Of a stretch of DNA of 64,000 nt, positions 1 to 64,000 are shown piece by piece; position 1 is the first letter of the stretch; each line of letters starts with the position of its first letter. Position numbers and translations under genes: made by a program. This DNA comes from a virus (Duplodnaviria; Heunggongvirae; Uroviricota; Caudoviricetes): IMG/VR virus record IMGVR_UViG_3300021963_000024. One strand, written 5' to 3'. The notes beneath the pieces are model-generated. The model ran no database searches and was not told the DNA's origin. It was given only the letters and a program-made list of their open reading frames with translations.

Positions 1-1082
1 GACCAATAATCAGTTGTGAATGCGTTTTGCTGTAACATCTCTAAGATTTCTAAGTCGATTTCCAAAGAAATATACTCAGATAACATTTGAGTTAATTCAG
101 CTTCAGCATCTACTGAATGGTAAGCGTTTAAGTCTTGTGCCAATTCTGGAGTCCAGATTGCTTTTAACTTTCTAGTCTTAGCAACGATTGGTTCAGACTT
201 CAATTCTAATTCGATTTCAGGAATCGCTAAATCAGAACCTCTATCTTCGAAATCACCTCTTGTGATATCAGTTGGTTGCTTAGAATAGTTTACTTTTGGA
301 TTACCGTATCCACCTGCACCATGTACTACTGTTGCTACAGAAGCTGATACGAAGAAAGATGCAGAACCTAAAGAATCAATTGAAGTAAATTGTGGTAATT
401 GGTCAACTGAACCAGTTAAAGAGAAAGCTCTTACTGCGTTGAAATCAGCATCAGATGGTAAACCAATTTTTACTTTTCTGATAACACCTGCAGCTGCTGA
501 AGCTGAGTAATCAGCATCGAAATTAACATCAGCCCAAGAAGCTGTAGTTACTGTTGCTGTTAAAGCGTCAGAAGTTACATCGTTGATTGTATATCCAAAT
601 CTACCTGCTCCGTAAAGACCGCCTTCAGTAGTTTGAGTAGAACCCAATTTGTTACCTGCTGGAGATAAAGAATCTTTACCGAATGTACCACCGTTACCGA
701 ACATAGAAGAACCAGAAGCTGGTCTACCTACCGATGTAGCTGTACCGTATTTGAAATCCATATAGAAAATAAGACCTGAAGGTAAGTTCATTGGTTGAAC
801 AGAAACGAATTCTTTTGCAGCGATGCTACCGAAGATTCTTCTTACCAATGGAAGAGCTACACCTGCCCACTCTTCTGAACCTGCTGAAGTACCAGTTCTA
901 GTAGCTTCATCAAGTAATTGCTTTGCTTGGTTTTCAAGCATTACAGCCATACCGTGCTTAGAAGTTTCAGAACCTACTCCTTCTAATAAGCCGGTTTTTT
1001 CCCACTTTGCTTTCAAACCTCTAGTTTGCTCAAGCATTACGTTTTGTGGGTTTTTGCCTGACATAATTTGTTTTAAATCCAT
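1..1082 (-). CDS. gp23: T4-like major capsid protein (N-terminal 360 aa; runs off the window edge)
   Basis: Not in the ORF track. Hand translation from ATG at 1082: MDLKQIMSGKNPQNVMLEQTRGLKAKWEKTGLLEG...EWAGVALPLVRRIFG...VQPMNLPSGLIFYMDFKY...IVAKTRKLKAIWTPELAQDLNAYHSVDAEAELTQMLSEYISLEIDLEIL; these are hallmark gp23 motifs. Confidence 0.97.
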   Translation of the reverse strand, partial: MDLKQIMSGKNPQNVMLEQTRGLKAKWEKTGLLEGVGSETSKHGMAVMLENQAKQLLDEATRTGTSAGSEEWAGVALPLVRRIFGSIAAKEFVSVQPMNLPSGLIFYMDFKYGTATSVGRPASGSSMFGNGGTFGKDSLSPAGNKLGSTQTTEGGLYGAGRFGYTINDVTSDALTATVTTASWADVNFDADYSASAAAGVIRKVKIGLPSDADFNAVRAFSLTGSVDQLPQFTSIDSLGSASFFVSASVATVVHGAGGYGNPKVNYSKQPTDITRGDFEDRGSDLAIPEIELELKSEPIVAKTRKLKAIWTPELAQDLNAYHSVDAEAELTQMLSEYISLEIDLEILEMLQQNAFTTDYW

Positions 1083-1112
1083 TTTAATTAATTTTTAATT
1101 ATTTTTTGTTAA

Positions 1113-2342
1113 TTACTTAATAATTCCTGCTAATTTTTTAAATCTATCAGCGAAATCTGCAGATTCTGCAATTACTTGCTTAGCTGCTGCTTTTGGTGCA
1201 GTTGATTTAACTGCTTTAGAAGCGATTCCTTCTGAGATTGCTTTTTTAGCAACTTTGTTAGTTGAAGAATATTTGAAGTTTTCTACTAATGTAGAGTAAA
1301 CCAATTTAACTTCTCTAACTGATTTTGTTCTATCCAAAGTTTCAATCACTTTAACTTTTTGTTCGTTAGTCATGTTGTGTGCTCTGAATAATTTATTAGC
1401 GAATAATAACTTAGCGTTTAATAAGTTTACTTCGTTAATAGTTTTTTGTAAAGATTTGATAGTCTTGTAAGCTTCGTTTAATTCAGATTTTAAAGATTCG
1501 TCTTTTTTCTCATCTTCATCACCTTTCATATCAGCTTCCATTTCACGAAGAATTTCTTCTAAGTCGATTACTTCATTCTTTTCATCTTTTTCATCTTCTT
1601 TTTCTTCTTCTTCGTTAGTTACAACCACTTTAGGGTCTTCACCTTTGTCAGTTCCAGCTTCTGAACCGTCTGCTAAATTTTCAGCCATTGCTGAATCATC
1701 TGCAGGCATTTCTTCTTCTGAATCTTCTTCTTCACCTAATTGTGCTTCTAATTCTCTGATGATAGCTTCTAAATCCATGTCATCTTCGGTATCTTCTTCT
1801 TCGTTACCGGTAACATCGTATTCTTCACCATCACCTTCTTCTGAATCAAAATTGAATTCATCATCTGAACCCATTTCATCATCAGCTTCCATTTTTGGTT
1901 CTTCATCAGCCATTTGGTCATCACCTGCTTCTAATTCTGCTAATCTAGCTTTTAATTGAGCGATTTCATTTTGCTTTTCAGCTTCATCATCACCCATTTC
2001 CATACCTTCTTCTTCGTTGATATCTGCTACTTTTTTGTAATCATCAACTTGAGCACCTGGCTCACCTGATGTTGTTTTAGTAGAACCCGCTTCGAATTCA
2101 GTATGCGCGTCTAATTTAGGATTAGAGGTAGAAGAACCAATGCCTGTAGAATCCAATTCCTCGTCTACTTTTTCTGCATCTTTCTCTTCTGCTTCAGCTT
2201 CTGCTCTTAACTTTTGAGATAAGATAGATTGAAGTCTTGGAGTAAATGCTTCTTCAAGAGCGAGTTTTGCGTTTGCAAGAGCAGTTTCTTTAACAGCCTT
2301 AGCATCAGCAATTGCTTCTTTCAATAATTTTGAATTTGCCAT
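1113..2342 (-). CDS. prohead scaffolding/core protein (gp22-like position)
   Basis: Very acidic low-complexity centre, coiled-coil C-terminus (LNEAYKTIKSLQKTINEVNLLNAKLL), directly upstream of gp23. Confidence 0.8.
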   Translation of the reverse strand: MANSKLLKEAIADAKAVKETALANAKLALEEAFTPRLQSILSQKLRAEAEAEEKDAEKVDEELDSTGIGSSTSNPKLDAHTEFEAGSTKTTSGEPGAQVDDYKKVADINEEEGMEMGDDEAEKQNEIAQLKARLAELEAGDDQMADEEPKMEADDEMGSDDEFNFDSEEGDGEEYDVTGNEEEDTEDDMDLEAIIRELEAQLGEEEDSEEEMPADDSAMAENLADGSEAGTDKGEDPKVVVTNEEEEKEDEKDEKNEVIDLEEILREMEADMKGDEDEKKDESLKSELNEAYKTIKSLQKTINEVNLLNAKLLFANKLFRAHNMTNEQKVKVIETLDRTKSVREVKLVYSTLVENFKYSSTNKVAKKAISEGIASKAVKSTAPKAAAKQVIAESADFADRFKKLAGIIK

Positions 2343-2350
2343 TTGTTTTT

Positions 2351-2356
2351 CTCCTT
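2351..2356 (-). promoter_or_regulatory. Shine-Dalgarno AAGGAG before the scaffold gene
   Basis: Minus strand reads tttAAGGAGaaaaacaaATG (ATG at 2342). Confidence 0.7.
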
Positions 2357-2403
2357 AAATTTGTTCGTGAAGTTATTTCGAAAGGAAACTCCAATAGAAT
2401 AAT

Positions 2404-2488
2404 GTTGGTTGTTCGGTCACACCTTATAAGAGAAGGGTATTCATTAACCAACTATGTCGTAATAATAAATCCCATATAATAATGGGAT
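2404..2488 (-). ncRNA. putative structured 5' leader of the scaffold-capsid transcript
   Basis: Inverted repeats ATCCCAT/ATGGGAT (2469-2475/2482-2488), GTTGGTT/AACCAAC (2404-2410/2446-2452) and a nested CCTT/AAGG (2422-2425/2433-2436) in the longest intergenic gap of the head module. Confidence 0.45.
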
Positions 2489-2501
2489 ATTTGATAATAT
2501 A

Positions 2502-2509
2502 TATAAATA
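2502..2509 (-). promoter_or_regulatory. putative late promoter motif TATTTATA (scaffold/capsid)
   Basis: The same motif recurs just upstream of many structural genes (see findings). Confidence 0.6.
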
Positions 2510-2514
2510 TTTTA

Positions 2515-2536
2515 TAGAAAACTAAAGAAAATTAAA
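2515..2536. promoter_or_regulatory. 22-bp element TAGAAAACTAAAGAAAA(T/A)TAAA, copy 1
   Basis: 21/22 identical to 43962-43983; both copies lie in or at the edge of promoter regions. Confidence 0.5.
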
Positions 2537-2711
2537 AAAATAATTTATTTTTCCTTTTAGCTTCTTCTTTTTGTAACCTATTTTTTACAGATGGTTTGGT
2601 GTAATTTTTTCTTTCTCTTAATTGTTCAATTTGTTTTACGGATTGAACTTTCTTTTTATATTCTTTTAATGCACCTTCTATGTTACCACCTTTTACACTT
2701 ACAATCAACAT
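2532..2711 (-). CDS. rpsU: ribosomal protein S21 (bS21), phage-encoded
   Basis: 59-aa ORF just below the track cut-off: MLIVSVKGGNIEGALKEYKKKVQSVKQIEQLRERKNYTKPSVKNRLQKEEAKRKNKLFF; ALKxYK+K and LRxR..(Y/F)xKPS are bS21 motifs and the MLI start resembles Bacteroidia bS21. Confidence 0.92.
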   Translation of the reverse strand: MLIVSVKGGNIEGALKEYKKKVQSVKQIEQLRERKNYTKPSVKNRLQKEEAKRKNKLFF

Positions 2712-2714
2712 AAC

Positions 2715-3086
2715 TTATTGTAGATTTTCTAATCTATATTTTGTTTTATATAATAACGATACAACCGTATCAATATCATTTTGTAACCAACTCATTTGTA
2801 ATTTATCATCTTTTCTCAACTTTTCTACCGCTGCAATTAATTTAACAAAATATGCAATTACATTTTTCATTTCACTATTTGTATCCAAACCACTAACAGG
2901 TTGTAATTTAATCAAACCATATTGTCCTTGATATACTTCAACCAAACCATCAACGATTCCACCAATTGCATCATAATAATCACCCAATGCTCTATGTCTT
3001 GCATCAGAACCCACACCACTCTGTCCTACATGAAATACGTGTGCCTGTGTTCTACTATGTAATAATAAAGATGCTAATTGTTCCAT
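2715..3086 (-). CDS. ferritin/Dps-like four-helix protein
   Basis: QAHVFH, RHRALGDYYDAIGGIVDGLVEVYQG and LQNDIDTV helices with His/Asp/Glu spacing typical of ferritin-like folds. Confidence 0.5.
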   Translation of the reverse strand: MEQLASLLLHSRTQAHVFHVGQSGVGSDARHRALGDYYDAIGGIVDGLVEVYQGQYGLIKLQPVSGLDTNSEMKNVIAYFVKLIAAVEKLRKDDKLQMSWLQNDIDTVVSLLYKTKYRLENLQ

Positions 3087-3520
3087 TATTTCTTTTTAGA
3101 TTTTTTAGTTTCTTGTAATCCTAATCTTTGTTTCATTTGTTCTTCGGTGATTTCTGCAATTTCAAAATATCTACCCAATACATGACCCATATCTTCGTAA
3201 AGAGCTTCTAATCTTTGTTCTTGTGATTTTGCTTCTACTGCTTCTTTTTCAAATGCAGTTTGTAACTTTTTAAGTTCGTTCATATTTCTCTTAATAGTCA
3301 CTCTATCAAACCAATCACCACCTTCTCTCAAAGTATATTCTTGTGCAGCATCTGCAATACCACCCAATGTTTCTGCAACTTGTCTGATATCTGATTTTCT
3401 AGTCATAGATTCTCTATGCTGTCCAAATGTAGAAATAATTTCTAAAAAATGTTTTTTTATTTCAGATGGAAGTTGTTGAAACTCTTCTGTTTCTCTTAAT
3501 ATATTTTTTAACTTTATCAT
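3086..3520 (-). CDS. hypothetical head-associated protein
   Basis: 144 aa, helical, starts MIKLKNILRE; lies in the head operon. Confidence 0.6.
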   Translation of the reverse strand: MIKLKNILRETEEFQQLPSEIKKHFLEIISTFGQHRESMTRKSDIRQVAETLGGIADAAQEYTLREGGDWFDRVTIKRNMNELKKLQTAFEKEAVEAKSQEQRLEALYEDMGHVLGRYFEIAEITEEQMKQRLGLQETKKSKKK

Positions 3521-3522
3521 AA

Positions 3523-3774
3523 TTATTTCTTTACAATTTTATTTCTTTTTAATTTTTGAACCGCTTGCATTAATTCTGAAGGTGTCATATCTAATGCATC
3601 AATTAATTTTGCAATTACATATTGTTCTTTTCTTCTATTAAGATTATATCCTTTTAATGCTTTAATTGCTCTATCTAAAAATCTTTCTGCAGAAGCCGGT
3701 AGTGATACATCCATATCATCTAATTCTTCTTTTACTACTTCTCTACCAGGTATTAAATTTACTAACTTTGCCAT
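3523..3774 (-). CDS. hypothetical head-associated protein
   Basis: 83 aa, tight packing, starts MAKLVNLIPGREVVKEE. Confidence 0.6.
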   Translation of the reverse strand: MAKLVNLIPGREVVKEELDDMDVSLPASAERFLDRAIKALKGYNLNRRKEQYVIAKLIDALDMTPSELMQAVQKLKRNKIVKK

Positions 3775-3775
3775 A

Positions 3776-4366
3776 TTAATTTAATTCAATTATAATTTCT
3801 CTCATTAAATCTTGTGCTTTACACCACTTACCACATTCTTCTGCCATTTGTTTCCATTGTTTGGATTCATTGATTGGTGCCATAAATGCTCCATGTGTAG
3901 ATGGGTTAGAAACAAAATCCCAACCAACTAATTCAAAGTCTTCCTGAACCATTACAGTTCCATCTTTCAATTCTTTAACAGAACCTAAACCTCTTGAAGA
4001 TATACCCAAACGAATATTGTTTTTTAATAATTCTCTTAAAATATTACCAGAAGGAGTTGAAAGAATTTCCACTTTACCCATCACATCATCACCATCCCAC
4101 CAAATTTCTCTGATGTTATGTGATACATTTTTAAGGTTGATTACAGGAGAATCCGGATGGTCTAACTCACCCAATGCTCTTCTTTCTTTAATGAGTTGTT
4201 CATATTTTTGACACTCTCTCATTAAGATTTCTTTTGGATATCTTCTGTGGTTTTGATTTGGTGCACCAGCTCTTTGAAGAATACCTTGAACTAAATAAGT
4301 TCCATTTTCTTCTTGAACAATTTTTGCTTCAAATAAGTGTGTTTCTATTAATAATCCCTTATTCAT
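3776..4366 (-). CDS. gp21: prohead core protease (T4 gp21 family)
   Basis: NQNHRRYP, ALGELDHP (catalytic His), LGISSRGLGS (catalytic Ser), WDFVSNPS. Confidence 0.95.
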   Translation of the reverse strand: MNKGLLIETHLFEAKIVQEENGTYLVQGILQRAGAPNQNHRRYPKEILMRECQKYEQLIKERRALGELDHPDSPVINLKNVSHNIREIWWDGDDVMGKVEILSTPSGNILRELLKNNIRLGISSRGLGSVKELKDGTVMVQEDFELVGWDFVSNPSTHGAFMAPINESKQWKQMAEECGKWCKAQDLMREIIIELN

Positions 4367-4759
4367 TTATTTCAAATCTTTTTTTATTTTATCTACTGCT
4401 TTGTTTCCCAAATCACTCCACGATTTAATTAGAATTGTTTTTAATTCGTTTTCTAATTCGGTTTCGGTTAATTCACCATTTGTAGAATCACTCATTTTTA
4501 TTATTTGTGTTCTAACATATGGTAAATTTATAATTTTATTAGCAGTTGTATTATCAATCTCACCGTTCATTTCTATCATTTTAGATATATCTGATATCAA
4601 ACTTTTGTTGTTTGACATTGAATCTAAAATTTTCTTAACCGCTTCTTTATAATTTTTCTTTCCAGAGAAATAATTTATTCCCTTTTTTGTCAAATCATAA
4701 AGATAATAAAATATAACCTTACCTATGATTATACTACTCAAAGTAGTTATAATACCCAA
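4367..4759 (-). CDS. hypothetical protein with hydrophobic N-terminus
   Basis: 130 aa, abuts gp21; N-terminal GIITTLSSIIIGKVIFYYLY. Confidence 0.55.
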   Translation of the reverse strand: MGIITTLSSIIIGKVIFYYLYDLTKKGINYFSGKKNYKEAVKKILDSMSNNKSLISDISKMIEMNGEIDNTTANKIINLPYVRTQIIKMSDSTNGELTETELENELKTILIKSWSDLGNKAVDKIKKDLK

Positions 4760-4773
4760 AGCAAGGTTCTCAT

Positions 4774-5079
4774 TTACTTTTTTTTTTCTTCGTTCTTTGC
4801 TCTTAATGCTGCTAAATCCGAACCTTCTATTTCTCCATCTTTATCAACATCAATTTGCTTTTGCTTGTCACTCAATTCTTCAGGCAAACCTGTCAATCTA
4901 CCTTCTGATTTTGCTTTTGCTGCTTTATCAACAGCTTGGAAAAATTTAACTTTTTCTGCATCACTCATATCAGGAATAGATTTACCAGTTTTATCCAACA
5001 TATGTTTGAACAATTGTTGGTAATCACTTTCTTCTTTAACAACTTGCTTAATAAGTTCTTTTAATTGATTTATATTCAT
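4774..5079 (-). CDS. hypothetical protein with EF-hand-like Ca-binding loop
   Basis: DVDKDGEIEGSDL matches DxDxDGxIxxxD. Confidence 0.6.
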   Translation of the reverse strand: MNINQLKELIKQVVKEESDYQQLFKHMLDKTGKSIPDMSDAEKVKFFQAVDKAAKAKSEGRLTGLPEELSDKQKQIDVDKDGEIEGSDLAALRAKNEEKKK

Positions 5080-5080
5080 C

Positions 5081-5674
5081 TTATTCTGATATTTGTCTGA
5101 TTTTTTGGTCTAATTTGATTAATCTTTCCTTTATAGCATAAATATTGTTATTAGTTCTTTTCCAATAACTTTTGTTATCTACACCACTCTCATTTTTAAT
5201 TTTTCCATACCAATTAAGAAATCTTTCCATTTCTTTTAATTGTCTATTGATGTTGGATATGCCTCTACCAATTTTTGCCTGTGCAGTTGATTCATCTCTT
5301 TTTAATTCTAACCAACGGTTTTCATTAACTACACTATAACCCACCATATCAGCTGCTTTCTTAGCTTTCTTTTTATTATCATCACCTTTTGAAAATGCAT
5401 TGGGTGTATTATATCCTTGAACATTTCCGGTAACATTCATTTCATCAATCATTCTTTCTCTAACTATCTTACGAATGATTTCTTTAATTTTATTTAATTG
5501 TTCTGATTTTTTATCAGGCAATCCTTTATGAGATGTTGATGCGAAGTCTTTAGCAGATTTTTTATCCATATCTGCTGCTACTTTTGCAACTTCAGGTGAT
5601 GCAGGTTCTTCACCCTTTTGTGCGGCGTGAACCATTCCCATAAATCTTTGTTGTGCTTTACTTACTGCTGGCAT
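5081..5674 (-). CDS. hypothetical head-associated protein
   Basis: N-terminal MPAVSKAQQRFMGMVHA module, basic coiled-coil C-terminus; preceded by CGGAG 6 nt upstream of ATG. Confidence 0.6.
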   Translation of the reverse strand: MPAVSKAQQRFMGMVHAAQKGEEPASPEVAKVAADMDKKSAKDFASTSHKGLPDKKSEQLNKIKEIIRKIVRERMIDEMNVTGNVQGYNTPNAFSKGDDNKKKAKKAADMVGYSVVNENRWLELKRDESTAQAKIGRGISNINRQLKEMERFLNWYGKIKNESGVDNKSYWKRTNNNIYAIKERLIKLDQKIRQISE

Positions 5675-5692
5675 TTTATTCTCCGTTTAAAT

Positions 5693-5953
5693 TTATGATA
5701 ATACAGAACCTGTTCCCATAGATACTCTAATAGCCGTTGGGTAACATGGATATATTTGACCAGGAATAAGTGATTGTAAAACCAAATCTCCACCACCTTC
5801 AACTGTTACACTACCCGATGTTGCCATTCCAACCGGAGTCATAATACCCCAAGCAGTAGCTACAGGCAAACTTGCAGATGCTTCGTTACCCAATTTAGTC
5901 CAAACACTAGAAGAAGTAAAATTACTTACTTTATATATTCTATAATTTGTCAT
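5693..5953 (-). CDS. small beta-rich hypothetical protein
   Basis: 86 aa, operon-like packing. Confidence 0.55.
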   Translation of the reverse strand: MTNYRIYKVSNFTSSSVWTKLGNEASASLPVATAWGIMTPVGMATSGSVTVEGGGDLVLQSLIPGQIYPCYPTAIRVSMGTGSVLS

Positions 5954-5955
5954 TT

Positions 5956-6828
5956 TTATTTTAATTTATCTTTTAATTCATTCAATAGTTCGTAAGTCAT
6001 CATTAAAGCGGATAGATGTTGTTCTTTTATCTTTTTAACAGATTTTACTTTTTTTACATTTGCAATTGTTTCTGCTAATTTAATTTTTGTAACTTTGTCT
6101 GAAATTTTAGAACCTACCTCTTTTAAACCATCAACTAATTTAGAAATTTCAATTGAAACATATTCATTTAATTTTCCTGTATTGTTAATGTTATTAATAT
6201 ACTCTCTTAATAAACCCTTTTGGTCAGCTGATAGATTTTTGTATTTATTATTAAAGGATTCTACCAATAATTTATAAGATACTGCTCTTAAATCTTCATC
6301 TTGTTTTCTATATTCCTCTAAAACCGCATCTTTGATTTTAGAATCTTTGTTTTGAATTGAAGTGTTGATGATATTTTCTGCAATTGTAAATTTAGCAGAT
6401 ACTATATCAGTTGGGTCGTATTGTTCGTTTGATATAGTTACTTCAAAAATTTTATATATAGATGCTAATGTTTTATAATTTGATATTGGTGATTTTATAA
6501 ATTCATCCAAATTATAAGTTTCTTTAATTGTTTTAATTAAATTGTATTTTTCTTTTGTAAGCTTTTTTTCATCTAGTCTTTTTCTAGCTTCTAAAATTGT
6601 ATTAATAAATTGCTCAGCTTTTGTTTCTGAATTATATTTTTCATTAACTAAATACTGATATAGTTTTAATTCTTTAGATAATTCTTTTTTAGAATTAAAA
6701 TTTTCTTTTAAAATTTTTTCAGCTACGGATTTATTAGCAGACATTATTTCTGATGTAATTTGTCTAACTAATAATTCAAAAATAAATCCAGTATTTTTAA
6801 ATTTCGAATGTTTAATTTTTTTCATCAA
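5956..6828 (-). CDS. hypothetical head morphogenesis protein
   Basis: 290 aa, helical, KIKHSKFKNTGFIFELLVRQI N-terminus; lies between portal and protease. Confidence 0.65.
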   Translation of the reverse strand: MMKKIKHSKFKNTGFIFELLVRQITSEIMSANKSVAEKILKENFNSKKELSKELKLYQYLVNEKYNSETKAEQFINTILEARKRLDEKKLTKEKYNLIKTIKETYNLDEFIKSPISNYKTLASIYKIFEVTISNEQYDPTDIVSAKFTIAENIINTSIQNKDSKIKDAVLEEYRKQDEDLRAVSYKLLVESFNNKYKNLSADQKGLLREYINNINNTGKLNEYVSIEISKLVDGLKEVGSKISDKVTKIKLAETIANVKKVKSVKKIKEQHLSALMMTYELLNELKDKLK

Positions 6829-6872
6829 TTGATATTATTTATCAGATATAAATATACTTTTCTGTTCGTTTA

Positions 6873-8609
6873 TTACTTTTTATCCAAATTCTCTGTCAAA
6901 ATAGTCTTTTTATTACCATTCATATCTTTAAATATCTCTAAATATGAATTTCTTGGTTTGTATTTTACAGAGCCTTCTTTTGTTTTTAAAGTTTTTATTC
7001 CCAACGGGTCTCTTCCCTCTGGATGGTCATCATGTCCATATCTAACAGGGTCTTTTGGTCTACCAACACCATCTTCCTCTAATTCTGATTTTAATTTATT
7101 TAATTCTTCTTCTACATTTGTTGGTCCATCAGTACCAGTTTCTTTAGCAGGGTCAACACCTTGTGATTCAATTGAAGTTAAACGAAATGCCTGTTTAGTA
7201 TCTTCTAATACAGCTAAAGTTTGTTCATCTTGTTCATCTTTTGCCATTCCTAAAATAGTTTCATACATCCACTTTTTAGAAACCATTTTTGTTTGTTGCA
7301 TTTGAGTAATTAATGCTACTTTTGAAGTGTATAACTCAACTTTTTCTTGTTCATATATTTTAGATGGAATGGTTAATTCTAAACTGAAGTTTGTCAATCT
7401 CTCATCATCTATACCCTGTGCATATAAGTGAACAATTGCAATCTTTGTCAATTCCGAAACAATAACTCTTTGTATTCTTTCAATTGTTTTTGCAAAACGA
7501 ACATCCATGCCGGCCAAAGTTGCTTTACCATTTGTATCTTCTTCGTATCCTAAGAAAGCCTTTGGAATTTGTAATGCGGCTAATAATTTTCCTTTTAGAT
7601 AATTAATATCGTCTGTCATATTATATTCCAACCCTTTCAAAGTATCTATTGATGTTCCATTATCACTACCACGAACTGGCATATAATAATCTTCGATTAA
7701 GTTTTGGATATTATATTTTAAGTTATATTCTCCTGTTCTTTCATCCAAAAATGGAACTTTTTTAGATGCGTTGATAATTTTTTGCATATAGTTATCCACT
7801 TCGTTTGGTGGAATATTACCAACATCAACTTTAAAAATTCTTTTTTCAGGAGCTCTCATTACTCTATGAATTAACATAGCATCTTCCATTAAAGATAATT
7901 GTTTCCAAACTCTTCTACCACCTTCAATCATAGATTTTCCGTAAGGTAAAAAGTTTGCATCACCATTTAATCTAAAGTGTGCTATTTCATAGTTTTCGTA
8001 TTCTTTCTTTGCAGTTTGTCCTACCGCATTATATGGATTTTGGTATGGGGCGTATACAAATTTAACTCTTTGAGGATTTTCAGGATCGAAACCTTCAATT
8101 CTACTCATTTCGTAAGTAGACATTGGAAGTGCATTTACAATACCCAATCCTTCGGCCATTTCTAATTGTAAATAGAAATCACCATATTTAACTAAATTTC
8201 TTGTCCACATCCATAAGGTATGTTCTATATTTAGAATATCATAAAAAAGATTTTCTAATATTTGCTTTATGTTATCATCTTCGTGATGAATTTTAAGAAC
8301 ATTTCCAAATTCATTTCTGGCAGTGCACTCATCCGCATATACATTCAATGCTGATGAAATAATTGGGTCCATATCCATTGAATCGTAATCCCTAAAAAGG
8401 TCAATACGAACTTGTTGATATGCTAATCCCGATTCTACTCCACCTGCATAATTACTTACCTTTAATTTCATAAAACGGTCAACGAGGTTAGTGGTCATTG
8501 ATTGATACTCATCTGTATCAACAACTTTCACCCCATCAGGTGTTTTACGAATTATGGTATTTGTTGAAAATAATTTTTGTAACCTACCAAATATTGATTT
8601 ATCTGCCAT
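6873..8609 (-). CDS. gp20: portal protein (T4 gp20 family)
   Basis: EDAMLIHRVMRAPEKRIFKVDVGNIP, EDYYMPVRG, TSIDTLKG, YLKGKLLAALQIP. Confidence 0.95.
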   Translation of the reverse strand: MADKSIFGRLQKLFSTNTIIRKTPDGVKVVDTDEYQSMTTNLVDRFMKLKVSNYAGGVESGLAYQQVRIDLFRDYDSMDMDPIISSALNVYADECTARNEFGNVLKIHHEDDNIKQILENLFYDILNIEHTLWMWTRNLVKYGDFYLQLEMAEGLGIVNALPMSTYEMSRIEGFDPENPQRVKFVYAPYQNPYNAVGQTAKKEYENYEIAHFRLNGDANFLPYGKSMIEGGRRVWKQLSLMEDAMLIHRVMRAPEKRIFKVDVGNIPPNEVDNYMQKIINASKKVPFLDERTGEYNLKYNIQNLIEDYYMPVRGSDNGTSIDTLKGLEYNMTDDINYLKGKLLAALQIPKAFLGYEEDTNGKATLAGMDVRFAKTIERIQRVIVSELTKIAIVHLYAQGIDDERLTNFSLELTIPSKIYEQEKVELYTSKVALITQMQQTKMVSKKWMYETILGMAKDEQDEQTLAVLEDTKQAFRLTSIESQGVDPAKETGTDGPTNVEEELNKLKSELEEDGVGRPKDPVRYGHDDHPEGRDPLGIKTLKTKEGSVKYKPRNSYLEIFKDMNGNKKTILTENLDKK

Positions 8610-8626
8610 CTATGATATAATTTTTT

Positions 8627-8658
8627 ATAATATACGAATTTTTTTTGGGTTTACCAAA
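8627..8658 (-). promoter_or_regulatory. Bacteroidota sigma70-like promoter upstream of portal (imperfect -7)
   Basis: Minus strand TTTG-N20-TATATTAT versus the Bacteroidota consensus TTTG-N19-21-TAnnTTTG. Confidence 0.4.
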
Positions 8659-9735
8659 TTACCATTTTCTACAACTCCAATATCTTGCTTTCCATCTTGG
8701 TCCTGGATTATCGCAATTATGTCTAGCTCTAAAACTTCTTCTTCTATCTGGGTTTGATTTTTTAATTCTCATATTAGGGTCACCAAAGTTTACCTTAACA
8801 ACATTACCACTTGCATTTTTTACATAAACTTTGAATTTCTTAACATCTCCTTGCATTGGTTTACCAAGTTGAACTTTTCTACCTTGATATTCTGCCTCAA
8901 ATACACATGGACATCCTGCTTCATTTAATTGTGTAACATATTCTCTCATAAACTGAACGAACTCTTTCATATCTTGTTCGTTATCTACATCATATTCTTC
9001 TACCTCATCTATTTGTTCATTGATGTTTTTACCATTTACTGGCATTAAATTTACTAATCTCATATCTTTAATATTTTCTTTTACAGGTACACAATTAGGA
9101 ACCATTTTACCATTTTTGATTTTACCACCAATCTCTCTATATCCATCCCAACATTCATGCAATGCGTTTAATTCTCCTAAACTTTCATTACAAGTTCTCC
9201 AACCACCACCTTTTGATTTGTAGTTTTTTGCAGCCCATCCGTTTGCGTAAGCTGATGGATATACATCAAACTTAGATTTTGCTGCTGCTTTAGATGCTGC
9301 CCATTTACCAGGGTCTGTCGGGCAATTCTTTTCTAAAAAAAGATTTATTTTTTCTTCTATTTTCATAGTTTCATTTTTTTTCTTTCCTGCACAATGTGCT
9401 TTTTGAGAAAAACCTTTTGGATTATTACAATCTATACTATTTTTATATTTTTGGCTCCAATCTTCGTTTTTTGGTTTAGTAGAAACATATATGGGGGTTT
9501 TACCCTGTCCACTACTACGTTTACCACCTCTACCTGCATCATTTTGTGCAGCTCTTTTTCTACGAGTTGCAGACTCTTTTTCTTTTTTACTCATTCCAGC
9601 AGCTTTTGCAGCGGGAACACATTTTGCATATCCACTTTTATCTCCCGAAGTTCCACATGGTGGGTGTTTACCATCAACTTTTTTGCCGATGTTTACCCAC
9701 TTTTCTTTAAACCACTTATTTAAATCTTCGTTCAT
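8659..9735 (-). CDS. modular basic protein made of short Cys/Trp/Lys-rich units (candidate internal head protein)
   Basis: Modules KWFKEKWV..C, DWSQKYK..CNNPKGFSQKAHC, YPSAYANGW, CWDGY..VPNCVP, AEYQGRKV..NFGDPNMRIKK..RARHNCD. Confidence 0.65.
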   Translation of the reverse strand: MNEDLNKWFKEKWVNIGKKVDGKHPPCGTSGDKSGYAKCVPAAKAAGMSKKEKESATRRKRAAQNDAGRGGKRSSGQGKTPIYVSTKPKNEDWSQKYKNSIDCNNPKGFSQKAHCAGKKKNETMKIEEKINLFLEKNCPTDPGKWAASKAAAKSKFDVYPSAYANGWAAKNYKSKGGGWRTCNESLGELNALHECWDGYREIGGKIKNGKMVPNCVPVKENIKDMRLVNLMPVNGKNINEQIDEVEEYDVDNEQDMKEFVQFMREYVTQLNEAGCPCVFEAEYQGRKVQLGKPMQGDVKKFKVYVKNASGNVVKVNFGDPNMRIKKSNPDRRRSFRARHNCDNPGPRWKARYWSCRKW

Positions 9736-9765
9736 TTATAATAGTTTCAATCTATAAATATAAGA

Positions 9766-11376
9766 TTATCCTAATAACCAATGAAGATTCTCCTTTTCTC
9801 CTCTACCCATATCCATTTCGTATGGATTTTTCTTTAAATGCGAATGCGCGGTATACACACTTTCATATTTATTTATTTGTGAAGAACCCAACATTGCTTT
9901 TGTTAAATCTATACCTTCTTGTCTTAATCTTAATGCAGTATTTCTAACCCATAATCCGATTGCCAATGCCATTGTAAGGTCATCATTATATCCCTTCATT
10001 GCTTCGGCTCTACCATTATTCCAAATAAAAGTAAATAATTCATCTATCAATCTTTGGGAACGAATGAGAATATCTTTATCATTCATATAGGTATCCAATG
10101 CTGATATGATAAGAGGTCTTGTTTTGGTTGTAGTTGAAAATCCTGCAACCATTTGTCTTTCATCTCTATAATATTTATTAGACATTTGTTTTTCAACATC
10201 CACATATTTCAAATCATTACTCATATAGAATAAATTAGGATATGCTCTGTCAATTACTTGCTGAATACATGCCCATCCCACATTTGAGTTTTCTATTACT
10301 AATAATGCATTGTTATATTCCGTTGCTAATGCTGTTAAGAAGTTTCCAAAATCTTTTGTATCAATTTTACCTCTATACTCTGCAACCTGTGATGAATCTT
10401 CAATATCTATGACTTGTGCGGTAGAATAATCCGAACCATCACCTCTGGCAACGTCGGCTACTACCATATATTGCCTATTGTAGTTTGGATGTTCCCATAC
10501 CCACAAGTTTCCATCGAATCCTCTTTTTTCAACAGGGTCCATAACATAAGTGTCTTTATACCACATCAATAATTGTGGGTCAATTACATTATCACCAGAA
10601 CCAATAAAGTCACAATCACATTCTTGTGCTGCACCCTTAACTCCTAAGATACGAGTTTGTTCATCTCTCCAAGCCTGATTTCTTTCTGGGTGAACTGTCC
10701 AATGAAGTTTTATCGTATTAAATCCATTCGTTCCATTTTCACCTTCAACCCACATTTTATGAAACCAGTTACCAACACCATTTGGTGTAGATAATACAAT
10801 AGCAGAACCACCCGTTGATAAGGTTGATTGTGCTGATAACCAAATTTCATCAATATCTCTAATGAAAGCTGCCTCATCCACAACAAGTAGTGATAAGGCT
10901 TCCGAACGTCCGGCATCTGGAGAAGATGCGATTGCTTTTACTTGTGAACCATTTTTTAATTTAAGAGAAAGTTTATTATCTTCAGCTGCCGCTGTTCCAC
11001 CATCTCTCAACCAAACAGGAAGGAGGTCATGCATAACTCTTACTTTCTCTACTAAGTTTTTTGCAACGGTCACTTTGGTTGCAATTACTAAGGCGTTAAA
11101 ATCCTGATTGAATATCATTTTCCAAAGAATATAACCGGCAGAAAGTGTAGATAAACCCAATTGTCTACTTTTAAGAATTATGTTAAAACGATTATCTTTA
11201 AAATCTGTCAAACAAGATTCCTGGAAAGGATAAAGGTGAAAGGGTATTTTACCTCTCACCGGGTGCTGAATCATACAATATTTTTTCATAAAGTAGATGG
11301 GGTCTCCCGCACATCTACGATATTCATCAGCAATTATCTCTTTAAGTGTTTTCTTTGGTTGCCCTTGAACACTCAT
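9766..11376 (-). CDS. gp17: terminase large subunit
   Basis: Walker A-like KSRQLGLST, Walker B LLVVDEAAF, STPNG, nuclease DVARGDGSDYS and DDLTMA. Confidence 0.96.
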   Translation of the reverse strand: MSVQGQPKKTLKEIIADEYRRCAGDPIYFMKKYCMIQHPVRGKIPFHLYPFQESCLTDFKDNRFNIILKSRQLGLSTLSAGYILWKMIFNQDFNALVIATKVTVAKNLVEKVRVMHDLLPVWLRDGGTAAAEDNKLSLKLKNGSQVKAIASSPDAGRSEALSLLVVDEAAFIRDIDEIWLSAQSTLSTGGSAIVLSTPNGVGNWFHKMWVEGENGTNGFNTIKLHWTVHPERNQAWRDEQTRILGVKGAAQECDCDFIGSGDNVIDPQLLMWYKDTYVMDPVEKRGFDGNLWVWEHPNYNRQYMVVADVARGDGSDYSTAQVIDIEDSSQVAEYRGKIDTKDFGNFLTALATEYNNALLVIENSNVGWACIQQVIDRAYPNLFYMSNDLKYVDVEKQMSNKYYRDERQMVAGFSTTTKTRPLIISALDTYMNDKDILIRSQRLIDELFTFIWNNGRAEAMKGYNDDLTMALAIGLWVRNTALRLRQEGIDLTKAMLGSSQINKYESVYTAHSHLKKNPYEMDMGRGEKENLHWLLG

Positions 11377-12032
11377 TATTTTTTCAATTTAATTTTCCAA
11401 TATGTTCCAAAATTTATAAACGGTGATAATGAACCATTTGTTCCATCAACTGTTCTATTTGTAACACCTACACCAAATTGATATAATTTATCTTTTTTGG
11501 TTTTTAACATTAAACCTGCTCCTACATGAGATACCACATCTGCTTTGTTGAATCCACCATTTAAACCATAATAAAGTTGGTGTTTAGCCGGTTCTTTAAC
11601 AATAAGAGTTTCTTTTATTTCTCTTTGTTTTACTTTTGCGTCAAATGTTCTACCTAATATTCTGTTTTTAGTAATAGTATCAACTAATGAAACAGTTCCT
11701 AATGAATCAGGAAGGAATAATGTATCTTTATAAATTACTTTTGATAAATAATCTTTAAGAATTGCTGCAGAATCTACATTTACCAATTCTTTTAAAACTA
11801 AAGTATCCACATCAATTACTTCATGTACAATATCTTTTCCTTTTTTAGTAACTACTTTTAATTTTTCTACTTCAACCGTGTCGATTGTGTGCTTTAATAC
11901 TTCATATTTTTTACCATCAATTCTGATAGTTCTTCCACCTGGCATAACTCCACCTGGGTTAAACCATTGTAATAAAATGTAAATAATCAATGCTGCGATA
12001 GCAATGTTTTTAAAATTCAATAATTTTTTCAT
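11376..12032 (-). CDS. membrane-anchored beta-rich protein
   Basis: N-terminal hydrophobic helix IAIAALIIYILLQWF; alternating beta-strands ending FGTYWKIKLKK. Confidence 0.55.
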   Translation of the reverse strand: MKKLLNFKNIAIAALIIYILLQWFNPGGVMPGGRTIRIDGKKYEVLKHTIDTVEVEKLKVVTKKGKDIVHEVIDVDTLVLKELVNVDSAAILKDYLSKVIYKDTLFLPDSLGTVSLVDTITKNRILGRTFDAKVKQREIKETLIVKEPAKHQLYYGLNGGFNKADVVSHVGAGLMLKTKKDKLYQFGVGVTNRTVDGTNGSLSPFINFGTYWKIKLKK

Positions 12033-12034
12033 AA

Positions 12035-12706
12035 TTAATTTTTTATTAGTTCTTCATAATTTAATTCTCGTAACTTATCTTCCAATAACCTTTTTCTATG
12101 TATTAATAATTCCAATGCTTCATAAGAACTATCTATATCATTTTTTAAATCTGCTTTTACCTTATCTATATCTATATCCCAATTCCAATTTTCAACATGT
12201 CCATTTTCATAAACCATTTGATAATCTTTTGTAATATATTTTAAACTATCTTCCATTTTTTGTTTATAATCTCTTAACCATCCAATTTTATTAGAAGTTA
12301 TTTTGTAATCTTCATAAAATGGATAAACACCTTCTTTTTTCAATTTTGCTTCAAATTCAATATTACAATTAATACAATAACCGGCTCTTACTATAAGTTT
12401 TTTATCGGCTTTGGTATAAGTTGTTGTTTTACATTCTGAATTTTTACATGTAGTTAATTTTTTTAAATAATCTCTAACATCATCCATTTGAGATACGGCA
12501 ACTTTGTATCCTTCTCTTTGCTCCCACTCTTTACCATCGGCATCAGTCCACTTTTCTCCAACTTCTCTTTTTGTAGTATCTTCTACTTTTTCATAACCAA
12601 AGACTCTTTGTGTATTATCTTCTCTACCAAATACGGTATCAATAATCTTTTTACGAGATTTGTGAATGTATTTGTTTTTTTGGTCAAAACTGGTTCTTTT
12701 TTGCAT
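12035..12706 (-). CDS. hypothetical protein with putative zinc-binding Cys pairs
   Basis: CKNSEC and CINC; 223 aa. Confidence 0.55.
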   Translation of the reverse strand: MQKRTSFDQKNKYIHKSRKKIIDTVFGREDNTQRVFGYEKVEDTTKREVGEKWTDADGKEWEQREGYKVAVSQMDDVRDYLKKLTTCKNSECKTTTYTKADKKLIVRAGYCINCNIEFEAKLKKEGVYPFYEDYKITSNKIGWLRDYKQKMEDSLKYITKDYQMVYENGHVENWNWDIDIDKVKADLKNDIDSSYEALELLIHRKRLLEDKLRELNYEELIKN

Positions 12707-12718
12707 AACTTTTTAATT

Positions 12719-15700
12719 TTAATAAAATAATCCTAATATTTGATTTAACGGTGCGAATGTTCCTGTCAATTTATATGTTTTTCCGTTATAGAAAAATACC
12801 AAACCTTCAGATGCAACTATTCTATCAATTCCACCTAAATCATTTAATCTTTTTAATTCCGATTTAAGTTTTTGTATTTTTGTTTTATCTCCACTCCCTC
12901 TAACTTCAGATGCAACTGATTTAAATTTATTCTTTATTGCTCTTATTGCTTTTTCCGGATGAACTGTCAATACTGAACTTACAAAATCTAATACATCTGC
13001 TCCAACACTTAAAAATATTTCTTCAAATGGTTTTATATTTTCTTTTTGTTGTTTTTCTACATTTACTTTATCGTTCTCTATTGCCCACTCTTGTAACTTA
13101 GGATTTGATATTGTATTTAATCTAAACGATTTATCACCAAATGCCCATCTTCTTACTAAAGCTTCTTTTGTTAATTTATCAACTTTAACTGGAGATTTTT
13201 TATCTATAAAATTTTCCCACCAACTCTGATGATAAAGTGCAACCGTATCACTATCGGATAATTTAAATTCAGATTGTAGTTTACTTAATTTTGATAAATA
13301 CTTTCCTTGTTTAGAAGAAAGGTTTTCATCTTTTGGAATTGAAGTAATAGGCGGGCCTTGTATTGTATATTTTGATTGAACATCTGCATTTACTTGCTTA
13401 ATCATTCCTGCTAATGTAGATGATGCTCCTTGGTCTGCTCCAATTGCAACACCTTTCTCATCATAACATGTTGTATTGTGGAATACTAATAAAGCCTGTC
13501 CATAAGGAATAACATTTACCGAAGTTGGCCATATTACTTCCAAATTCATAAAACATTGTCCTTCGTTGAATATTTTTTTCCTTTGTGCTTCTGATAGAGA
13601 ACTAATTGCAGCTGATAAATCTCTCATTGCGAAATTGTATGCATCGGTTAATCCACCTCTTCCGGCAAACTTTGATGCAACATCTTCAATACCCATAGCA
13701 TTTGCTCCAGCATTTGCTAAATGTCCTTTGTTTCTTGCTGCAATCAATCTACCATTCTTCCAACTGATAGCTAATGCTTGTCCATCGGTTTTCTCTCTTA
13801 CTACACCCAAATCACCATTCAGTGCTCCTGTAATTATATTTTTAAGGTCACCAAATGTTAAATCCATATCATCAAATGGATGCGACATGTGTCCATATGC
13901 ACCACCTTCTAATAATAAATTTTCATTTAATTCTATTCCGGCTTGCTTTTCAACATTTGTAATATCATCATATCCCATATTACGCAAAGCTCTTACAATG
14001 GTATCTCTACTTGCATTATACTTACCGACAATTGCCATTGCTATCTTCTTTCTTGTTGTATAGTTTCCGTTTTTTAGTTTATCTAAAATATTTTTAAAAT
14101 GAATATCCTTACTGCCCATTTCATCTACTTTACGAAATGTAGTTGCTTGCTTACCATTGATTGTTGGCATTCCGTGGTCATCTACACCAATATCTTTTAC
14201 TGTAACTTTTTTGTTTTTAAACTTTCCCATCAATAAAGTATCACCCTTATCAACATCTAAGTTAATATCTTCATTTGGATAACAATCGCAACTATCATCG
14301 TATCCTTCCGGTCCTTTATATGCCGGTGAGTTTTTTCCTTCTTGATATATTTGTTTGTTAATTCTACCATATTCCCTCATTAGAATACCCGCAACTGCAT
14401 GCGCCTGGTTTTCTATTGGAGAACCATCTGCACCATCTTTCATAGGATTTCTAACCAATCCCATTTCATCTTGCTTTCTGTGAACCATTTCATGTGCAAG
14501 AGTTCTTAAAATATCCGCCGTTAATCTTCCTTCGGTTGCAACATATATTTCTTTTGTTTCAGGGTCAAATCCCCCTAAACTGGTTTTTATTTCTGCAAAT
14601 TCTCCACCACCTACTAAATTAACTTTTGGTGTTTCTTGTAATTTTAATCTTTTAGTTGCAAACTCTACAAAATGTTGAATTGATTGTTGTTTTGTTTCTG
14701 AAAGGTTTTCTCTTAACAAATCGGCTGCATCTTGTTTTGGTTTATTTTTCTTATAATTTTCAATAGATTTGAGTAGTTGTTCATCGGAAAGTTGATATGT
14801 TTCCATTTTTTCGACAACCTTTCTCATAAAGTTTGATATAAATTTGTTGTTATCATCAATTTCTTCATTAATCATTTCCAATATCCCACCCGTTGCTATG
14901 GATAACGCTGCTCCACCACCTGCTGCGCTAACTCCTCCCAATCCTAATGTTTCCAATGCGGCGTGTTTTGCAATATCTTTACCCAAATGTGCACCAAATC
15001 CAACGGCACCATGTGTAAATGCACCAGCGGCGCCGTGTAATGCTGCAGAACCCGCTGCGGCCGCTCCTTTACCTGCCATCACTGCTTTTACTCCTGCAAC
15101 TCCAGCTCCACCCAATGCCATAGAACCTATTAACAATCCAGCATCCAATGCAAAGTGTTTTATATGTTTTATCTGTTCTTTTCTTTTTTCATCGGAGTAT
15201 TCCCATTCGCCTGTTTCTTTATTTTTAGTAGAACCAATTTTCTGTCCATTTGCTAATGCTTTTACTGCATCAACCGTTCCACCGACCATTTCTGCCTTAT
15301 GCTTTGCCCAATGTCCTAATCCATCACCAATCTTTTTTAAACCATTTTTAATGTTACCCATCATTCCTTTTCTTTCCGGAGATTGTGGGTTGTTTACTTT
15401 ATCAATAGTTTGGTTATCTTCTTTTGATAACTCTTTTCTTGCACCATCCAATGCTTGTTTTACTTTTTCGGCTTTTTGGTCTTTAGGTGTAGTTTCTGCT
15501 GAAGATTTTAATTCAGTTCCACTTAATTTTTGTTCAGGTGGTGGACCTTGTTCTTTTCCAGATTGTGCACTGGTAGATGATTTTTCTTTATCTATTTTTC
15601 CTTGTTGGGTTTGGTCTTTTTTGGTTGGTTGACCAGGCTGAGATGGTTCTGCTGCTTTTTGAGCTGCTTTTCCTGGTTCTTTTTTTGCTTTTGGTTCATT

Positions 15701-16603
15701 CACAGGTGCATCATCCGGTCCTGCTATTTTAGCTGCTTGTACGTGAGCTGGATGGTCTTTTGGTAATCTTAATGCATCCCTGGCTTTAATTTTCTTTTGC
15801 TGGCCTTTACTATTTGTATAAGTGATGTCTTGGTCTAATGCTTTATTAGGTGCTTCATCCAAATATTCTAAAATAAATTCATTAAACATCTCTTCTGCTG
15901 CCACTCTACCAATTAATTCTGCAATTGGGTCATATACATATGAATCATCCGTAGTTGCTACTGAACGAATATCATCATTTTTCTTTTGGATTTTTTTAAC
16001 ATCTTCTTTTGATGGATAACCTTTTATAAAATTCTCATTTAACTTTCCTGTTATCATTTTATATATTTCTTTATCAAATTTTGGATATGCTTTTAGAAAA
16101 AACTTTTTAGCTTTTTCATCATTCCCACTACCTAATGCATTTCTAACATCCGTTCCGCTTATTGGATTTTGTTCTGCTGGTACCGGATAAACATAACCAA
16201 TTTCATCATAACCATATCCAGCTTTGCCTTTATATGGTTTAAAGTATTTACCTTGCAATCTTGTTGCATCTTTCTCTCCTACTGCTGCAATATATTGCGT
16301 AGTTTGTCCATCGAATTTTTTAAGTATTTCAATCGGTTGATATGGATTACGAATTTGTATAAATCTATTTGAAGGAATACCAAACATCTTTGTTGCAATT
16401 TCCTTTTTTTCTTTAAATCCAAACGGAGATTTTGGACCAGATTGGTCATTTGATGTTCCTATGTAAACATTTGCAGCACCAAATTTTGACACTAAGTGCT
16501 CATATGTTGCATAATGTCCTCTATGAAAGGGTTGAAATCTGCCTGAAAATATTACAACAGTTTTCTTAATTTCCGGTTTATCTACTTCGTTTATTAAATT
16601 CAT
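12719..16603 (-). CDS. multidomain protein: HxGH nucleotidyltransferase + P/K/Q linker + Gly/Ala hydrophobic segment + HExxH metalloprotease-like + ligase-like (KxDG) domain
   Basis: GRFQPFHRGH and ISGTDVR (cytidylyltransferase-like superfamily); LAHEMVH; GGAYGHMSHPFDD..EKTDG..EGLVF. Confidence 0.7.
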   Translation of the reverse strand: MNLINEVDKPEIKKTVVIFSGRFQPFHRGHYATYEHLVSKFGAANVYIGTSNDQSGPKSPFGFKEKKEIATKMFGIPSNRFIQIRNPYQPIEILKKFDGQTTQYIAAVGEKDATRLQGKYFKPYKGKAGYGYDEIGYVYPVPAEQNPISGTDVRNALGSGNDEKAKKFFLKAYPKFDKEIYKMITGKLNENFIKGYPSKEDVKKIQKKNDDIRSVATTDDSYVYDPIAELIGRVAAEEMFNEFILEYLDEAPNKALDQDITYTNSKGQQKKIKARDALRLPKDHPAHVQAAKIAGPDDAPVNEPKAKKEPGKAAQKAAEPSQPGQPTKKDQTQQGKIDKEKSSTSAQSGKEQGPPPEQKLSGTELKSSAETTPKDQKAEKVKQALDGARKELSKEDNQTIDKVNNPQSPERKGMMGNIKNGLKKIGDGLGHWAKHKAEMVGGTVDAVKALANGQKIGSTKNKETGEWEYSDEKRKEQIKHIKHFALDAGLLIGSMALGGAGVAGVKAVMAGKGAAAAGSAALHGAAGAFTHGAVGFGAHLGKDIAKHAALETLGLGGVSAAGGGAALSIATGGILEMINEEIDDNNKFISNFMRKVVEKMETYQLSDEQLLKSIENYKKNKPKQDAADLLRENLSETKQQSIQHFVEFATKRLKLQETPKVNLVGGGEFAEIKTSLGGFDPETKEIYVATEGRLTADILRTLAHEMVHRKQDEMGLVRNPMKDGADGSPIENQAHAVAGILMREYGRINKQIYQEGKNSPAYKGPEGYDDSCDCYPNEDINLDVDKGDTLLMGKFKNKKVTVKDIGVDDHGMPTINGKQATTFRKVDEMGSKDIHFKNILDKLKNGNYTTRKKIAMAIVGKYNASRDTIVRALRNMGYDDITNVEKQAGIELNENLLLEGGAYGHMSHPFDDMDLTFGDLKNIITGALNGDLGVVREKTDGQALAISWKNGRLIAARNKGHLANAGANAMGIEDVASKFAGRGGLTDAYNFAMRDLSAAISSLSEAQRKKIFNEGQCFMNLEVIWPTSVNVIPYGQALLVFHNTTCYDEKGVAIGADQGASSTLAGMIKQVNADVQSKYTIQGPPITSIPKDENLSSKQGKYLSKLSKLQSEFKLSDSDTVALYHQSWWENFIDKKSPVKVDKLTKEALVRRWAFGDKSFRLNTISNPKLQEWAIENDKVNVEKQQKENIKPFEEIFLSVGADVLDFVSSVLTVHPEKAIRAIKNKFKSVASEVRGSGDKTKIQKLKSELKRLNDLGGIDRIVASEGLVFFYNGKTYKLTGTFAPLNQILGLFY

Positions 16604-16624
16604 ACATATAAATATCCTAAAATA

Positions 16625-16753
16625 TTAGAAATTCTTATAAACGAATGGGTCTCTCTTTTTGAGTTCCTCTAATTTTTTCTGAATTTTCTTTTTCATCTTA
16701 TAATTTTCATATTTTTTAATGAAAAATGAGATGATAGGTAATTTTTTAAACAT
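16625..16753 (-). CDS. 42-aa basic small protein
   Basis: Not in the track: MFKKLPIISFFIKKYENYKMKKKIQKKLEELKKRDPFVYKNF; fills the gap exactly, with its ATG 3 nt after the upstream stop. Confidence 0.6.
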   Translation of the reverse strand: MFKKLPIISFFIKKYENYKMKKKIQKKLEELKKRDPFVYKNF

Positions 16754-16756
16754 AAT

Positions 16757-17299
16757 TTAGTTTTTATAATATAATTCAGGCCATTCCACTATTATATGAA
16801 TACCACCTTGCTCATATGCTTCAGTATATATTTTATAAATATCTTCTATTTTTTTTAATTTATGAACTTTTGTAAATTGAAGAATTGATTGGAATTCATC
16901 GGTATAATCGTTTCTATGCTGAATACCTGGATCCAATGGGTCTTTACTACCAACACCGACTCTAACAATAACATTGACCTTTTTACCGGTCATATGTTCA
17001 AATTTATCAGCATGATTAATTAACTGATTTGCTGCGGAAACTAAAAAATCCCATCTTGGATAAAATGATATTACCGTTTTACCTGTTATTGCAAGTCCTA
17101 AACTCATTCCCATTTGTGTTTCTTCCATAACAGGAACTTCAATCATTTTTTCCTTTGGAACATCATTCAATGTAGTTGACATTGGATTTCCGGCATAAAC
17201 TATTTGCTGTCCAATGAAAACCGTATCCTCTTTTTCAGAAAGAAAATTCATTGCTTTTGTCAATTCATCCTTATATGGTGAAAATTCTGGCTTACTCAT
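16757..17299 (-). CDS. TPP-dependent enzyme, E1-beta/transketolase pyrimidine-binding domain only
   Basis: VFIGQQIVYAG, EVPVMEETQMGMSLGLAITG, DPGIQH; 180 aa, no transketolase C-terminal domain. Confidence 0.8.
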   Translation of the reverse strand: MSKPEFSPYKDELTKAMNFLSEKEDTVFIGQQIVYAGNPMSTTLNDVPKEKMIEVPVMEETQMGMSLGLAITGKTVISFYPRWDFLVSAANQLINHADKFEHMTGKKVNVIVRVGVGSKDPLDPGIQHRNDYTDEFQSILQFTKVHKLKKIEDIYKIYTEAYEQGGIHIIVEWPELYYKN

Positions 17300-18291
17300 T
17301 ATGGTTTTGAATTTGGATTATACAAATGTTTATTTGCTTTATACCATTCGATAGTTTCTTTTAAAGCAGTTTTTAAATCTCTCTTAGGTTTCCAACCTGC
17401 AGCGTTTATTTTCTTAGATGACATTAATCTAACCGGAATCATAGGTGCTTTGTTATTCACATATTCAACTGGATTATTGTTGTTATCTGCTTCTTTAATC
17501 CAACTTAATACTTCGTTTACACTAAATCCTTCTCCATAACAAACATTAAATATATCATACTTGTCATTATTTTCTGCAACAAAGATAAAACCATCTGCCA
17601 TATCTTCTACATGCAACAAATCTCTAACTTCCGTTCCATCACCCCACACTGGAATTGGATTTAAGCCATCTGCTACTTTTCTGATGTTTGCAGGAGTAAC
17701 ATGACATTTTTCATAATCAAATTTGTCGTTTGGTCCGAATGCATTTGAAGGTCTAACAATCAAACATTGCATTGGGTTATGAATTTGATTTGAGAAGAAA
17801 TGACAAAGTAATTCACCATATCTTTTCATATTACCAACTGCTCCATAAATTGGAAATGTAGGTGTTGCATGAACATTTATATCTTCTGTGCACCAATCAC
17901 TACCCATATCAGGATAAGAAGTATTAGATGAAATGAATAAGAATTTACTTACACTATTTCTCCAACTTTGTTCCATTAAATTTACATTCATTTCCACATT
18001 TGGAGTAACATGTAATAGTGGATTTTCTTTCGTATCCAATGCGTTTGATGTGTTTGCTGCGCAGTGGAATACTACATTTACATCTTTAGAAACTTCTTTA
18101 CAAAAATCCGCATCTTGTAAATTTCCTTTGTAAAATTCAACTTCCGATGTTCCTTCGAAATCGTTTTTTAAATCTCTACTATAAGATGTTGCTCTTAGGT
18201 TTCTATATCCTTTTTCCCATAATAATCTCAATAGGTGTGAGCCGATAAAACCACTTGCTCCTGTAACTAAAATCTTGTCCGTTTTATTCAT
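17299..18291 (-). CDS. NAD(P)-dependent NDP-sugar epimerase/reductase (GDP-fucose synthase-like SDR)
   Basis: TGASGFIG, RPSNAFGPNDKFD, HVTPANIRK, VWGDGTEVRDLLHVED. Confidence 0.85.
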   Translation of the reverse strand: MNKTDKILVTGASGFIGSHLLRLLWEKGYRNLRATSYSRDLKNDFEGTSEVEFYKGNLQDADFCKEVSKDVNVVFHCAANTSNALDTKENPLLHVTPNVEMNVNLMEQSWRNSVSKFLFISSNTSYPDMGSDWCTEDINVHATPTFPIYGAVGNMKRYGELLCHFFSNQIHNPMQCLIVRPSNAFGPNDKFDYEKCHVTPANIRKVADGLNPIPVWGDGTEVRDLLHVEDMADGFIFVAENNDKYDIFNVCYGEGFSVNEVLSWIKEADNNNNPVEYVNNKAPMIPVRLMSSKKINAAGWKPKRDLKTALKETIEWYKANKHLYNPNSKP

Positions 18292-18295
18292 AAAT

Positions 18296-19333
18296 TTATT
18301 TTAAAATATCCCAATTTAATACCACATCATTAACAAATTTTTTAGTTAGTATAGATGATGTGTGCCCATACCAACTTCTTTCTAAATATTTTTTTTGTTC
18401 GTCTAAATCCATTCCATTCATTTCTCTCCACAATACTTTTGGTAAATCACTATCCATATTGTAATCAAAATTTCTAATTGACCATTCAATTAGACCACCA
18501 AACAAATGTAAGGAATTTTCTTCAAAAAACCAAAAATATTTTTTGAAATCTATTTTATCGGCATATGATTTTACATATGCATTTTCAAATTGTAATTCTT
18601 TTTGTTCCCAAGTATTACAAATATCTTTATTTTCTATAATACATTCGTATACGGATTTTTCCTTTGGTGTATGATAATATGGTGGTGTTCTTCCTTCACC
18701 TAAATATTTTTTACTAAAATTATTATTCATACAAAAAAACTTAATTTTTGTAATTCCTTTATTGTGAAGAAAATCTAAAAGCATGTTCATATATTCAAAC
18801 CATTCAAAATATCTTTCGTTATATGTCATTACTTTATCTAACCATTCAAATGTAACCGGGTCTATATTAATTGGATTATTTGTAGGATTAAATCCACCTG
18901 TTAGGTGAAAATACCCCTGCTGATACGGTGATACTTTATCTTTACCGTTTATCAGATAATCTGTGGTGTGAGCCCAACTTTCATTATACTTTTGATATCT
19001 TAATGCAGGATTTACACTATCGTATTTTTCGGGAGTAATAAAAAAAGAATTTCTTGTCAATGTTGTCCATTGTGCAATTACTGATATATCTTCCGGATTA
19101 ATTCCTTCTTTTAATAAATCCGTAACTTTATAAATTATAGAACGAACAATACTTTTATTATCATGTGTTAGTGCACCATAGTTGTGTAAAACATGAGTCT
19201 TTTGTAAATTATATTGTAACCAATTTGCCCATGTCCAATCTTCTATTGGGTCATTTTCCCATCTCCTTTCATCTCCTATATTAATTCTAAAATTATTTGT
19301 AAATGAACAACCCGATACTACTATATGTTTCAT
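18296..19333 (-). CDS. SGNH-like hydrolase/acyltransferase
   Basis: VSGCSFT nucleophile block, QWTTLTR, C-terminal GHTS. Confidence 0.5.
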   Translation of the reverse strand: MKHIVVSGCSFTNNFRINIGDERRWENDPIEDWTWANWLQYNLQKTHVLHNYGALTHDNKSIVRSIIYKVTDLLKEGINPEDISVIAQWTTLTRNSFFITPEKYDSVNPALRYQKYNESWAHTTDYLINGKDKVSPYQQGYFHLTGGFNPTNNPINIDPVTFEWLDKVMTYNERYFEWFEYMNMLLDFLHNKGITKIKFFCMNNNFSKKYLGEGRTPPYYHTPKEKSVYECIIENKDICNTWEQKELQFENAYVKSYADKIDFKKYFWFFEENSLHLFGGLIEWSIRNFDYNMDSDLPKVLWREMNGMDLDEQKKYLERSWYGHTSSILTKKFVNDVVLNWDILK

Positions 19334-20013
19334 AACATTTTTTTTATTTTATCTTCTAAATAATTTGCCCAATTCTCATGTCCAATTTTATCAGGATGGT
19401 CATTATTTTTTGTATTTGTGTATCCACCAAAAGTATCTTCTAATATTTTATTAAAATAAAAATTAAAAGGTTCTTTACAAGAATCCCAACCAAAAAAATG
19501 AATGTGTTTATATCCATTATGTTCAAGATATGTGTATAAAGAATTTATATAATTTTCAGTTGTTGTTATTTGATATTCCTCATGCAATGCTTTAAGAATA
19601 TATTCATTATAAAAATCCTTATACTCTTTTTTTATTTCTTCATTATCACTTTCTAAATTTTGATTAACATACTGGCCTACACAATTTTTTGATAAACTAT
19701 CCGCTGTTCCGGTTTGTAATGCATTGAAACAATTGGGTGCAACTAAATATAAATTTCTATTATTATATTGTATTGGAATTTCTTTTCTTATATAATGTGT
19801 CCATTGAATTAAAATAATGTCATCTTTTTTTATATGAGTTTTTAAATGTGCAAAAACATTTCTAAAAATATAATCATTAGATTGTCCCGCAGACCCCATA
19901 TTATAAACATTTAATCCCAACTTTTTACCCAATAATATGGGATATGCTTCTGTTTTATTATTTTGCAACCCAACGCCATCCGTAAAGGAGCAACCAAATG
20001 CATACATTTCCAT
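19330..20013 (-). CDS. SGNH-like hydrolase/acyltransferase
   Basis: FGCSFTDG, NMGSAGQSNDYI, IQWT, NDHP..GH. Confidence 0.6.
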   Translation of the reverse strand: MEMYAFGCSFTDGVGLQNNKTEAYPILLGKKLGLNVYNMGSAGQSNDYIFRNVFAHLKTHIKKDDIILIQWTHYIRKEIPIQYNNRNLYLVAPNCFNALQTGTADSLSKNCVGQYVNQNLESDNEEIKKEYKDFYNEYILKALHEEYQITTTENYINSLYTYLEHNGYKHIHFFGWDSCKEPFNFYFNKILEDTFGGYTNTKNNDHPDKIGHENWANYLEDKIKKML

Positions 20014-21011
20014 TATAATCTACTCTTATATTCTTTAATAGATTTCATAATACCTTCCTTTAATGATGTTTGTGGAAGAATACTATATTGTTTTTGTTTT
20101 TTAGAACCTAAACATCTAATTGGGTCACCATTTGTTTTGGTTTCATCCCATACAATAGTTTTGGTTTCTCCTGTTAATTCTTTATAACATTCTACAATAG
20201 TTTCAATTGTTTCTTTAATAGTTACTGCTTCTGCACATCCAAAGTTGATAATATCACTAACTTCCTTTTTAACTACATCAATTGTAGCTTGTGCAACATC
20301 ATCACCAAATACGAAATCTCTACGAGAAGAACCATTACCCCAACATACCATTTCCTCACCCTCTACATTAAATAATTTCCAAATATTAGAACTAATCACC
20401 GTTGCATCTTGTGCAAAGTTATCATTAATACCATATATGTTTGAAGGTCTAATTACTGTCCAATTTTTCCAACCATATTGAACTCTTAAAGAATCCAATG
20501 TTAATTCACCCATTCTTTTTGTCCAACCTGGATGCCAATCTAAACGAGATGGAGTTGATGCCCAAGTTTCTTCCTGATTCCAAGTATCTTCTTCATTCAT
20601 TACTTCTGCCGGCTTATATACACCAACCGATGAAAGATATACAAACCAATCTACCTTTGCATCAAATGATGCTTTAATCATATTAGTATTGAACATCAAC
20701 ATTGGGAATAGGTAATCTGCTGGTTGCGTTGATGAACGAGCCGGTGAACCTTTTACACCCGCGATATGTAATACAATATCAATCTTATCCATAGTGAATA
20801 AATCTTCACAATGAGAAAGATAAGTTAAATCCGTTTTAATTAATACCAATCTATCAGGATGCTGTCCTTTTAGAAAGTTTAAATTTTCACTAAATCTAAG
20901 GTCAACTGCGTATACTTTTGCAGCACCTTCTTCTAAACATTTTTTAACTGCTGGTAATCCGACCAATCCGTTTGCTCCGGTTACAATAACTTTTTTTCCT
21001 GAGAATTCCAT
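20013..21011 (-). CDS. NAD(P)-dependent NDP-sugar epimerase/reductase (GDP-fucose synthase-like SDR)
   Basis: TGANGLVG, RPSNIYGINDNF, CWGNGSSRRDFVFGDD. Confidence 0.85.
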   Translation of the reverse strand: MEFSGKKVIVTGANGLVGLPAVKKCLEEGAAKVYAVDLRFSENLNFLKGQHPDRLVLIKTDLTYLSHCEDLFTMDKIDIVLHIAGVKGSPARSSTQPADYLFPMLMFNTNMIKASFDAKVDWFVYLSSVGVYKPAEVMNEEDTWNQEETWASTPSRLDWHPGWTKRMGELTLDSLRVQYGWKNWTVIRPSNIYGINDNFAQDATVISSNIWKLFNVEGEEMVCWGNGSSRRDFVFGDDVAQATIDVVKKEVSDIINFGCAEAVTIKETIETIVECYKELTGETKTIVWDETKTNGDPIRCLGSKKQKQYSILPQTSLKEGIMKSIKEYKSRL

Positions 21012-22408
21012 AACTTTTCTTTTTCGTAATCTAATTTTATTTTTTGAAATATTTCTTCAAAACATTCGTATTTATCAAATGTATACAAATGATTCTGATT
21101 ATGTATAAGTATTTCTTTTATAGAATAATACCAATTGTGTATTTCTTCTATTGATTTATTTTTTAATTTTTCAATTTCAATTTCAATTTTTTTAATTCTC
21201 TTTTTTCTTTCAATTTCTAAATCATAACTCTCATCAATAAATGGTTCAAATGTTTTGAATCCTAATCTTTTTAATTCTGCCAATGTTCCATAATCACCTA
21301 ATACAATAAATGGTTGTAAATTAGATAATGGTTTAAATATTTTTTCCGATAAGAATACATTTCTACCAAAAAAAGTTTCGGTAACTAAATTTATATATGT
21401 ATCCGTATACCATTCTTTCATATTGTTTTTTGCTCCGAAATGTGCTTTTTGTCTTTCTTCCAAATTTTGTGTATCCAATTCATATGGTATCATTGATTCT
21501 ATCGTATCAATATATTCTTTATTTGGATTATCTATTAAAGATGTAACATTTCTCAATAATTCATCCTTTGATAATTTTTGTATAAAAGAAAATAACCCTT
21601 CCGATAGTAAATCATATTTTATTGAAAAATAGGCCATTGCAACTCTATGTGGTTTAGACATTGTTTTATTATTACACAAAAATTTGTAAGGTCTTATCGC
21701 ATTTTCAGATAAATCTTCTATTCTTGCCAAATCACAAATATATCCTAAATCTCCCTTTTCTGGAAATTTTTTCATCATATCCGCATATCCCTTTATAAAT
21801 AAATGGCCATTATAAATTTTTACTTTACTATGTGGATGTTTTTGATAATATTCTGTAAATTCGCTACCACCTAACACAATAATATTAGACCCATTTATAC
21901 CCAATTTGTTCATTTCTAATTCAAACTCCCTTATATTGTAATCATCATATAATGGGTCGTGTATTATGTTTACTAAAATTTTTACTTTTCCCGATTTAAA
22001 ATATTCAATCATTTCCGTTGGAATAATATCTTTTAGTTTCCAAACATAATTTACATCATTTAAAAAAAATTTATTCTCTGCGGTTAGATAACTTAATGTC
22101 GCTTTTATTTCTAAAGGATAAATGTATGTATATTCATCATCTTCTATCTGTGTAATGTTGATAATATTATTTTCAAAATTTCTTGCAAAATAATTTAATA
22201 ATTCCGAATGGTCAAATGGAATTCCTTTTTGTTCTTGTTCATATTGTAACATTCTATAATAATCTATATTCAAATTATTTCTATGAACATATTGAATAAA
22301 TTGTCTTATTGCAGGATGAATTCCATTACCAAATGGTTTTCTTTCACCACTCTGTATATACCAATCGGTATAAACTAATTTAAATTTAGAACCATGCATA
22401 TGTTCCAT
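20981..22408 (-). CDS. putative glycosyltransferase (GT10-like C-terminal motif)
   Basis: YINLVTETFF..FLSEKIFKPLSNLQPFIVLG resembles the GT10 FENS..TEK..PIVxG motif. Confidence 0.45.
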   Translation of the reverse strand: MEHMHGSKFKLVYTDWYIQSGERKPFGNGIHPAIRQFIQYVHRNNLNIDYYRMLQYEQEQKGIPFDHSELLNYFARNFENNIINITQIEDDEYTYIYPLEIKATLSYLTAENKFFLNDVNYVWKLKDIIPTEMIEYFKSGKVKILVNIIHDPLYDDYNIREFELEMNKLGINGSNIIVLGGSEFTEYYQKHPHSKVKIYNGHLFIKGYADMMKKFPEKGDLGYICDLARIEDLSENAIRPYKFLCNNKTMSKPHRVAMAYFSIKYDLLSEGLFSFIQKLSKDELLRNVTSLIDNPNKEYIDTIESMIPYELDTQNLEERQKAHFGAKNNMKEWYTDTYINLVTETFFGRNVFLSEKIFKPLSNLQPFIVLGDYGTLAELKRLGFKTFEPFIDESYDLEIERKKRIKKIEIEIEKLKNKSIEEIHNWYYSIKEILIHNQNHLYTFDKYECFEEIFQKIKLDYEKEKLWNSQEKKLL

Positions 22409-22409
22409 A

Positions 22410-23393
22410 TTATATTCTATTAACTTTTTTAATACTATCTCTTACATAATAATTATCGTGCAAAAAAATATCAAATAATATATCATTTTTTATATAACCA
22501 GTCTTACACATTAAATCAAAAATATAATCAGGGTATTCATAAGATATTTCGTAATCCATTTGTAAATCAAATACATCTTTTATAAATTGTAATACTCCAT
22601 TTACAATTTTTTCTTTTTCATCAAAAAATAAAACTTCGATATTTTCATTTACAAATTTATTATCAGTAATATCAATATATGTGCCAATTTTATCAGTAAA
22701 AACGCTTTCAAAAAATATTATGTTATCTTTAAAATTCGCTTTATAAAATTCACAAAAACCTTTTGTATCTTTTAATGGTAAATTTCCTTTGTATGTTATA
22801 TATCTACCTTTAAGCTCTACTGCAAATGTGTTTTGAATATTGTATTGTGTTGTTCCCTGAAATCCACTATCAACCATAATTACATTTTTAGAATTACCTA
22901 TAACATCCTTTACATACTTTCCATACTCACTTCTAACTCTTTTCGCGTTGTTCAAAATATCATTAACATATTTACTTAAATTTGGAATTTCTTTAGATGT
23001 ATCAATATCAAAATTATCCTCAATATCTATTCCAAATCTATTCTTCAATAAACCATTTAAATTGCCAGAATATCGGTGTAGTTTAAATGTATCGTATATA
23101 TCTTGTTCCGTTTTTAAAGATGCAATAGTTGATAATTTTCTTGATGTTTTAAAATATTCGTATTTTGGTAAATTATACTTTTCTTTAAACAATTCATATA
23201 TTTTTATAAAAAAATATCCTTCTCTGGAATTAAATAAAACCAAATCACAACCATCTAATTCTTTTCGCAACCAATCAAAAAAATTAAAAACGATTGGTCC
23301 AAAAAAATTATAACCCAAATCTTCAAAAGAGTTTGGGTTTTGTAAATCTCTGTGTTGTAACAATAATTTTATATGTTTATCAATCAATTCCAT
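22410..23393 (-). CDS. glycan-cluster protein resembling the C-terminal part of predicted HAD-superfamily hydrolases
   Basis: LFNSREGYF, TSRK, MVDSGFQGTTQ motifs. Confidence 0.45.
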   Translation of the reverse strand: MELIDKHIKLLLQHRDLQNPNSFEDLGYNFFGPIVFNFFDWLRKELDGCDLVLFNSREGYFFIKIYELFKEKYNLPKYEYFKTSRKLSTIASLKTEQDIYDTFKLHRYSGNLNGLLKNRFGIDIEDNFDIDTSKEIPNLSKYVNDILNNAKRVRSEYGKYVKDVIGNSKNVIMVDSGFQGTTQYNIQNTFAVELKGRYITYKGNLPLKDTKGFCEFYKANFKDNIIFFESVFTDKIGTYIDITDNKFVNENIEVLFFDEKEKIVNGVLQFIKDVFDLQMDYEISYEYPDYIFDLMCKTGYIKNDILFDIFLHDNYYVRDSIKKVNRI

Positions 23394-23820
23394 AAACTTT
23401 AAATGCCGGTATTCCCAAACTATTCCACATTTGTATTATTTCTTCCTCATCATCATATGCACAAAATACATCTGATTTTATTAGAGTTTTATATGCTTTC
23501 TCTTTATAAACAGGAGCTTTTAAAAAATGTGAACTGCGATTTCTCATAATCAATTGGTCATATTCTACACCATATTTTTCCAACCACTCTTCCGTAACCT
23601 TTTCAACCGATTCTGGTCTTCCTGTTAAAACAATAACTTCGAATCCATCTTTCTTATATTTTTTTGCCAAATCAATCATTGGCCAGTTTGGTTTATCTTT
23701 TTCTATAAGGTCTATTCTATGTGCAATATCCCAATCTATTTTTCCATCAGGTTTTGTTGCTAATCTAAATCTTTCATTACTAATACAAAGTGTATTATCT
23801 ATATCAATTATTACTTTCAT
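23380..23820 (-). CDS. HAD phosphatase (T4 PseT/Pnk 3'-phosphatase-domain-like)
   Basis: IIDIDNTL, VLTGRPE, LIMR, AYDDEEE. Confidence 0.8.
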   Translation of the reverse strand: MKVIIDIDNTLCISNERFRLATKPDGKIDWDIAHRIDLIEKDKPNWPMIDLAKKYKKDGFEVIVLTGRPESVEKVTEEWLEKYGVEYDQLIMRNRSSHFLKAPVYKEKAYKTLIKSDVFCAYDDEEEIIQMWNSLGIPAFKVYGID

Positions 23821-25022
23821 AAATCTCTAACTCCTTGCTTTTCGTAACTTACAGGTATTTTAATTCCGGTGTTGCAACCATTGCAATTATCACAAAATGT
23901 AATATATCCTAAGTCAGTATAACCCAAATCAAACTTTAATAGTTCTTCGTTTGAAATTATTTTTATATCAACATAATCATTATCGTTTAATGGAAATAAG
24001 TTTGTTCTAACTGCCGATGTGTTTAGGTGACAATAGTAAAACTTACCATCATTTAATCCTCTAAATGGTGCTGTACATGAATCAAAATGATTTATCAATT
24101 GTTCCGTTGTTCTACCACCCTTTATTCTTAAATCTCCGAAATCATACCATTCAATTTCATTTCTAACATAATGATTGATTCCAACTTCTTTATATTTTTC
24201 TAATACCTTTGTGACTTTCTTTTTTATATTTTCCAGCTTATCGGTATAATCACTTACACTCAAAATAACATCATTTACTTTTAATAAATTAAGCATGCTA
24301 TCTTTTGGTAAAATTGTTCCGTTGGTTGTAATTATTAATTTATCAATTTTATGAATGTAGTTTGTAATAACATATCTAACTACATCTTCAATATTTGGAT
24401 ATAAAAATGGCTCTCCACCTACCAAATGAAACACACTAACATAATCCACTTTATTAAAAAATGAATCAATATCGTTCTTTATTGTATCAACTTCTCTATG
24501 AATTGGTGTTTCAAAATGTGGCATGAACATATTACAATGAGAACAATTTAATGTGCATTTTTCAGTCACCAATACATCCGTTTGAAATATATGAGTTTTG
24601 TTTTTATGTTTGAAAGGCCAAATGGAAGCAATGTGTTTATACCAAGTCCACTTTATATTTTTTTCATCCAATAACTTTTTGTATTTGTTTTTAAATACAT
24701 CGGTTGTAATAATAATTTGTTGATTTAGATTGAAATCATATTCATCCATATTAACCAACTTTAAATTATTTCTATTTGATTGAATTACTTTTGATTCGTG
24801 ATATGCCGAACTTATTTCTTTTATGTTATCCAAAGTATCTTTATCTTTTATAGAATGGTCAACTATGTATTTTATTTTCAATACACCTTCTCCCATTAAT
24901 ATATCCATACTACGAATAAATTGGACACATTCCTTACTTGCACCAAATAAAACATATTCGGTTTCTAAATCCCAATCTTTTGTGAATTTATCAAAATTAT
25001 GTATATCGTTTTGGTATAGCAT
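23817..25022 (-). CDS. radical SAM protein with N-terminal Rossmann-like extension
   Basis: CTLNCSHC, LVGGEPFL, ITTNG, C-terminal FCDNCNGC. Confidence 0.85.
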   Translation of the reverse strand: MLYQNDIHNFDKFTKDWDLETEYVLFGASKECVQFIRSMDILMGEGVLKIKYIVDHSIKDKDTLDNIKEISSAYHESKVIQSNRNNLKLVNMDEYDFNLNQQIIITTDVFKNKYKKLLDEKNIKWTWYKHIASIWPFKHKNKTHIFQTDVLVTEKCTLNCSHCNMFMPHFETPIHREVDTIKNDIDSFFNKVDYVSVFHLVGGEPFLYPNIEDVVRYVITNYIHKIDKLIITTNGTILPKDSMLNLLKVNDVILSVSDYTDKLENIKKKVTKVLEKYKEVGINHYVRNEIEWYDFGDLRIKGGRTTEQLINHFDSCTAPFRGLNDGKFYYCHLNTSAVRTNLFPLNDNDYVDIKIISNEELLKFDLGYTDLGYITFCDNCNGCNTGIKIPVSYEKQGVRDL

Positions 25023-25023
25023 A

Positions 25024-25653
25024 TTAAAATACTACCCACTTACCACTTCCGTAATGTGGATATTTTGATTTATAAGTGTAATGAATAACATCCGATGGAA
25101 TTTCTCTTTTTACATTCCAAGTTGCTTCGGTCGGTGTGTATGTTGAAACGCCATTATCTTCCACAACAAATACAATTGGTAAATTAAAGTTTCTAGAATA
25201 TTTGTGAACTTCATAGAAGATACCACTTTCGAAAGACATGTCACCTATAAATACAAATACTTTTTCATCACTACCCCTTTCTTTAATTCCCATTGCGACG
25301 CCTAATGCAATGGATAATGTCCCACCAACTATTGCAGATGAATAAAACTTTTCATCAATATTACAAAGAGTAATAGATTTTCCTTTTAGAATTTCTTCTT
25401 CAATCCAAACGGGACAAACTCCCTTTAATAGTGCATGGTAATGAGAACGCCAAGTTGAAAATACCCAATCGGTAGTTTTTATTCTACTGAAAATTTCTAT
25501 TAGTTGTTCTTCGTTTCCGTTTGAAAGATGGATAGGTCCTCTAATTTTTCCTTCTTCCCAATGTTTTACTATTAGATTTTCAAAATCAATTAATGTTTCT
25601 GCAGTTTGTTCAATAGGTCTAACTATTGAATATTGTTCTAAATTTTTTATCAT
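25024..25653 (-). CDS. TPP-dependent dehydrogenase E1-alpha-like subunit (short)
   Basis: GPIHLSNG, STWRSH, TPP motif FIGDMSFESG..VVEDNG. Confidence 0.85.
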   Translation of the reverse strand: MIKNLEQYSIVRPIEQTAETLIDFENLIVKHWEEGKIRGPIHLSNGNEEQLIEIFSRIKTTDWVFSTWRSHYHALLKGVCPVWIEEEILKGKSITLCNIDEKFYSSAIVGGTLSIALGVAMGIKERGSDEKVFVFIGDMSFESGIFYEVHKYSRNFNLPIVFVVEDNGVSTYTPTEATWNVKREIPSDVIHYTYKSKYPHYGSGKWVVF

Positions 25654-26198
25654 TATCTATCTCTTTTTTGTAATATAGGTTTATCGGTCGGCCATTCCAT
25701 TTGAAACTCCGGGTCATTCCATTTCACAACATATTGTTCGTTTGCATCAACATAACCATCTTTGTAAAATAAGTTATAGTGAAACATACAATCAGTTAAT
25801 GCGTAGTGTCCGTTTGCGAATCCTGGTGGAATTAAAACCTGGTTTCTCAATCTTTCTGAAATTATATACGATTCCCACTCACCATAGGTATCGGATGTTT
25901 CTCTCATATCCAAAACAACTAAGTAGATATCACCTACTACTGCCTGAACTAATTTCCATGTCTTTTTATCCCAATGTAATCCTCTTAGGACACCTTTGTA
26001 TGAACGAGAAAATCTTCCGTGAATTGAAATTTCTTCTTTATCATAATGAATATGCCTCATTACAGGATGTTCTTCTGAATGAAAGGTTGTAAATATTTCA
26101 CCTCTATATTCTCTAAACACCGATGGTTGAAACGATGGAACTTGATATCCAAATTTCTTAGATGGTGTTTCTATAAATTCATCCCACTTATTACTCAT
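25653..26198 (-). CDS. rfbC: dTDP-4-dehydrorhamnose 3,5-epimerase family (cupin)
   Basis: YRGEIF, SRSYKGVLRGLHW, LIPPGFANGH, VKWNDPEFQMEWP. Confidence 0.9.
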   Translation of the reverse strand: MSNKWDEFIETPSKKFGYQVPSFQPSVFREYRGEIFTTFHSEEHPVMRHIHYDKEEISIHGRFSRSYKGVLRGLHWDKKTWKLVQAVVGDIYLVVLDMRETSDTYGEWESYIISERLRNQVLIPPGFANGHYALTDCMFHYNLFYKDGYVDANEQYVVKWNDPEFQMEWPTDKPILQKRDR

Positions 26199-26199
26199 A

Positions 26200-27171
26200 C
26201 TATGTTTGATTTGCGTAACCTAAAGGAAATCCGTTTCTAAATTCTGCTCCCATTTTTGGAACAATCATTTGATATGCCATTATAAGTTGTTTTATTCCTC
26301 TATCCAAATCCCATTCTGGCTTCCAACCCGTAGCTTCTACTTTTGTATTGGAAACTATATAATCTCTTTTATCCGGGTCTTCGTAATAATCATTATATGA
26401 TATTGCAAAATCTTTTACATGAGATTGTATTTTTTCCAAAAGTTCTTTTTTTGAAAGATTTGCAGAACTCAATCCTATATTAAAAACTTCATTTTTATAT
26501 TTATCATAATTTTTTAACATAAAAAGAAATACATTTGCAACATCTTCAATGTGTATATAGTTTCTTTTAAAATTTTTTTCAAACACAACAATGTATTTGT
26601 CTGTAATTGCTTTATATGTAAAATCGTTCACCAATAGGTCGGTTCTCATTCTAGGTGATACTCCGAATACAGTTGCTAATCTGAAAATAATTGCATCCGT
26701 AGATGTTCTTAAAAAGTTCTCAGCTTCACATTTAGTTTGTCCGTAAACGGATATTGGATTCAACGGCGATTCTTCATCACACTCCGTTTGTCCTTGCCCA
26801 AGTCCATATCCACTATTAGTATTTGGATAAAGAATTTTTTTATCTTTACCATTTGTAAATTTAACTATATTTACAATTTGATTAAAATTTATCTCTCTTG
26901 CTAATTTTGGGTCTGCGGCACATGCTGGAAATCCTACAATTGCTGCTAATGGAATAATAACATCAACTTCATTACATAGTTTTTCCAATAACACCTCATT
27001 ACGAACATCTCCGTAAATAAATTTGAATTTTGAATTAGAAGTATATTGTAATAACGAAGTTTGATTAAATAATAATTTATCTAATACAACCACATCATAT
27101 CCTTCTTCTAACATTTTACCAACAATAACCGAACCCAAATATCCGGCACCACCTGTTATTAAAATCTTCAT
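26200..27171 (-). CDS. NAD-dependent epimerase/dehydratase (extended SDR)
   Basis: TGGAGYLG, YGQTK (YxxxK), FRLATVFGVSPRMRTDLLVN. Confidence 0.88.
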   Translation of the reverse strand: MKILITGGAGYLGSVIVGKMLEEGYDVVVLDKLLFNQTSLLQYTSNSKFKFIYGDVRNEVLLEKLCNEVDVIIPLAAIVGFPACAADPKLAREINFNQIVNIVKFTNGKDKKILYPNTNSGYGLGQGQTECDEESPLNPISVYGQTKCEAENFLRTSTDAIIFRLATVFGVSPRMRTDLLVNDFTYKAITDKYIVVFEKNFKRNYIHIEDVANVFLFMLKNYDKYKNEVFNIGLSSANLSKKELLEKIQSHVKDFAISYNDYYEDPDKRDYIVSNTKVEATGWKPEWDLDRGIKQLIMAYQMIVPKMGAEFRNGFPLGYANQT

Positions 27172-27172
27172 A

Positions 27173-27922
27173 TTAAAAGTATATATTGTGTTCTATATAA
27201 AATTGTGGATAGTTTCCGCTAAATGATAAATCCCAAACTTTATATCGGTTGTGATGATTAAAATCACAAAAAAATGCAAAATGCGGTCTTAATGCAAAAT
27301 CATAGTTTAATTTCTTTAAATCATTAAAAACCGTATGGCTGTATTTATCTGTGTAGTTATCTGCTATATCTTGTAATTCAACTATTTTTAATTTCTTATC
27401 TAATAGAAAACACAATTTGTATTCAAACTTACCATATCCCCTATGCTCTTCGGGTCCTATCATACTCCCACAACCAAACCAATAAAAAGCATGTTCATAT
27501 GATTGTTTTTCATCATCTCCAAAATGTATGGTTCCAACCAATTTTCCATTAAAATAACAATCTATCTTTCTATCTTCAAACTGGTCACATATCATTGAGT
27601 ATTCATTAAATTCACCAACTTCTTCGGGAAGTAAACCATGAAATACTTGCTTAACAACAGATTCTCCATTTGGTGTTCTAAACCAATAACTAAATGAAAC
27701 ATTTACATTATCAAATTGGTCTTTGAATGCCGATATCCCAGAATGCATTCCATTTCTTGCAAACATAAAAGATTGATTAATATCCAAATCTTCTAAAAAT
27801 ACTTTTGCGGATAGATGTAAAGAAAAATCTTCTTCCATCCATTTATCAATTCTATTTGATACAGAATACCTACTTTCAGGTAAAATAAAAAATATATTAT
27901 CCTTATCTACTTTTAAACTCAT
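27173..27922 (-). CDS. stand-alone LamG/ConA-like beta-sandwich protein
   Basis: FSLHLSA, HSGISA, IDCYFNGKLVG, YWFGCGS; same pattern as the LamG inserts of the neighbouring GT7 proteins. Confidence 0.5.
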   Translation of the reverse strand: MSLKVDKDNIFFILPESRYSVSNRIDKWMEEDFSLHLSAKVFLEDLDINQSFMFARNGMHSGISAFKDQFDNVNVSFSYWFRTPNGESVVKQVFHGLLPEEVGEFNEYSMICDQFEDRKIDCYFNGKLVGTIHFGDDEKQSYEHAFYWFGCGSMIGPEEHRGYGKFEYKLCFLLDKKLKIVELQDIADNYTDKYSHTVFNDLKKLNYDFALRPHFAFFCDFNHHNRYKVWDLSFSGNYPQFYIEHNIYF

Positions 27923-29334
27923 ATTTTTATTGTTTTACAAAAGTTATAAAACTCTTCCAATTCTGGGAATGTTTTTACAAAATTAGTTCCTCTACGTTTA
28001 TCGTGATTTGAAAAATACTGATAAAAACTATATCTATTTTTCATTTGCTGTGTTGCATCTTGTGGTGCCAACATCCAATCGTAAATACGTTTTACTTTTT
28101 GAACTTCAACATCACTATATCCAATGTGTTCAGGACTAAATGATGGTGCCGCATAATATGTAATTAATTTAGATTGGTCTAAAATATATTTAGAAAAATC
28201 ATAAGGAAGAACTTGCACAGTTTGGTGTAAAGGATATCTTAAATATGATGAATCTAAAAATACTGCTGAGTTCCAATATCTATCAGATGATGCGTATTGG
28301 TCTTTTAAGGTATATACATTGTGAATTAATTGTTCATAGTTAAATACACTCAATGCGTTGTATGTAGACATAAATGTAATAATAACTCTAGGACATTCTG
28401 TCAATATCATATTAACATGGTCCCAAAAACGATTAAATTCTAATCCCGTTCTAATATATTCTGCCTGTTCTCCCCAAGTATCAACTGATGTAAATATTAC
28501 AACTTCTTTTGCTCTACCTTCATCTTCAATTCTTTTTATCTTCTCAATAAATTTTTTAACCAATTCGGTAGGAACACCTAAATTCGAATTAAACGCTAAT
28601 TTTAATTCCGTATTTGGGTTTTCTTGTTCAATGATGTAATCTAATACTTTCCAAGTATCTTTTGCCATTAGGGGTTCTCCACCTGTAATTCTAAAGGTGT
28701 GTAAATCTCTATATAAATCAGGCCACCATTTCCAAAATGCTTCTACATAAGGATTATGTTCTCTAGCAGGAATTGGAAATTTATCTTCTACTTTCATCCA
28801 CTCAGTTGAGTTGAAATTATCAAGAGTTGGATAATGTCCATATTGTTCTATTTCTTCTACCCATTTTGAACTGAAAGCGGGTCCACAATATGAACATTTA
28901 AAATTACATGCATTTGAGAATGCTACTTCTACATATTTTGGATTGTAATCATCTCTCCAATCTGATTCTGTAATTTCTTTCATAAATGGATAAGACCAAC
29001 TTTCTCCTGATTTAAAAATTCTATCAGAAAAACGGTCAGAATTATCTTCTACTCCCCAACAATAATCACACTCAACAGGTCTACTACCTTGTAACATTTC
29101 TTTTCTACGAAGTTTTTTATATCTCGTATTATGAAGTGCCGATGGGTTTCGTGCAATCTCTTGTTCCGAAATTTTATGTGTTCTTGGATGGTGACATGAA
29201 TGATTATGTCCATTTTGCAATTGTAGTGTTACTTGTGTCCACTTTGCTAAACACATTCCTGGACCAACTGAATTAAGTTCATCTTTTACTCTTAAATAAA
29301 TTGGATTTTCTTTGTATGTTTTTTGCTCTGCCAT
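27919..29334 (-). CDS. radical SAM protein with N-terminal extra Cys cluster (SPASM/twitch-like)
   Basis: CLAKW..SCHH..CDYCW; CNFKCSYC; ITGGEPL; NSNL. Confidence 0.85.
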   Translation of the reverse strand: MAEQKTYKENPIYLRVKDELNSVGPGMCLAKWTQVTLQLQNGHNHSCHHPRTHKISEQEIARNPSALHNTRYKKLRRKEMLQGSRPVECDYCWGVEDNSDRFSDRIFKSGESWSYPFMKEITESDWRDDYNPKYVEVAFSNACNFKCSYCGPAFSSKWVEEIEQYGHYPTLDNFNSTEWMKVEDKFPIPAREHNPYVEAFWKWWPDLYRDLHTFRITGGEPLMAKDTWKVLDYIIEQENPNTELKLAFNSNLGVPTELVKKFIEKIKRIEDEGRAKEVVIFTSVDTWGEQAEYIRTGLEFNRFWDHVNMILTECPRVIITFMSTYNALSVFNYEQLIHNVYTLKDQYASSDRYWNSAVFLDSSYLRYPLHQTVQVLPYDFSKYILDQSKLITYYAAPSFSPEHIGYSDVEVQKVKRIYDWMLAPQDATQQMKNRYSFYQYFSNHDKRRGTNFVKTFPELEEFYNFCKTIKI

Positions 29335-29338
29335 AATT

Positions 29339-30796
29339 TTAACAATGAACGTTAATCATTTTGTGTTTTTCAAATATTGTTTGGGTATTTAAGTATGTGT
29401 ATTTCATACTATTTATACCATCTTTTTTATAATCTATTTTGCCTTGTTGCATTTCTAATACATATCTCCTTTCATTTGCTGCTGTTGTTTCACCCTTTGC
29501 CCACTTTTCTATTCCACCAACATTTATCAATCCTTCCGTTTGATGTGGTAAACAAAAGAATTTACCATCTCGTCTATGTGGTAATACAACATCAGGTATT
29601 ATAATATCTCTTTCTTCAAATTTTACATCATTTATAAAACCATCATTTAATTCGGATTGGTCTATTAGATATCCATTTTCTATATCATCAAAATTGTAAT
29701 GTAAAACTAATCCGTTTGTTGAATATTGTTTATTTAATAATTCAACTTCGGTTTCATCTAATGCTCTATTCCATATTTTTATATCCGCTATTTCGCCCTT
29801 AAAATATGCATTTGGTTCAAATCCAGCAACAGATGGTGTATGTCCAATGTAAAATGGTTCACTACCATATCTTTTTAAATCATATTGATATCTGATTGGT
29901 GATTGTGTTCCCATTCCATTTCTTGCATCACTTTCTCTACCATTGATATATAAGTGCATTCTTTTTCTTTTAGAATCCACTACCATAGTAACCCAACTCC
30001 ATTCATTTTCATATCTTTTTATCCATTGGTAGATGTGTTCTCTATGATTATTCCAAAGCATTGCAGTATATGCTCTACTATTGTTAAAAGATAATCCCCA
30101 ATCAAATCCTGGTTTTCTTATTATAGGGTATTCTACAAACTTTCTTTTATCATCACCGATTAACCAAATAGGAACTTTTTCTATTTGCTGGTCTGCTTTA
30201 ACTAAAACAGAAACGGTATGACAAGAATTCAAAGATTGTCTTAATTTATCATCAGGTTGGTTTGGTATTTTTATAAATGATGATTTACCATTAAATACTC
30301 CAACCGTTTTTGTTTTATTATAATTTAATGTTTTTTTATCGGCATATCCTTCTAAAACACATCTCCAAAATAAGTCATCATCTTCCATACCCCAATCCCA
30401 ATAACCATTAGAATATCCGTTGGTTTTTATCACTTGTTCTTTTGTAAACAACACTGCACCACCAAAGTATTCCTGATATTTTAATCCGTAATCAGATTGT
30501 GATATCCTAACTGCCAAATGCTTTGGTGCATCTGGATTATATGAATAATCACAACTATCATCTTCTGGCACCATATCAATATCATGCCAAACTATATAAT
30601 CACAACCATCATCAAATGCATATTTGGCTGCAATGTTTTTCATCAAACCTCTGTTAAATAATTTTTCATCACATTGGTGTGCCAAATATATTGTATGCTC
30701 AATTCCCCTATCTTCTAAAAATTTAGATACATGAGGAACAAACTTATTCATATGTTCTTGTCGATTTCTATATGGAACACAAACTCCTAATTTCAT
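29339..30796 (-). CDS. GT7 (beta-1,4-galactosyltransferase-like) with inserted LamG domain, copy 1
   Basis: VPYRNR, FNRG, HDID, YFGG, NGYSNGYWDWGMEDDDL, LamG (GEIADIKIWNRAL), then PHQTEG..DGINSMKY. Confidence 0.88.
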   Translation of the reverse strand: MKLGVCVPYRNRQEHMNKFVPHVSKFLEDRGIEHTIYLAHQCDEKLFNRGLMKNIAAKYAFDDGCDYIVWHDIDMVPEDDSCDYSYNPDAPKHLAVRISQSDYGLKYQEYFGGAVLFTKEQVIKTNGYSNGYWDWGMEDDDLFWRCVLEGYADKKTLNYNKTKTVGVFNGKSSFIKIPNQPDDKLRQSLNSCHTVSVLVKADQQIEKVPIWLIGDDKRKFVEYPIIRKPGFDWGLSFNNSRAYTAMLWNNHREHIYQWIKRYENEWSWVTMVVDSKRKRMHLYINGRESDARNGMGTQSPIRYQYDLKRYGSEPFYIGHTPSVAGFEPNAYFKGEIADIKIWNRALDETEVELLNKQYSTNGLVLHYNFDDIENGYLIDQSELNDGFINDVKFEERDIIIPDVVLPHRRDGKFFCLPHQTEGLINVGGIEKWAKGETTAANERRYVLEMQQGKIDYKKDGINSMKYTYLNTQTIFEKHKMINVHC

Positions 30797-30797
30797 A

Positions 30798-32228
30798 CTA
30801 TAACAATACTGATAAATGATGTATATTTTCTTTTTTTGCTTCTCCGATTATTTGATACATACAACTATTTAAACCATCTAATTCTATATTATATAATCTT
30901 TTTTTAACTTCATTCAAAAACCTCAATTGATTTATTCTGGTTTCTCTATGAACCCAACTCTTACCATTCCAACTATTTGGTTTGTGTGATAATAATTTGA
31001 AAAGACTATCTCTTCTATAAGGAACCATCATTTCTTTACCCAATTGCTGGTTTGATTTAATAAAATGTGAATTGATAATTTCTCCATCATTTCCGTTACC
31101 TGATAAATCTATCAATTTTTTATTTTTGTAGAATTTAAAATCGTAATATAATTTTAAATTATCGGAAGATTTATAAGCTCTAAAATTTTCTAATAGAGAA
31201 TTTTCTAATGTATTTTCCGAAAGTATTTCAATTTCTCTTTCATCTAATACTTTATCAAAAATAGCAAATTCAGAAATTATACCATAAAAATAATTGTTGT
31301 TATCTAATCTTTCAGGAGAGCCAACGCCCAAATAAAAATATTCTTCATCTGAATAGTTTTTGAAATCGCCTATTAATTTTTTTGATTCAACCAATTCACC
31401 ATCTTTATAAAATGAAATTTCTTTATTTTTTACACTTATTGTAATACAAATTTGCGTAAAGTGATTTGTAAGTATTTCCGAATTAATAGATAAATTTTCA
31501 TTTTTTGAATTCCAAAAATCACATTTATATCTTCTAAATGAATTATAAGATATATTAGTATCATACCCTGGTATAGAGAATACGGTATATTCATCATACT
31601 CTTTCATAGGATTAGATATGACTTCATCGGGTTTAAAAGATATCAATATTGATGCATCCCTATTAAAATCAAATAAATCTTTTTTTGGAATCTTTATATG
31701 AGAATCTTTACCATTGAAGTATAAACCATATATTTTTTTAACTTCTTTTTTTCCTATTACTTTTCTATCTAAAATAATTCCCTTTTCTGCACATCTAAAT
31801 AGAAGGTCATCATCCTCAAATCCCCATCCCCAATATAAATTCGAATAACCATTTATTTTTTCAAATGTTTTATTTGACATCATTGTTACTCCGCCAAAAT
31901 AATCATCGAATTCTAAATTTTTAGCTTTTTCATATTCCAATTCAAATTTTGTTGCAAGATGGAGTGGAACTTCCGAATAAGAATAATCAACATCAATTGG
32001 TATCATATCCACATCGTGAAATACAATATAATCACAACCTAACTCTTTTGCTTTTATATATCCAACATTTAATAGTTTTCCTCTATTAAAAGGTTTATCA
32101 TCGGATTGTTCGACTATTATTACTTCGGAATCTATTTTTTTAGATTTTAAATAACTTTTTGTTTCTGATATAAACCTATTTAAATGAGTCTCTCTATTTC
32201 TATATGGAACGATGATTCCTAATTTCAT
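30798..32228 (-). CDS. GT7 with inserted LamG domain, copy 2
   Basis: VPYRNR, FNRGKLLNVG, HDVD, YFGG, NGYSNLYWGWGFEDDDL, LamG (GIISEFAIFDKVL), SHKPN..DGLNS. Confidence 0.88.
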   Translation of the reverse strand: MKLGIIVPYRNRETHLNRFISETKSYLKSKKIDSEVIIVEQSDDKPFNRGKLLNVGYIKAKELGCDYIVFHDVDMIPIDVDYSYSEVPLHLATKFELEYEKAKNLEFDDYFGGVTMMSNKTFEKINGYSNLYWGWGFEDDDLLFRCAEKGIILDRKVIGKKEVKKIYGLYFNGKDSHIKIPKKDLFDFNRDASILISFKPDEVISNPMKEYDEYTVFSIPGYDTNISYNSFRRYKCDFWNSKNENLSINSEILTNHFTQICITISVKNKEISFYKDGELVESKKLIGDFKNYSDEEYFYLGVGSPERLDNNNYFYGIISEFAIFDKVLDEREIEILSENTLENSLLENFRAYKSSDNLKLYYDFKFYKNKKLIDLSGNGNDGEIINSHFIKSNQQLGKEMMVPYRRDSLFKLLSHKPNSWNGKSWVHRETRINQLRFLNEVKKRLYNIELDGLNSCMYQIIGEAKKENIHHLSVLL

Positions 32229-32231
32229 TTA

Positions 32232-32531
32232 TTAAACTTTTTCTATATCTTTTTTTGGTCTAACTTTTCTTGGTGGTGGTGGAGTTTGTTGTTCTTCCTG
32301 TGTTGTTGGAACTTCCCCACTAAAATTTGCTTTAGCCATTGTATGCCATTCATACAAATACCATGCCAATCTTTCACCCCATTCTTTCTTATCAATTTCT
32401 TCGAACCAAATAGTAAGTGCATCCAAAGAATTTGCTATCTTTTCCAATGCTTTAACTTTTCTTGTTTCCAATACAACTGATTCTAAATTTTGTTCTGGAG
32501 TTTCTACTTCTTGTAACTTAATTTTTGCCAT
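32232..32531 (-). CDS. hypothetical protein
   Basis: 99 aa, in frame with the operon packing. Confidence 0.55.
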   Translation of the reverse strand: MAKIKLQEVETPEQNLESVVLETRKVKALEKIANSLDALTIWFEEIDKKEWGERLAWYLYEWHTMAKANFSGEVPTTQEEQQTPPPPRKVRPKKDIEKV

Positions 32532-32533
32532 TT

Positions 32534-33982
32534 TTAAATTTTAATTGAGTGTAAAAATATATTATCTTTTAATTGTTCTGTTTCATATAAATCATATGAA
32601 AGTGTATTTAATCCAAAATTGTCTGTGTTTAGGGTGTTGTTTGCTATTTCATAGAAAAATATACTTTCATTTTCTACAAAATTTCCATCCTTATCAACCC
32701 AATTATACACACCCAATTTAGAAAATTTTTCTTCTCCTTCCATAACTTCAAATCTACCCAAAGATTGTTCTGGCATATTTGTTTCGTATGAAAGAGTTAT
32801 TTCTTCTGAATATATTTGGTTATGTAATCCCGTAGATATCAATCTTGCATGCGATTTTGATTTAGATTCATCTACATAAAAATCTCCAAATTTTTTACTA
32901 AATGTTATGTCTATTATAGATTCAAAATTTGTATTGACAATATCATCTGTTTTATAACCATCAACATATATTTTTTCTATTTCCGAATCGTTTAATGCAT
33001 AATCAAAGCACAATAGATTTGATATTTTACCTTCGAAACAATCTCTAAACGCCATACTTCCTATCCACAAATCTTTACCTCTAAAATCCATTAATGTATC
33101 TGGCAATTCACTCCAACCAACCAATTTACCATCTACAAATAAAGATGCTTTTCTATAATCCATATCAACTTTTAATGCTAAATTAATCCATTGATTTGTA
33201 TAGTTTTTATGTTCGAACCAAATATTATACAATTGATTATCATCTCCCCAGATTTGAACAGCTATAGCCTGGTTTTTCATAACAAAAATACCCATATCAT
33301 ATCCTTGCTTACCAATTATACACCCGTTTGTTGATTGATTATCGTTTATCCAGATATCCATTGATATCGTAAATGAATCTTCAAATAGATAATCAGTTTT
33401 CTTATTTGCTTTTATAATAGCACAATTATTTTGGTCGGAAATAAATGGATAAACTGTTTTTTTACTAAATTTATTTATCTCATCAACATCAATTAATCTA
33501 TGTGGTTTGTAAACATTTTTAGTAAAGAATCTCTTAACCGGCAATAGATTGTGTTTATTTAATCTAAATAGAAAATCTTCCCAATGAAAAATACCACCCC
33601 AATAATCATTACTAAATCCATTTACTTTGATAAAATCTTCTTTTGTTATTTTAAAACTACCACCAATCCAATTTGCATATGGTTTTAAATTTGTAGCAAG
33701 ATGTGTTGGATAATGTGTATATGTATAATCACAATTATCTTGCTTTGGTAATAAATCTATATCTTGAAAAACATAATAATCAGAAGTATCTGCGGTTATA
33801 TCAAACCCAATATTACATAGTTTACCATAATTAAAATAAACATCTGCATCTTTTTGTTCTATGAAATGTATTTCGTAATTGACCTTATCTTTAAGGAAAT
33901 ATTCCATATGACCTATGAATGTATACATTTGTTCTTTACGGTCAGAATATGGAACTATAATAGATAACTTTTTATCTTGCAT
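32534..33982 (-). CDS. degenerate GT7 with inserted LamG domain, copy 3
   Basis: VPYSDR, FNYGKLCNIG, QDID, NGFSNDYWGGIFHWEDFL (catalytic EDDD altered), LamG (GKISNLLCFDYAL), FGLNTLSY. Confidence 0.8.
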   Translation of the reverse strand: MQDKKLSIIVPYSDRKEQMYTFIGHMEYFLKDKVNYEIHFIEQKDADVYFNYGKLCNIGFDITADTSDYYVFQDIDLLPKQDNCDYTYTHYPTHLATNLKPYANWIGGSFKITKEDFIKVNGFSNDYWGGIFHWEDFLFRLNKHNLLPVKRFFTKNVYKPHRLIDVDEINKFSKKTVYPFISDQNNCAIIKANKKTDYLFEDSFTISMDIWINDNQSTNGCIIGKQGYDMGIFVMKNQAIAVQIWGDDNQLYNIWFEHKNYTNQWINLALKVDMDYRKASLFVDGKLVGWSELPDTLMDFRGKDLWIGSMAFRDCFEGKISNLLCFDYALNDSEIEKIYVDGYKTDDIVNTNFESIIDITFSKKFGDFYVDESKSKSHARLISTGLHNQIYSEEITLSYETNMPEQSLGRFEVMEGEEKFSKLGVYNWVDKDGNFVENESIFFYEIANNTLNTDNFGLNTLSYDLYETEQLKDNIFLHSIKI

Positions 33983-33990
33983 ATAACCTT

Positions 33991-34857
33991 TTATATAGAT
34001 ATAATTTTATTAAATAATTTTTTCCATTTTTTGTAACTTTCAAAGGATGCAACTGGACAATATTCAAACATATAATCTTCTGATAATAAATTCAATTCAA
34101 AATTTGAATTTCTTAATGATTGATGCATTTTAAAATATTCATCTGAGTATGCATAATCTTTTCTAATATCTGCTACTTTTTTTATTCTATCAACAACTGT
34201 TTTATCCCATTTAAAATGATGTACCTGAACATTGTAAATATCTACAGGTGCAATTAAAGGGTGTTGCCAACCTTGCCATCTCCAAGTTGTATGCCCATCT
34301 ATCTTTGCATAATGTTGACCAGGAGTTATTTCTATATAACCCTTTACAATACAAATTTTATTAGGACATGCTTTGCTCATTTGATATCTGAAAAATCCAG
34401 CATATGGAAATTGACTAAATATATTTTGTTTTTTAGAGAATTTTTCAATTTCTTTAAATTTACCATCTTCTCCAATTCTATCTATAAAACCACCTCTAAC
34501 TATATCCCAATTATTTTCATCACAATCATTTATTATTTCTCTTAATGGTTTTGAATATAAATGAAATTCATCATCATCTGAAATAACCCACCAATCATTT
34601 GGATATAAATTTTTTATTTCATTGTATAATGCTGTAACTGTCTCCCAATTGTATTCTTGAGTATCATCGTGCCTATATAAAAATATTTTGTCTTTGTAAT
34701 TATCAGTTATCTCTTTAACTTTATCGTATTGTCCATTTCCTGTATCATAAACAACAATATAAATCTCGTCAACCAAATCATAGTAATGATTAATCATATA
34801 TTCGAGTGTATCTGTTCTCGAACCTGTTACTGTAACTAATCTTATTTTTTTATTCAT
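33991..34857 (-). CDS. GT-A fold glycosyltransferase (GT2-like)
   Basis: WWVISDDDEFH, VRGGFIDR, HHFKW. Confidence 0.7.
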   Translation of the reverse strand: MNKKIRLVTVTGSRTDTLEYMINHYYDLVDEIYIVVYDTGNGQYDKVKEITDNYKDKIFLYRHDDTQEYNWETVTALYNEIKNLYPNDWWVISDDDEFHLYSKPLREIINDCDENNWDIVRGGFIDRIGEDGKFKEIEKFSKKQNIFSQFPYAGFFRYQMSKACPNKICIVKGYIEITPGQHYAKIDGHTTWRWQGWQHPLIAPVDIYNVQVHHFKWDKTVVDRIKKVADIRKDYAYSDEYFKMHQSLRNSNFELNLLSEDYMFEYCPVASFESYKKWKKLFNKIISI

Positions 34858-34859
34858 TT

Positions 34860-35660
34860 TTATTTTCTTGTCAGAACTGTCAATCCAGTTGTTGTTGGTT
34901 TTAAAGAATCAAACATACGAAAATTTTTTAAATTTACCAAATTCCAATCAGAATTATTTTCTAAATCTTTAATAAATTTTGCCGGCCCATCAAAATTATC
35001 AAAATCCTTTTTAGCATCTTCAGTAACGATAAAAGTATCATGATAATTTTGGTCGGTATCGTGTATTGTTATAATTCCATTTTCTGACATTATGGTTGAA
35101 TACAATTCAAAATCTTTTTTAACACCTTCATAAGAATGGTCGCCATCTATATGCAAATAATCAATCTTAATATCTTGTCTTACAAAATAATCATAAAAGG
35201 CCCTTTCTGATGTTTCTAAAATAACTTGTGGTGAAAAATGTTGTCTTAAAAAAGAATTTTCATCTGTCCAATCAGTAAACCCTCCAATACCATTTGAAGC
35301 ATCTATAATTATAGTTGTTCCAATATCACCCCATTCGGTTTGATTATTCCCTTCGAATATTTTTTGTTCCCATAAATCTTTTCTAGCTTGCGTCATAAGA
35401 CGGGGTATAAATCCTCCTCCTGTTCCAATACAAACGCATATTTTTGCTCTATTAAACATTATGAGTGAATATATCATTAACCCATCTCCTAAGTGTAAAT
35501 CGGTTGCACCATGTGTCCAACGATACTTTACAGGCTCCAATTTAACATTACCATTTTCATCAATAGTATGATTATTTGTTAAATATTTTTGAATTAGTGT
35601 TTGATTTAGTAAGTTCATTTTCTGGAATATTGTTCTACTTCTTTTTCTATTTTTGGCCAA
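34860..35660 (-). CDS. class I SAM-dependent methyltransferase
   Basis: CIGTGGGF, IDYLHIDGDHSYEGVKKDF, IHD. Confidence 0.85.
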   Translation of the reverse strand: MAKNRKRSRTIFQKMNLLNQTLIQKYLTNNHTIDENGNVKLEPVKYRWTHGATDLHLGDGLMIYSLIMFNRAKICVCIGTGGGFIPRLMTQARKDLWEQKIFEGNNQTEWGDIGTTIIIDASNGIGGFTDWTDENSFLRQHFSPQVILETSERAFYDYFVRQDIKIDYLHIDGDHSYEGVKKDFELYSTIMSENGIITIHDTDQNYHDTFIVTEDAKKDFDNFDGPAKFIKDLENNSDWNLVNLKNFRMFDSLKPTTTGLTVLTRK

Positions 35661-36499
35661 AGAAATTCATTAAAAAACCTAATGTGTTGTTCTCCAGATG
35701 GATGCCACTGTCCTCCGTTAAGCATTTCATTTTGATTTAAAAACCATTCTATAATCCCACCACCAAATCCGGATATGTTTACATCATCTGTAAATATAAA
35801 TTTACTAAAATCTATTTTATTTAGTAATGCTTTTAGTGTATCTAATTCATACCAAGAATTCTCAAACGGTTCTAATTTATCAAAAATACTTTTATTTGTT
35901 TTTAAAGTTGCATAATTACCACTTTGGCCCGTTTTATCCGTTTGTAATTTTATTAATTTTTCAATACTAACATCCATATCGAAAAGATTACCAATTGTAA
36001 GCATTTTATATGGTATACCTTTTGTATTCAAATATTGTTGTGTGTGATATATGTTTTCTAATGTATCCAAAACTGCTCCATAAAAAGAATAATATTTTTC
36101 ATAAAAATCTTTAGCATATCCCATAGTATCGGTCCCATTACACATATAATTTATTTTATTTACCCAATGTGGTGATATATCTTTTATTCTTGGAAATGTA
36201 TTTGCTTTTTCTTCTGAAACAAAAATTGGATAATCCCATCTATCAATTGTGGACCATTGAACAATCATATAATCAGGCATATGCTTATGCGATATATCAT
36301 TTAAATACCAAAAAGTTTTTCTTCGTATTACAGTATTAGAAGAACCACCAACTGCAATATTTCTTACTGCATATTTTTGTTCTATACTACTTGGAATTTT
36401 ATAATTATAACGGTCAAATCCTTTATTATATAATCCCGATACCCAACTATCATTATCATCGGATGGTGCAGAAAAAGAACACCCATTCACTAAAATCAT
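35615..36499 (-). CDS. SGNH-like hydrolase/acyltransferase
   Basis: VNGCSFS, NIAVGGSSNTVI, VQWSTIDR, WHPSGEQH. Confidence 0.6.
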   Translation of the reverse strand: MILVNGCSFSAPSDDNDSWVSGLYNKGFDRYNYKIPSSIEQKYAVRNIAVGGSSNTVIRRKTFWYLNDISHKHMPDYMIVQWSTIDRWDYPIFVSEEKANTFPRIKDISPHWVNKINYMCNGTDTMGYAKDFYEKYYSFYGAVLDTLENIYHTQQYLNTKGIPYKMLTIGNLFDMDVSIEKLIKLQTDKTGQSGNYATLKTNKSIFDKLEPFENSWYELDTLKALLNKIDFSKFIFTDDVNISGFGGGIIEWFLNQNEMLNGGQWHPSGEQHIRFFNEFLWPKIEKEVEQYSRK

Positions 36500-37830
36500 A
36501 TTATATTTGTTTTTAAAAGTAATTTATTAATATTATTCATTATATTACAATAATGATTAATTAAATTTTCCTTATTATTTTTTATTCTATTATAATTTTT
36601 TATATATAACTTTTGCAATTCTTTAGTATTTAATTTTTTTAAAGAAGTTACAATCATATCTATTTGCTCCAATTCATTTTTATATTCTATTCCATTTAAA
36701 TCAAATTCATCTAAAAATAGGTCTATTCCTATTTTTTTAAAAGAATCATAAACTTTATTAGAACCGTAAATCATACAAAAATTTTCAGCTATAATTGGTT
36801 TTATTGATTTTTCTGTAAAAAATCCGTATTGTAAATCAAAAATGCAATGTGTTTCACCAACTACATCAATCCATGCATCATTATATTCTTCATCTTTAAA
36901 ATAATATTTCAAATGGTCATATAAAAAATCAGCATTGTCTGATGTGATGTTTATTTTGTCAATAATTTTTAAAAATTCATTAAAAAATTCTTTATTAAAA
37001 TATTTCTTATGATTAATACTATGTTTTTTGGTGTTATCCGTATAAATAAAATTATCATTTACGGCTTGTTTATATTCTTCTAAAAATTTAATATTAACAT
37101 TATTTTTTCCATGTTGTAATATATCATTTTTATATGCCTCTAATAAAAATTTTATTCTATGGTATCTTGGTTTTTGACAAGTTTGTGAATAAACATTAGT
37201 TCTATATAATTTATTATTTATGTTAAAATTTTCAAACATTTTTTTAAAATCAACCAAATATTCACTCCATCCATATTTTGTATGTGGAAATAAAGTTGTT
37301 ATCAATTGTCCTTCTCCTAATATATGAAATAAAGAATAAAATGAATCATAATAAAAATTATTTTCCTTTGCAAACAATTCATAATCTGTTAATTTAATAT
37401 GATTAAATTTAAAATTATACAAAAACAAATCGGATTCATCTTCATAATTTACTGCTTCTAAAAATGCAAAATTAAAAAAAACTGTAATGTTTTTTTCTAC
37501 ATAACGATTTTCTAATTTTAAAAAATCTTCTTTATTATTTTTTAATAATGGATAGTATAATTCATACCAAAGTTTTCTATCACATATTATTGTTAAATCA
37601 TCAATCGGATTTGTATAATATGAATCCATATTTATCAAATCATTTGTATTTTGTATTTTGGAATACACATTCATATCCAAATGATGGTTTATTGTAATAG
37701 TATTATCATTTGATTTTATTTTTAATACAGATAATTTATTATCCATTACCTTATTCAAATCCAAAAGTTTAGCATCTGGAAATAAACAATGTAATTCTGC
37801 TGTGGTGCAAAGTAAATTTATATATTTCAT
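36496..37830 (-). CDS. putative glycosyltransferase, paralog of 20981..22408
   Basis: QKPRYHRI and WIDVVGET..FFTEKSIKP versus SKPHRVA and YINLVTET..FLSEKIFKP. Confidence 0.45.
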   Translation of the reverse strand: MKYINLLCTTAELHCLFPDAKLLDLNKVMDNKLSVLKIKSNDNTITINHHLDMNVYSKIQNTNDLINMDSYYTNPIDDLTIICDRKLWYELYYPLLKNNKEDFLKLENRYVEKNITVFFNFAFLEAVNYEDESDLFLYNFKFNHIKLTDYELFAKENNFYYDSFYSLFHILGEGQLITTLFPHTKYGWSEYLVDFKKMFENFNINNKLYRTNVYSQTCQKPRYHRIKFLLEAYKNDILQHGKNNVNIKFLEEYKQAVNDNFIYTDNTKKHSINHKKYFNKEFFNEFLKIIDKINITSDNADFLYDHLKYYFKDEEYNDAWIDVVGETHCIFDLQYGFFTEKSIKPIIAENFCMIYGSNKVYDSFKKIGIDLFLDEFDLNGIEYKNELEQIDMIVTSLKKLNTKELQKLYIKNYNRIKNNKENLINHYCNIMNNINKLLLKTNII

Positions 37831-38801
37831 ATAACCTTTAATATTTCAGTAATCCATTTTTCTTTGTTTGTATATTTTTCAAGACCTTTTTTTAATCTAT
37901 CAAATTGTTTTTTATTTTTTTCAAAATCATCTTCAAGTATACGAAGATATTGATAATGAAATTGTTCTTTATTCATTGCTCTATAACGATACTTAATTCC
38001 CTTCATCCAATTCGTATCTAATATTGGTAGTTTACCATTATCAATTGCATCGAAGATTGCATAACCAAATGGTTCTTTAGTATATGCTCCATGAAATATT
38101 TGAAAATTCTTTTCAAAAAATTTGTTGTGAAATTTATAATCAAATTCTATAAATTGATGAACTTCCGAATTTATTTTAGATACATCCAATAATCGTTTGT
38201 AATCATATTTGTTTGAAAATATGAAAGCGGGTATTTTATCTAAATAATGTGCATTCTTTCTCGTTTCACATCTTGCAGCATAACCAATTCTATTACTAAC
38301 TATTGGAACAAATGGTTTATTGTGTTTCCATTCATAATAGTTTGTTATTGTGATTGTATTTGGAAAATAAGTATGAATTGTATCACTCTCATAACCAATC
38401 CAAACTATGTTTTTAGAATTATCTAAAAGGTCTTTTTGCCAATGCCAATCTAATCTTGTCATTAGGTTTTCGTATTCATCATTCAATCCAACTACATCTG
38501 GTATGAAAGCATGAACAAATGTTGTGTGTATTTTATGAAAGTAATTTTGAAGTAATTCCCACTTTTTATATGGATGATGAAGGATAACAATTTTTTCACA
38601 TTCATCTAATATTTTTTTTACTTCTTCTTCGTTTTCGTATGTATAAATTGCACCTTCTTCTTTTATTAAAGGTCTACCAACCACAATTATTTTGTAATCT
38701 TCTTTTATTAAAGGGAGTATATTTTCTACAAAGTTATTGCACCAAATATCAGAACCCCCTATAACATTTTTTCCGTAACCCGTTGTTATGAATACTATCA
38801 T
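37827..38801 (-). CDS. GT-B fold glycosyltransferase (GT4-like)
   Basis: N-terminal GGSDIW, RIGYAARCETRKN, EPFGYAIFDAIDNGKLPI (Ex7E-like motif). Confidence 0.7.
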   Translation of the reverse strand: MIVFITTGYGKNVIGGSDIWCNNFVENILPLIKEDYKIIVVGRPLIKEEGAIYTYENEEEVKKILDECEKIVILHHPYKKWELLQNYFHKIHTTFVHAFIPDVVGLNDEYENLMTRLDWHWQKDLLDNSKNIVWIGYESDTIHTYFPNTITITNYYEWKHNKPFVPIVSNRIGYAARCETRKNAHYLDKIPAFIFSNKYDYKRLLDVSKINSEVHQFIEFDYKFHNKFFEKNFQIFHGAYTKEPFGYAIFDAIDNGKLPILDTNWMKGIKYRYRAMNKEQFHYQYLRILEDDFEKNKKQFDRLKKGLEKYTNKEKWITEILKVI

Positions 38802-41800
38802 ATACTACCACTTATTCTTTGTATTAATTCATTTTTAGCCTGTAATAAAAAATCGTTTTTATATTTTTCCGTTCTATAATTTTTATTTCTATCATATAGT
38901 GGTGAATCTATTATATCTGGATCATTTCTTTCGGCAACAACTAACCAACTAACCACATCGGTTGATTGAGTATTTTCACATTGTATATTTATAGAACCAC
39001 TAATAATATTTCCTTTAATTCTATCAAATCCTGATTCGTTTTGTAAAAATAATTGTGCATTTCTTGATAGATTATAAAAAGTTCCTTCCGTCATTTTTGA
39101 GGCAGAATCTATTGAACACATTGCTTCTCCGTTTAACAATTCAACGGTCCCTCTATACATCAAATCTGCTCTAGGTCCTTCTATTGCTGTATGATATAAC
39201 CATTTGTTTTCATGTATTGGATGTTGTATTTTAAAGTTTTTATATTTTCCAGTTAAACCTTCCGATATTGATAATGAACCAATTATACCCGATTTTCCTT
39301 TTACTTCAAAAAAGTTTATGTTCGCAGCTGCCTCCGAATCAAGACCCGCTGCTTTTGCAGAAACATCAGCCGCATTCATATAGTTTTTAAAACCCTGATA
39401 AACCTGTATACCGCCCGGAGAGAATATCGAATAACCATTACCAACTCTACCAAATTTTACAATAATATCTCCTGCCGGCCTTCTAATTCTTATAAAACTA
39501 TTTGCGGTTCCATCCACATATCCATAATAATATTGTATGATTTCAACTCTATACCAAACGGCTGTCCCCACCGTGTTAATACCCCCACCTCCTGGTGCTT
39601 TAATTGTTCCACCGTATTTATTTTGAACATCGGTATATACTTGACCACTATATTCATAATATTGCGCTGAAGCTAACAATATTAATTGTTCTCCACCAAA
39701 TCCAAAAGAAGTATTTACATTTGTTTCATTTTGTGCATCTACTGCCGATGGGAATTGTCTAACTCTTAAATAACAATCCCAATATCCTGTAATAGATTCC
39801 TGATAATCACATTGGCCTGAAATAATATTTGATATGCTTGGAAACTGGTCCGCTTCCACAAATATCTCTTCAGATGCGTATTGTAAACCAATTATACCAT
39901 ACCCATATCCATAGTTGATATGCCCATATGCAGCCATATCGTATCCCGTATTACCATCTTGATATGGCGGATTATCCGACCCATATACGGTTGCAAGTAT
40001 TTGTGAACTATTAGAATACCCCAACGATCCCGTATCACTAATATTAATTGCAGGAATGGTTAAATCGGCATTAATTCTCAATCTATCCAAATAATCCACA
40101 CTATTTGTTTCTCTAATAACAATAGCTGGTTTGTTTCCTGAAGTTGTTAATCTTAAACTAAAACTACCCGTTGATTTTGATAAAGAATCGGAACTTAGTG
40201 TCCACCCTGCAATATTTCCTGTGTTTGTTGCTGTTATATTCGTTGCAGTAATATCTCCTTTTATAGCCAATGCATCGGATGCGGCGGTCCATGTTAAATA
40301 ACCCGCACTACCTTGTAAACCAAAGTTACCCGAATTATCCATATAAGATTTCCAAGAACTACCATTATAATACCCCAAATAATTTGCACCCAAATATAAT
40401 CCAGAGCCCGCAGGTGCTGCGTTTGCCAATGCAAATCCACTTCCACCGAAATTGTAGTTTGATGGATTTACCCAAGAACCAGATTGCGAACCTATTGCTG
40501 TTAATTGTGATTGTGCAGTATCTGCTTTTGTATTTGCAGTATTTGCGGTAGATTGTGCCGTTGAAGCATTTGATACCGCTGTATTTGCAGTTGATTGTGC
40601 AGTTGATACCGAACTTGCTAATGAAGATGTTGCACTATTTAAATTTGTTATTGCACTGGCAGCACTACCTCCTGTAATATTAACGGCACCATTTACTGTC
40701 AATGTTGTTCCATCCCAAGTTAATTTATCTTTTAAAGAAAATTGACCCGAATTATCTACATAAAAAGATGTATTGGTATTATTATATGTTCCCGTTCCAA
40801 TATACATTTTTTTATTTACACCATCCAATGTTATTGCTCCACCACTTCCAACTACAAATAAACCTGAAATATATCCACCATTACCTGCGATTACAGGCGA
40901 TGAAATAGATGTAGCAGTTATAAATGTTCCACTACCACCTGTCCAGTTACCATTAGCTAATAAATTAATAGAGGCGGATGCATCCGTTTTGGCCTGATTT
41001 ATTGCCGCAGTCTGTGCAGCAGATGCTGCAGCTGAACCTGATGCTACAGCGTTAGTTCCTATACTTGTTGCAAATAATTGTGCAGCCGTTTGTGCAGCTG
41101 CCGCAGATACTGAACCAGATGTCACCGCATTTGCAGCATACCCAGCTGCAGTCGAATTTGCAGAACTTAATGTGGATGATAACGAAGATGTTAAAGCTGC
41201 CGATGTTGCAGCATTACCACCCGTAACAGTTATTGCACCATTGATTGTTAAAGTGCTACCATTCCAAGTTAATGAATCGGTTCCTGTTCCACTTAAATAG
41301 AAGTTACCATTATTGGCCATATAGGTTTTCCAATCACTTCCATTATAATATCCTAAATAAGAACTTCCCAAATAAAGACCGGCAGTAGAACCAACTAATA
41401 CGGTTGGTGGTTTTGCAATTAAACCAGTTGCTGTTGTAAATGTTGTAGATGCAACGGATGTAGATAAAGAAGCGGTTGCGGAATTTATGGCACCACTTAC
41501 TGCATTTAATGAAGATGATAAAGCAGTAGTTGTTGCGGCATTACCACCTTGAATATTTATATCTCCGGCGATTTGTAATCTACCTTGTGTCGAACTCCAT
41601 GCTAAAAACCCACCATTAACCGCAGATGATGTTAAATAAAAATCACCCTGATTATCCATATAAGTTTTCCAAACACCACCACCATAAAATCCTAAATGAG
41701 TATCTCCCGTATAAAGACCAGATACAGATGCGGTTGGTGGTCTTTTTACCTTACCATTTTCATCCGTAAAAATAAATTTATCCAAATATGCAGATGCCGA

Positions 41801-43879
41801 ATAAACGGTATATAATGATTGCGAATTTGCCGTAGATAATGATGAACTTATAGATGAACTAACATTTGCTATCGAACCACTAACACTTCCACTTAATGTA
41901 TATATTGAACCACTAATTGAACCACTTACTTGACCAATAGTCCCACTCACTGATGCACTCACACTACCTATTGTTCCACTTACCGAACTACTAACTTGTC
42001 CGATAGTCCCACTTACAGATGCACTCACACTGCCTATTGTTCCACTAACACTTCCACTCAAACTAAATATCGAACCACTAACCGAACTACTTACATTTGT
42101 AATTGTTGTATACGCAGATGCACTATTTACTGTGACTGTTCCACTAATAGATTGTGAAACGGAAGATATTGTGTTTGTTAAATCTAAAGATGCCGATGCA
42201 ATCGAAGAACTTAACTCAACCGATGATGAAGCCAATTGAGTTAAAACAATAACTGTATTTGTTCCACCTGAAAATTGTTTTTCTTTTAATATCGTTATTG
42301 GAACGAAATTATTATTTACATCATAAAATTCAAATTTAAATTCAAATATTTCATTTGGAACGGTCGTTGGAACAGATGTCAAAAATGCAACAGAGTCGGG
42401 TGAAAATGCTGTTTCTGCTGATACAACTAAACTTAAATCTGATAGATGCCATTCACCTTGTGATGCGCTAAAATATAGTGATGCCGATGGTTCCGTTACA
42501 TCCAATTTAAATTGAACTATTTGATTTTCAAATTTTTTAGTCGGTGATATACCGGTTAAAGTTCCTATTTTTAATTCACCAATAGATGAACTATTTGTTG
42601 TAGTTGAACCACTTATGTATATATCTAAATCCGATGCAGTTGATGAACTATAAAACGCATCAAATTGTAATTCATAAACGGTTTTGGATGTTAAATCTAA
42701 AGATGATGTATATAAAAACTTACCACCACCATTTAATTTAACTCCATTTACTAATCTTGAATTTGATAAAGTGGATGTTAAAGTTTCCGTAGTATTCCAA
42801 TATTTTGATAAAATTTCAGAATCAAAAATACCAGTAGATTGAACTGCTCTACTACTACCTTCCAATGTAATCAATAACTCTGTCGATTCTAATAAAATAT
42901 CTTGCACCAATTCATAATCAGAAATACTACCTTTAGAACGTCTAAATACTTTTACTCTTTTTACATCACCCGCAAATGTTTCCAATTGAGATAATTTTAT
43001 ATTTGCATATGATGATGTAAATTCGGATTGCGTTCTATCTGAACCGGATAAATATGTAACAGAATATGGTGTTGTCATAACCGTCTGAACAATATCGGAT
43101 TCTATTAAGGGAGGATTAATTTTAGCAGTATCAGCTGATATAATTTCTAATATTTCTGGAGTATAAGTTGGATAGGATGAAAAACTCATAGTTTCGCCCA
43201 ACATATTATTTTGAAAAGTTTGTCCATTTAGTAATGTAGCAAAATATTCCAAATCATCTGGTAAAATATATTGGTCACCAAATTTACCAAAAGTATTATT
43301 TACATAATAATCCGTTGGATATAAAGATGTATTACCACCTTGTGCTATTCTTGTTTCGGTGATAGTAAATACAGGTTTTAAAATTTCGGTTATCTCTACC
43401 TGCGGTCTTTTGTAAAAACGAATTTTTGTATTATTTTGTAAAAATGGATTTACATTTATTTCTTTCTGCCATCTTACATTGTAAGTATCTCTATATTGTA
43501 ACGGAACGGGTTGCTTTATACCATTTGCATCAACATATTCCGAAACTTCACCCAATATTGTAATTGTACATGGACCAAATGCCGTATCTGGATAAATGTA
43601 AACCGCTATAACTTTTGAAGTTCCCTCATAATATTCGGGTATACCCTCACCTGGTTCGTGATAAATTATATTACCTTGAGAATCTTTGATTTCTATTTTT
43701 ACAATAGTATCAGCAACTAAAAATTCAGAACCTTGAATTAAGAATGCATTTTTACCTCCTGTAAAGGTATCGGGTAACTCTGTAATTTTAAAATACTTAC
43801 TATTGGTATCCGTATCTTGAATGAGAACGGAATACTTTTCTAAATTTTCAGGAAATAATGTTTTCTTTAGAACCGCCAT
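38798..43879 (-). CDS. large tail fibre/tail-associated structural protein (1693 aa)
   Basis: Ser/Gly/Ala/Thr-rich shaft, repeated beta modules, C-terminal KNFKIQHP..LYHTAIEGPRADLMYRG typical of fibre C-terminal chaperone-like domains. Confidence 0.8.
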   Translation of the reverse strand: MAVLKKTLFPENLEKYSVLIQDTDTNSKYFKITELPDTFTGGKNAFLIQGSEFLVADTIVKIEIKDSQGNIIYHEPGEGIPEYYEGTSKVIAVYIYPDTAFGPCTITILGEVSEYVDANGIKQPVPLQYRDTYNVRWQKEINVNPFLQNNTKIRFYKRPQVEITEILKPVFTITETRIAQGGNTSLYPTDYYVNNTFGKFGDQYILPDDLEYFATLLNGQTFQNNMLGETMSFSSYPTYTPEILEIISADTAKINPPLIESDIVQTVMTTPYSVTYLSGSDRTQSEFTSSYANIKLSQLETFAGDVKRVKVFRRSKGSISDYELVQDILLESTELLITLEGSSRAVQSTGIFDSEILSKYWNTTETLTSTLSNSRLVNGVKLNGGGKFLYTSSLDLTSKTVYELQFDAFYSSSTASDLDIYISGSTTTNSSSIGELKIGTLTGISPTKKFENQIVQFKLDVTEPSASLYFSASQGEWHLSDLSLVVSAETAFSPDSVAFLTSVPTTVPNEIFEFKFEFYDVNNNFVPITILKEKQFSGGTNTVIVLTQLASSSVELSSSIASASLDLTNTISSVSQSISGTVTVNSASAYTTITNVSSSVSGSIFSLSGSVSGTIGSVSASVSGTIGQVSSSVSGTIGSVSASVSGTIGQVSGSISGSIYTLSGSVSGSIANVSSSISSSLSTANSQSLYTVYSASAYLDKFIFTDENGKVKRPPTASVSGLYTGDTHLGFYGGGVWKTYMDNQGDFYLTSSAVNGGFLAWSSTQGRLQIAGDINIQGGNAATTTALSSSLNAVSGAINSATASLSTSVASTTFTTATGLIAKPPTVLVGSTAGLYLGSSYLGYYNGSDWKTYMANNGNFYLSGTGTDSLTWNGSTLTINGAITVTGGNAATSAALTSSLSSTLSSANSTAAGYAANAVTSGSVSAAAAQTAAQLFATSIGTNAVASGSAAASAAQTAAINQAKTDASASINLLANGNWTGGSGTFITATSISSPVIAGNGGYISGLFVVGSGGAITLDGVNKKMYIGTGTYNNTNTSFYVDNSGQFSLKDKLTWDGTTLTVNGAVNITGGSAASAITNLNSATSSLASSVSTAQSTANTAVSNASTAQSTANTANTKADTAQSQLTAIGSQSGSWVNPSNYNFGGSGFALANAAPAGSGLYLGANYLGYYNGSSWKSYMDNSGNFGLQGSAGYLTWTAASDALAIKGDITATNITATNTGNIAGWTLSSDSLSKSTGSFSLRLTTSGNKPAIVIRETNSVDYLDRLRINADLTIPAINISDTGSLGYSNSSQILATVYGSDNPPYQDGNTGYDMAAYGHINYGYGYGIIGLQYASEEIFVEADQFPSISNIISGQCDYQESITGYWDCYLRVRQFPSAVDAQNETNVNTSFGFGGEQLILLASAQYYEYSGQVYTDVQNKYGGTIKAPGGGGINTVGTAVWYRVEIIQYYYGYVDGTANSFIRIRRPAGDIIVKFGRVGNGYSIFSPGGIQVYQGFKNYMNAADVSAKAAGLDSEAAANINFFEVKGKSGIIGSLSISEGLTGKYKNFKIQHPIHENKWLYHTAIEGPRADLMYRGTVELLNGEAMCSIDSASKMTEGTFYNLSRNAQLFLQNESGFDRIKGNIISGSINIQCENTQSTDVVSWLVVAERNDPDIIDSPLYDRNKNYRTEKYKNDFLLQAKNELIQRISGSI
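41870..42100 (-). repeat. 66-bp (22-aa; 11-aa subunit) imperfect tandem repeat in the fibre gene
   Basis: gtcccact.ac.gatgcactcacact.cctattgttccact.ac at about 41940 and 42006; encodes SVSGTIGSVSASVSGTIGQVS. Confidence 0.85.
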
Positions 43880-43921
43880 TAATCTTTTTAAATAAATATT
43901 TCCAAAAAAATTATTCCTTCA

Positions 43922-43929
43922 TATTTATA
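43922..43929 (+). promoter_or_regulatory. TATTTATA motif on the + strand upstream of the only + strand gene
   Basis: Orientation flips with gene direction, supporting a strand-specific promoter. Confidence 0.55.
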
Positions 43930-43961
43930 TAAAGAAAAATAAAAAATACTATATTGTATTT

Positions 43962-43983
43962 TAGAAAACTAAAGAAAAATAAA
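43962..43983. promoter_or_regulatory. 22-bp element, copy 2 (plus TAAAGAAAAATAAA direct repeat at 43930-43943)
   Basis: Match to 2515-2536; ends 6 nt before the RHH-like ATG. Confidence 0.5.
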
Positions 43984-43989
43984 TAAGTT

Positions 43990-44175
43990 ATGAAATACGC
44001 TATGTTGCAAATCAAAAAAGAAACCCATGAACTTCTCAAAACATATTGTGAAGAACACGGGTTTAAGATGGGTAGTTTGGTTGAGAATCTAATTAAAAAA
44101 CACGTCGGTGTTGTGAAACAACAATCAGGTGTGTTGAAGGCTGATAAAGTTTCTATTAGAACTCACTCTTCCTAA
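43990..44175 (+). CDS. small ribbon-helix-helix-like DNA-binding protein
   Basis: Strand YAMLQI, helix KETHELLKTYCEEHG, helix MGSLVENLIKKHV; has its own promoter motif. Confidence 0.65.
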   Translation: MKYAMLQIKKETHELLKTYCEEHGFKMGSLVENLIKKHVGVVKQQSGVLKADKVSIRTHSS

Positions 44176-44897
44176 CCATTATTTTTATATGATAGAAATG
44201 ATACCATATTATATTTCATATCATTTTTAACTTTTTCTACTTCATGAAATAAGTTTTTTTCAGAGTCTAATACAACAAAGTTTGGAAATGTTGGATTTAT
44301 TTTTATAATTTCATTTTCATTTGTATGAAGAATCAATTGCCCACCATTATCCGTATTCCATTCTGAATTTAAAAAATAAAGAAAAACACAAATTCTATCA
44401 ACAGGGCTACCATCATCATGTAATTTTATTTCACACCCCTTATCGTAAAATTGTAAACGATTCATTGGCATGTATGTTGTAGTATCATTTACTTTATCCG
44501 CATAATATTTTTTACAAAAATTCTCTTGGAATTTATTTATAATACCATTATGTAAAATATGCGTTATATCTGGAGACATTGAAGTTCCAAATACCCAAGT
44601 TGGATAAAACCCACAATCTTCTATTTTTTTGATTTGATATTCGTGACCTTTTTCATAAACCTCATCAGCAACATCCAAATTTTTATCATTTCTTAAAAGT
44701 TCATCATATACAATTTCTTCCATATATGATAATTCTTTATATTTAAACCAATAATCGTATTTTGAATGTCTTTTTATATTAATTGAATCTATTGAATTTT
44801 TTATAGATTTTAAATCATTAAAATCAATTAAATCAGAATATTTTTCAATTGAATCACAAACATATCCTTGTTCTCTAAATTGTTCTACACTTATCAT
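44172..44897 (-). CDS. 2OG-Fe(II) oxygenase (prolyl-4-hydroxylase-like)
   Basis: LHDDG (HxD), VFLYFLNSEW..GGQL, LFHEVEKV. Confidence 0.85.
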   Translation of the reverse strand: MISVEQFREQGYVCDSIEKYSDLIDFNDLKSIKNSIDSINIKRHSKYDYWFKYKELSYMEEIVYDELLRNDKNLDVADEVYEKGHEYQIKKIEDCGFYPTWVFGTSMSPDITHILHNGIINKFQENFCKKYYADKVNDTTTYMPMNRLQFYDKGCEIKLHDDGSPVDRICVFLYFLNSEWNTDNGGQLILHTNENEIIKINPTFPNFVVLDSEKNLFHEVEKVKNDMKYNMVSFLSYKNNG

Positions 44898-44908
44898 AAT
44901 AATAAATA

Positions 44909-47900
44909 TTAAAAATCAATCTTACTAAATCCATTCTCCTTTTTAATCTCAATCAATCCATCTACAATATCTCTCATAGCATCTAAGTGAGAAATTACCC
45001 AAATAAAATCAAATTGAGTTTTAAGATATTGCATCATTCCGAATAAAGAAGAAAGGTTATCACTATCCAATGTTCCAAATCCCTCATCAATTACTAAGAA
45101 GTTTGGACGAGGTAATCCACATATGTTTATTAAAGCAACTCTAATAGCTAGTCCACTAATAAACTTCTCCATACCACTACACATTTCTAATGCCCACTCC
45201 TGGTCCTCATAAACAATCTTTGCGTTGATATTCTTACCATCTACTTCCATTACAACTCCGAAATCAACAACTTGTCCTAATATATTATTTACTTCCGTTT
45301 GAATAACTGGTAATGCTTTGGAAATTAATTCATATGGAACTCCATCACGCTTCACTGCATCTAAATAATAGGTGTATAGGCGGTTCTTTTCTTCCAAATC
45401 CTTAACTTCATCCATCTTTGCTTTGATGTTGTCTATAAACGATTGTAATTGCGTTATAGCACTATTTGTATCGTTTATATCTTTGTTAATTTGTCTTATT
45501 ACCTTATCAACTTCCGATTTAAGAGTTTCCTTTTCTTTGATTTGTTTTTCTAACTCTTTATTGGTTTCAATCGTATCTTCGTTTTCGTAATATTTCTCAA
45601 TATCTTCTTCGACTTTATCCAATTGAGTTTGTAATAATTCTTCTTTTGTTTCCAATCCTTTATATTCCATTTCTGCTTTCTCTAATATCACTTTCAATTT
45701 GGAATATCTTGTTTTTAATTCTTGCAATTGATTATATTGTTCTTCCACACCTTCCATAGTATCCAATGTTTGTTGAATACCCACACAATCAATCATCGCC
45801 TGTTTAACTACATCTTTAAATTGAGGTAATCCTTCTTTTGCTTTCATCGCATCTTTAACGAATTCATTATTGCAACAGAATTTACAATTTGGGTCATATT
45901 CGTGTTTATCCAAATGTGAAATCTTTTCCTCTGCTAAACTTAAATGTAGTTTTGCAGTATCATAAACTTTTGTAGCTTCAACTAAATTGGTTTTCTCTCG
46001 TTGATAATTTGAATAAGCAGTTTCTATATCAATCGAACCATTAAAGGTTTTCTTTTCTTCAATTGATTTAGAAATTTCTGTAAGAGTATCGTTGTGTGTT
46101 TCTATTTTGGTTTCGGTATTTGTATACTCCGTTTCTAAATTTTCAATTTGTTTTCCAATTGATTTTCGTTTCTCTTCCAAAGTAGGTAAATCCAAATTAG
46201 AGTCGATTGGTGCAAGTTGTCTTGTTAAATTCAATACCTCACCTTCAATTCCTTCTTTTATTTTTGTTTCAGAATTTAATTGTTGTTGTAATTCTTTTAA
46301 TTCACCTTTTCTATCTTTAATCTCAATACCCTTATTCGCCAATTCTGTCGTAAAGTCGGTTTTCTTAAAATTTTTGATAAGCACACTCACTTCTCTAATA
46401 TCTTCCAATGCAGTATCATACAATTTATCAAAAATATTCAATCCCATAAACTGTGCTAACAAATCTTTTCTTTCCGATTGGGATTTATCAATGAATAGGG
46501 CATTATTACCTTGCAAACTCAATGCAGTTAGAACGAAATCTTCATACGTTCCTACATATTGTTCAATGATTGCGTTGGTATCTCTACGTTCCGTTCCGTT
46601 TAGTGATGTTCTTTCATCTCCTTCCATTTTGTAAAACTCAACATCCACTTTTACATTCTTTCCTTTGTTGATTGTTTTAGCACTTCTCTCAATGAAGTAT
46701 CTTTCACCATTTATATCGAATTCCAATTTACATTTGAAATCGGTCTTACGATTATTCATTATGTTTGCTGCTTTGAATGCTCTACTACTCTTATCGTATA
46801 AACAAAATGAGATAGAGTCAAATAGAGATGATTTACCACTTGCGTTTGGTGCAAATAATCCCATTAAACCATTCAATTTACTGAAATCAATAACATTATC
46901 CTCACCATAAGAGAACATATTAGAAAATTCAAAACGGATAGGTTTCCATTGGATATTTCTTGCAACATCATCTAATACAATTCTACTATTTACATCTCTA
47001 TTAATTGTTTCCAATTCGAACAAATCTTCATCTGTCACAAATGGCATCATTCTCTTAACATAATCATGTATTAAAGAGTTTTGATGGTTTACATCCGTTA
47101 TATCTTCAAAGTCTAATTTGTTTTGTCTATTTCCGGTCTTTAATTTAGAAAGTGAGTCTGTTCTAATGATTGTAAAATCCTCAAGTCCGTATCTCATCTT
47201 AATTTCTGTCAATACTTTCTTTGTATCGGCAGTATCGGTGTTAGATAAACGAACTCTCAATCTTGCATGCTTTGGCATATTGTTTACAATCGGAACTATA
47301 CCATTATCTACATCCAAAGTATAATAACCATACTCATTTGGAATATCAATCGCTTCATAAGTTAGGGTATCTATATCCCAAATAAGGAAACCGTGCTTAT
47401 CCAATGTTTCACCGAAGTTTTGTTGAACCAATGAGCCGGCATAAACTACCTTACAACCTTTTGGAGAAATCATCTCTTGTCTTTTATGAATATCACCCAA
47501 TAGAGCTAAATCATATCCATCAAATATATCCGTTGTGAAGTGTCTACTACTAACCACATAACCCACATCCGTTATAGAATTATCAACAGGTCCGTGAAAT
47601 AGTGCAATCTTTGTTTTTGCATCAATATCCTCTGCTTTTGGCCAATTATTCTTATTATCAAAAATAGAATAAACAGCAAATGCGGTATCACCATGTTTCC
47701 AAACCTGTGTATCTCTTAAATAATAAAAGTTATCTAAATTCAATGCTTCAACAATCGGAGTAAGAACATCAATTCTATCCAAATTGTTCATATTACAATC
47801 GTGGTTACCTGTGATAAGGATTGTAGGTGCCAATTTAGCACATTCCGTAAATAACCAACTAATCTCTCTAACTAATTCAGGAGACATTTCCAATTTAGCA

Positions 47901-48058
47901 TGTGCAATATCACCTGCTAAATAAATGATTGCATCTTCCGTTCCTCTATTACGGATTTCCTCAAACATTTTTTCAAATACTTGTCTATACTCTTTGTGTC
48001 TTTTCACGTTACGGATATGAACATCCGCAATATGGTAAATCGTTTTTAATTTACTCAT
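44909..48058 (-). CDS. fused Mre11/SbcD nuclease + Rad50/SbcC ATPase (gp47-gp46-like)
   Basis: IADVH, GDIAH, GNHD, LGDIH; then APNASGKSS, CKFC hook within a coiled coil, CSGMEK, LVIDEGFGTLD, ISH. Confidence 0.92.
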   Translation of the reverse strand: MSKLKTIYHIADVHIRNVKRHKEYRQVFEKMFEEIRNRGTEDAIIYLAGDIAHAKLEMSPELVREISWLFTECAKLAPTILITGNHDCNMNNLDRIDVLTPIVEALNLDNFYYLRDTQVWKHGDTAFAVYSIFDNKNNWPKAEDIDAKTKIALFHGPVDNSITDVGYVVSSRHFTTDIFDGYDLALLGDIHKRQEMISPKGCKVVYAGSLVQQNFGETLDKHGFLIWDIDTLTYEAIDIPNEYGYYTLDVDNGIVPIVNNMPKHARLRVRLSNTDTADTKKVLTEIKMRYGLEDFTIIRTDSLSKLKTGNRQNKLDFEDITDVNHQNSLIHDYVKRMMPFVTDEDLFELETINRDVNSRIVLDDVARNIQWKPIRFEFSNMFSYGEDNVIDFSKLNGLMGLFAPNASGKSSLFDSISFCLYDKSSRAFKAANIMNNRKTDFKCKLEFDINGERYFIERSAKTINKGKNVKVDVEFYKMEGDERTSLNGTERRDTNAIIEQYVGTYEDFVLTALSLQGNNALFIDKSQSERKDLLAQFMGLNIFDKLYDTALEDIREVSVLIKNFKKTDFTTELANKGIEIKDRKGELKELQQQLNSETKIKEGIEGEVLNLTRQLAPIDSNLDLPTLEEKRKSIGKQIENLETEYTNTETKIETHNDTLTEISKSIEEKKTFNGSIDIETAYSNYQREKTNLVEATKVYDTAKLHLSLAEEKISHLDKHEYDPNCKFCCNNEFVKDAMKAKEGLPQFKDVVKQAMIDCVGIQQTLDTMEGVEEQYNQLQELKTRYSKLKVILEKAEMEYKGLETKEELLQTQLDKVEEDIEKYYENEDTIETNKELEKQIKEKETLKSEVDKVIRQINKDINDTNSAITQLQSFIDNIKAKMDEVKDLEEKNRLYTYYLDAVKRDGVPYELISKALPVIQTEVNNILGQVVDFGVVMEVDGKNINAKIVYEDQEWALEMCSGMEKFISGLAIRVALINICGLPRPNFLVIDEGFGTLDSDNLSSLFGMMQYLKTQFDFIWVISHLDAMRDIVDGLIEIKKENGFSKIDF

Positions 48059-48996
48059 AAACTTTTTATTTTATTTAACAATAATTCTTCCGAAGTAAAT
48101 TCTTTAGTTTTCTTTAGTTCTTCGTAGAATTTTTCATACCCCATATCGGCGGCATCTTTATCTTTTAAATACATCATTTTAACCTGTATTCCATTCTTTC
48201 TAAAATACTCTGCTGCTTTCAATGCTTCACTCATCGCATCGTTATCTAATGAGATGATGATATCACTAACACCACTCATAAAGATTTTCTCAACTAATTG
48301 TTTAGAAGGAAACTTACCTAATAGTGGAATTGCGTTTCTTTTAATTGTGATTGCATCAAATACACCCTCACAAAGTATAATCGGTTCATTCCAATTTACC
48401 TGTGACTCAAATGCTATAACATTCTTACTGATTGGTGGGTTTTTGTATTTCATCTTCTCTTCCGGATAATATGAACGAGAAACAAAGTAATTCAATGACC
48501 CATCGGAATTATATGATGGAACTATTACTCTACGGGCATATAATCCTTCTTTACAATACCCTATGTTATATTTGATTATATCTTTTTGTGTAATACCTCT
48601 TTCGTTAAGGTAATGAATAGCGTGCTTATATTCAGGATTAAACCCTTTTGGTTCTTCTGCTAAACTAATAAATTCTTTTGGGAGTGAAATAAATACCTTT
48701 GTATCGGCATCTTCTTGCTGTGGTGTCCAATTACTATCTCCGTATATTTCTCTGATTATGGATATAGTTTTCCTGTCCACATCAAGTTTACGAAGTAGGG
48801 ATGTCAATTTTTTACCACCACTATTACAAGTCCAACAATGCCATTTTTGAGTTTCGGTATTAACTTGTAACTTTTGTTTATGGTGATTACAAAACGGACA
48901 ATAAAATGCTAATTCGTTACCCTTTAATGCGGAATAACTACCCAACGCATTAGACAGCGTAGATATTACGATATTTTTATCAGTCTGCTTCAACAC
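48055..48996 (-). CDS. DNA primase (zinc finger + TOPRIM)
   Basis: CPFCNHH..WHCWTC, CEGVFDA, LDND, DAAD; start moved to GTG at 48996 because the track start (49014) lies inside a promoter. Confidence 0.88.
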   Translation of the reverse strand: MLKQTDKNIVISTLSNALGSYSALKGNELAFYCPFCNHHKQKLQVNTETQKWHCWTCNSGGKKLTSLLRKLDVDRKTISIIREIYGDSNWTPQQEDADTKVFISLPKEFISLAEEPKGFNPEYKHAIHYLNERGITQKDIIKYNIGYCKEGLYARRVIVPSYNSDGSLNYFVSRSYYPEEKMKYKNPPISKNVIAFESQVNWNEPIILCEGVFDAITIKRNAIPLLGKFPSKQLVEKIFMSGVSDIIISLDNDAMSEALKAAEYFRKNGIQVKMMYLKDKDAADMGYEKFYEELKKTKEFTSEELLLNKIKSL

Positions 48997-49000
48997 AAAC

Positions 49001-49032
49001 CAAATATACAACAAATATTTGAAAATACCAAA
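49001..49032 (-). promoter_or_regulatory. Bacteroidota sigma70-type promoter for primase/Mre11-Rad50
   Basis: Minus strand TTTG-N20-TATATTTG, an exact fit to TTTG-N19-21-TAnnTTTG. Confidence 0.75.
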
Positions 49033-49035
49033 TTT

Positions 49036-49455
49036 TTATGGTTCTAAAAACCACTCATCCGGTATTACTTTATCCGCATACTTAAATCCGTGCTTATCGC
49101 ACCAATCTCCGTATGTAGTTTTAGATTTTTTGTTGATTTTATTCTTTGAATTGGAAAATACGAATCGTATATCTAAATTAGGGTTTTGTTCCTTTACTAA
49201 TAAGTGTTTCTTACGGTCTGCAAGAACAAATCTACCTTTTGTTTCTACTCTTATTCCATTTGGTAACTTAAAATCAGGATTGTAAGTATGTTCAGAAGCA
49301 GGTATAGTGTAAGCCACTTTTTCTGACTCATATTGAACCTCAATCCCTCTATCTTCAATTTGTTTGGAAATGTTTTCTTCAAGACCTGATTTAAACCCAT
49401 ACTTTTTTGCAACCCATTTAGGATTGTTCTTTTTTGTAACTTTTTTTCTAGCCAT
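49036..49455 (-). CDS. T7 endonuclease I-like Holliday junction resolvase
   Basis: GFKSGLEE, YNPDFKLPNGIRVETKGRF, LDIRFVF, YGDWCDKHGF. Confidence 0.9.
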   Translation of the reverse strand: MARKKVTKKNNPKWVAKKYGFKSGLEENISKQIEDRGIEVQYESEKVAYTIPASEHTYNPDFKLPNGIRVETKGRFVLADRKKHLLVKEQNPNLDIRFVFSNSKNKINKKSKTTYGDWCDKHGFKYADKVIPDEWFLEP

Positions 49456-49461
49456 TGAAAA

Positions 49462-49671
49462 TTATTTCTTTACAGAATCGGAGTATTTTTTCTCATTTAC
49501 TTCTCCACCTCTACCTGTTTTAAATTTTGCAGCAGTTAATACTTGGTCATCTGCTTTTTTCAAATCATTGGTAGTATATGGTGTTTGTGCATTAACACCT
49601 GCTTCAAATGAAATTTTATCAACACCCAATGCTGATTTATTTGCTTCGTATAATTCTAAAATTTTAGACAT
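49462..49671 (-). CDS. small hypothetical protein
   Basis: 69 aa, preceded by the TATTTATA motif. Confidence 0.6.
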   Translation of the reverse strand: MSKILELYEANKSALGVDKISFEAGVNAQTPYTTNDLKKADDQVLTAAKFKTGRGGEVNEKKYSDSVKK

Positions 49672-49698
49672 ATCTTTTTGTTTTACTATAAATATAAA

Positions 49699-50853
49699 TT
49701 AAATATCAAATCGGATAATAAAGTTCACAGGAAAATCTGGCTCTGATTTAATTGGTTGTGGTAATTTTGCCACTGCTACTAAATCCATATCATCATCGTA
49801 TAAGCCGATTGTTGTTATAAATGGTGCAAGGAATGAACCCGTTGAATCAACCGAACTATTTAAATCCCAATCATCAAATCCACCTTTAGTAGTTCCGTTA
49901 TAAGATGATGTAAATCTATAGTCCAATACATCGCCGTTTTCTAATTCCAATCGTTTTCTAATGTATCTAGCTCCTGTTTTTGTATTTACTTTGTATATTC
50001 TATTATCCGAACCTGTTATGTATTGGTATTCAAACCCAACCTCAGATACAGCCGATGGGTTTTGTGATATATTAAATTCATCTGGATTTACAATCAACAG
50101 ATATTCGTGTTCATAAATTGTTTTTGTCGATTTAAAAGATAAATCCCAATTACTATTTAATCTATCGTTGATTGTTCTCGTTAAAACAATTAATCCTTGA
50201 TTGTAAAAAATATTACCAGCTTTATCCGACCCGGCCGCACCTTCTAAGAAATCAAAATTATCAACCAACATATCTCCGGTTTGAATATCGAAAGATACCA
50301 TATTTGCGGAAAATGGGTCTCCCAAATGTGTTCCTGTAATTACTCCAGTTGTAAAATTTATAGTTGTAACTACTATATTGTAAACATTACTTAAAAAATC
50401 AGTAAATGTTGCATCTCCTGTTTCATTATTAAATATAGAAAAATTTACAGTGTCACCTGCAGCTCCAATTAAATTTCCGTTACCATCATCTATATACGAT
50501 ACACCGTTATCTATCAAAGTTACAGAACCTTTTTTAATTCCTTCACCCACATATATTTGTGGAATTGATAATATTTTAGCAGAACTACTTATATATCTTT
50601 CCGAACCCAATCCGGTTGTATAATCTACACTCTTTGCACCAAATCTTAAAAACGGATTATCAATATGCTCATTATAAAACTGTGCCTTTAATTGTCCAAA
50701 AATAGATTTCTTTGGAAAATATGATGATGATGCTTGCGATTCCGCATCAGCTTCTAATAATGTAATATCTGCAGATGTATTATCAAATGACCATTCTTTA
50801 TAAGCTTTGAATGGTCTAATACTAATATCTGATTTTGGTATTCTTTTTAACAT
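49699..50853 (-). CDS. baseplate/tail structural protein
   Basis: C-terminal FITTIGLYDDDMDLVAVAKLPQPI shared with the next gene. Confidence 0.65.
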   Translation of the reverse strand: MLKRIPKSDISIRPFKAYKEWSFDNTSADITLLEADAESQASSSYFPKKSIFGQLKAQFYNEHIDNPFLRFGAKSVDYTTGLGSERYISSSAKILSIPQIYVGEGIKKGSVTLIDNGVSYIDDGNGNLIGAAGDTVNFSIFNNETGDATFTDFLSNVYNIVVTTINFTTGVITGTHLGDPFSANMVSFDIQTGDMLVDNFDFLEGAAGSDKAGNIFYNQGLIVLTRTINDRLNSNWDLSFKSTKTIYEHEYLLIVNPDEFNISQNPSAVSEVGFEYQYITGSDNRIYKVNTKTGARYIRKRLELENGDVLDYRFTSSYNGTTKGGFDDWDLNSSVDSTGSFLAPFITTIGLYDDDMDLVAVAKLPQPIKSEPDFPVNFIIRFDI

Positions 50854-50880
50854 ATCGTATATAAATATTCTAAAACTAAA

Positions 50881-50903
50881 AACCCACCAAATTAAGGTGG
50901 GTT
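50881..50903 (-). terminator. rho-independent terminator
   Basis: AACCCACC-7 nt-GGTGGGTT stem followed on the minus strand by TTTAGTTTT. Confidence 0.75.
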
Positions 50904-50928
50904 AGTAGGGTTTTAATTTATTCTCCGA

Positions 50929-52170
50929 TTAGAAATCTAATTTAACTTTAATTGCAACTTCTTTATCAAATGATTTTTCAATTGGTTTAGATACTTTTGC
51001 AACTGCCAATAATTCATTTGTATCATCATAAAGTCCAACCGTAGTTATGTAAACTTTAGGGTCTCTTTCGAAACTAGATACCGAAAATTCACCAATAGAA
51101 CCCGTTACGAATGTTGGATTATTTGAGAAATTAAATTCTCTATTGTTTGCTCTTACGAAGTAGTGAGATGTAGAAACATTTTCAGTTCTTCTTGCTTGGA
51201 AATCTGCACCACCACTTATAGCCATAAGTAATGCAACCGATCCTGATTTATTACCATTATTTTGGTGATAAATAGATGTGATTGAAGAACTTGCAGGTGC
51301 TAAGAATGGGTCAACAGATGTAGCTAATGCTGATGGGTTAAGTAATATTACACCCATATCTGGATAGAATAATCCCCAACCTTGTCCGTTTGATGCGGTA
51401 TATGTATTGATTGATGCGGTTAATGCTGAACCAATGTTTAATGAACCACTAACTAAGTTGTAAACTCTTCCTGCAGTTGTTACATTTTCATCGGTTCCAC
51501 CACTATCATCAATTAAAGTGATACTTCTAATAGAACCAGATAAAACTAAAGAAAAATTACCTGGATCAAGTCTTTCTTTATATCTTGCTCTATTTACATT
51601 AATTGCGTAGAAATTTTGTAAGTTGTGTCCACCTGCAGTTGAGCCTGTGTAAACACTAAAATAATCATCCGTTCTTTCTAACAATACGTTTTTAAATTGA
51701 TTATAAACAGCCTTAGTAGGTAATGTTGATGAATCATCTTGCGTTAATGTTGGTGCACCATATCCGTTTACATCACCATATCCAATTGAAAATTGAACTT
51801 CAGCTGCATCGGAAGATGTTAATGAATTATAAACATCTAAATAATATTTACCAGATACACCGACAACTTGTGCAGATGAAGTAAAGTTTGCTTTAACATC
51901 TAAAGAACCAGTATCACCACTCCATATTCCAGAAGTTACGATTTCCGTTCTATTGGTTACTTTATCAATTGCACCAAATTTTTTGTAAATACCATTACTA
52001 ATCGTAGTGATATCACCGCTAATTTGTTCACCACTTCCTAAAAATTGGTTAAGGATTCTAACGACTTCGTTTGAATCAATTGGAGTTCCTGCGGTGTTAG
52101 CTGCACCTGCTAAGTATTGTGATAAATTACTTGCTAAAAGGGCTCCTCTATTATCTCTTATTACTGCCAT
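50929..52170 (-). CDS. baseplate/tail structural protein
   Basis: Ser/Gly-rich; C-terminal YITTVGLYDDTNELLAVAKVSKPI. Confidence 0.65.
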   Translation of the reverse strand: MAVIRDNRGALLASNLSQYLAGAANTAGTPIDSNEVVRILNQFLGSGEQISGDITTISNGIYKKFGAIDKVTNRTEIVTSGIWSGDTGSLDVKANFTSSAQVVGVSGKYYLDVYNSLTSSDAAEVQFSIGYGDVNGYGAPTLTQDDSSTLPTKAVYNQFKNVLLERTDDYFSVYTGSTAGGHNLQNFYAINVNRARYKERLDPGNFSLVLSGSIRSITLIDDSGGTDENVTTAGRVYNLVSGSLNIGSALTASINTYTASNGQGWGLFYPDMGVILLNPSALATSVDPFLAPASSSITSIYHQNNGNKSGSVALLMAISGGADFQARRTENVSTSHYFVRANNREFNFSNNPTFVTGSIGEFSVSSFERDPKVYITTVGLYDDTNELLAVAKVSKPIEKSFDKEVAIKVKLDF

Positions 52171-52178
52171 AGTTTATA

Positions 52179-52802
52179 TTATTGAACGTATGTTACTGTT
52201 ACTGGAATAGTTTGTGAACCACCCGTTTCGTTACCATAAACAGTTATAGTTGTTCTGATATTCGAAGTTAATGATGGGTTTGGAATAAATTTGAAAGTTA
52301 AACCTTTAGCGATTGCTGCTGTTGCAGATACATCATCACCAATAAATACTGGTACTGAACCAACTGCTGCGGAAACACCTTCACCTACAATATCACCTGC
52401 ATTTTTGTTTGCTAATACTAATGTATATCCCAAACTTCTATTACCAGCTGGAGATGTGGTTGGAGAAAGTGATACTTCACCACTTCTTTGATTTACTGAA
52501 ATATTAGGAACACCAAATTCTACAACTGGGATTCTTGTAGTATTTTTTGGTAAAGTTACTAACTTATATTTCATTACTTGAGTTTCATCAGGATTTGCTT
52601 CCAATACAGGCATATTTTTAATTGCCGCATCATAATAAGCAGAACCCAATGGATGTGCTGGTTCATAAAGTGAGTAATCTATTTCATCATCTGCCAATGC
52701 AAATTGTGTAATGTTTAAACCTTGCCCAGCTGCTAATTTTTCTCTACCTTTTTTAGTAAGGATAGCATCAACTGTCAATTCGGTATTACTTAAATATCCC
52801 AT
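52179..52802 (-). CDS. baseplate/tail structural protein
   Basis: LTKKGREKLAAG..ITQFALADDEIDY resembles the N-terminus of tail-collar domains. Confidence 0.6.
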   Translation of the reverse strand: MGYLSNTELTVDAILTKKGREKLAAGQGLNITQFALADDEIDYSLYEPAHPLGSAYYDAAIKNMPVLEANPDETQVMKYKLVTLPKNTTRIPVVEFGVPNISVNQRSGEVSLSPTTSPAGNRSLGYTLVLANKNAGDIVGEGVSAAVGSVPVFIGDDVSATAAIAKGLTFKFIPNPSLTSNIRTTITVYGNETGGSQTIPVTVTYVQ

Positions 52803-52852
52803 AGTATTGTATTATTCTTTTGTTTATAAATATAATTATTTTTAAAATCCGT

Positions 52853-55800
52853 TTATTCTATTTCCAAAATTGGTTCACTTGCATCTCTACCCGCTTTGTT
52901 TACTCTCAATGTGTTAGGATTAGTTGTAAATGTTTCAACAGGCGGAGTTCCATCCAATGTTGTTGCAGCTGTGTTTTTACTGCCCTTATAGAATGAATTT
53001 TGTAATCCTCTTGTCAAATCGGATGTATTTCTATAATGTGTTCCTAAATAACCACTAACAGGTTTTACCGATATGATATTGCCCGTTGCAACAGGCTGAA
53101 CTGAACCACTAAATGGTTGAATATTAAGTTTGGTTTCGGTGTATAAAGATGATGTTAATTCCATCCCACCTCTAGGGTCTCCCTTTCCACCTATTACAAC
53201 TTTATATTTAACAATATCTCTTTGTTTTTGTTCGGTTACTAAATTAACTCTAATTCTTTCTTTAACTCGTCTACCATCTTTATCAAAATAAGTTCTAATA
53301 GCAGAACCACTTTGTGCATAAATACCAAATCCAATTGTTTCTAATTCAGATTGACCTGCGATGGTATTTATATCATAAACATCTATTTCTGTTAATATTC
53401 CACCTTTATCTAATTCCGTTTCAATTATAACTTCTTTTTGATAATAATCTCCACTGGTATTTAACTCATCATTTACATATATCGGAGTATCATATTGATA
53501 ATTTTCTGCAGAAGTATTATTTAAAGATGCCGTATAGATTGTTGCATCATATTGATTATTTTCACCAAATAAATCTTTTGATAAATTACTTTCAATAATA
53601 GTTTCAAATTGATTGTTTTCCGCCGATGTTACTAACTCATCTTTATAAGATATTAAAGATTCATTTTGATATTCAGCTCCTGTTGGTTTCTTTTGTTCAA
53701 TCTTGCTTCTTTCTAAAATGTGCGGTTCAATCAATAAACCAGTTGTTGCTCTAACTCTTGCAGGCAACATCTTTTTAATATCCTCAAATAAAGATTTTTC
53801 GTATGATTTTATTAAATTAACATATTGGTAAATATCTCTACCATCAAATCTATTAAAATAATATTTTCTTAATTTTTCTAATGATTTGTAGTTAGAACGA
53901 TATTCATCCGATGGGTCACCAATATAGTTATCTAAATTAACCCCACCAAATGATTTTGCAATATCAATATTCATCTCTTTTGTTGGAGAGAAGAATAATC
54001 CAATTCTATTACTATCAACAGGTGATTGGTCAAATGCTTTTTTAGTTGTTCTACTTTTTGATGAAAGATTAATTCCAAGTGATGCATCATTACCAAATAC
54101 ATCTGTTTGGTTTTCAAAACGAACTTTATTAGTTGAGTATCTACTAGAACCAATGTTTGGAATTTCCAATGCAATTGTTCTTTCTACTACTTCAAAATTA
54201 TATGGATATATTGTAGAAGAACTAAAGTTACTTGCAGTTGCATATAACAATGGTGAAGGATTTTCCGAATATAAAGATGCGGATAATATTGGTCTATTTT
54301 CGTAATCATTTCTTGTCAAACTTCCACTAAAATAAACATTGGTATCAACATTCATCAAAGAAGATGTTAATGCTAGATTTTTTGGATACTCAAAATCTAA
54401 ACGGAAATACAAATCTTCAGTAGAAGAAGAAATGTGGTTACCATTTACGGCTTCAGGAAAATAAACGTGTTTATGGAAAGCAGATGCTGATAATTGTGTT
54501 GTCCACAATCTTATTTCATCCACACTACCACTATAATTCCACCCAAAATAAACTTTATTTGTTTGTGGACCAAAATTATTAGATAAGGAAGAACTATATG
54601 CATTTTCAAATATATTTCTATCTTTTTCTACTTGTTTAAGATTCATTTTAATTCCTGATGAACCTGATGAAATACATAATCCAAAAAATCTACCATTGAA
54701 AATTGGAATAGAATCCGATGTAATTAAATTTGTGCTACCACTATTATATTTTACTACACCATATTCACTACCAACTGATCCAGATATTTCCACATTCCAA
54801 CCTGCAGAACCAGATATTATCGTTGTGTTTTGTGCATACGCAGGTTTTAAAAACATTTCTATTGTTTTCGGTTTTTCACCTGTGTTTGTGGTTTTCCATT
54901 CTACTTCTAATTTTGAACCACTTATCATAGATAATGCATATGTTGTATTATCCATTAATAATTTTGTAGTTCCAACTTCTTCCGTTTCTGAAAATCTATT
55001 AGGTGCTTCCGGTCCACCAAATTCTAAAATTGAAAGATTTGATGATGGAACACCATAACATGCCATAATAGCATATATACCTCTTCTTGTTCCTTTGTGT
55101 TTTAAAAGATATGGTAAGTTGTTTATAATTCTTCTCCATATTTCATTTGTTCTAGCTTTTGCAGGATTGGATTCTTTTACATTACCATTCGAATCTTGTC
55201 CGTAAACATACTTCCATAAATTTTCATCAACAGCAAGATTTTTAGCATCCCAACCAAATGATTTCAAAGTATCAAATAACAACTTATCAGGCATACCACC
55301 TTTTAATTTATAACCAAGTCCTCTATTTTTTTCTAAAGCTTTGGTAAAATAATAAATGTTATCAAAGTGATGTCCAATCATTGAGAAGAATAATAAAAAA
55401 TTATCATTCTCAGTATTGTTCAAAATGTATTCAGGTATATTATTTTTTAAATAATTTTGGTTTTCAGAATCATAATTATCTGCCAATTCTATCGTATTTT
55501 CATACCATGTTGCAACCTGTGTGGTGTTACTCAATAATCTAACCCCATTTTCATAAGGCCATGTTATAGAATTACTTCCACTATTTGTATATAACGATGA
55601 TGATGTATATAAGAATTTTTCAAAACCATCAAAATTATTTATTAGTTGATTTTTCTTTAAAAGTTGTCTTTCTCTTTCTTGAAGTTCTGCTGTTGAGTTT
55701 CCTACATTGTAACTATTGTCTATATAAGTTTCGTATGCTTCTATTAATTGAATTTTATAAACAAAATTATCAACTCTTTCTTTTGCAGAACTAAAATGAA

Positions 55801-58213
55801 CAAAATTATCCCAAACTAATGAACCTGTTAAATAATTTGAACCACTATAATATTCTATATTTAATTCATCGGTATTGATTAATGATGAACTTAAATATGT
55901 TGATATAAGATTGGCAGATGATGATGTCGATGCACTTAGTATTAAATTATCTAATGATTCAAATGCTGTTGATTTTCCACTAACAAAATCTACTTCTATA
56001 CTAAAATTAGGTCCTTTTATTGGTGGACATTTCACAACATCCTGTTCATTCAATACAACCGTTTCAATCAACGGATTACTCATTAATTTTGTAATCCAAA
56101 GAGTTGAATTTGTTCCAATGTTTGCAGGTAGTGGTGAATATAATTTTAAAAGAATTGAATCTACTTTATTTTTAACAACCAGATTACCTATTTCATCTTC
56201 TACTTTTTCCGATAATGTCCAATCATCTTCTTCCCAAGAAGAAACTATAATTTGTTCGTTATTTCCAAAATTAACCAAATGGGTTAAATATTTACTTTCT
56301 AATCCTAAATCGTTGAATTTAAGACTATCGGAAATAATATTAAAAATTGCCGTCTTTATTGTTGATTCATCTAAAACTAATTCAGGATAGAATACAGAAG
56401 TTGTAATTTCATATTCATTACCAATTAATTCTTTTTCACCACCTCTGTTTATCGGTAAAAATACAAAAGTCAAATCTATTTTTTTACCACCTAAAAACTT
56501 TTCAATTATAGTTTTTAAATTTACGGTAAAAGTTCCATTTGGTGGTTGAGATGATAATAACGGAATTTTATTTTTTTCGTTATTTAAAACAAATATATCT
56601 ACGGAAGTTGCCGCAAAGGTATTATACGAAACATCAAATTCAACATTTAAATCAGAAAATACAGGTACATCTATTGATTCTGCCAATGTTATTTGTGTTA
56701 TAGATGGAAAATCATTGATAGCGGTAAATCTAATAACTTCTTCTACCGTATTACCTATTCCAAATCTATTTACTGGTACAAAATATATCTTTTTATTTCC
56801 ATAAACTCCTGAAAAATCTTTTGCAAAAGATAGTTCTACAAAACGATTTATTGCCGGAACTCTGATTGGTGTATCTGTTATATAAACATCTACATATTCC
56901 ATATTTGTATATGAGAATGGAATTTGTATTGTTCTATCCGAATCGGAATCTTTTACTTGATATTCTTTTGTAAAATCACCTAAATTAATTATTGGTTTTA
57001 ATATTTGCTCCCTTTCTTGTTTTGAAAATAACGCAGCAACTACAATTCCACTTGCAAATTCTTTTCCTGTAACTTTGAAGAATTTATTTACTTCATTCCA
57101 TTTCGTATAATCGGTATTACCAGCAGCAACTGCTTTTGGCGCCCAATAAAATTTTAAATAAGAAAACCCTTCAGGTAGATTATTATTATTTAAAACTAAT
57201 CTAGCAGTTTCATATGATTCAAATATATTAAGATTTACTTCTCCATTTGTTAATAAAGATTCTTTTACACTTTTTGTATCTATATTTCCAACCGATAATT
57301 TTAAATCACCAAAATCTACAATATCATTTGCAGCAGAAACTATTTCATATTTTAATTTTATAAATTCGCCTAATTCTGATGTGTAATTTGATATAAATTC
57401 TACATTGTATTCAATAGTTTTATCTCCACCACCATCTCCAGTTCCACCACCGCCGTTTCCTCCACCACCATCTCCAGTTCCACCACCGCCGGTTGTTTTT
57501 GGTTTAAAAGAAAAGTTTAAATTTACAACACCATTTAGACTTGGTAGTGTGGATAAATTTCCTAAAGTATATTGATTAGATGTTTCATCTAAAATATATT
57601 CTTGTATTTTTATAACTTCTCTATATGATAAGTCATTTGCTGTTGGTGTTCCTCCTAATATATCATCCGGTGGTATGTTTGTGAAGTTTAATCTTCCAAT
57701 TTGTGGTATATTTGAATCAAATCCAAAGTTATTTGCAACCAATGTTCTTGGTGTATTTGATATATCATCAAATGGTATAATATTTTGATCTTGATTATTA
57801 AAATCTCTTATTCCAGGAAAAGCACGTTTAATACTTATCTCATAATAATTTTTAGATATTTTGTTTGCAATATTTGCTTTATATATCTTTGGGCCTGTGA
57901 ATGTAAATGATGGATTGTATGTTACAGTTTGCGATGAACCCAGACCAACTAATATATCGTTTTCCAAAAATTCAGTTGGTTCATCCGATGTAAGATTTAT
58001 TTTTAATGAACCCGAATTTTGGTCTACATATGAGGGTGGAACGAATGTTGGATTTGGTTCAACCGGTGGGATATATGTTCCACCACCGCCGCCGCCAAAT
58101 TGATTTAAATCACTCAAATTTTGACCGGCAAACGGGTTATAATCACCAATACCATCGTATGGTGTACCAATTTGGTTTCCTCCTAATTCGTTTGGGTCAT
58201 AATATCTTGCCAT
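52853..58213 (-). CDS. large baseplate/tail structural protein (1786 aa)
   Basis: IINNLPYLLKHKGTRRGI (wedge-type motif), LamG-like region (SGSVDEIRLW), Gly-rich linker. Confidence 0.7.
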   Translation of the reverse strand: MARYYDPNELGGNQIGTPYDGIGDYNPFAGQNLSDLNQFGGGGGGTYIPPVEPNPTFVPPSYVDQNSGSLKINLTSDEPTEFLENDILVGLGSSQTVTYNPSFTFTGPKIYKANIANKISKNYYEISIKRAFPGIRDFNNQDQNIIPFDDISNTPRTLVANNFGFDSNIPQIGRLNFTNIPPDDILGGTPTANDLSYREVIKIQEYILDETSNQYTLGNLSTLPSLNGVVNLNFSFKPKTTGGGGTGDGGGGNGGGGTGDGGGDKTIEYNVEFISNYTSELGEFIKLKYEIVSAANDIVDFGDLKLSVGNIDTKSVKESLLTNGEVNLNIFESYETARLVLNNNNLPEGFSYLKFYWAPKAVAAGNTDYTKWNEVNKFFKVTGKEFASGIVVAALFSKQEREQILKPIINLGDFTKEYQVKDSDSDRTIQIPFSYTNMEYVDVYITDTPIRVPAINRFVELSFAKDFSGVYGNKKIYFVPVNRFGIGNTVEEVIRFTAINDFPSITQITLAESIDVPVFSDLNVEFDVSYNTFAATSVDIFVLNNEKNKIPLLSSQPPNGTFTVNLKTIIEKFLGGKKIDLTFVFLPINRGGEKELIGNEYEITTSVFYPELVLDESTIKTAIFNIISDSLKFNDLGLESKYLTHLVNFGNNEQIIVSSWEEDDWTLSEKVEDEIGNLVVKNKVDSILLKLYSPLPANIGTNSTLWITKLMSNPLIETVVLNEQDVVKCPPIKGPNFSIEVDFVSGKSTAFESLDNLILSASTSSSANLISTYLSSSLINTDELNIEYYSGSNYLTGSLVWDNFVHFSSAKERVDNFVYKIQLIEAYETYIDNSYNVGNSTAELQERERQLLKKNQLINNFDGFEKFLYTSSSLYTNSGSNSITWPYENGVRLLSNTTQVATWYENTIELADNYDSENQNYLKNNIPEYILNNTENDNFLLFFSMIGHHFDNIYYFTKALEKNRGLGYKLKGGMPDKLLFDTLKSFGWDAKNLAVDENLWKYVYGQDSNGNVKESNPAKARTNEIWRRIINNLPYLLKHKGTRRGIYAIMACYGVPSSNLSILEFGGPEAPNRFSETEEVGTTKLLMDNTTYALSMISGSKLEVEWKTTNTGEKPKTIEMFLKPAYAQNTTIISGSAGWNVEISGSVGSEYGVVKYNSGSTNLITSDSIPIFNGRFFGLCISSGSSGIKMNLKQVEKDRNIFENAYSSSLSNNFGPQTNKVYFGWNYSGSVDEIRLWTTQLSASAFHKHVYFPEAVNGNHISSSTEDLYFRLDFEYPKNLALTSSLMNVDTNVYFSGSLTRNDYENRPILSASLYSENPSPLLYATASNFSSSTIYPYNFEVVERTIALEIPNIGSSRYSTNKVRFENQTDVFGNDASLGINLSSKSRTTKKAFDQSPVDSNRIGLFFSPTKEMNIDIAKSFGGVNLDNYIGDPSDEYRSNYKSLEKLRKYYFNRFDGRDIYQYVNLIKSYEKSLFEDIKKMLPARVRATTGLLIEPHILERSKIEQKKPTGAEYQNESLISYKDELVTSAENNQFETIIESNLSKDLFGENNQYDATIYTASLNNTSAENYQYDTPIYVNDELNTSGDYYQKEVIIETELDKGGILTEIDVYDINTIAGQSELETIGFGIYAQSGSAIRTYFDKDGRRVKERIRVNLVTEQKQRDIVKYKVVIGGKGDPRGGMELTSSLYTETKLNIQPFSGSVQPVATGNIISVKPVSGYLGTHYRNTSDLTRGLQNSFYKGSKNTAATTLDGTPPVETFTTNPNTLRVNKAGRDASEPILEIE
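57424..57491 (-). repeat. 32-bp exact direct repeat, period 36 bp (GGGGTGDGGGGN)
   Basis: ctccaccaccatctccagttccaccaccgccg at 57424-57455 and 57460-57491. Confidence 0.9.
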
Positions 58214-58233
58214 CTACTTTTTTTATAAATATT

Positions 58234-59613
58234 TTATCTTAAGTTTTCTCTTTGATTCATATCAAAATCAATAATATTTCTTCCGATTTTATCACCATAT
58301 TCTTCCACAGCTCCACCCCCGCCACTATATCCACCACCACCATATTCTTTTGGTTGTTCTATAATTTTTATAGGTTCTATATATTCTTTTGGTGCCGGCG
58401 GTAAATCCTCTTTTGGTATGATATCAAATTGAGGTGGTGGCATATCAATTATTTCTATTGGTTCAATTGGTTTAATCGGTGTTTTAATTGGGGGTTCTAT
58501 TATTTCTTTTGGTCCTAAGTCAATTGGTTCTTCCTTAACAGGAATTTCTTTAATTGGCATTTCGGGCGCATTCGGTATAATTGGTAATTTTGGTGGTGGA
58601 ATATCTATTATTTTTTCACTATCAAAAACTACCTGTATATTTTTAACAGGATTGTTGAATATATCTGCAGTATCTGTTACTTTTTTATTTATATCAACTT
58701 TTGCAAATTCTCTTTGAACAGTTTTTTTAACTTCAGTTCTTCTTTTAAGAAATGACATGTTGAAATTTACAGAATGCGATAATATACTTTCAATATCATT
58801 TAATATTAATTCAAATTCATACTTTTCACAATTTTCAAAACGAATTTCCGATGGTTTACCATAAGTAGAATCTCCCAATGTATAGTATCTATTTTCTAAA
58901 TAATATGTTACAGATGTTTTAAAATCTGAAAATATTTTTGTTCTCAAATCTGCAAATTTTGATAATCCAAAATCTTTTTTAAGTATTGCAAAAAAATCTT
59001 TACCAAATTTGGTTTCTAAAGCTGTATCTATCTTTTCGATATATTGTGTTTCATATAAATCCAAAGAATTTAATATTTCTTTTTTATAGAATACGAAATC
59101 CTTTGTTAATTTATTTATATCATTAAATTCTTTATAATTTTTTTCGTTTATATTCTCAAATTTTGTTTTTAGAGGTAAAATTCTAATTTCTTCTCTTGAA
59201 GGAGAAATTTCATGTATCCAAACTCTTTCCAATTCATTATCACTTCCGACTCTATTACGAACAAAATTTATGTTTAATTTAAGTATACCATTTGTAAATC
59301 CTAAATCATTTAATAATTTTTCTGCATTTATTACCAATTCTTTTTGACCTTGTTTATTTGTAACATTGTTCATATATTGTGCAATATTTTGCGATTTTAT
59401 ATATGCAACATTGTTTCCAGATGTTTGTGGTAAAAGATTGTTATTGATATCATAAACAGCAACTTCCATAACATCGTATTTACATTCGCTGAAATAACTT
59501 TCTTCTACTTCATTTTTTGTGACAATAAAAAAATCTTCAGCCTGTAAAAACTGTCCTTCGTTTGTGTTTTTTAAATTTACATCTTCAAAATTTGTATATT
59601 TCTTTATACTCAT
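58234..59613 (-). CDS. hypothetical structural protein with Pro/Ile/Glu-rich tail
   Basis: WIHEISPSREEIRI motif; C-terminal IIEPPIKTPIKPIEP repeats. Confidence 0.6.
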   Translation of the reverse strand: MSIKKYTNFEDVNLKNTNEGQFLQAEDFFIVTKNEVEESYFSECKYDVMEVAVYDINNNLLPQTSGNNVAYIKSQNIAQYMNNVTNKQGQKELVINAEKLLNDLGFTNGILKLNINFVRNRVGSDNELERVWIHEISPSREEIRILPLKTKFENINEKNYKEFNDINKLTKDFVFYKKEILNSLDLYETQYIEKIDTALETKFGKDFFAILKKDFGLSKFADLRTKIFSDFKTSVTYYLENRYYTLGDSTYGKPSEIRFENCEKYEFELILNDIESILSHSVNFNMSFLKRRTEVKKTVQREFAKVDINKKVTDTADIFNNPVKNIQVVFDSEKIIDIPPPKLPIIPNAPEMPIKEIPVKEEPIDLGPKEIIEPPIKTPIKPIEPIEIIDMPPPQFDIIPKEDLPPAPKEYIEPIKIIEQPKEYGGGGYSGGGGAVEEYGDKIGRNIIDFDMNQRENLR

Positions 59614-59619
59614 AATTTA

Positions 59620-60735
59620 TTAATATGATGATGGGTGCATTATACCAATTTGCATTTTATACTCTTTAGTTTGTTCACTTCCATCGGATGTTCTTTTTAC
59701 TTTAATTTTCATTGTTCCAGCTACATATTTACTCTTATCTCTCTTTCCGTATCTACAACCACCAGGAGTAATTGTTAATGCTAATTTATCGTTTTGTCCT
59801 GCGGCAATACTGAAATTGGTTTTTGGAACACTCATCCATTTTTGTCCTTCTCCGAATTCGGTTGTTATTTCTATTTGAACTTCTTTTGTATCATTATTAG
59901 TAATATCTATCGTATTACCACAAATCCACTTTGTTGCACTATCCTTATTATTTATTCTTGCATCAAAATCAGGATATTCGGCTTTTTCTTTTTTAGGTGT
60001 AACTTTAACGGCAACTACACTATTAACTACATCTGCACCACTTGCCAATGCAACATTTGCAGTTGATTGTTGAATTGCCTGTTGTTGTTGAACTGCACCC
60101 AATTGAGATTGTAAACCTTCAATGATAGAGTTTAATGAATCAATTTGTTTTATTAATGCATTAATTTGTGCTTTAAATCCTGTATTTTGTGATTGTAAAG
60201 CTGCTCTCAATATAGATTCATCAACTGATTTTTGTAAAGATGTTGCAATCTGATTTGAAAAATCATCTATTGTTTTATTAATCGTATCTAATTGATTTGC
60301 CAAAGCATCATTGGTTTGTTCAATATTTAATCTGTTATTTATTTCAGTTTGAACTTGTGATTTTAAATTAGTTATAGTTCCGTTTAATTCTTCCACATCA
60401 TTAGTAAGTTTTTCAACTTTTAATCTCAAATCTTCATTATCCAAAACAACGGCATCGTATAATGGTTTTGGAACTAAATCTTTTACTTGCTTTGGAATAT
60501 TTGGTTTTAATTCTTTTAATTCTACATCTATTGATTTTACAATTCTTTCTTCATCTAATTTTGGTTTGTTCAATTTTTTAAATATCAATGAAGATGCGGG
60601 ATTAGAATCATCTACAATATTAACATTGTATTCGGTTTTAGAAATGGCAGCCGATCCTGATACTTTTAGAATATCATCTAATCGTTTATCCTTTTCTTCT
60701 TGCAATTTTAATGCTATAGCTTCTAAATTTGTCAT
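59620..60735 (-). CDS. coiled-coil protein with C-terminal Ig-like beta domain
   Basis: Long heptad region (LRLKVEKLTNDVEELNGTITNL..QQQQAIQQ) followed by a beta-rich domain. Confidence 0.6.
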   Translation of the reverse strand: MTNLEAIALKLQEEKDKRLDDILKVSGSAAISKTEYNVNIVDDSNPASSLIFKKLNKPKLDEERIVKSIDVELKELKPNIPKQVKDLVPKPLYDAVVLDNEDLRLKVEKLTNDVEELNGTITNLKSQVQTEINNRLNIEQTNDALANQLDTINKTIDDFSNQIATSLQKSVDESILRAALQSQNTGFKAQINALIKQIDSLNSIIEGLQSQLGAVQQQQAIQQSTANVALASGADVVNSVVAVKVTPKKEKAEYPDFDARINNKDSATKWICGNTIDITNNDTKEVQIEITTEFGEGQKWMSVPKTNFSIAAGQNDKLALTITPGGCRYGKRDKSKYVAGTMKIKVKRTSDGSEQTKEYKMQIGIMHPSSY

Positions 60736-61832
60736 TATATAACATCAAATATTAATTTGTCATCAATTATTTTTGAAACACCATCTACTACAACTTTTAA
60801 TTTTAATCTATAACTTCTGTTTATAGGATATGATGCCGTATCTAAATAAAAGTAATTAGATTTAGAATCACAACTCAATTTTGAATATTCACCAAATGGA
60901 ACAATAATTTCACTTGTTTTATAATCTTCGATTTGATAATAAGATGAAGTAGGTAAATATTTTGATTGGTCATATTCAAATGTTGAACCAAATGTTTTGG
61001 CCGGATATAAATCTCTACCTTTAACTCTTACTTTTGTTTTTGTATTTTGGAAATATTCTTTTTGCAGATTTGTTACAACTACTTTTGAATTTTCTAATGC
61101 ATCGGTTGAAGTTGAACCAGTCACAGGAGACAAACTACCCGTTGAAAATATTTGGTCGTTCCATACTAATTCCAATTTTGGTTCGTATATTGTATTTGTT
61201 TCTTTTGAAAAGAATTTAAGAACACCATAATCCAAACTATTACCATATTCGTTAGTTAAACTATGATGTAAAATAAATCCATTATTTGGTAATGAACCAC
61301 TTATCCACAAATGAATAATATTTGTAACATCCATTCTAACATCATCGGGTTGATAGTTATATGATTGCGATGCTTCCGATGCGGTATACCAAGTTCCACC
61401 TTCTGCATTTGCTGAACCGGTTGCACCACTTCCTATATAATTCGCAGTTCCGGCTATTGTATTTTCTTGCCACTTTCTATCACCATCTCTATATTTCCAA
61501 CTAATACCATCGGTTGTTATATTATCAAATTTTGTTCCAGTTCCCATAGTCCAACTTTGCGAAACTGCGTTTGCATAAATCGTATATTCCAAAGGTATTT
61601 CAGAAGAATTAGCAGAACGAAGAACTAAGTATGTTTTCCAACTACCCGTTCCTATCGTTTCTATTTCTGTTTTTATGGAACCTGTATCAAACTTTATTAA
61701 TGCTCTGGCTATATCTTTAATAGAACCATAGTAAAGTTTACCAACCTCTAATATCTCATCTCTACCTGCGTTTTGGTCAGGTTGTTGTAGGTAGATACTG
61801 GCATCGTATGATGATGTGAAAAATTTATGCAT
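60735..61832 (-). CDS. structural protein with DNRLRE-like domain
   Basis: DASIY..QNAGRDEILEVG..ARALIKFD..NNGFIL..PKLEL. Confidence 0.6.
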   Translation of the reverse strand: MHKFFTSSYDASIYLQQPDQNAGRDEILEVGKLYYGSIKDIARALIKFDTGSIKTEIETIGTGSWKTYLVLRSANSSEIPLEYTIYANAVSQSWTMGTGTKFDNITTDGISWKYRDGDRKWQENTIAGTANYIGSGATGSANAEGGTWYTASEASQSYNYQPDDVRMDVTNIIHLWISGSLPNNGFILHHSLTNEYGNSLDYGVLKFFSKETNTIYEPKLELVWNDQIFSTGSLSPVTGSTSTDALENSKVVVTNLQKEYFQNTKTKVRVKGRDLYPAKTFGSTFEYDQSKYLPTSSYYQIEDYKTSEIIVPFGEYSKLSCDSKSNYFYLDTASYPINRSYRLKLKVVVDGVSKIIDDKLIFDVI

Positions 61833-61833
61833 A

Positions 61834-63864
61834 TTATAAAGCTCTTCCTTTTATATCTTTGTTAGGGAATTTTACTTCGAAAACACACGGGTCTAAAGAT
61901 GGATAAATTATTTTACCTTTAGTTGCCTCATCCATATTATACTTATTTGGAGAATATCCTGCTCCACCATCACCACATATGTTATAAATTTTTACAGATG
62001 GAACACTCATAACCCCTTCTACATTTGCAAGTAATAGTTCTACTTCAGAAATATTAATTGGCTTATTAAATGTCCAATTATCTATATTGAAATAATCCTG
62101 CAACTCAGCTAAACAATTAGCTAAAACTTCTCTTTTATTATAATTTGAATATGCGATTATTTCAAAATCAACTCCAATATTTACAACAAATCCATTTATT
62201 ATATTAACACCATCCGTTAATACTCTATATTCTCCTAAATAGGTTTTAAGATTTTCCTTAACGGCATCATTTAAATTTGTTAATTTCTTTTCAGAATCAT
62301 AACCCAAAACATACATATTGATTGCAAATGGATTATTTAATTCATTTACATTTGATTTTTTTTGAGATAAGTATTTTACCAATTCTTTTTGCGTATCTTC
62401 TTTAGACAATCCTTTAAGCGTTTCTACTAAATTTGAAAACTCTTGTAAATTTTTTGGATTAGCAAGAATTGATGCAGGTGAACCATTATCAATTTCACCA
62501 TCTGCAGATACATAAACTTTAGCAACGCTACCATATCTTTCTGGCATTGATAATGCTCTAACCATATAGTCTTGTTTGGTTACCGCTCTATTTTGAGAAC
62601 CAAACATAGCTATTGCATTTTGTCTAATTTCTTCAATGGATTCTGCACCCCTACCACCAACAGCTGGTTCTAAATTTTCAACTGCAATAGAATCTTTGTT
62701 TGATTCATATAATGCAGCTTCTGCTGTCGATAAACTCAAAATATCTTCTTCAAATTCTATTCTACTTATTGTTGTTAAATCTTCTGAATTAACATTGGAT
62801 TCAACTCCACCACCAACTAAATATTTTATAGTAAGTGTTTTTCCAAACGGTGATATTCCAAATGTATTTGTTTTCAAAAAGTTAGATGGGTCAATACCTT
62901 CATTTGTTCTTTTTATAGAATTTGCTAAACCTAAACCAACATTTTTTGTGTTTGGTAAAAGAATTTCATCCTCATAACCGGCTGAATTATTACCACTACC
63001 AAATTGTAAATCAATAGTGCTATCGGAATTAACTCTAACCGAAAATCTTCTTGGAACTTTTTGCACTTCTAAAACATAAGGAACAGTATCGGCATATTGA
63101 GATAATTCGGTATTTGCTCCTGTGTTTGGTTGTTCAACGAAGATACTTTCTTGTGCTAAATAAGGAACTTCATACCATTTGTTTCCTTGAGAATCCACAA
63201 TAGAACTTATTGATATAATATTTGTATCGTTTAATGTAATCGTTGGATATTCCGTATTATCGGTTATTTCAATTTGTATCTCACGTTCTTCTGCGGATAC
63301 TGCTTTTACTTTTTTTGTAATTAAGTATAAATTTGGTTCACCCGTTTGTTCATCTCTTCCAGCCACATCTATTTCTCTATCCGTTGGATTTGAAAAATCA
63401 ATATTATCAATTGTTCTAAATACAATGTTTGGATTTGATCTTGATTGAACCTGTAATCCATCTTTTATTTTAAAATAATAAGTAGAATTAGGTCCGTATC
63501 CAGGTGCTCCCATTGATGGAACGGTTTGATAAACGGTCAATGTTGTTACTGCAGGTGTAGTCAATTTTGGTTTATATCCCATTGATTGAGCCAATGCCAT
63601 AACATTCTTTCTCTCCGTTGCGTGTAATAATAAAGATTCTTTTAACTGAGTATCTTGATAAAAAGATAAAACATCTCCAACAAACGCAGCCATATCTAAG
63701 AATACGCCACCAGGTGATGCTTCACTAAAATCGGAAAATGTATTTGGAAAATATGTCTTAGAATAATCAACTAAATTTTGTCTAAATGAGGCAAAATCTT
63801 TTCCAACATAGTTTATATCTCTGTTATTATTTTTCCAATTTTTATCTATTGGTTTAAGTGCCAT
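61834..63864 (-). CDS. gp6: baseplate wedge protein (T4 gp6-like)
   Basis: KDFASFRQNL..FSDFSEAS..AFVGDVLSFYQD; GGRGAESIEEIRQNA..QNRAVTKQDY. Confidence 0.88.
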   Translation of the reverse strand: MALKPIDKNWKNNNRDINYVGKDFASFRQNLVDYSKTYFPNTFSDFSEASPGGVFLDMAAFVGDVLSFYQDTQLKESLLLHATERKNVMALAQSMGYKPKLTTPAVTTLTVYQTVPSMGAPGYGPNSTYYFKIKDGLQVQSRSNPNIVFRTIDNIDFSNPTDREIDVAGRDEQTGEPNLYLITKKVKAVSAEEREIQIEITDNTEYPTITLNDTNIISISSIVDSQGNKWYEVPYLAQESIFVEQPNTGANTELSQYADTVPYVLEVQKVPRRFSVRVNSDSTIDLQFGSGNNSAGYEDEILLPNTKNVGLGLANSIKRTNEGIDPSNFLKTNTFGISPFGKTLTIKYLVGGGVESNVNSEDLTTISRIEFEEDILSLSTAEAALYESNKDSIAVENLEPAVGGRGAESIEEIRQNAIAMFGSQNRAVTKQDYMVRALSMPERYGSVAKVYVSADGEIDNGSPASILANPKNLQEFSNLVETLKGLSKEDTQKELVKYLSQKKSNVNELNNPFAINMYVLGYDSEKKLTNLNDAVKENLKTYLGEYRVLTDGVNIINGFVVNIGVDFEIIAYSNYNKREVLANCLAELQDYFNIDNWTFNKPINISEVELLLANVEGVMSVPSVKIYNICGDGGAGYSPNKYNMDEATKGKIIYPSLDPCVFEVKFPNKDIKGRAL

Positions 63865-63867
63865 TTA

Positions 63868-64000
63868 TTATTGTTTTATACTTACATTTATTGTTTCAGA
63901 TAAATTTTCATTAGATTTCAATGAAAATTTAATTTCTAAATTAATTTGATGTTTATCAATATCTTCATCATCATAATCAAATATGATTTCATCAATATTA
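63868..64000 (-). CDS. gp25: baseplate gp25-like protein, C-terminal fragment
   Basis: NIDEIIFDYDDEDIDKHQINLEIKFSLKSNENLSETINVSIKQ, directly upstream of the gp6-like gene. Confidence 0.6.
   Translation of the reverse strand, partial: NIDEIIFDYDDEDIDKHQINLEIKFSLKSNENLSETINVSIKQ

Follow-up and report, generated by a model that had tools for sequence, protein, structure and literature searches.

The window, a 64,000-nt stretch of the complete 238-kb genome of an uncultured freshwater phage, holds a cluster of 23 ORFs (16757-38801; g1 to g23) directly behind a 1693-aa fibre ORF (38798-43879), all on the minus strand. The junctions across the cluster range from -46 to +8 nt; the -46 junction vanishes, and becomes another 4-nt overlap, if g4 begins at its first ATG (35618), which the junction makes its probable start. 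The fibre stop codon overlaps the start of g1, a GT-B glycosyltransferase, in an ATGA motif. Both the tight packing of 23 same-strand genes behind the fibre and this overlap had been noted in a preliminary description of the locus and were borne out. The description had also placed the block between tail and head genes, which is correct for the downstream side, where packaging and head genes follow, but not for the tail side, where replication genes intervene: the tail/baseplate genes (49.7-64 kb) do not adjoin the fibre, and an endonuclease, a primase, an SbcD-SbcC fusion, a 2OG oxygenase and a 61-aa opposite-strand gene lie in between. The features are as follows, in the order from the upstream region to the end of the cluster.

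43990..44175, plus strand: 61-aa ORF with a ribbon-helix-helix (RHH)-like pattern, candidate regulator of the fibre unit
43880..43989, no strand: conserved divergent intergenic region (invariant blocks in an 11-locus alignment)
38798..43879, minus strand: 1693-aa fibre protein P0001 (C-terminal similarity to cyanophage fibres, conserved N-terminus)
37827..38801, minus strand: g1, GT-B (GT4-like) glycosyltransferase, proposed initiating transferase (fold and motifs)
36496..37830, minus strand: g2, virus-only family common to g18, weak GT10 (fucosyltransferase)-like lead (atlas and structure)
35615..36499, minus strand: g3, possible SGNH-type esterase/acyltransferase (N-terminal G-C-S-F-S block only; no match in family searches)
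34860..35618, minus strand: g4, SAM-dependent methyltransferase, conserved core (Methyltransf_24, 42.4 bits)
33991..34857, minus strand: g5, GT2-like (GT-A) glycosyltransferase, conserved core (Glyco_tranf_2_4, sub-threshold at 27.0 bits, cut-off 27.5)
32534..33982, minus strand: g6, GT7 glycosyltransferase with LamG, most divergent paralog (Glyco_transf_7N 55.7, Laminin_G_3 50.1, Glyco_transf_7C 29.8 bits)
32232..32531, minus strand: g7, conserved 99-aa protein between GT7 paralogs (42-78% identity, in most loci; no match in family searches)
30798..32228, minus strand: g8, GT7 glycosyltransferase with LamG, conserved core (7N 74.3, 7C 65.8, LamG 49.0 bits)
29339..30796, minus strand: g9, GT7 glycosyltransferase with LamG, conserved core (7C 68.3, 7N 63.2, LamG 51.5 bits)
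27919..29334, minus strand: g10, N-terminal-twitch radical SAM enzyme, conserved core (NF033640 N_Twi_rSAM, 353.5 bits, cut-off 170)
27173..27922, minus strand: g11, stand-alone LamG-like domain protein (hhalign)
26200..27171, minus strand: g12, SDR, Cj1427-type NDP-heptose C4-dehydrogenase-like (phmmer)
25653..26198, minus strand: g13, cupin 3,5-epimerase, closest to GDP-4-keto-heptose epimerases (PDB matches)
25024..25653, minus strand: g14, TPP-binding E1-alpha-like half of a split thiamine enzyme (E1_dh, 61.5 bits)
23817..25022, minus strand: g15, generic radical SAM enzyme, variable among relatives (Radical_SAM 51.6 bits, Fer4_12; no specific match in NCBIfam)
23380..23820, minus strand: g16, HAD phosphatase of the PNKP-phosphatase type (HAD_PNKP, 63.3 bits)
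22410..23393, minus strand: g17, HAD-hydrolase-like, a lead only (bacterial 'HAD family hydrolase' clusters at an atlas feature score of 0.93; no match in Pfam or NCBIfam)
20981..22408, minus strand: g18, virus-only family common to g2, weak GT10-like lead (atlas)
20013..21011, minus strand: g19, GDP-fucose-synthase-like SDR, candidate C4 reductase (Epimerase, 114 bits)
19330..20013, minus strand: g20, SGNH/GDSL-like hydrolase, weak (Lipase_GDSL 20.4 bits, cut-off 23.6)
18296..19333, minus strand: g21, SGNH-like, weak (DUF6071 19.5 bits, sub-threshold; N-terminal G-C-S-F-T block)
17299..18291, minus strand: g22, SDR NDP-sugar epimerase/reductase (Epimerase, 156 bits)
16757..17299, minus strand: g23, E1-beta/transketolase pyrimidine-binding half of a split TPP enzyme (Transket_pyr 22.0 bits, cut-off 27)

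The fibre protein P0001 has 540 conserved N-terminal residues and a Ser-rich repeat, besides beta-rich modules in several copies, a segment rich in Ala and a domain at the C-terminus; among its relatives the N-terminus is conserved and the remainder variable. Identity to cyanophage tail-fibre and virion structural proteins is about 40% over residues 1547-1674, and the AF2 model of the N-terminus is all-beta, of poor quality and without a specific structural match. The Ser-rich repeat (about residues 556-690) has a period of 11 and reaches 47 Ser plus Thr in 100 aa. In fibres adjoining a GT7 cluster, the median Ser/Thr count of the best 100-aa window is 40 vs. 33 (Mann-Whitney p=8e-6, a value that ignores relatedness, the difference being confounded by phylogeny).

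Four cluster genes encode predicted nucleotide-sugar enzymes. The SDR g12 matches PDB entry 6vo6 over its full length (phmmer, 359 bits, E=2e-106), which, going by the depositor's name, is Cj1427, while the best PDB matches of g13 (8dco, 7ang, 7an4 and 7m14) score 122-124 bits vs. 84 bits for classical RmlC. The role of Cj1427 is described in PMC10680097 and PMC7949155, and the identities of the g13 matches were checked in the latter. The best matches of g19 are GDP-L-fucose synthases (about 66 bits) plus the MlghC-type entry 7anh, and those of g22 range across UDP-Glc 4-epimerases, GDP-fucose synthases and GDP-mannose 3,5-epimerase. The RfbC and three SDRs of the preliminary description are thus present, as a dTDP_sugar_isom domain and three Epimerase-type SDRs, but their identity had to be corrected, the best match being to Campylobacter GDP-heptose-modifying enzymes. 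For both g12 and g13, the closest homologues of known function make heptose for the capsular polysaccharide of Campylobacter. These matches, together with the heptose-transferring TibC of a sister cassette (below), suggest a heptose theme in the cluster glycan.

Other expectations of that description fared unequally. The genes for a split TPP enzyme were found, g14 (also similar to PDH E1 alpha, E=6e-10) as the alpha half and g23 as the beta half; nine genes apart, they probably pair as one enzyme. Within the tailoring set, the methyltransferase, kept in nearly all related loci, and both radical SAM enzymes stand, but the three SGNH assignments are weak, g20 and g21 being sub-threshold and g3, found in some relatives only, having no Pfam match; as for the phosphatases, g16 holds and g17 is HAD-like by its atlas score only. 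Among some seven glycosyltransferase-like genes, g1 and the three GT7 genes are secure, g5 (likewise kept in nearly all related loci) falls just short of its cut-off, and the GT10-like g2 and g18 are weak. For g2, Pfam, NCBIfam and PHROG gave no match, atlas features score 0.80 and the structure aligns with a viral GT10 cluster at TM 0.44/0.61; g18 scores 0.79 to GT10 clusters in the atlas, its closest clusters being all viral and unnamed.

The AF2 model of g1 (pLDDT 91.2) matches the GT4 enzymes GlgM, PimA, BshA and tll1591 with a Foldseek probability of 1.0; R177 and K182 are invariant in its alignment, which also shows an E243-P-F-G motif. The DxD of g9 is invariant in GT7 alignment A3, and g8 has 229 relatives in IMG/VR. 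In hhalign, the stand-alone protein g11 matches the LamG part of the GT7-LamG alignment with a probability of 98.9% (E=2e-17). Viral contigs and phage-like MAG contigs are the sole sources of the full-length GT7-LamG form, which bacterial genomes proper lack.

Co-occurrence of cluster and fibre across related genomes, which had been proposed as a check, was indeed found, and from both sides. The GT7-LamG set comprised 44 lineages at 90% dereplication, 36 of them assessable; a fibre-type gene lies just upstream of the core on the same strand in 33 of the 36, and in three lineages the core sits among non-structural genes, away from any fibre. The fibres preceding the core belong to several unrelated families, including a (Gly-Thr-Ser)n collagen-like fibre with a Peptidase_S74 chaperone. 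Conversely, 43 of the 46 lineages with a P0001-family fibre carry a glycosyltransferase cassette behind it, which belongs to one of three mutually unrelated types: the GT7-LamG cluster (18), a GT1-methyltransferase-GT25 fusion with a TibC homologue (24), or a PF11397 GlcNAc-transferase with a GT2 and a prolyl-hydroxylase-like (P4H-like) oxygenase (1). Two lineages have no cassette and one is left unclassified. PF11397 is the Skp1 hydroxyproline GlcNAc-transferase family. TibC, to which the sister-cassette protein is similar over nearly its full length (E=2e-47), acts in the cytoplasm as a protein O-heptosyltransferase (PMC4358343). The whole genome under study gave no match in a search for TibC, and no family proven to glycosylate proteins is represented in the cluster. 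In a complete 221-kb relative, the fibre is present but the cassette is missing, as is GT7-LamG from the entire genome, and the modification is therefore dispensable. Elsewhere in the genome, two tandem Peptidase_S74 tail-fibre genes are followed, at a distance of 4 nt, by a g1 paralog (35% identity), behind which come a virion protein and the tail sheath.

Because relatives carry other sugar-transfer cassettes, some of them from protein-specific families, at the same spot, the phage most likely glycosylates its own fibre. We put the probability at roughly 0.6 that this locus, fibre gene and cluster together, is a fibre glycosylation island of a T4-distant jumbo myovirus, making a heptose-containing, methylated glycan. 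For the acceptor, the sugar, the order and timing of the steps and the benefit of the glycan, we propose the following. The sugar enzymes would act by C4 oxidation, C3/C5 epimerisation and C4 re-reduction; the methyltransferase, the split TPP enzyme, the SGNH-like proteins and both radical SAM enzymes would modify the sugars further. The first sugar would be added to fibre Ser/Thr residues by g1, whose translation is coupled to that of the fibre, the 11-residue Ser-rich repeat being the likeliest attachment site. Chain extension would fall to the GT2-like enzyme, the three GT7 enzymes, into which a lectin-like LamG domain is inserted, and both GT10-like proteins. The fibre would then join the virion bearing an O-glycan, which could shield it or tune adsorption. 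The island would represent a GT7-LamG/heptose variant of phage fibre glycosylation. Support for this reading comes from gene neighbourhood and homology throughout, and fibre genes and variable accessory genes may merely share a recombination hot spot.

The enzymes could instead alter LPS, capsule or S-layer glycans of the host via lipid-linked or nucleotide-sugar intermediates, masking, for instance, the receptor of the fibre; adjacency to the fibre would then reflect co-variation of receptor-binding and receptor-modifying functions. We consider this unlikely. Soluble glycosyltransferases can use undecaprenyl-linked acceptors, the Campylobacter homologues serve capsule synthesis, the cluster stands apart from fibres in three lineages, and comparable cyanophage gene sets have been interpreted as cell-wall or LPS modification genes (PMC12801897). 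Against it, the cluster lacks an initiating phosphoglycosyltransferase, flippase, polymerase, ligase and ABC exporter, and none of its 23 proteins has a signal segment or a TM-like 19-residue window outside Rossmann cores. Peripheral glycosyltransferases of O-antigen and capsule pathways are likewise without TM helices, so the lack of membrane proteins carries little weight. The coupling of g1 to a structural gene, the protein-specific enzymes (TibC homologue; PF11397 with the P4H-like gene) of the cassettes at the same position, the g1 paralog within the tail module and the restriction of the GT7-LamG form to phage-like sequences also argue against a target in the envelope.

Fibre glycosylation has a second competitor, in which other or several virion proteins (capsid, sheath, other fibres) are glycosylated and the position behind the fibre is historical. 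Glycans are borne by capsid and tail-tube subunits in mycobacteriophages (as summarised in PMC12619734), the island lies just upstream of packaging and head genes, the g1 paralog beside other fibres suggests more than one target, and some lineages have the cluster without an adjoining fibre; yet the adjacency is specific to fibre-type genes of unrelated families and reciprocal for the P0001 family, which is hard to explain unless the fibre is a substrate, and we regard this possibility as quite improbable. Attachment of sugars to modified bases of the phage DNA as a protection from restriction, known from T4, RB69 and related phages, is very improbable indeed: T4 alpha- and beta-glucosyltransferases appear among the lower Foldseek ranks of g1, the second gene upstream encodes a 2OG-Fe(II) oxygenase and multi-sugar chains on glycosylated DNA have been described (PMC13326640), but the complete genome yielded no ThyA-family hydroxymethylase or 5-hydroxylase in a search that was positive in 10 of 14 control genomes, the oxygenase, which most relatives lack, matches prolyl-hydroxylase-type families, an opposite-strand gene stands between it and the block, and some seven glycosyltransferases with lectin-like domains and a fibre association are not known from DNA glycosylation clusters. 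The earlier proposal that the glycan belongs on the virion, rather than on DNA or host LPS, is to that extent supported.

As part of the fibre glycosylation scheme, the fibre-cluster unit would be transcribed from the conserved promoter-like region shared with the small divergent gene. In 92 related loci, a homologue of the latter (44-90% identity) lies in divergent orientation some 100 nt ahead of the fibre start; the RHH fold of the 61-aa protein is a tentative prediction, since only the viral RHH protein AvtR came up as a lead in the PDB (E=0.44). The intergenic region contains ATATTTAT at 43892-43899, 12 nt before the fibre ATG, and its reverse complement (about 43921-43928) faces the 61-aa gene; the region probably acts as a promoter. 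Start-proximal copies of the motif are absent from within the cluster, up to the next gene beyond the block. The single late transcript of the preliminary description is a possibility to which this placement of the motif points. Genome-wide, the motif has 48 coding-strand copies, 30 of which fall within 45 nt of a start codon.

The window corresponds to the reverse strand of positions 134620-198619 in a single viral contig of 238,219 bp (G000:C1, the full genome contig of the phage), which is graded complete by CheckV, has a GC content of about 30% and carries almost all of its genes on a single strand. Its terminase is 54% identical to that of Flavobacterium phage immuto and 52% identical to that of Microcystis phage Mel-JY01; the T4-like cyanophages are more remote terminase relatives. 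A megablast search with 25 kb against cultured phages returned one single match of 143 bp (capsid).

Features of the window in order of transcription (PHROGs assignments where indicated)
61834-63864, baseplate wedge protein, the first in this order (PHROGs)
Next, large proteins without an assigned role, one of 1786 aa (PHROGs survey)
Next, endonuclease, primase, SbcD-SbcC fusion (44909-48058, minus strand) and 2OG-Fe(II) oxygenase (44172-44897), before the fibre gene (PHROGs)
43990-44175, plus strand, gene for a 61-aa protein with a ribbon-helix-helix-like pattern, the only opposite-strand gene of the region
38798-43879, minus strand, P0001, the 1693-aa fibre protein
16757-38801, minus strand, block of 23 genes, g1 to g23
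12719-16603, minus strand, P0002, a 1294-aa multi-domain protein
Last, terminase, portal, prohead protease and major capsid protein (PHROGs)

The preliminary description had placed the block between tail and head genes. It does lie in the structural half of the genome, but its upstream border is formed by replication and recombination genes and not directly by tail genes. Among these, SbcD (Mre11-like) and SbcC (Rad50-like) are fused in one protein of 1049 aa. The first description of the 23 ORFs and of the fibre ORF holds, with junctions of -46 to +8 nt; the -46 junction becomes -4 when g4 starts at its first ATG (35618), and the stop codon of the fibre gene shares an ATGA with the start of g1.

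Pfam bears out three GT7N/LamG/GT7C proteins (g6, g8 and g9), Methyltransf_24, two radical SAM proteins, three proteins of the SDR epimerase/dehydratase family (g12, g19 and g22), a dTDP_sugar_isom cupin (g13), an E1-alpha-like TPP protein (g14), a HAD phosphatase and, nine genes on from g14, a Transket_pyr protein (g23). Of some seven glycosyltransferase (GT)-like genes originally counted, the three GT7 genes and the GT-B gene g1 stand, but g5 falls just below the Pfam cut-off, and g2 and g18, members of one virus-only family, offer a weak GT10 lead. The three SGNH-like calls are likewise weak, their support being sub-threshold or motif-only. In addition, g10 is an N-terminal-twitch radical SAM enzyme (353 bits, NCBIfam), g11 a free-standing LamG domain (hhalign 98.9%) and g17 HAD-like by atlas score alone; PHROGs has no family for most of the cluster proteins.

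The proteins g6, g8 and g9 are GT7 (beta-1,4-galactosyltransferase-like) enzymes, passing the Pfam gathering scores of both Glyco_transf_7N and Glyco_transf_7C; in GT7 alignment A3, D72 and D74 of the DxD metal site are invariant and an E-D-D-D block nearly so. They depart from the GT7 norm by a LamG domain between the catalytic core and the conserved C-terminal residues. For this GT7-LamG form, tblastn gave no match in 50,697 phage records, and in GTDB its full-length version is restricted to seven MAG contigs on which this phage cluster is itself present; elsewhere in bacteria, the catalytic N-domain occurs alone. Binning had assigned the seven contigs (L176-L182, among them one of 248 kb in a Flavobacteriaceae MAG) to MAGs of Flavobacteriales, Pelagibacterales and others; probably they belong to phages and were mis-binned or co-binned with their hosts. 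No sequence family matched g1, and a search of PDB sequences with the g1 profile was also empty, so that a fold search was needed. The AF2 model of g1 built from the alignment (pLDDT 91) matches GT4-type GT-B enzymes with a Foldseek probability of 1.0 and TM of 0.6-0.68. It has two Rossmann-like domains, the C-terminal E-x-F-G...(E/D)-A...G-x-P motif and an R/K phosphate-binding pair; R177, K182, E243, F245, G246, G256 and P259 are invariant in the alignment.

In the fibre protein P0001, residues 1547-1674 (the last 130) are about 40% identical to proteins of cyanophages P-SSM2, S-TIM5 and S-TIM66, annotated as tail fibre (P-SSM2) or virion structural protein (S-TIM). The first 540 aa are conserved in 394 IMG/VR stretches, and the middle and C-terminus are swapped among relatives. 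A conserved N-terminus with a variable rest is the usual design of receptor-binding fibres, and, together with the homology to virion fibre proteins, P0001 has the features of a tail or receptor-binding fibre. Directly after the conserved N-terminal part follows a Ser-rich segment with an 11-residue period and 47 Ser+Thr per 100 residues. The AF2 model of the N-terminal 560 aa is poor (pLDDT 65.6, pTM 0.35) and Foldseek matched it only to generic beta-sandwich arrays (TM 0.2 or less), and so it points to no attachment site for the fibre. Flavobacterium phage immuto has neither fibre nor cassette at the equivalent position; in Mel-JY01, the fibre N-terminus is present, and a protein of 1226 aa with the annotation FkbM methyltransferase occurs further along.

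The association of cluster and fibre is supported across related genomes. With g8 as the query, 229 relatives were found in IMG/VR. A tblastn search of 80 loci with all window proteins defined a conserved core of g4, g5, g7, g8, g9 and g10, to which g1 and the g12-g14 trio are often added, the other genes being variable. Dereplication at 90% identity left 44 GT7-LamG lineages, eight of them with too little flank to judge. A fibre-type gene lies upstream on the same strand within 5.2 kb, often at 0-2.5 kb, in 33 of the 44, as classified with a fibre library built from these same upstream proteins, in which the L074 type has no independent fibre signature; three lineages are without such a gene. 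Those upstream proteins that are not homologous to P0001 are still fibres by Pfam where they could be typed: in loci L029 and L049 they consist of collagen triple-helix repeats and a Peptidase_S74 chaperone, and in L040, L043, L048 and L072 they have the S74 chaperone alone. The triplets of the collagen repeats, Gly-Thr-Ser or Gly-Ser-Ser, are free of proline, and Ser+Thr reach as many as 65 per 100 residues. In the three lineages that lack an upstream fibre gene, the core stands among genes that match non-structural regions of the present genome. In one locus where the GT7 core is away from a fibre (L035:12838-21136), four g10-related radical SAM paralogs occur in a row. In some relatives (L097:16386-20933 and L112:15684-19805), a protein of 1400-1500 aa with a C-terminal pretoxin-HINT-like domain stands between the fibre and the GT7 genes.

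The converse search, with a profile of the N-terminal fibre domain, yielded 80 loci with 76 complete fibres in 46 lineages.

Genes following the fibre gene in the 46 lineages
24 of 46, a 93-aa gene, a 726-aa fusion (GT1 + Methyltransf_24 + GT25-like) and a 382-aa protein
18 of 46, the GT7-LamG cluster
2 of 46, the conserved 1294-aa gene directly after the fibre, no cassette
1 of 46, a PF11397 'GlcNAc' transferase (130 bits), a GT2 and a 2OG-FeII_Oxy_3 oxygenase
1 of 46, unassigned follower

Thus, three unrelated cassettes alternate in one conserved position behind one fibre family, two of them with families known for protein glycosylation. PF11397 is the family of the cytoplasmic Skp1 hydroxyproline GlcNAc-transferase; that it is accompanied here by an oxygenase of prolyl-hydroxylase type is consistent with protein as the target. 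The 382-aa protein (L129 type) is clearly homologous to TibC (E=2e-47, residues 39-374 versus 40-379 of 406), the cytoplasmic heptosyltransferase that hyperglycosylates the adhesins TibA and AIDA-I (PMC4358343). With the phage homologue as the query, no match was obtained anywhere in the 238-kb genome of the window, BAHT-type heptosyltransferases being confined to the sister lineages. Because the GT7-LamG cluster occupies the same position as cassettes with protein-glycosylating families, it most likely serves the same purpose. A complete relative of 221 kb has the fibre, with no cassette behind it and no GT7-LamG anywhere; decoration would therefore be optional. The 2OG oxygenase upstream of the fibre gene was rejected as a member of the system: although of P4H type by Pfam, it is found in few relatives, is not homologous to the P4H-like gene of the cassette in locus L092 and is separated by the opposite-strand gene.

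The g1 family occurs twice in this genome, in both instances immediately 3' of a long fibre gene. A paralogue of g1 (35% identity, E=3e-48; G000:C1 about 214.9-215.9 kb) starts 4 nt past the second of two tandem 1300-aa genes, both with Peptidase_S74 and matches to PHROG tail-fibre families (E down to 8e-33), and is followed by a virion structural protein and the tail sheath. The tandem genes and the paralogue together span L256:2959-11868 (G000:C1 about 206958-215867).

The octamer ATATTTAT has 48 copies on the coding strand of the whole genome, compared with 14 on the opposite one. Of the 48, 30 are found 4-45 nt upstream of a start codon, and the genes so preceded include the two tail-fibre genes, the sheath, the gene for the 1786-aa protein and genes of the portal region. 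A likely promoter element of the phage, it is similar to TAnnTTTG, the -7 promoter element of Bacteroidota, with a final A. Copies stand 12 nt before the fibre ATG (43892-43899) and 4 nt before the 1294-aa gene (16608-16615); between them are just two more, deep within genes (43055 and 16842), at about background density. The divergent 61-aa gene is found upstream of the fibre in 92 loci, whichever cassette follows; its product is up to 90% conserved, above the fibre it faces, and has a single marginal PDB match, the viral RHH protein AvtR (E=0.44). The 110-nt spacer between the two genes contains invariant blocks with one ATATTTAT toward each of them. This arrangement fits a dedicated, possibly regulated promoter for the fibre and the cluster. 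Scans for sigma-70 promoters and intrinsic terminators were uninformative, with counts at or below shuffled expectation. The T4 late-promoter motif TATAAATA was rejected as under-represented and mostly located within genes; where it stands in front of the fibre gene, it is the ATATTTAT directed at the divergent small gene, read on the opposite strand.

As to the sugar, g12 aligns over its whole length (residues 2-310, 359 bits) with PDB 6vo6, which we take to be Cj1427 (the depositor's molecule name agrees), and accordingly falls with the Cj1427-type C4 dehydrogenases. The best PDB matches of g13 are GDP-4-keto-heptose 3,5- and 3-epimerases (8dco, 8db5, 7m14, 7an4 and 7ang; 122-124 bits), against 84 bits for classical RmlC, placing it with C3/C5 epimerases; the best-matching entries are DdahB/MlghB (PMC7949155). 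A moderate resemblance links g19 to GDP-fucose synthase and MlghC-type reductases, and g22 likewise. The trio g12, g13 and g19 (the GDP-fucose-synthase-like SDR) would mirror the dehydrogenase-epimerase-reductase route to modified GDP-heptoses known from the Campylobacter jejuni capsule (Cj1427/MlghA, MlghB/Cj1430 and MlghC/Cj1428; PMC10680097, PMC7949155). Unlike the capsule pathway, that of the phage lacks the genes to make GDP-heptose and to export capsule and includes no TM protein, and its product is proposed to go onto protein. No sugar-1-phosphate nucleotidyltransferase of the NTP_transferase family occurs in the complete genome; hence, the host would supply the starting nucleotide-sugar. 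TPP-dependent two-carbon branching usually has a 4-keto sugar as the acceptor, and a role in such branching is therefore plausible for the split E1-like pair of g14, which resembles E1-alpha, and g23. Some TibC-type cassettes (L145:19773-20522, L166, L168 and L174) carry a sugar kinase of the PfkB family, to which the heptose-7-phosphate kinase domain of HldE belongs, hinting at a phage-encoded ADP-heptose supply there.

The preliminary description had proposed that the cluster glycosylates the virion. Its link with the fibre is well founded on comparative grounds, while we infer the target, the timing and the glycan chemistry; to this extent, there is partial support for phage virion glycosylation in a very large GT7-LamG form with heptose tailoring. 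More broadly, and with a probability of roughly two in five, aquatic T4-distant jumbo phages would share a modular "fibre glycosylation island", in which the regulator, promoter and fibre are conserved and at least three unrelated GT cassettes are exchanged behind them (GT7-lectin with heptose tailoring; TibC-type heptosyltransferase with GT-methylase fusion; Skp1-like hydroxyproline GlcNAc pathway), each lineage decorating the Ser/Thr-rich or collagen-like repeats of its fibre with a glycan of its own. Other virion proteins may be additional or alternative substrates.

Remodelling of the host envelope by the cluster enzymes is the conventional reading, large sugar-gene sets of aquatic phages usually being taken for host "LPS/cell-wall" genes. 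Hydropathy revealed no TM-like segment or signal peptide in the 23 block proteins, and peripheral GTs do work without TM helices; however, the Pfam families of the block include no initiating phosphoglycosyltransferase, flippase or ABC transporter, polymerase or ligase, and thus nothing of a Wzx/Wzy or ABC locus. With a structural gene translationally coupled to the block, protein-specific enzymes in the equivalent cassettes and a virus-restricted GT7-LamG form also weighing against it, we consider such remodelling rather improbable. Glycosylation of phage DNA is unlikely: PF00303, the ThyA-family hydroxymethylase (the T4/RB69-type acceptor-base enzyme), is absent from the complete genome, although the same search matched 10 of 14 control genomes, and the block differs in architecture from known DNA-modification clusters.

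A phage system acting on its own fibre has several partial counterparts. With TibC/AAH (BAHT; PDB 4rap) and TibA/AIDA-I, it shares a cytoplasmic enzyme, an adjacent gene for a long, repetitive, beta-rich surface protein hyperglycosylated at Ser, and nucleotide-heptose (PMC4358343), besides the TibC homologue at the same position in 24 of 46 sister lineages. The present genome differs in having, instead of TibC, some seven other GT-like genes and a sugar-tailoring pathway; the donor is likely GDP- and not ADP-linked heptose, and the substrate would be a phage fibre, not an autotransporter. Flagellin glycosylation islands, the GtfA/B loci of serine-rich-repeat adhesins and Bacillus BclA with its rhamnose/anthrose operons are islands beside their substrate genes. 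There too, a Ser/Thr-rich or collagen-like filament gene adjoins soluble cytoplasmic GTs and tailoring enzymes, and cassettes vary between strains, but these islands are cellular systems and have dedicated export; their initiating enzymes showed no sequence homology here, the generic GT4-type fold of g1 apart. Among giant viruses, fibrils or capsids are glycosylated by Mimivirus clusters and by the multi-domain GT/methyltransferase of chlorovirus PBCV-1. Compared by description, they likewise encode host-independent tailoring enzymes and GTs for surface fibres, and the GT-methyltransferase-GT fusions of the sister lineages recall the chlorovirus enzyme, but they infect eukaryotes and use a different enzyme set. 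Mycobacteriophage GTs decorate their own structural proteins (Freeman et al. 2023, as cited in PMC12619734 and PMC12801897), as we infer here; going by these citing papers, two or so GT genes act on capsid and tail-tube C-termini, with the glycans measured. The present system, known from genes alone, differs in its 23 genes including sugar synthesis and tailoring, its presumed fibre target and its other host phylum.

Within the searched literature, mycobacteriophages are the only tailed phages with measured virion glycosylation, and no paper on fibre-coupled glycosyltransferase cassettes was found. If the island reading is true, many uncultured freshwater and marine jumbo phages would produce their own glycoprotein fibres, on a scale of 229 GT7-LamG loci and 394 fibre relatives in IMG/VR, and such "auxiliary metabolic" genes would have to be re-read as structural-maturation genes. 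It would also entail a GT7 form peculiar to viruses, with a lectin-like domain inserted, point to heptose as a protein glycan that recurs in phages, and add a level of phage surface diversity that had gone unrecognised, with effects on adsorption, on host range or on resistance against proteases and defences of the host.

Downstream of g23 lies a gap of 153 nt (16604-16756, minus strand), for which the predicted RNA structure is not significant (z=-1.0); it holds a Lys/Glu-rich ORF of 23 codons and then ATATTTAT before the next gene, that of P0002. This protein begins with an NMN-adenylyltransferase-like nucleotidyltransferase, followed by a long low-complexity linker; further on come a hydrophobic stretch rich in Gly and Ala, the motif HExxH and, in the C-terminal region, a ligase-like K-x-D-G motif. 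Its N-terminal domain was rejected as a heptose-1-phosphate nucleotidyltransferase, its PDB relatives being NMN adenylyltransferases only (E about 5e-4). In relatives, P0002 is kept as the downstream border of the island.
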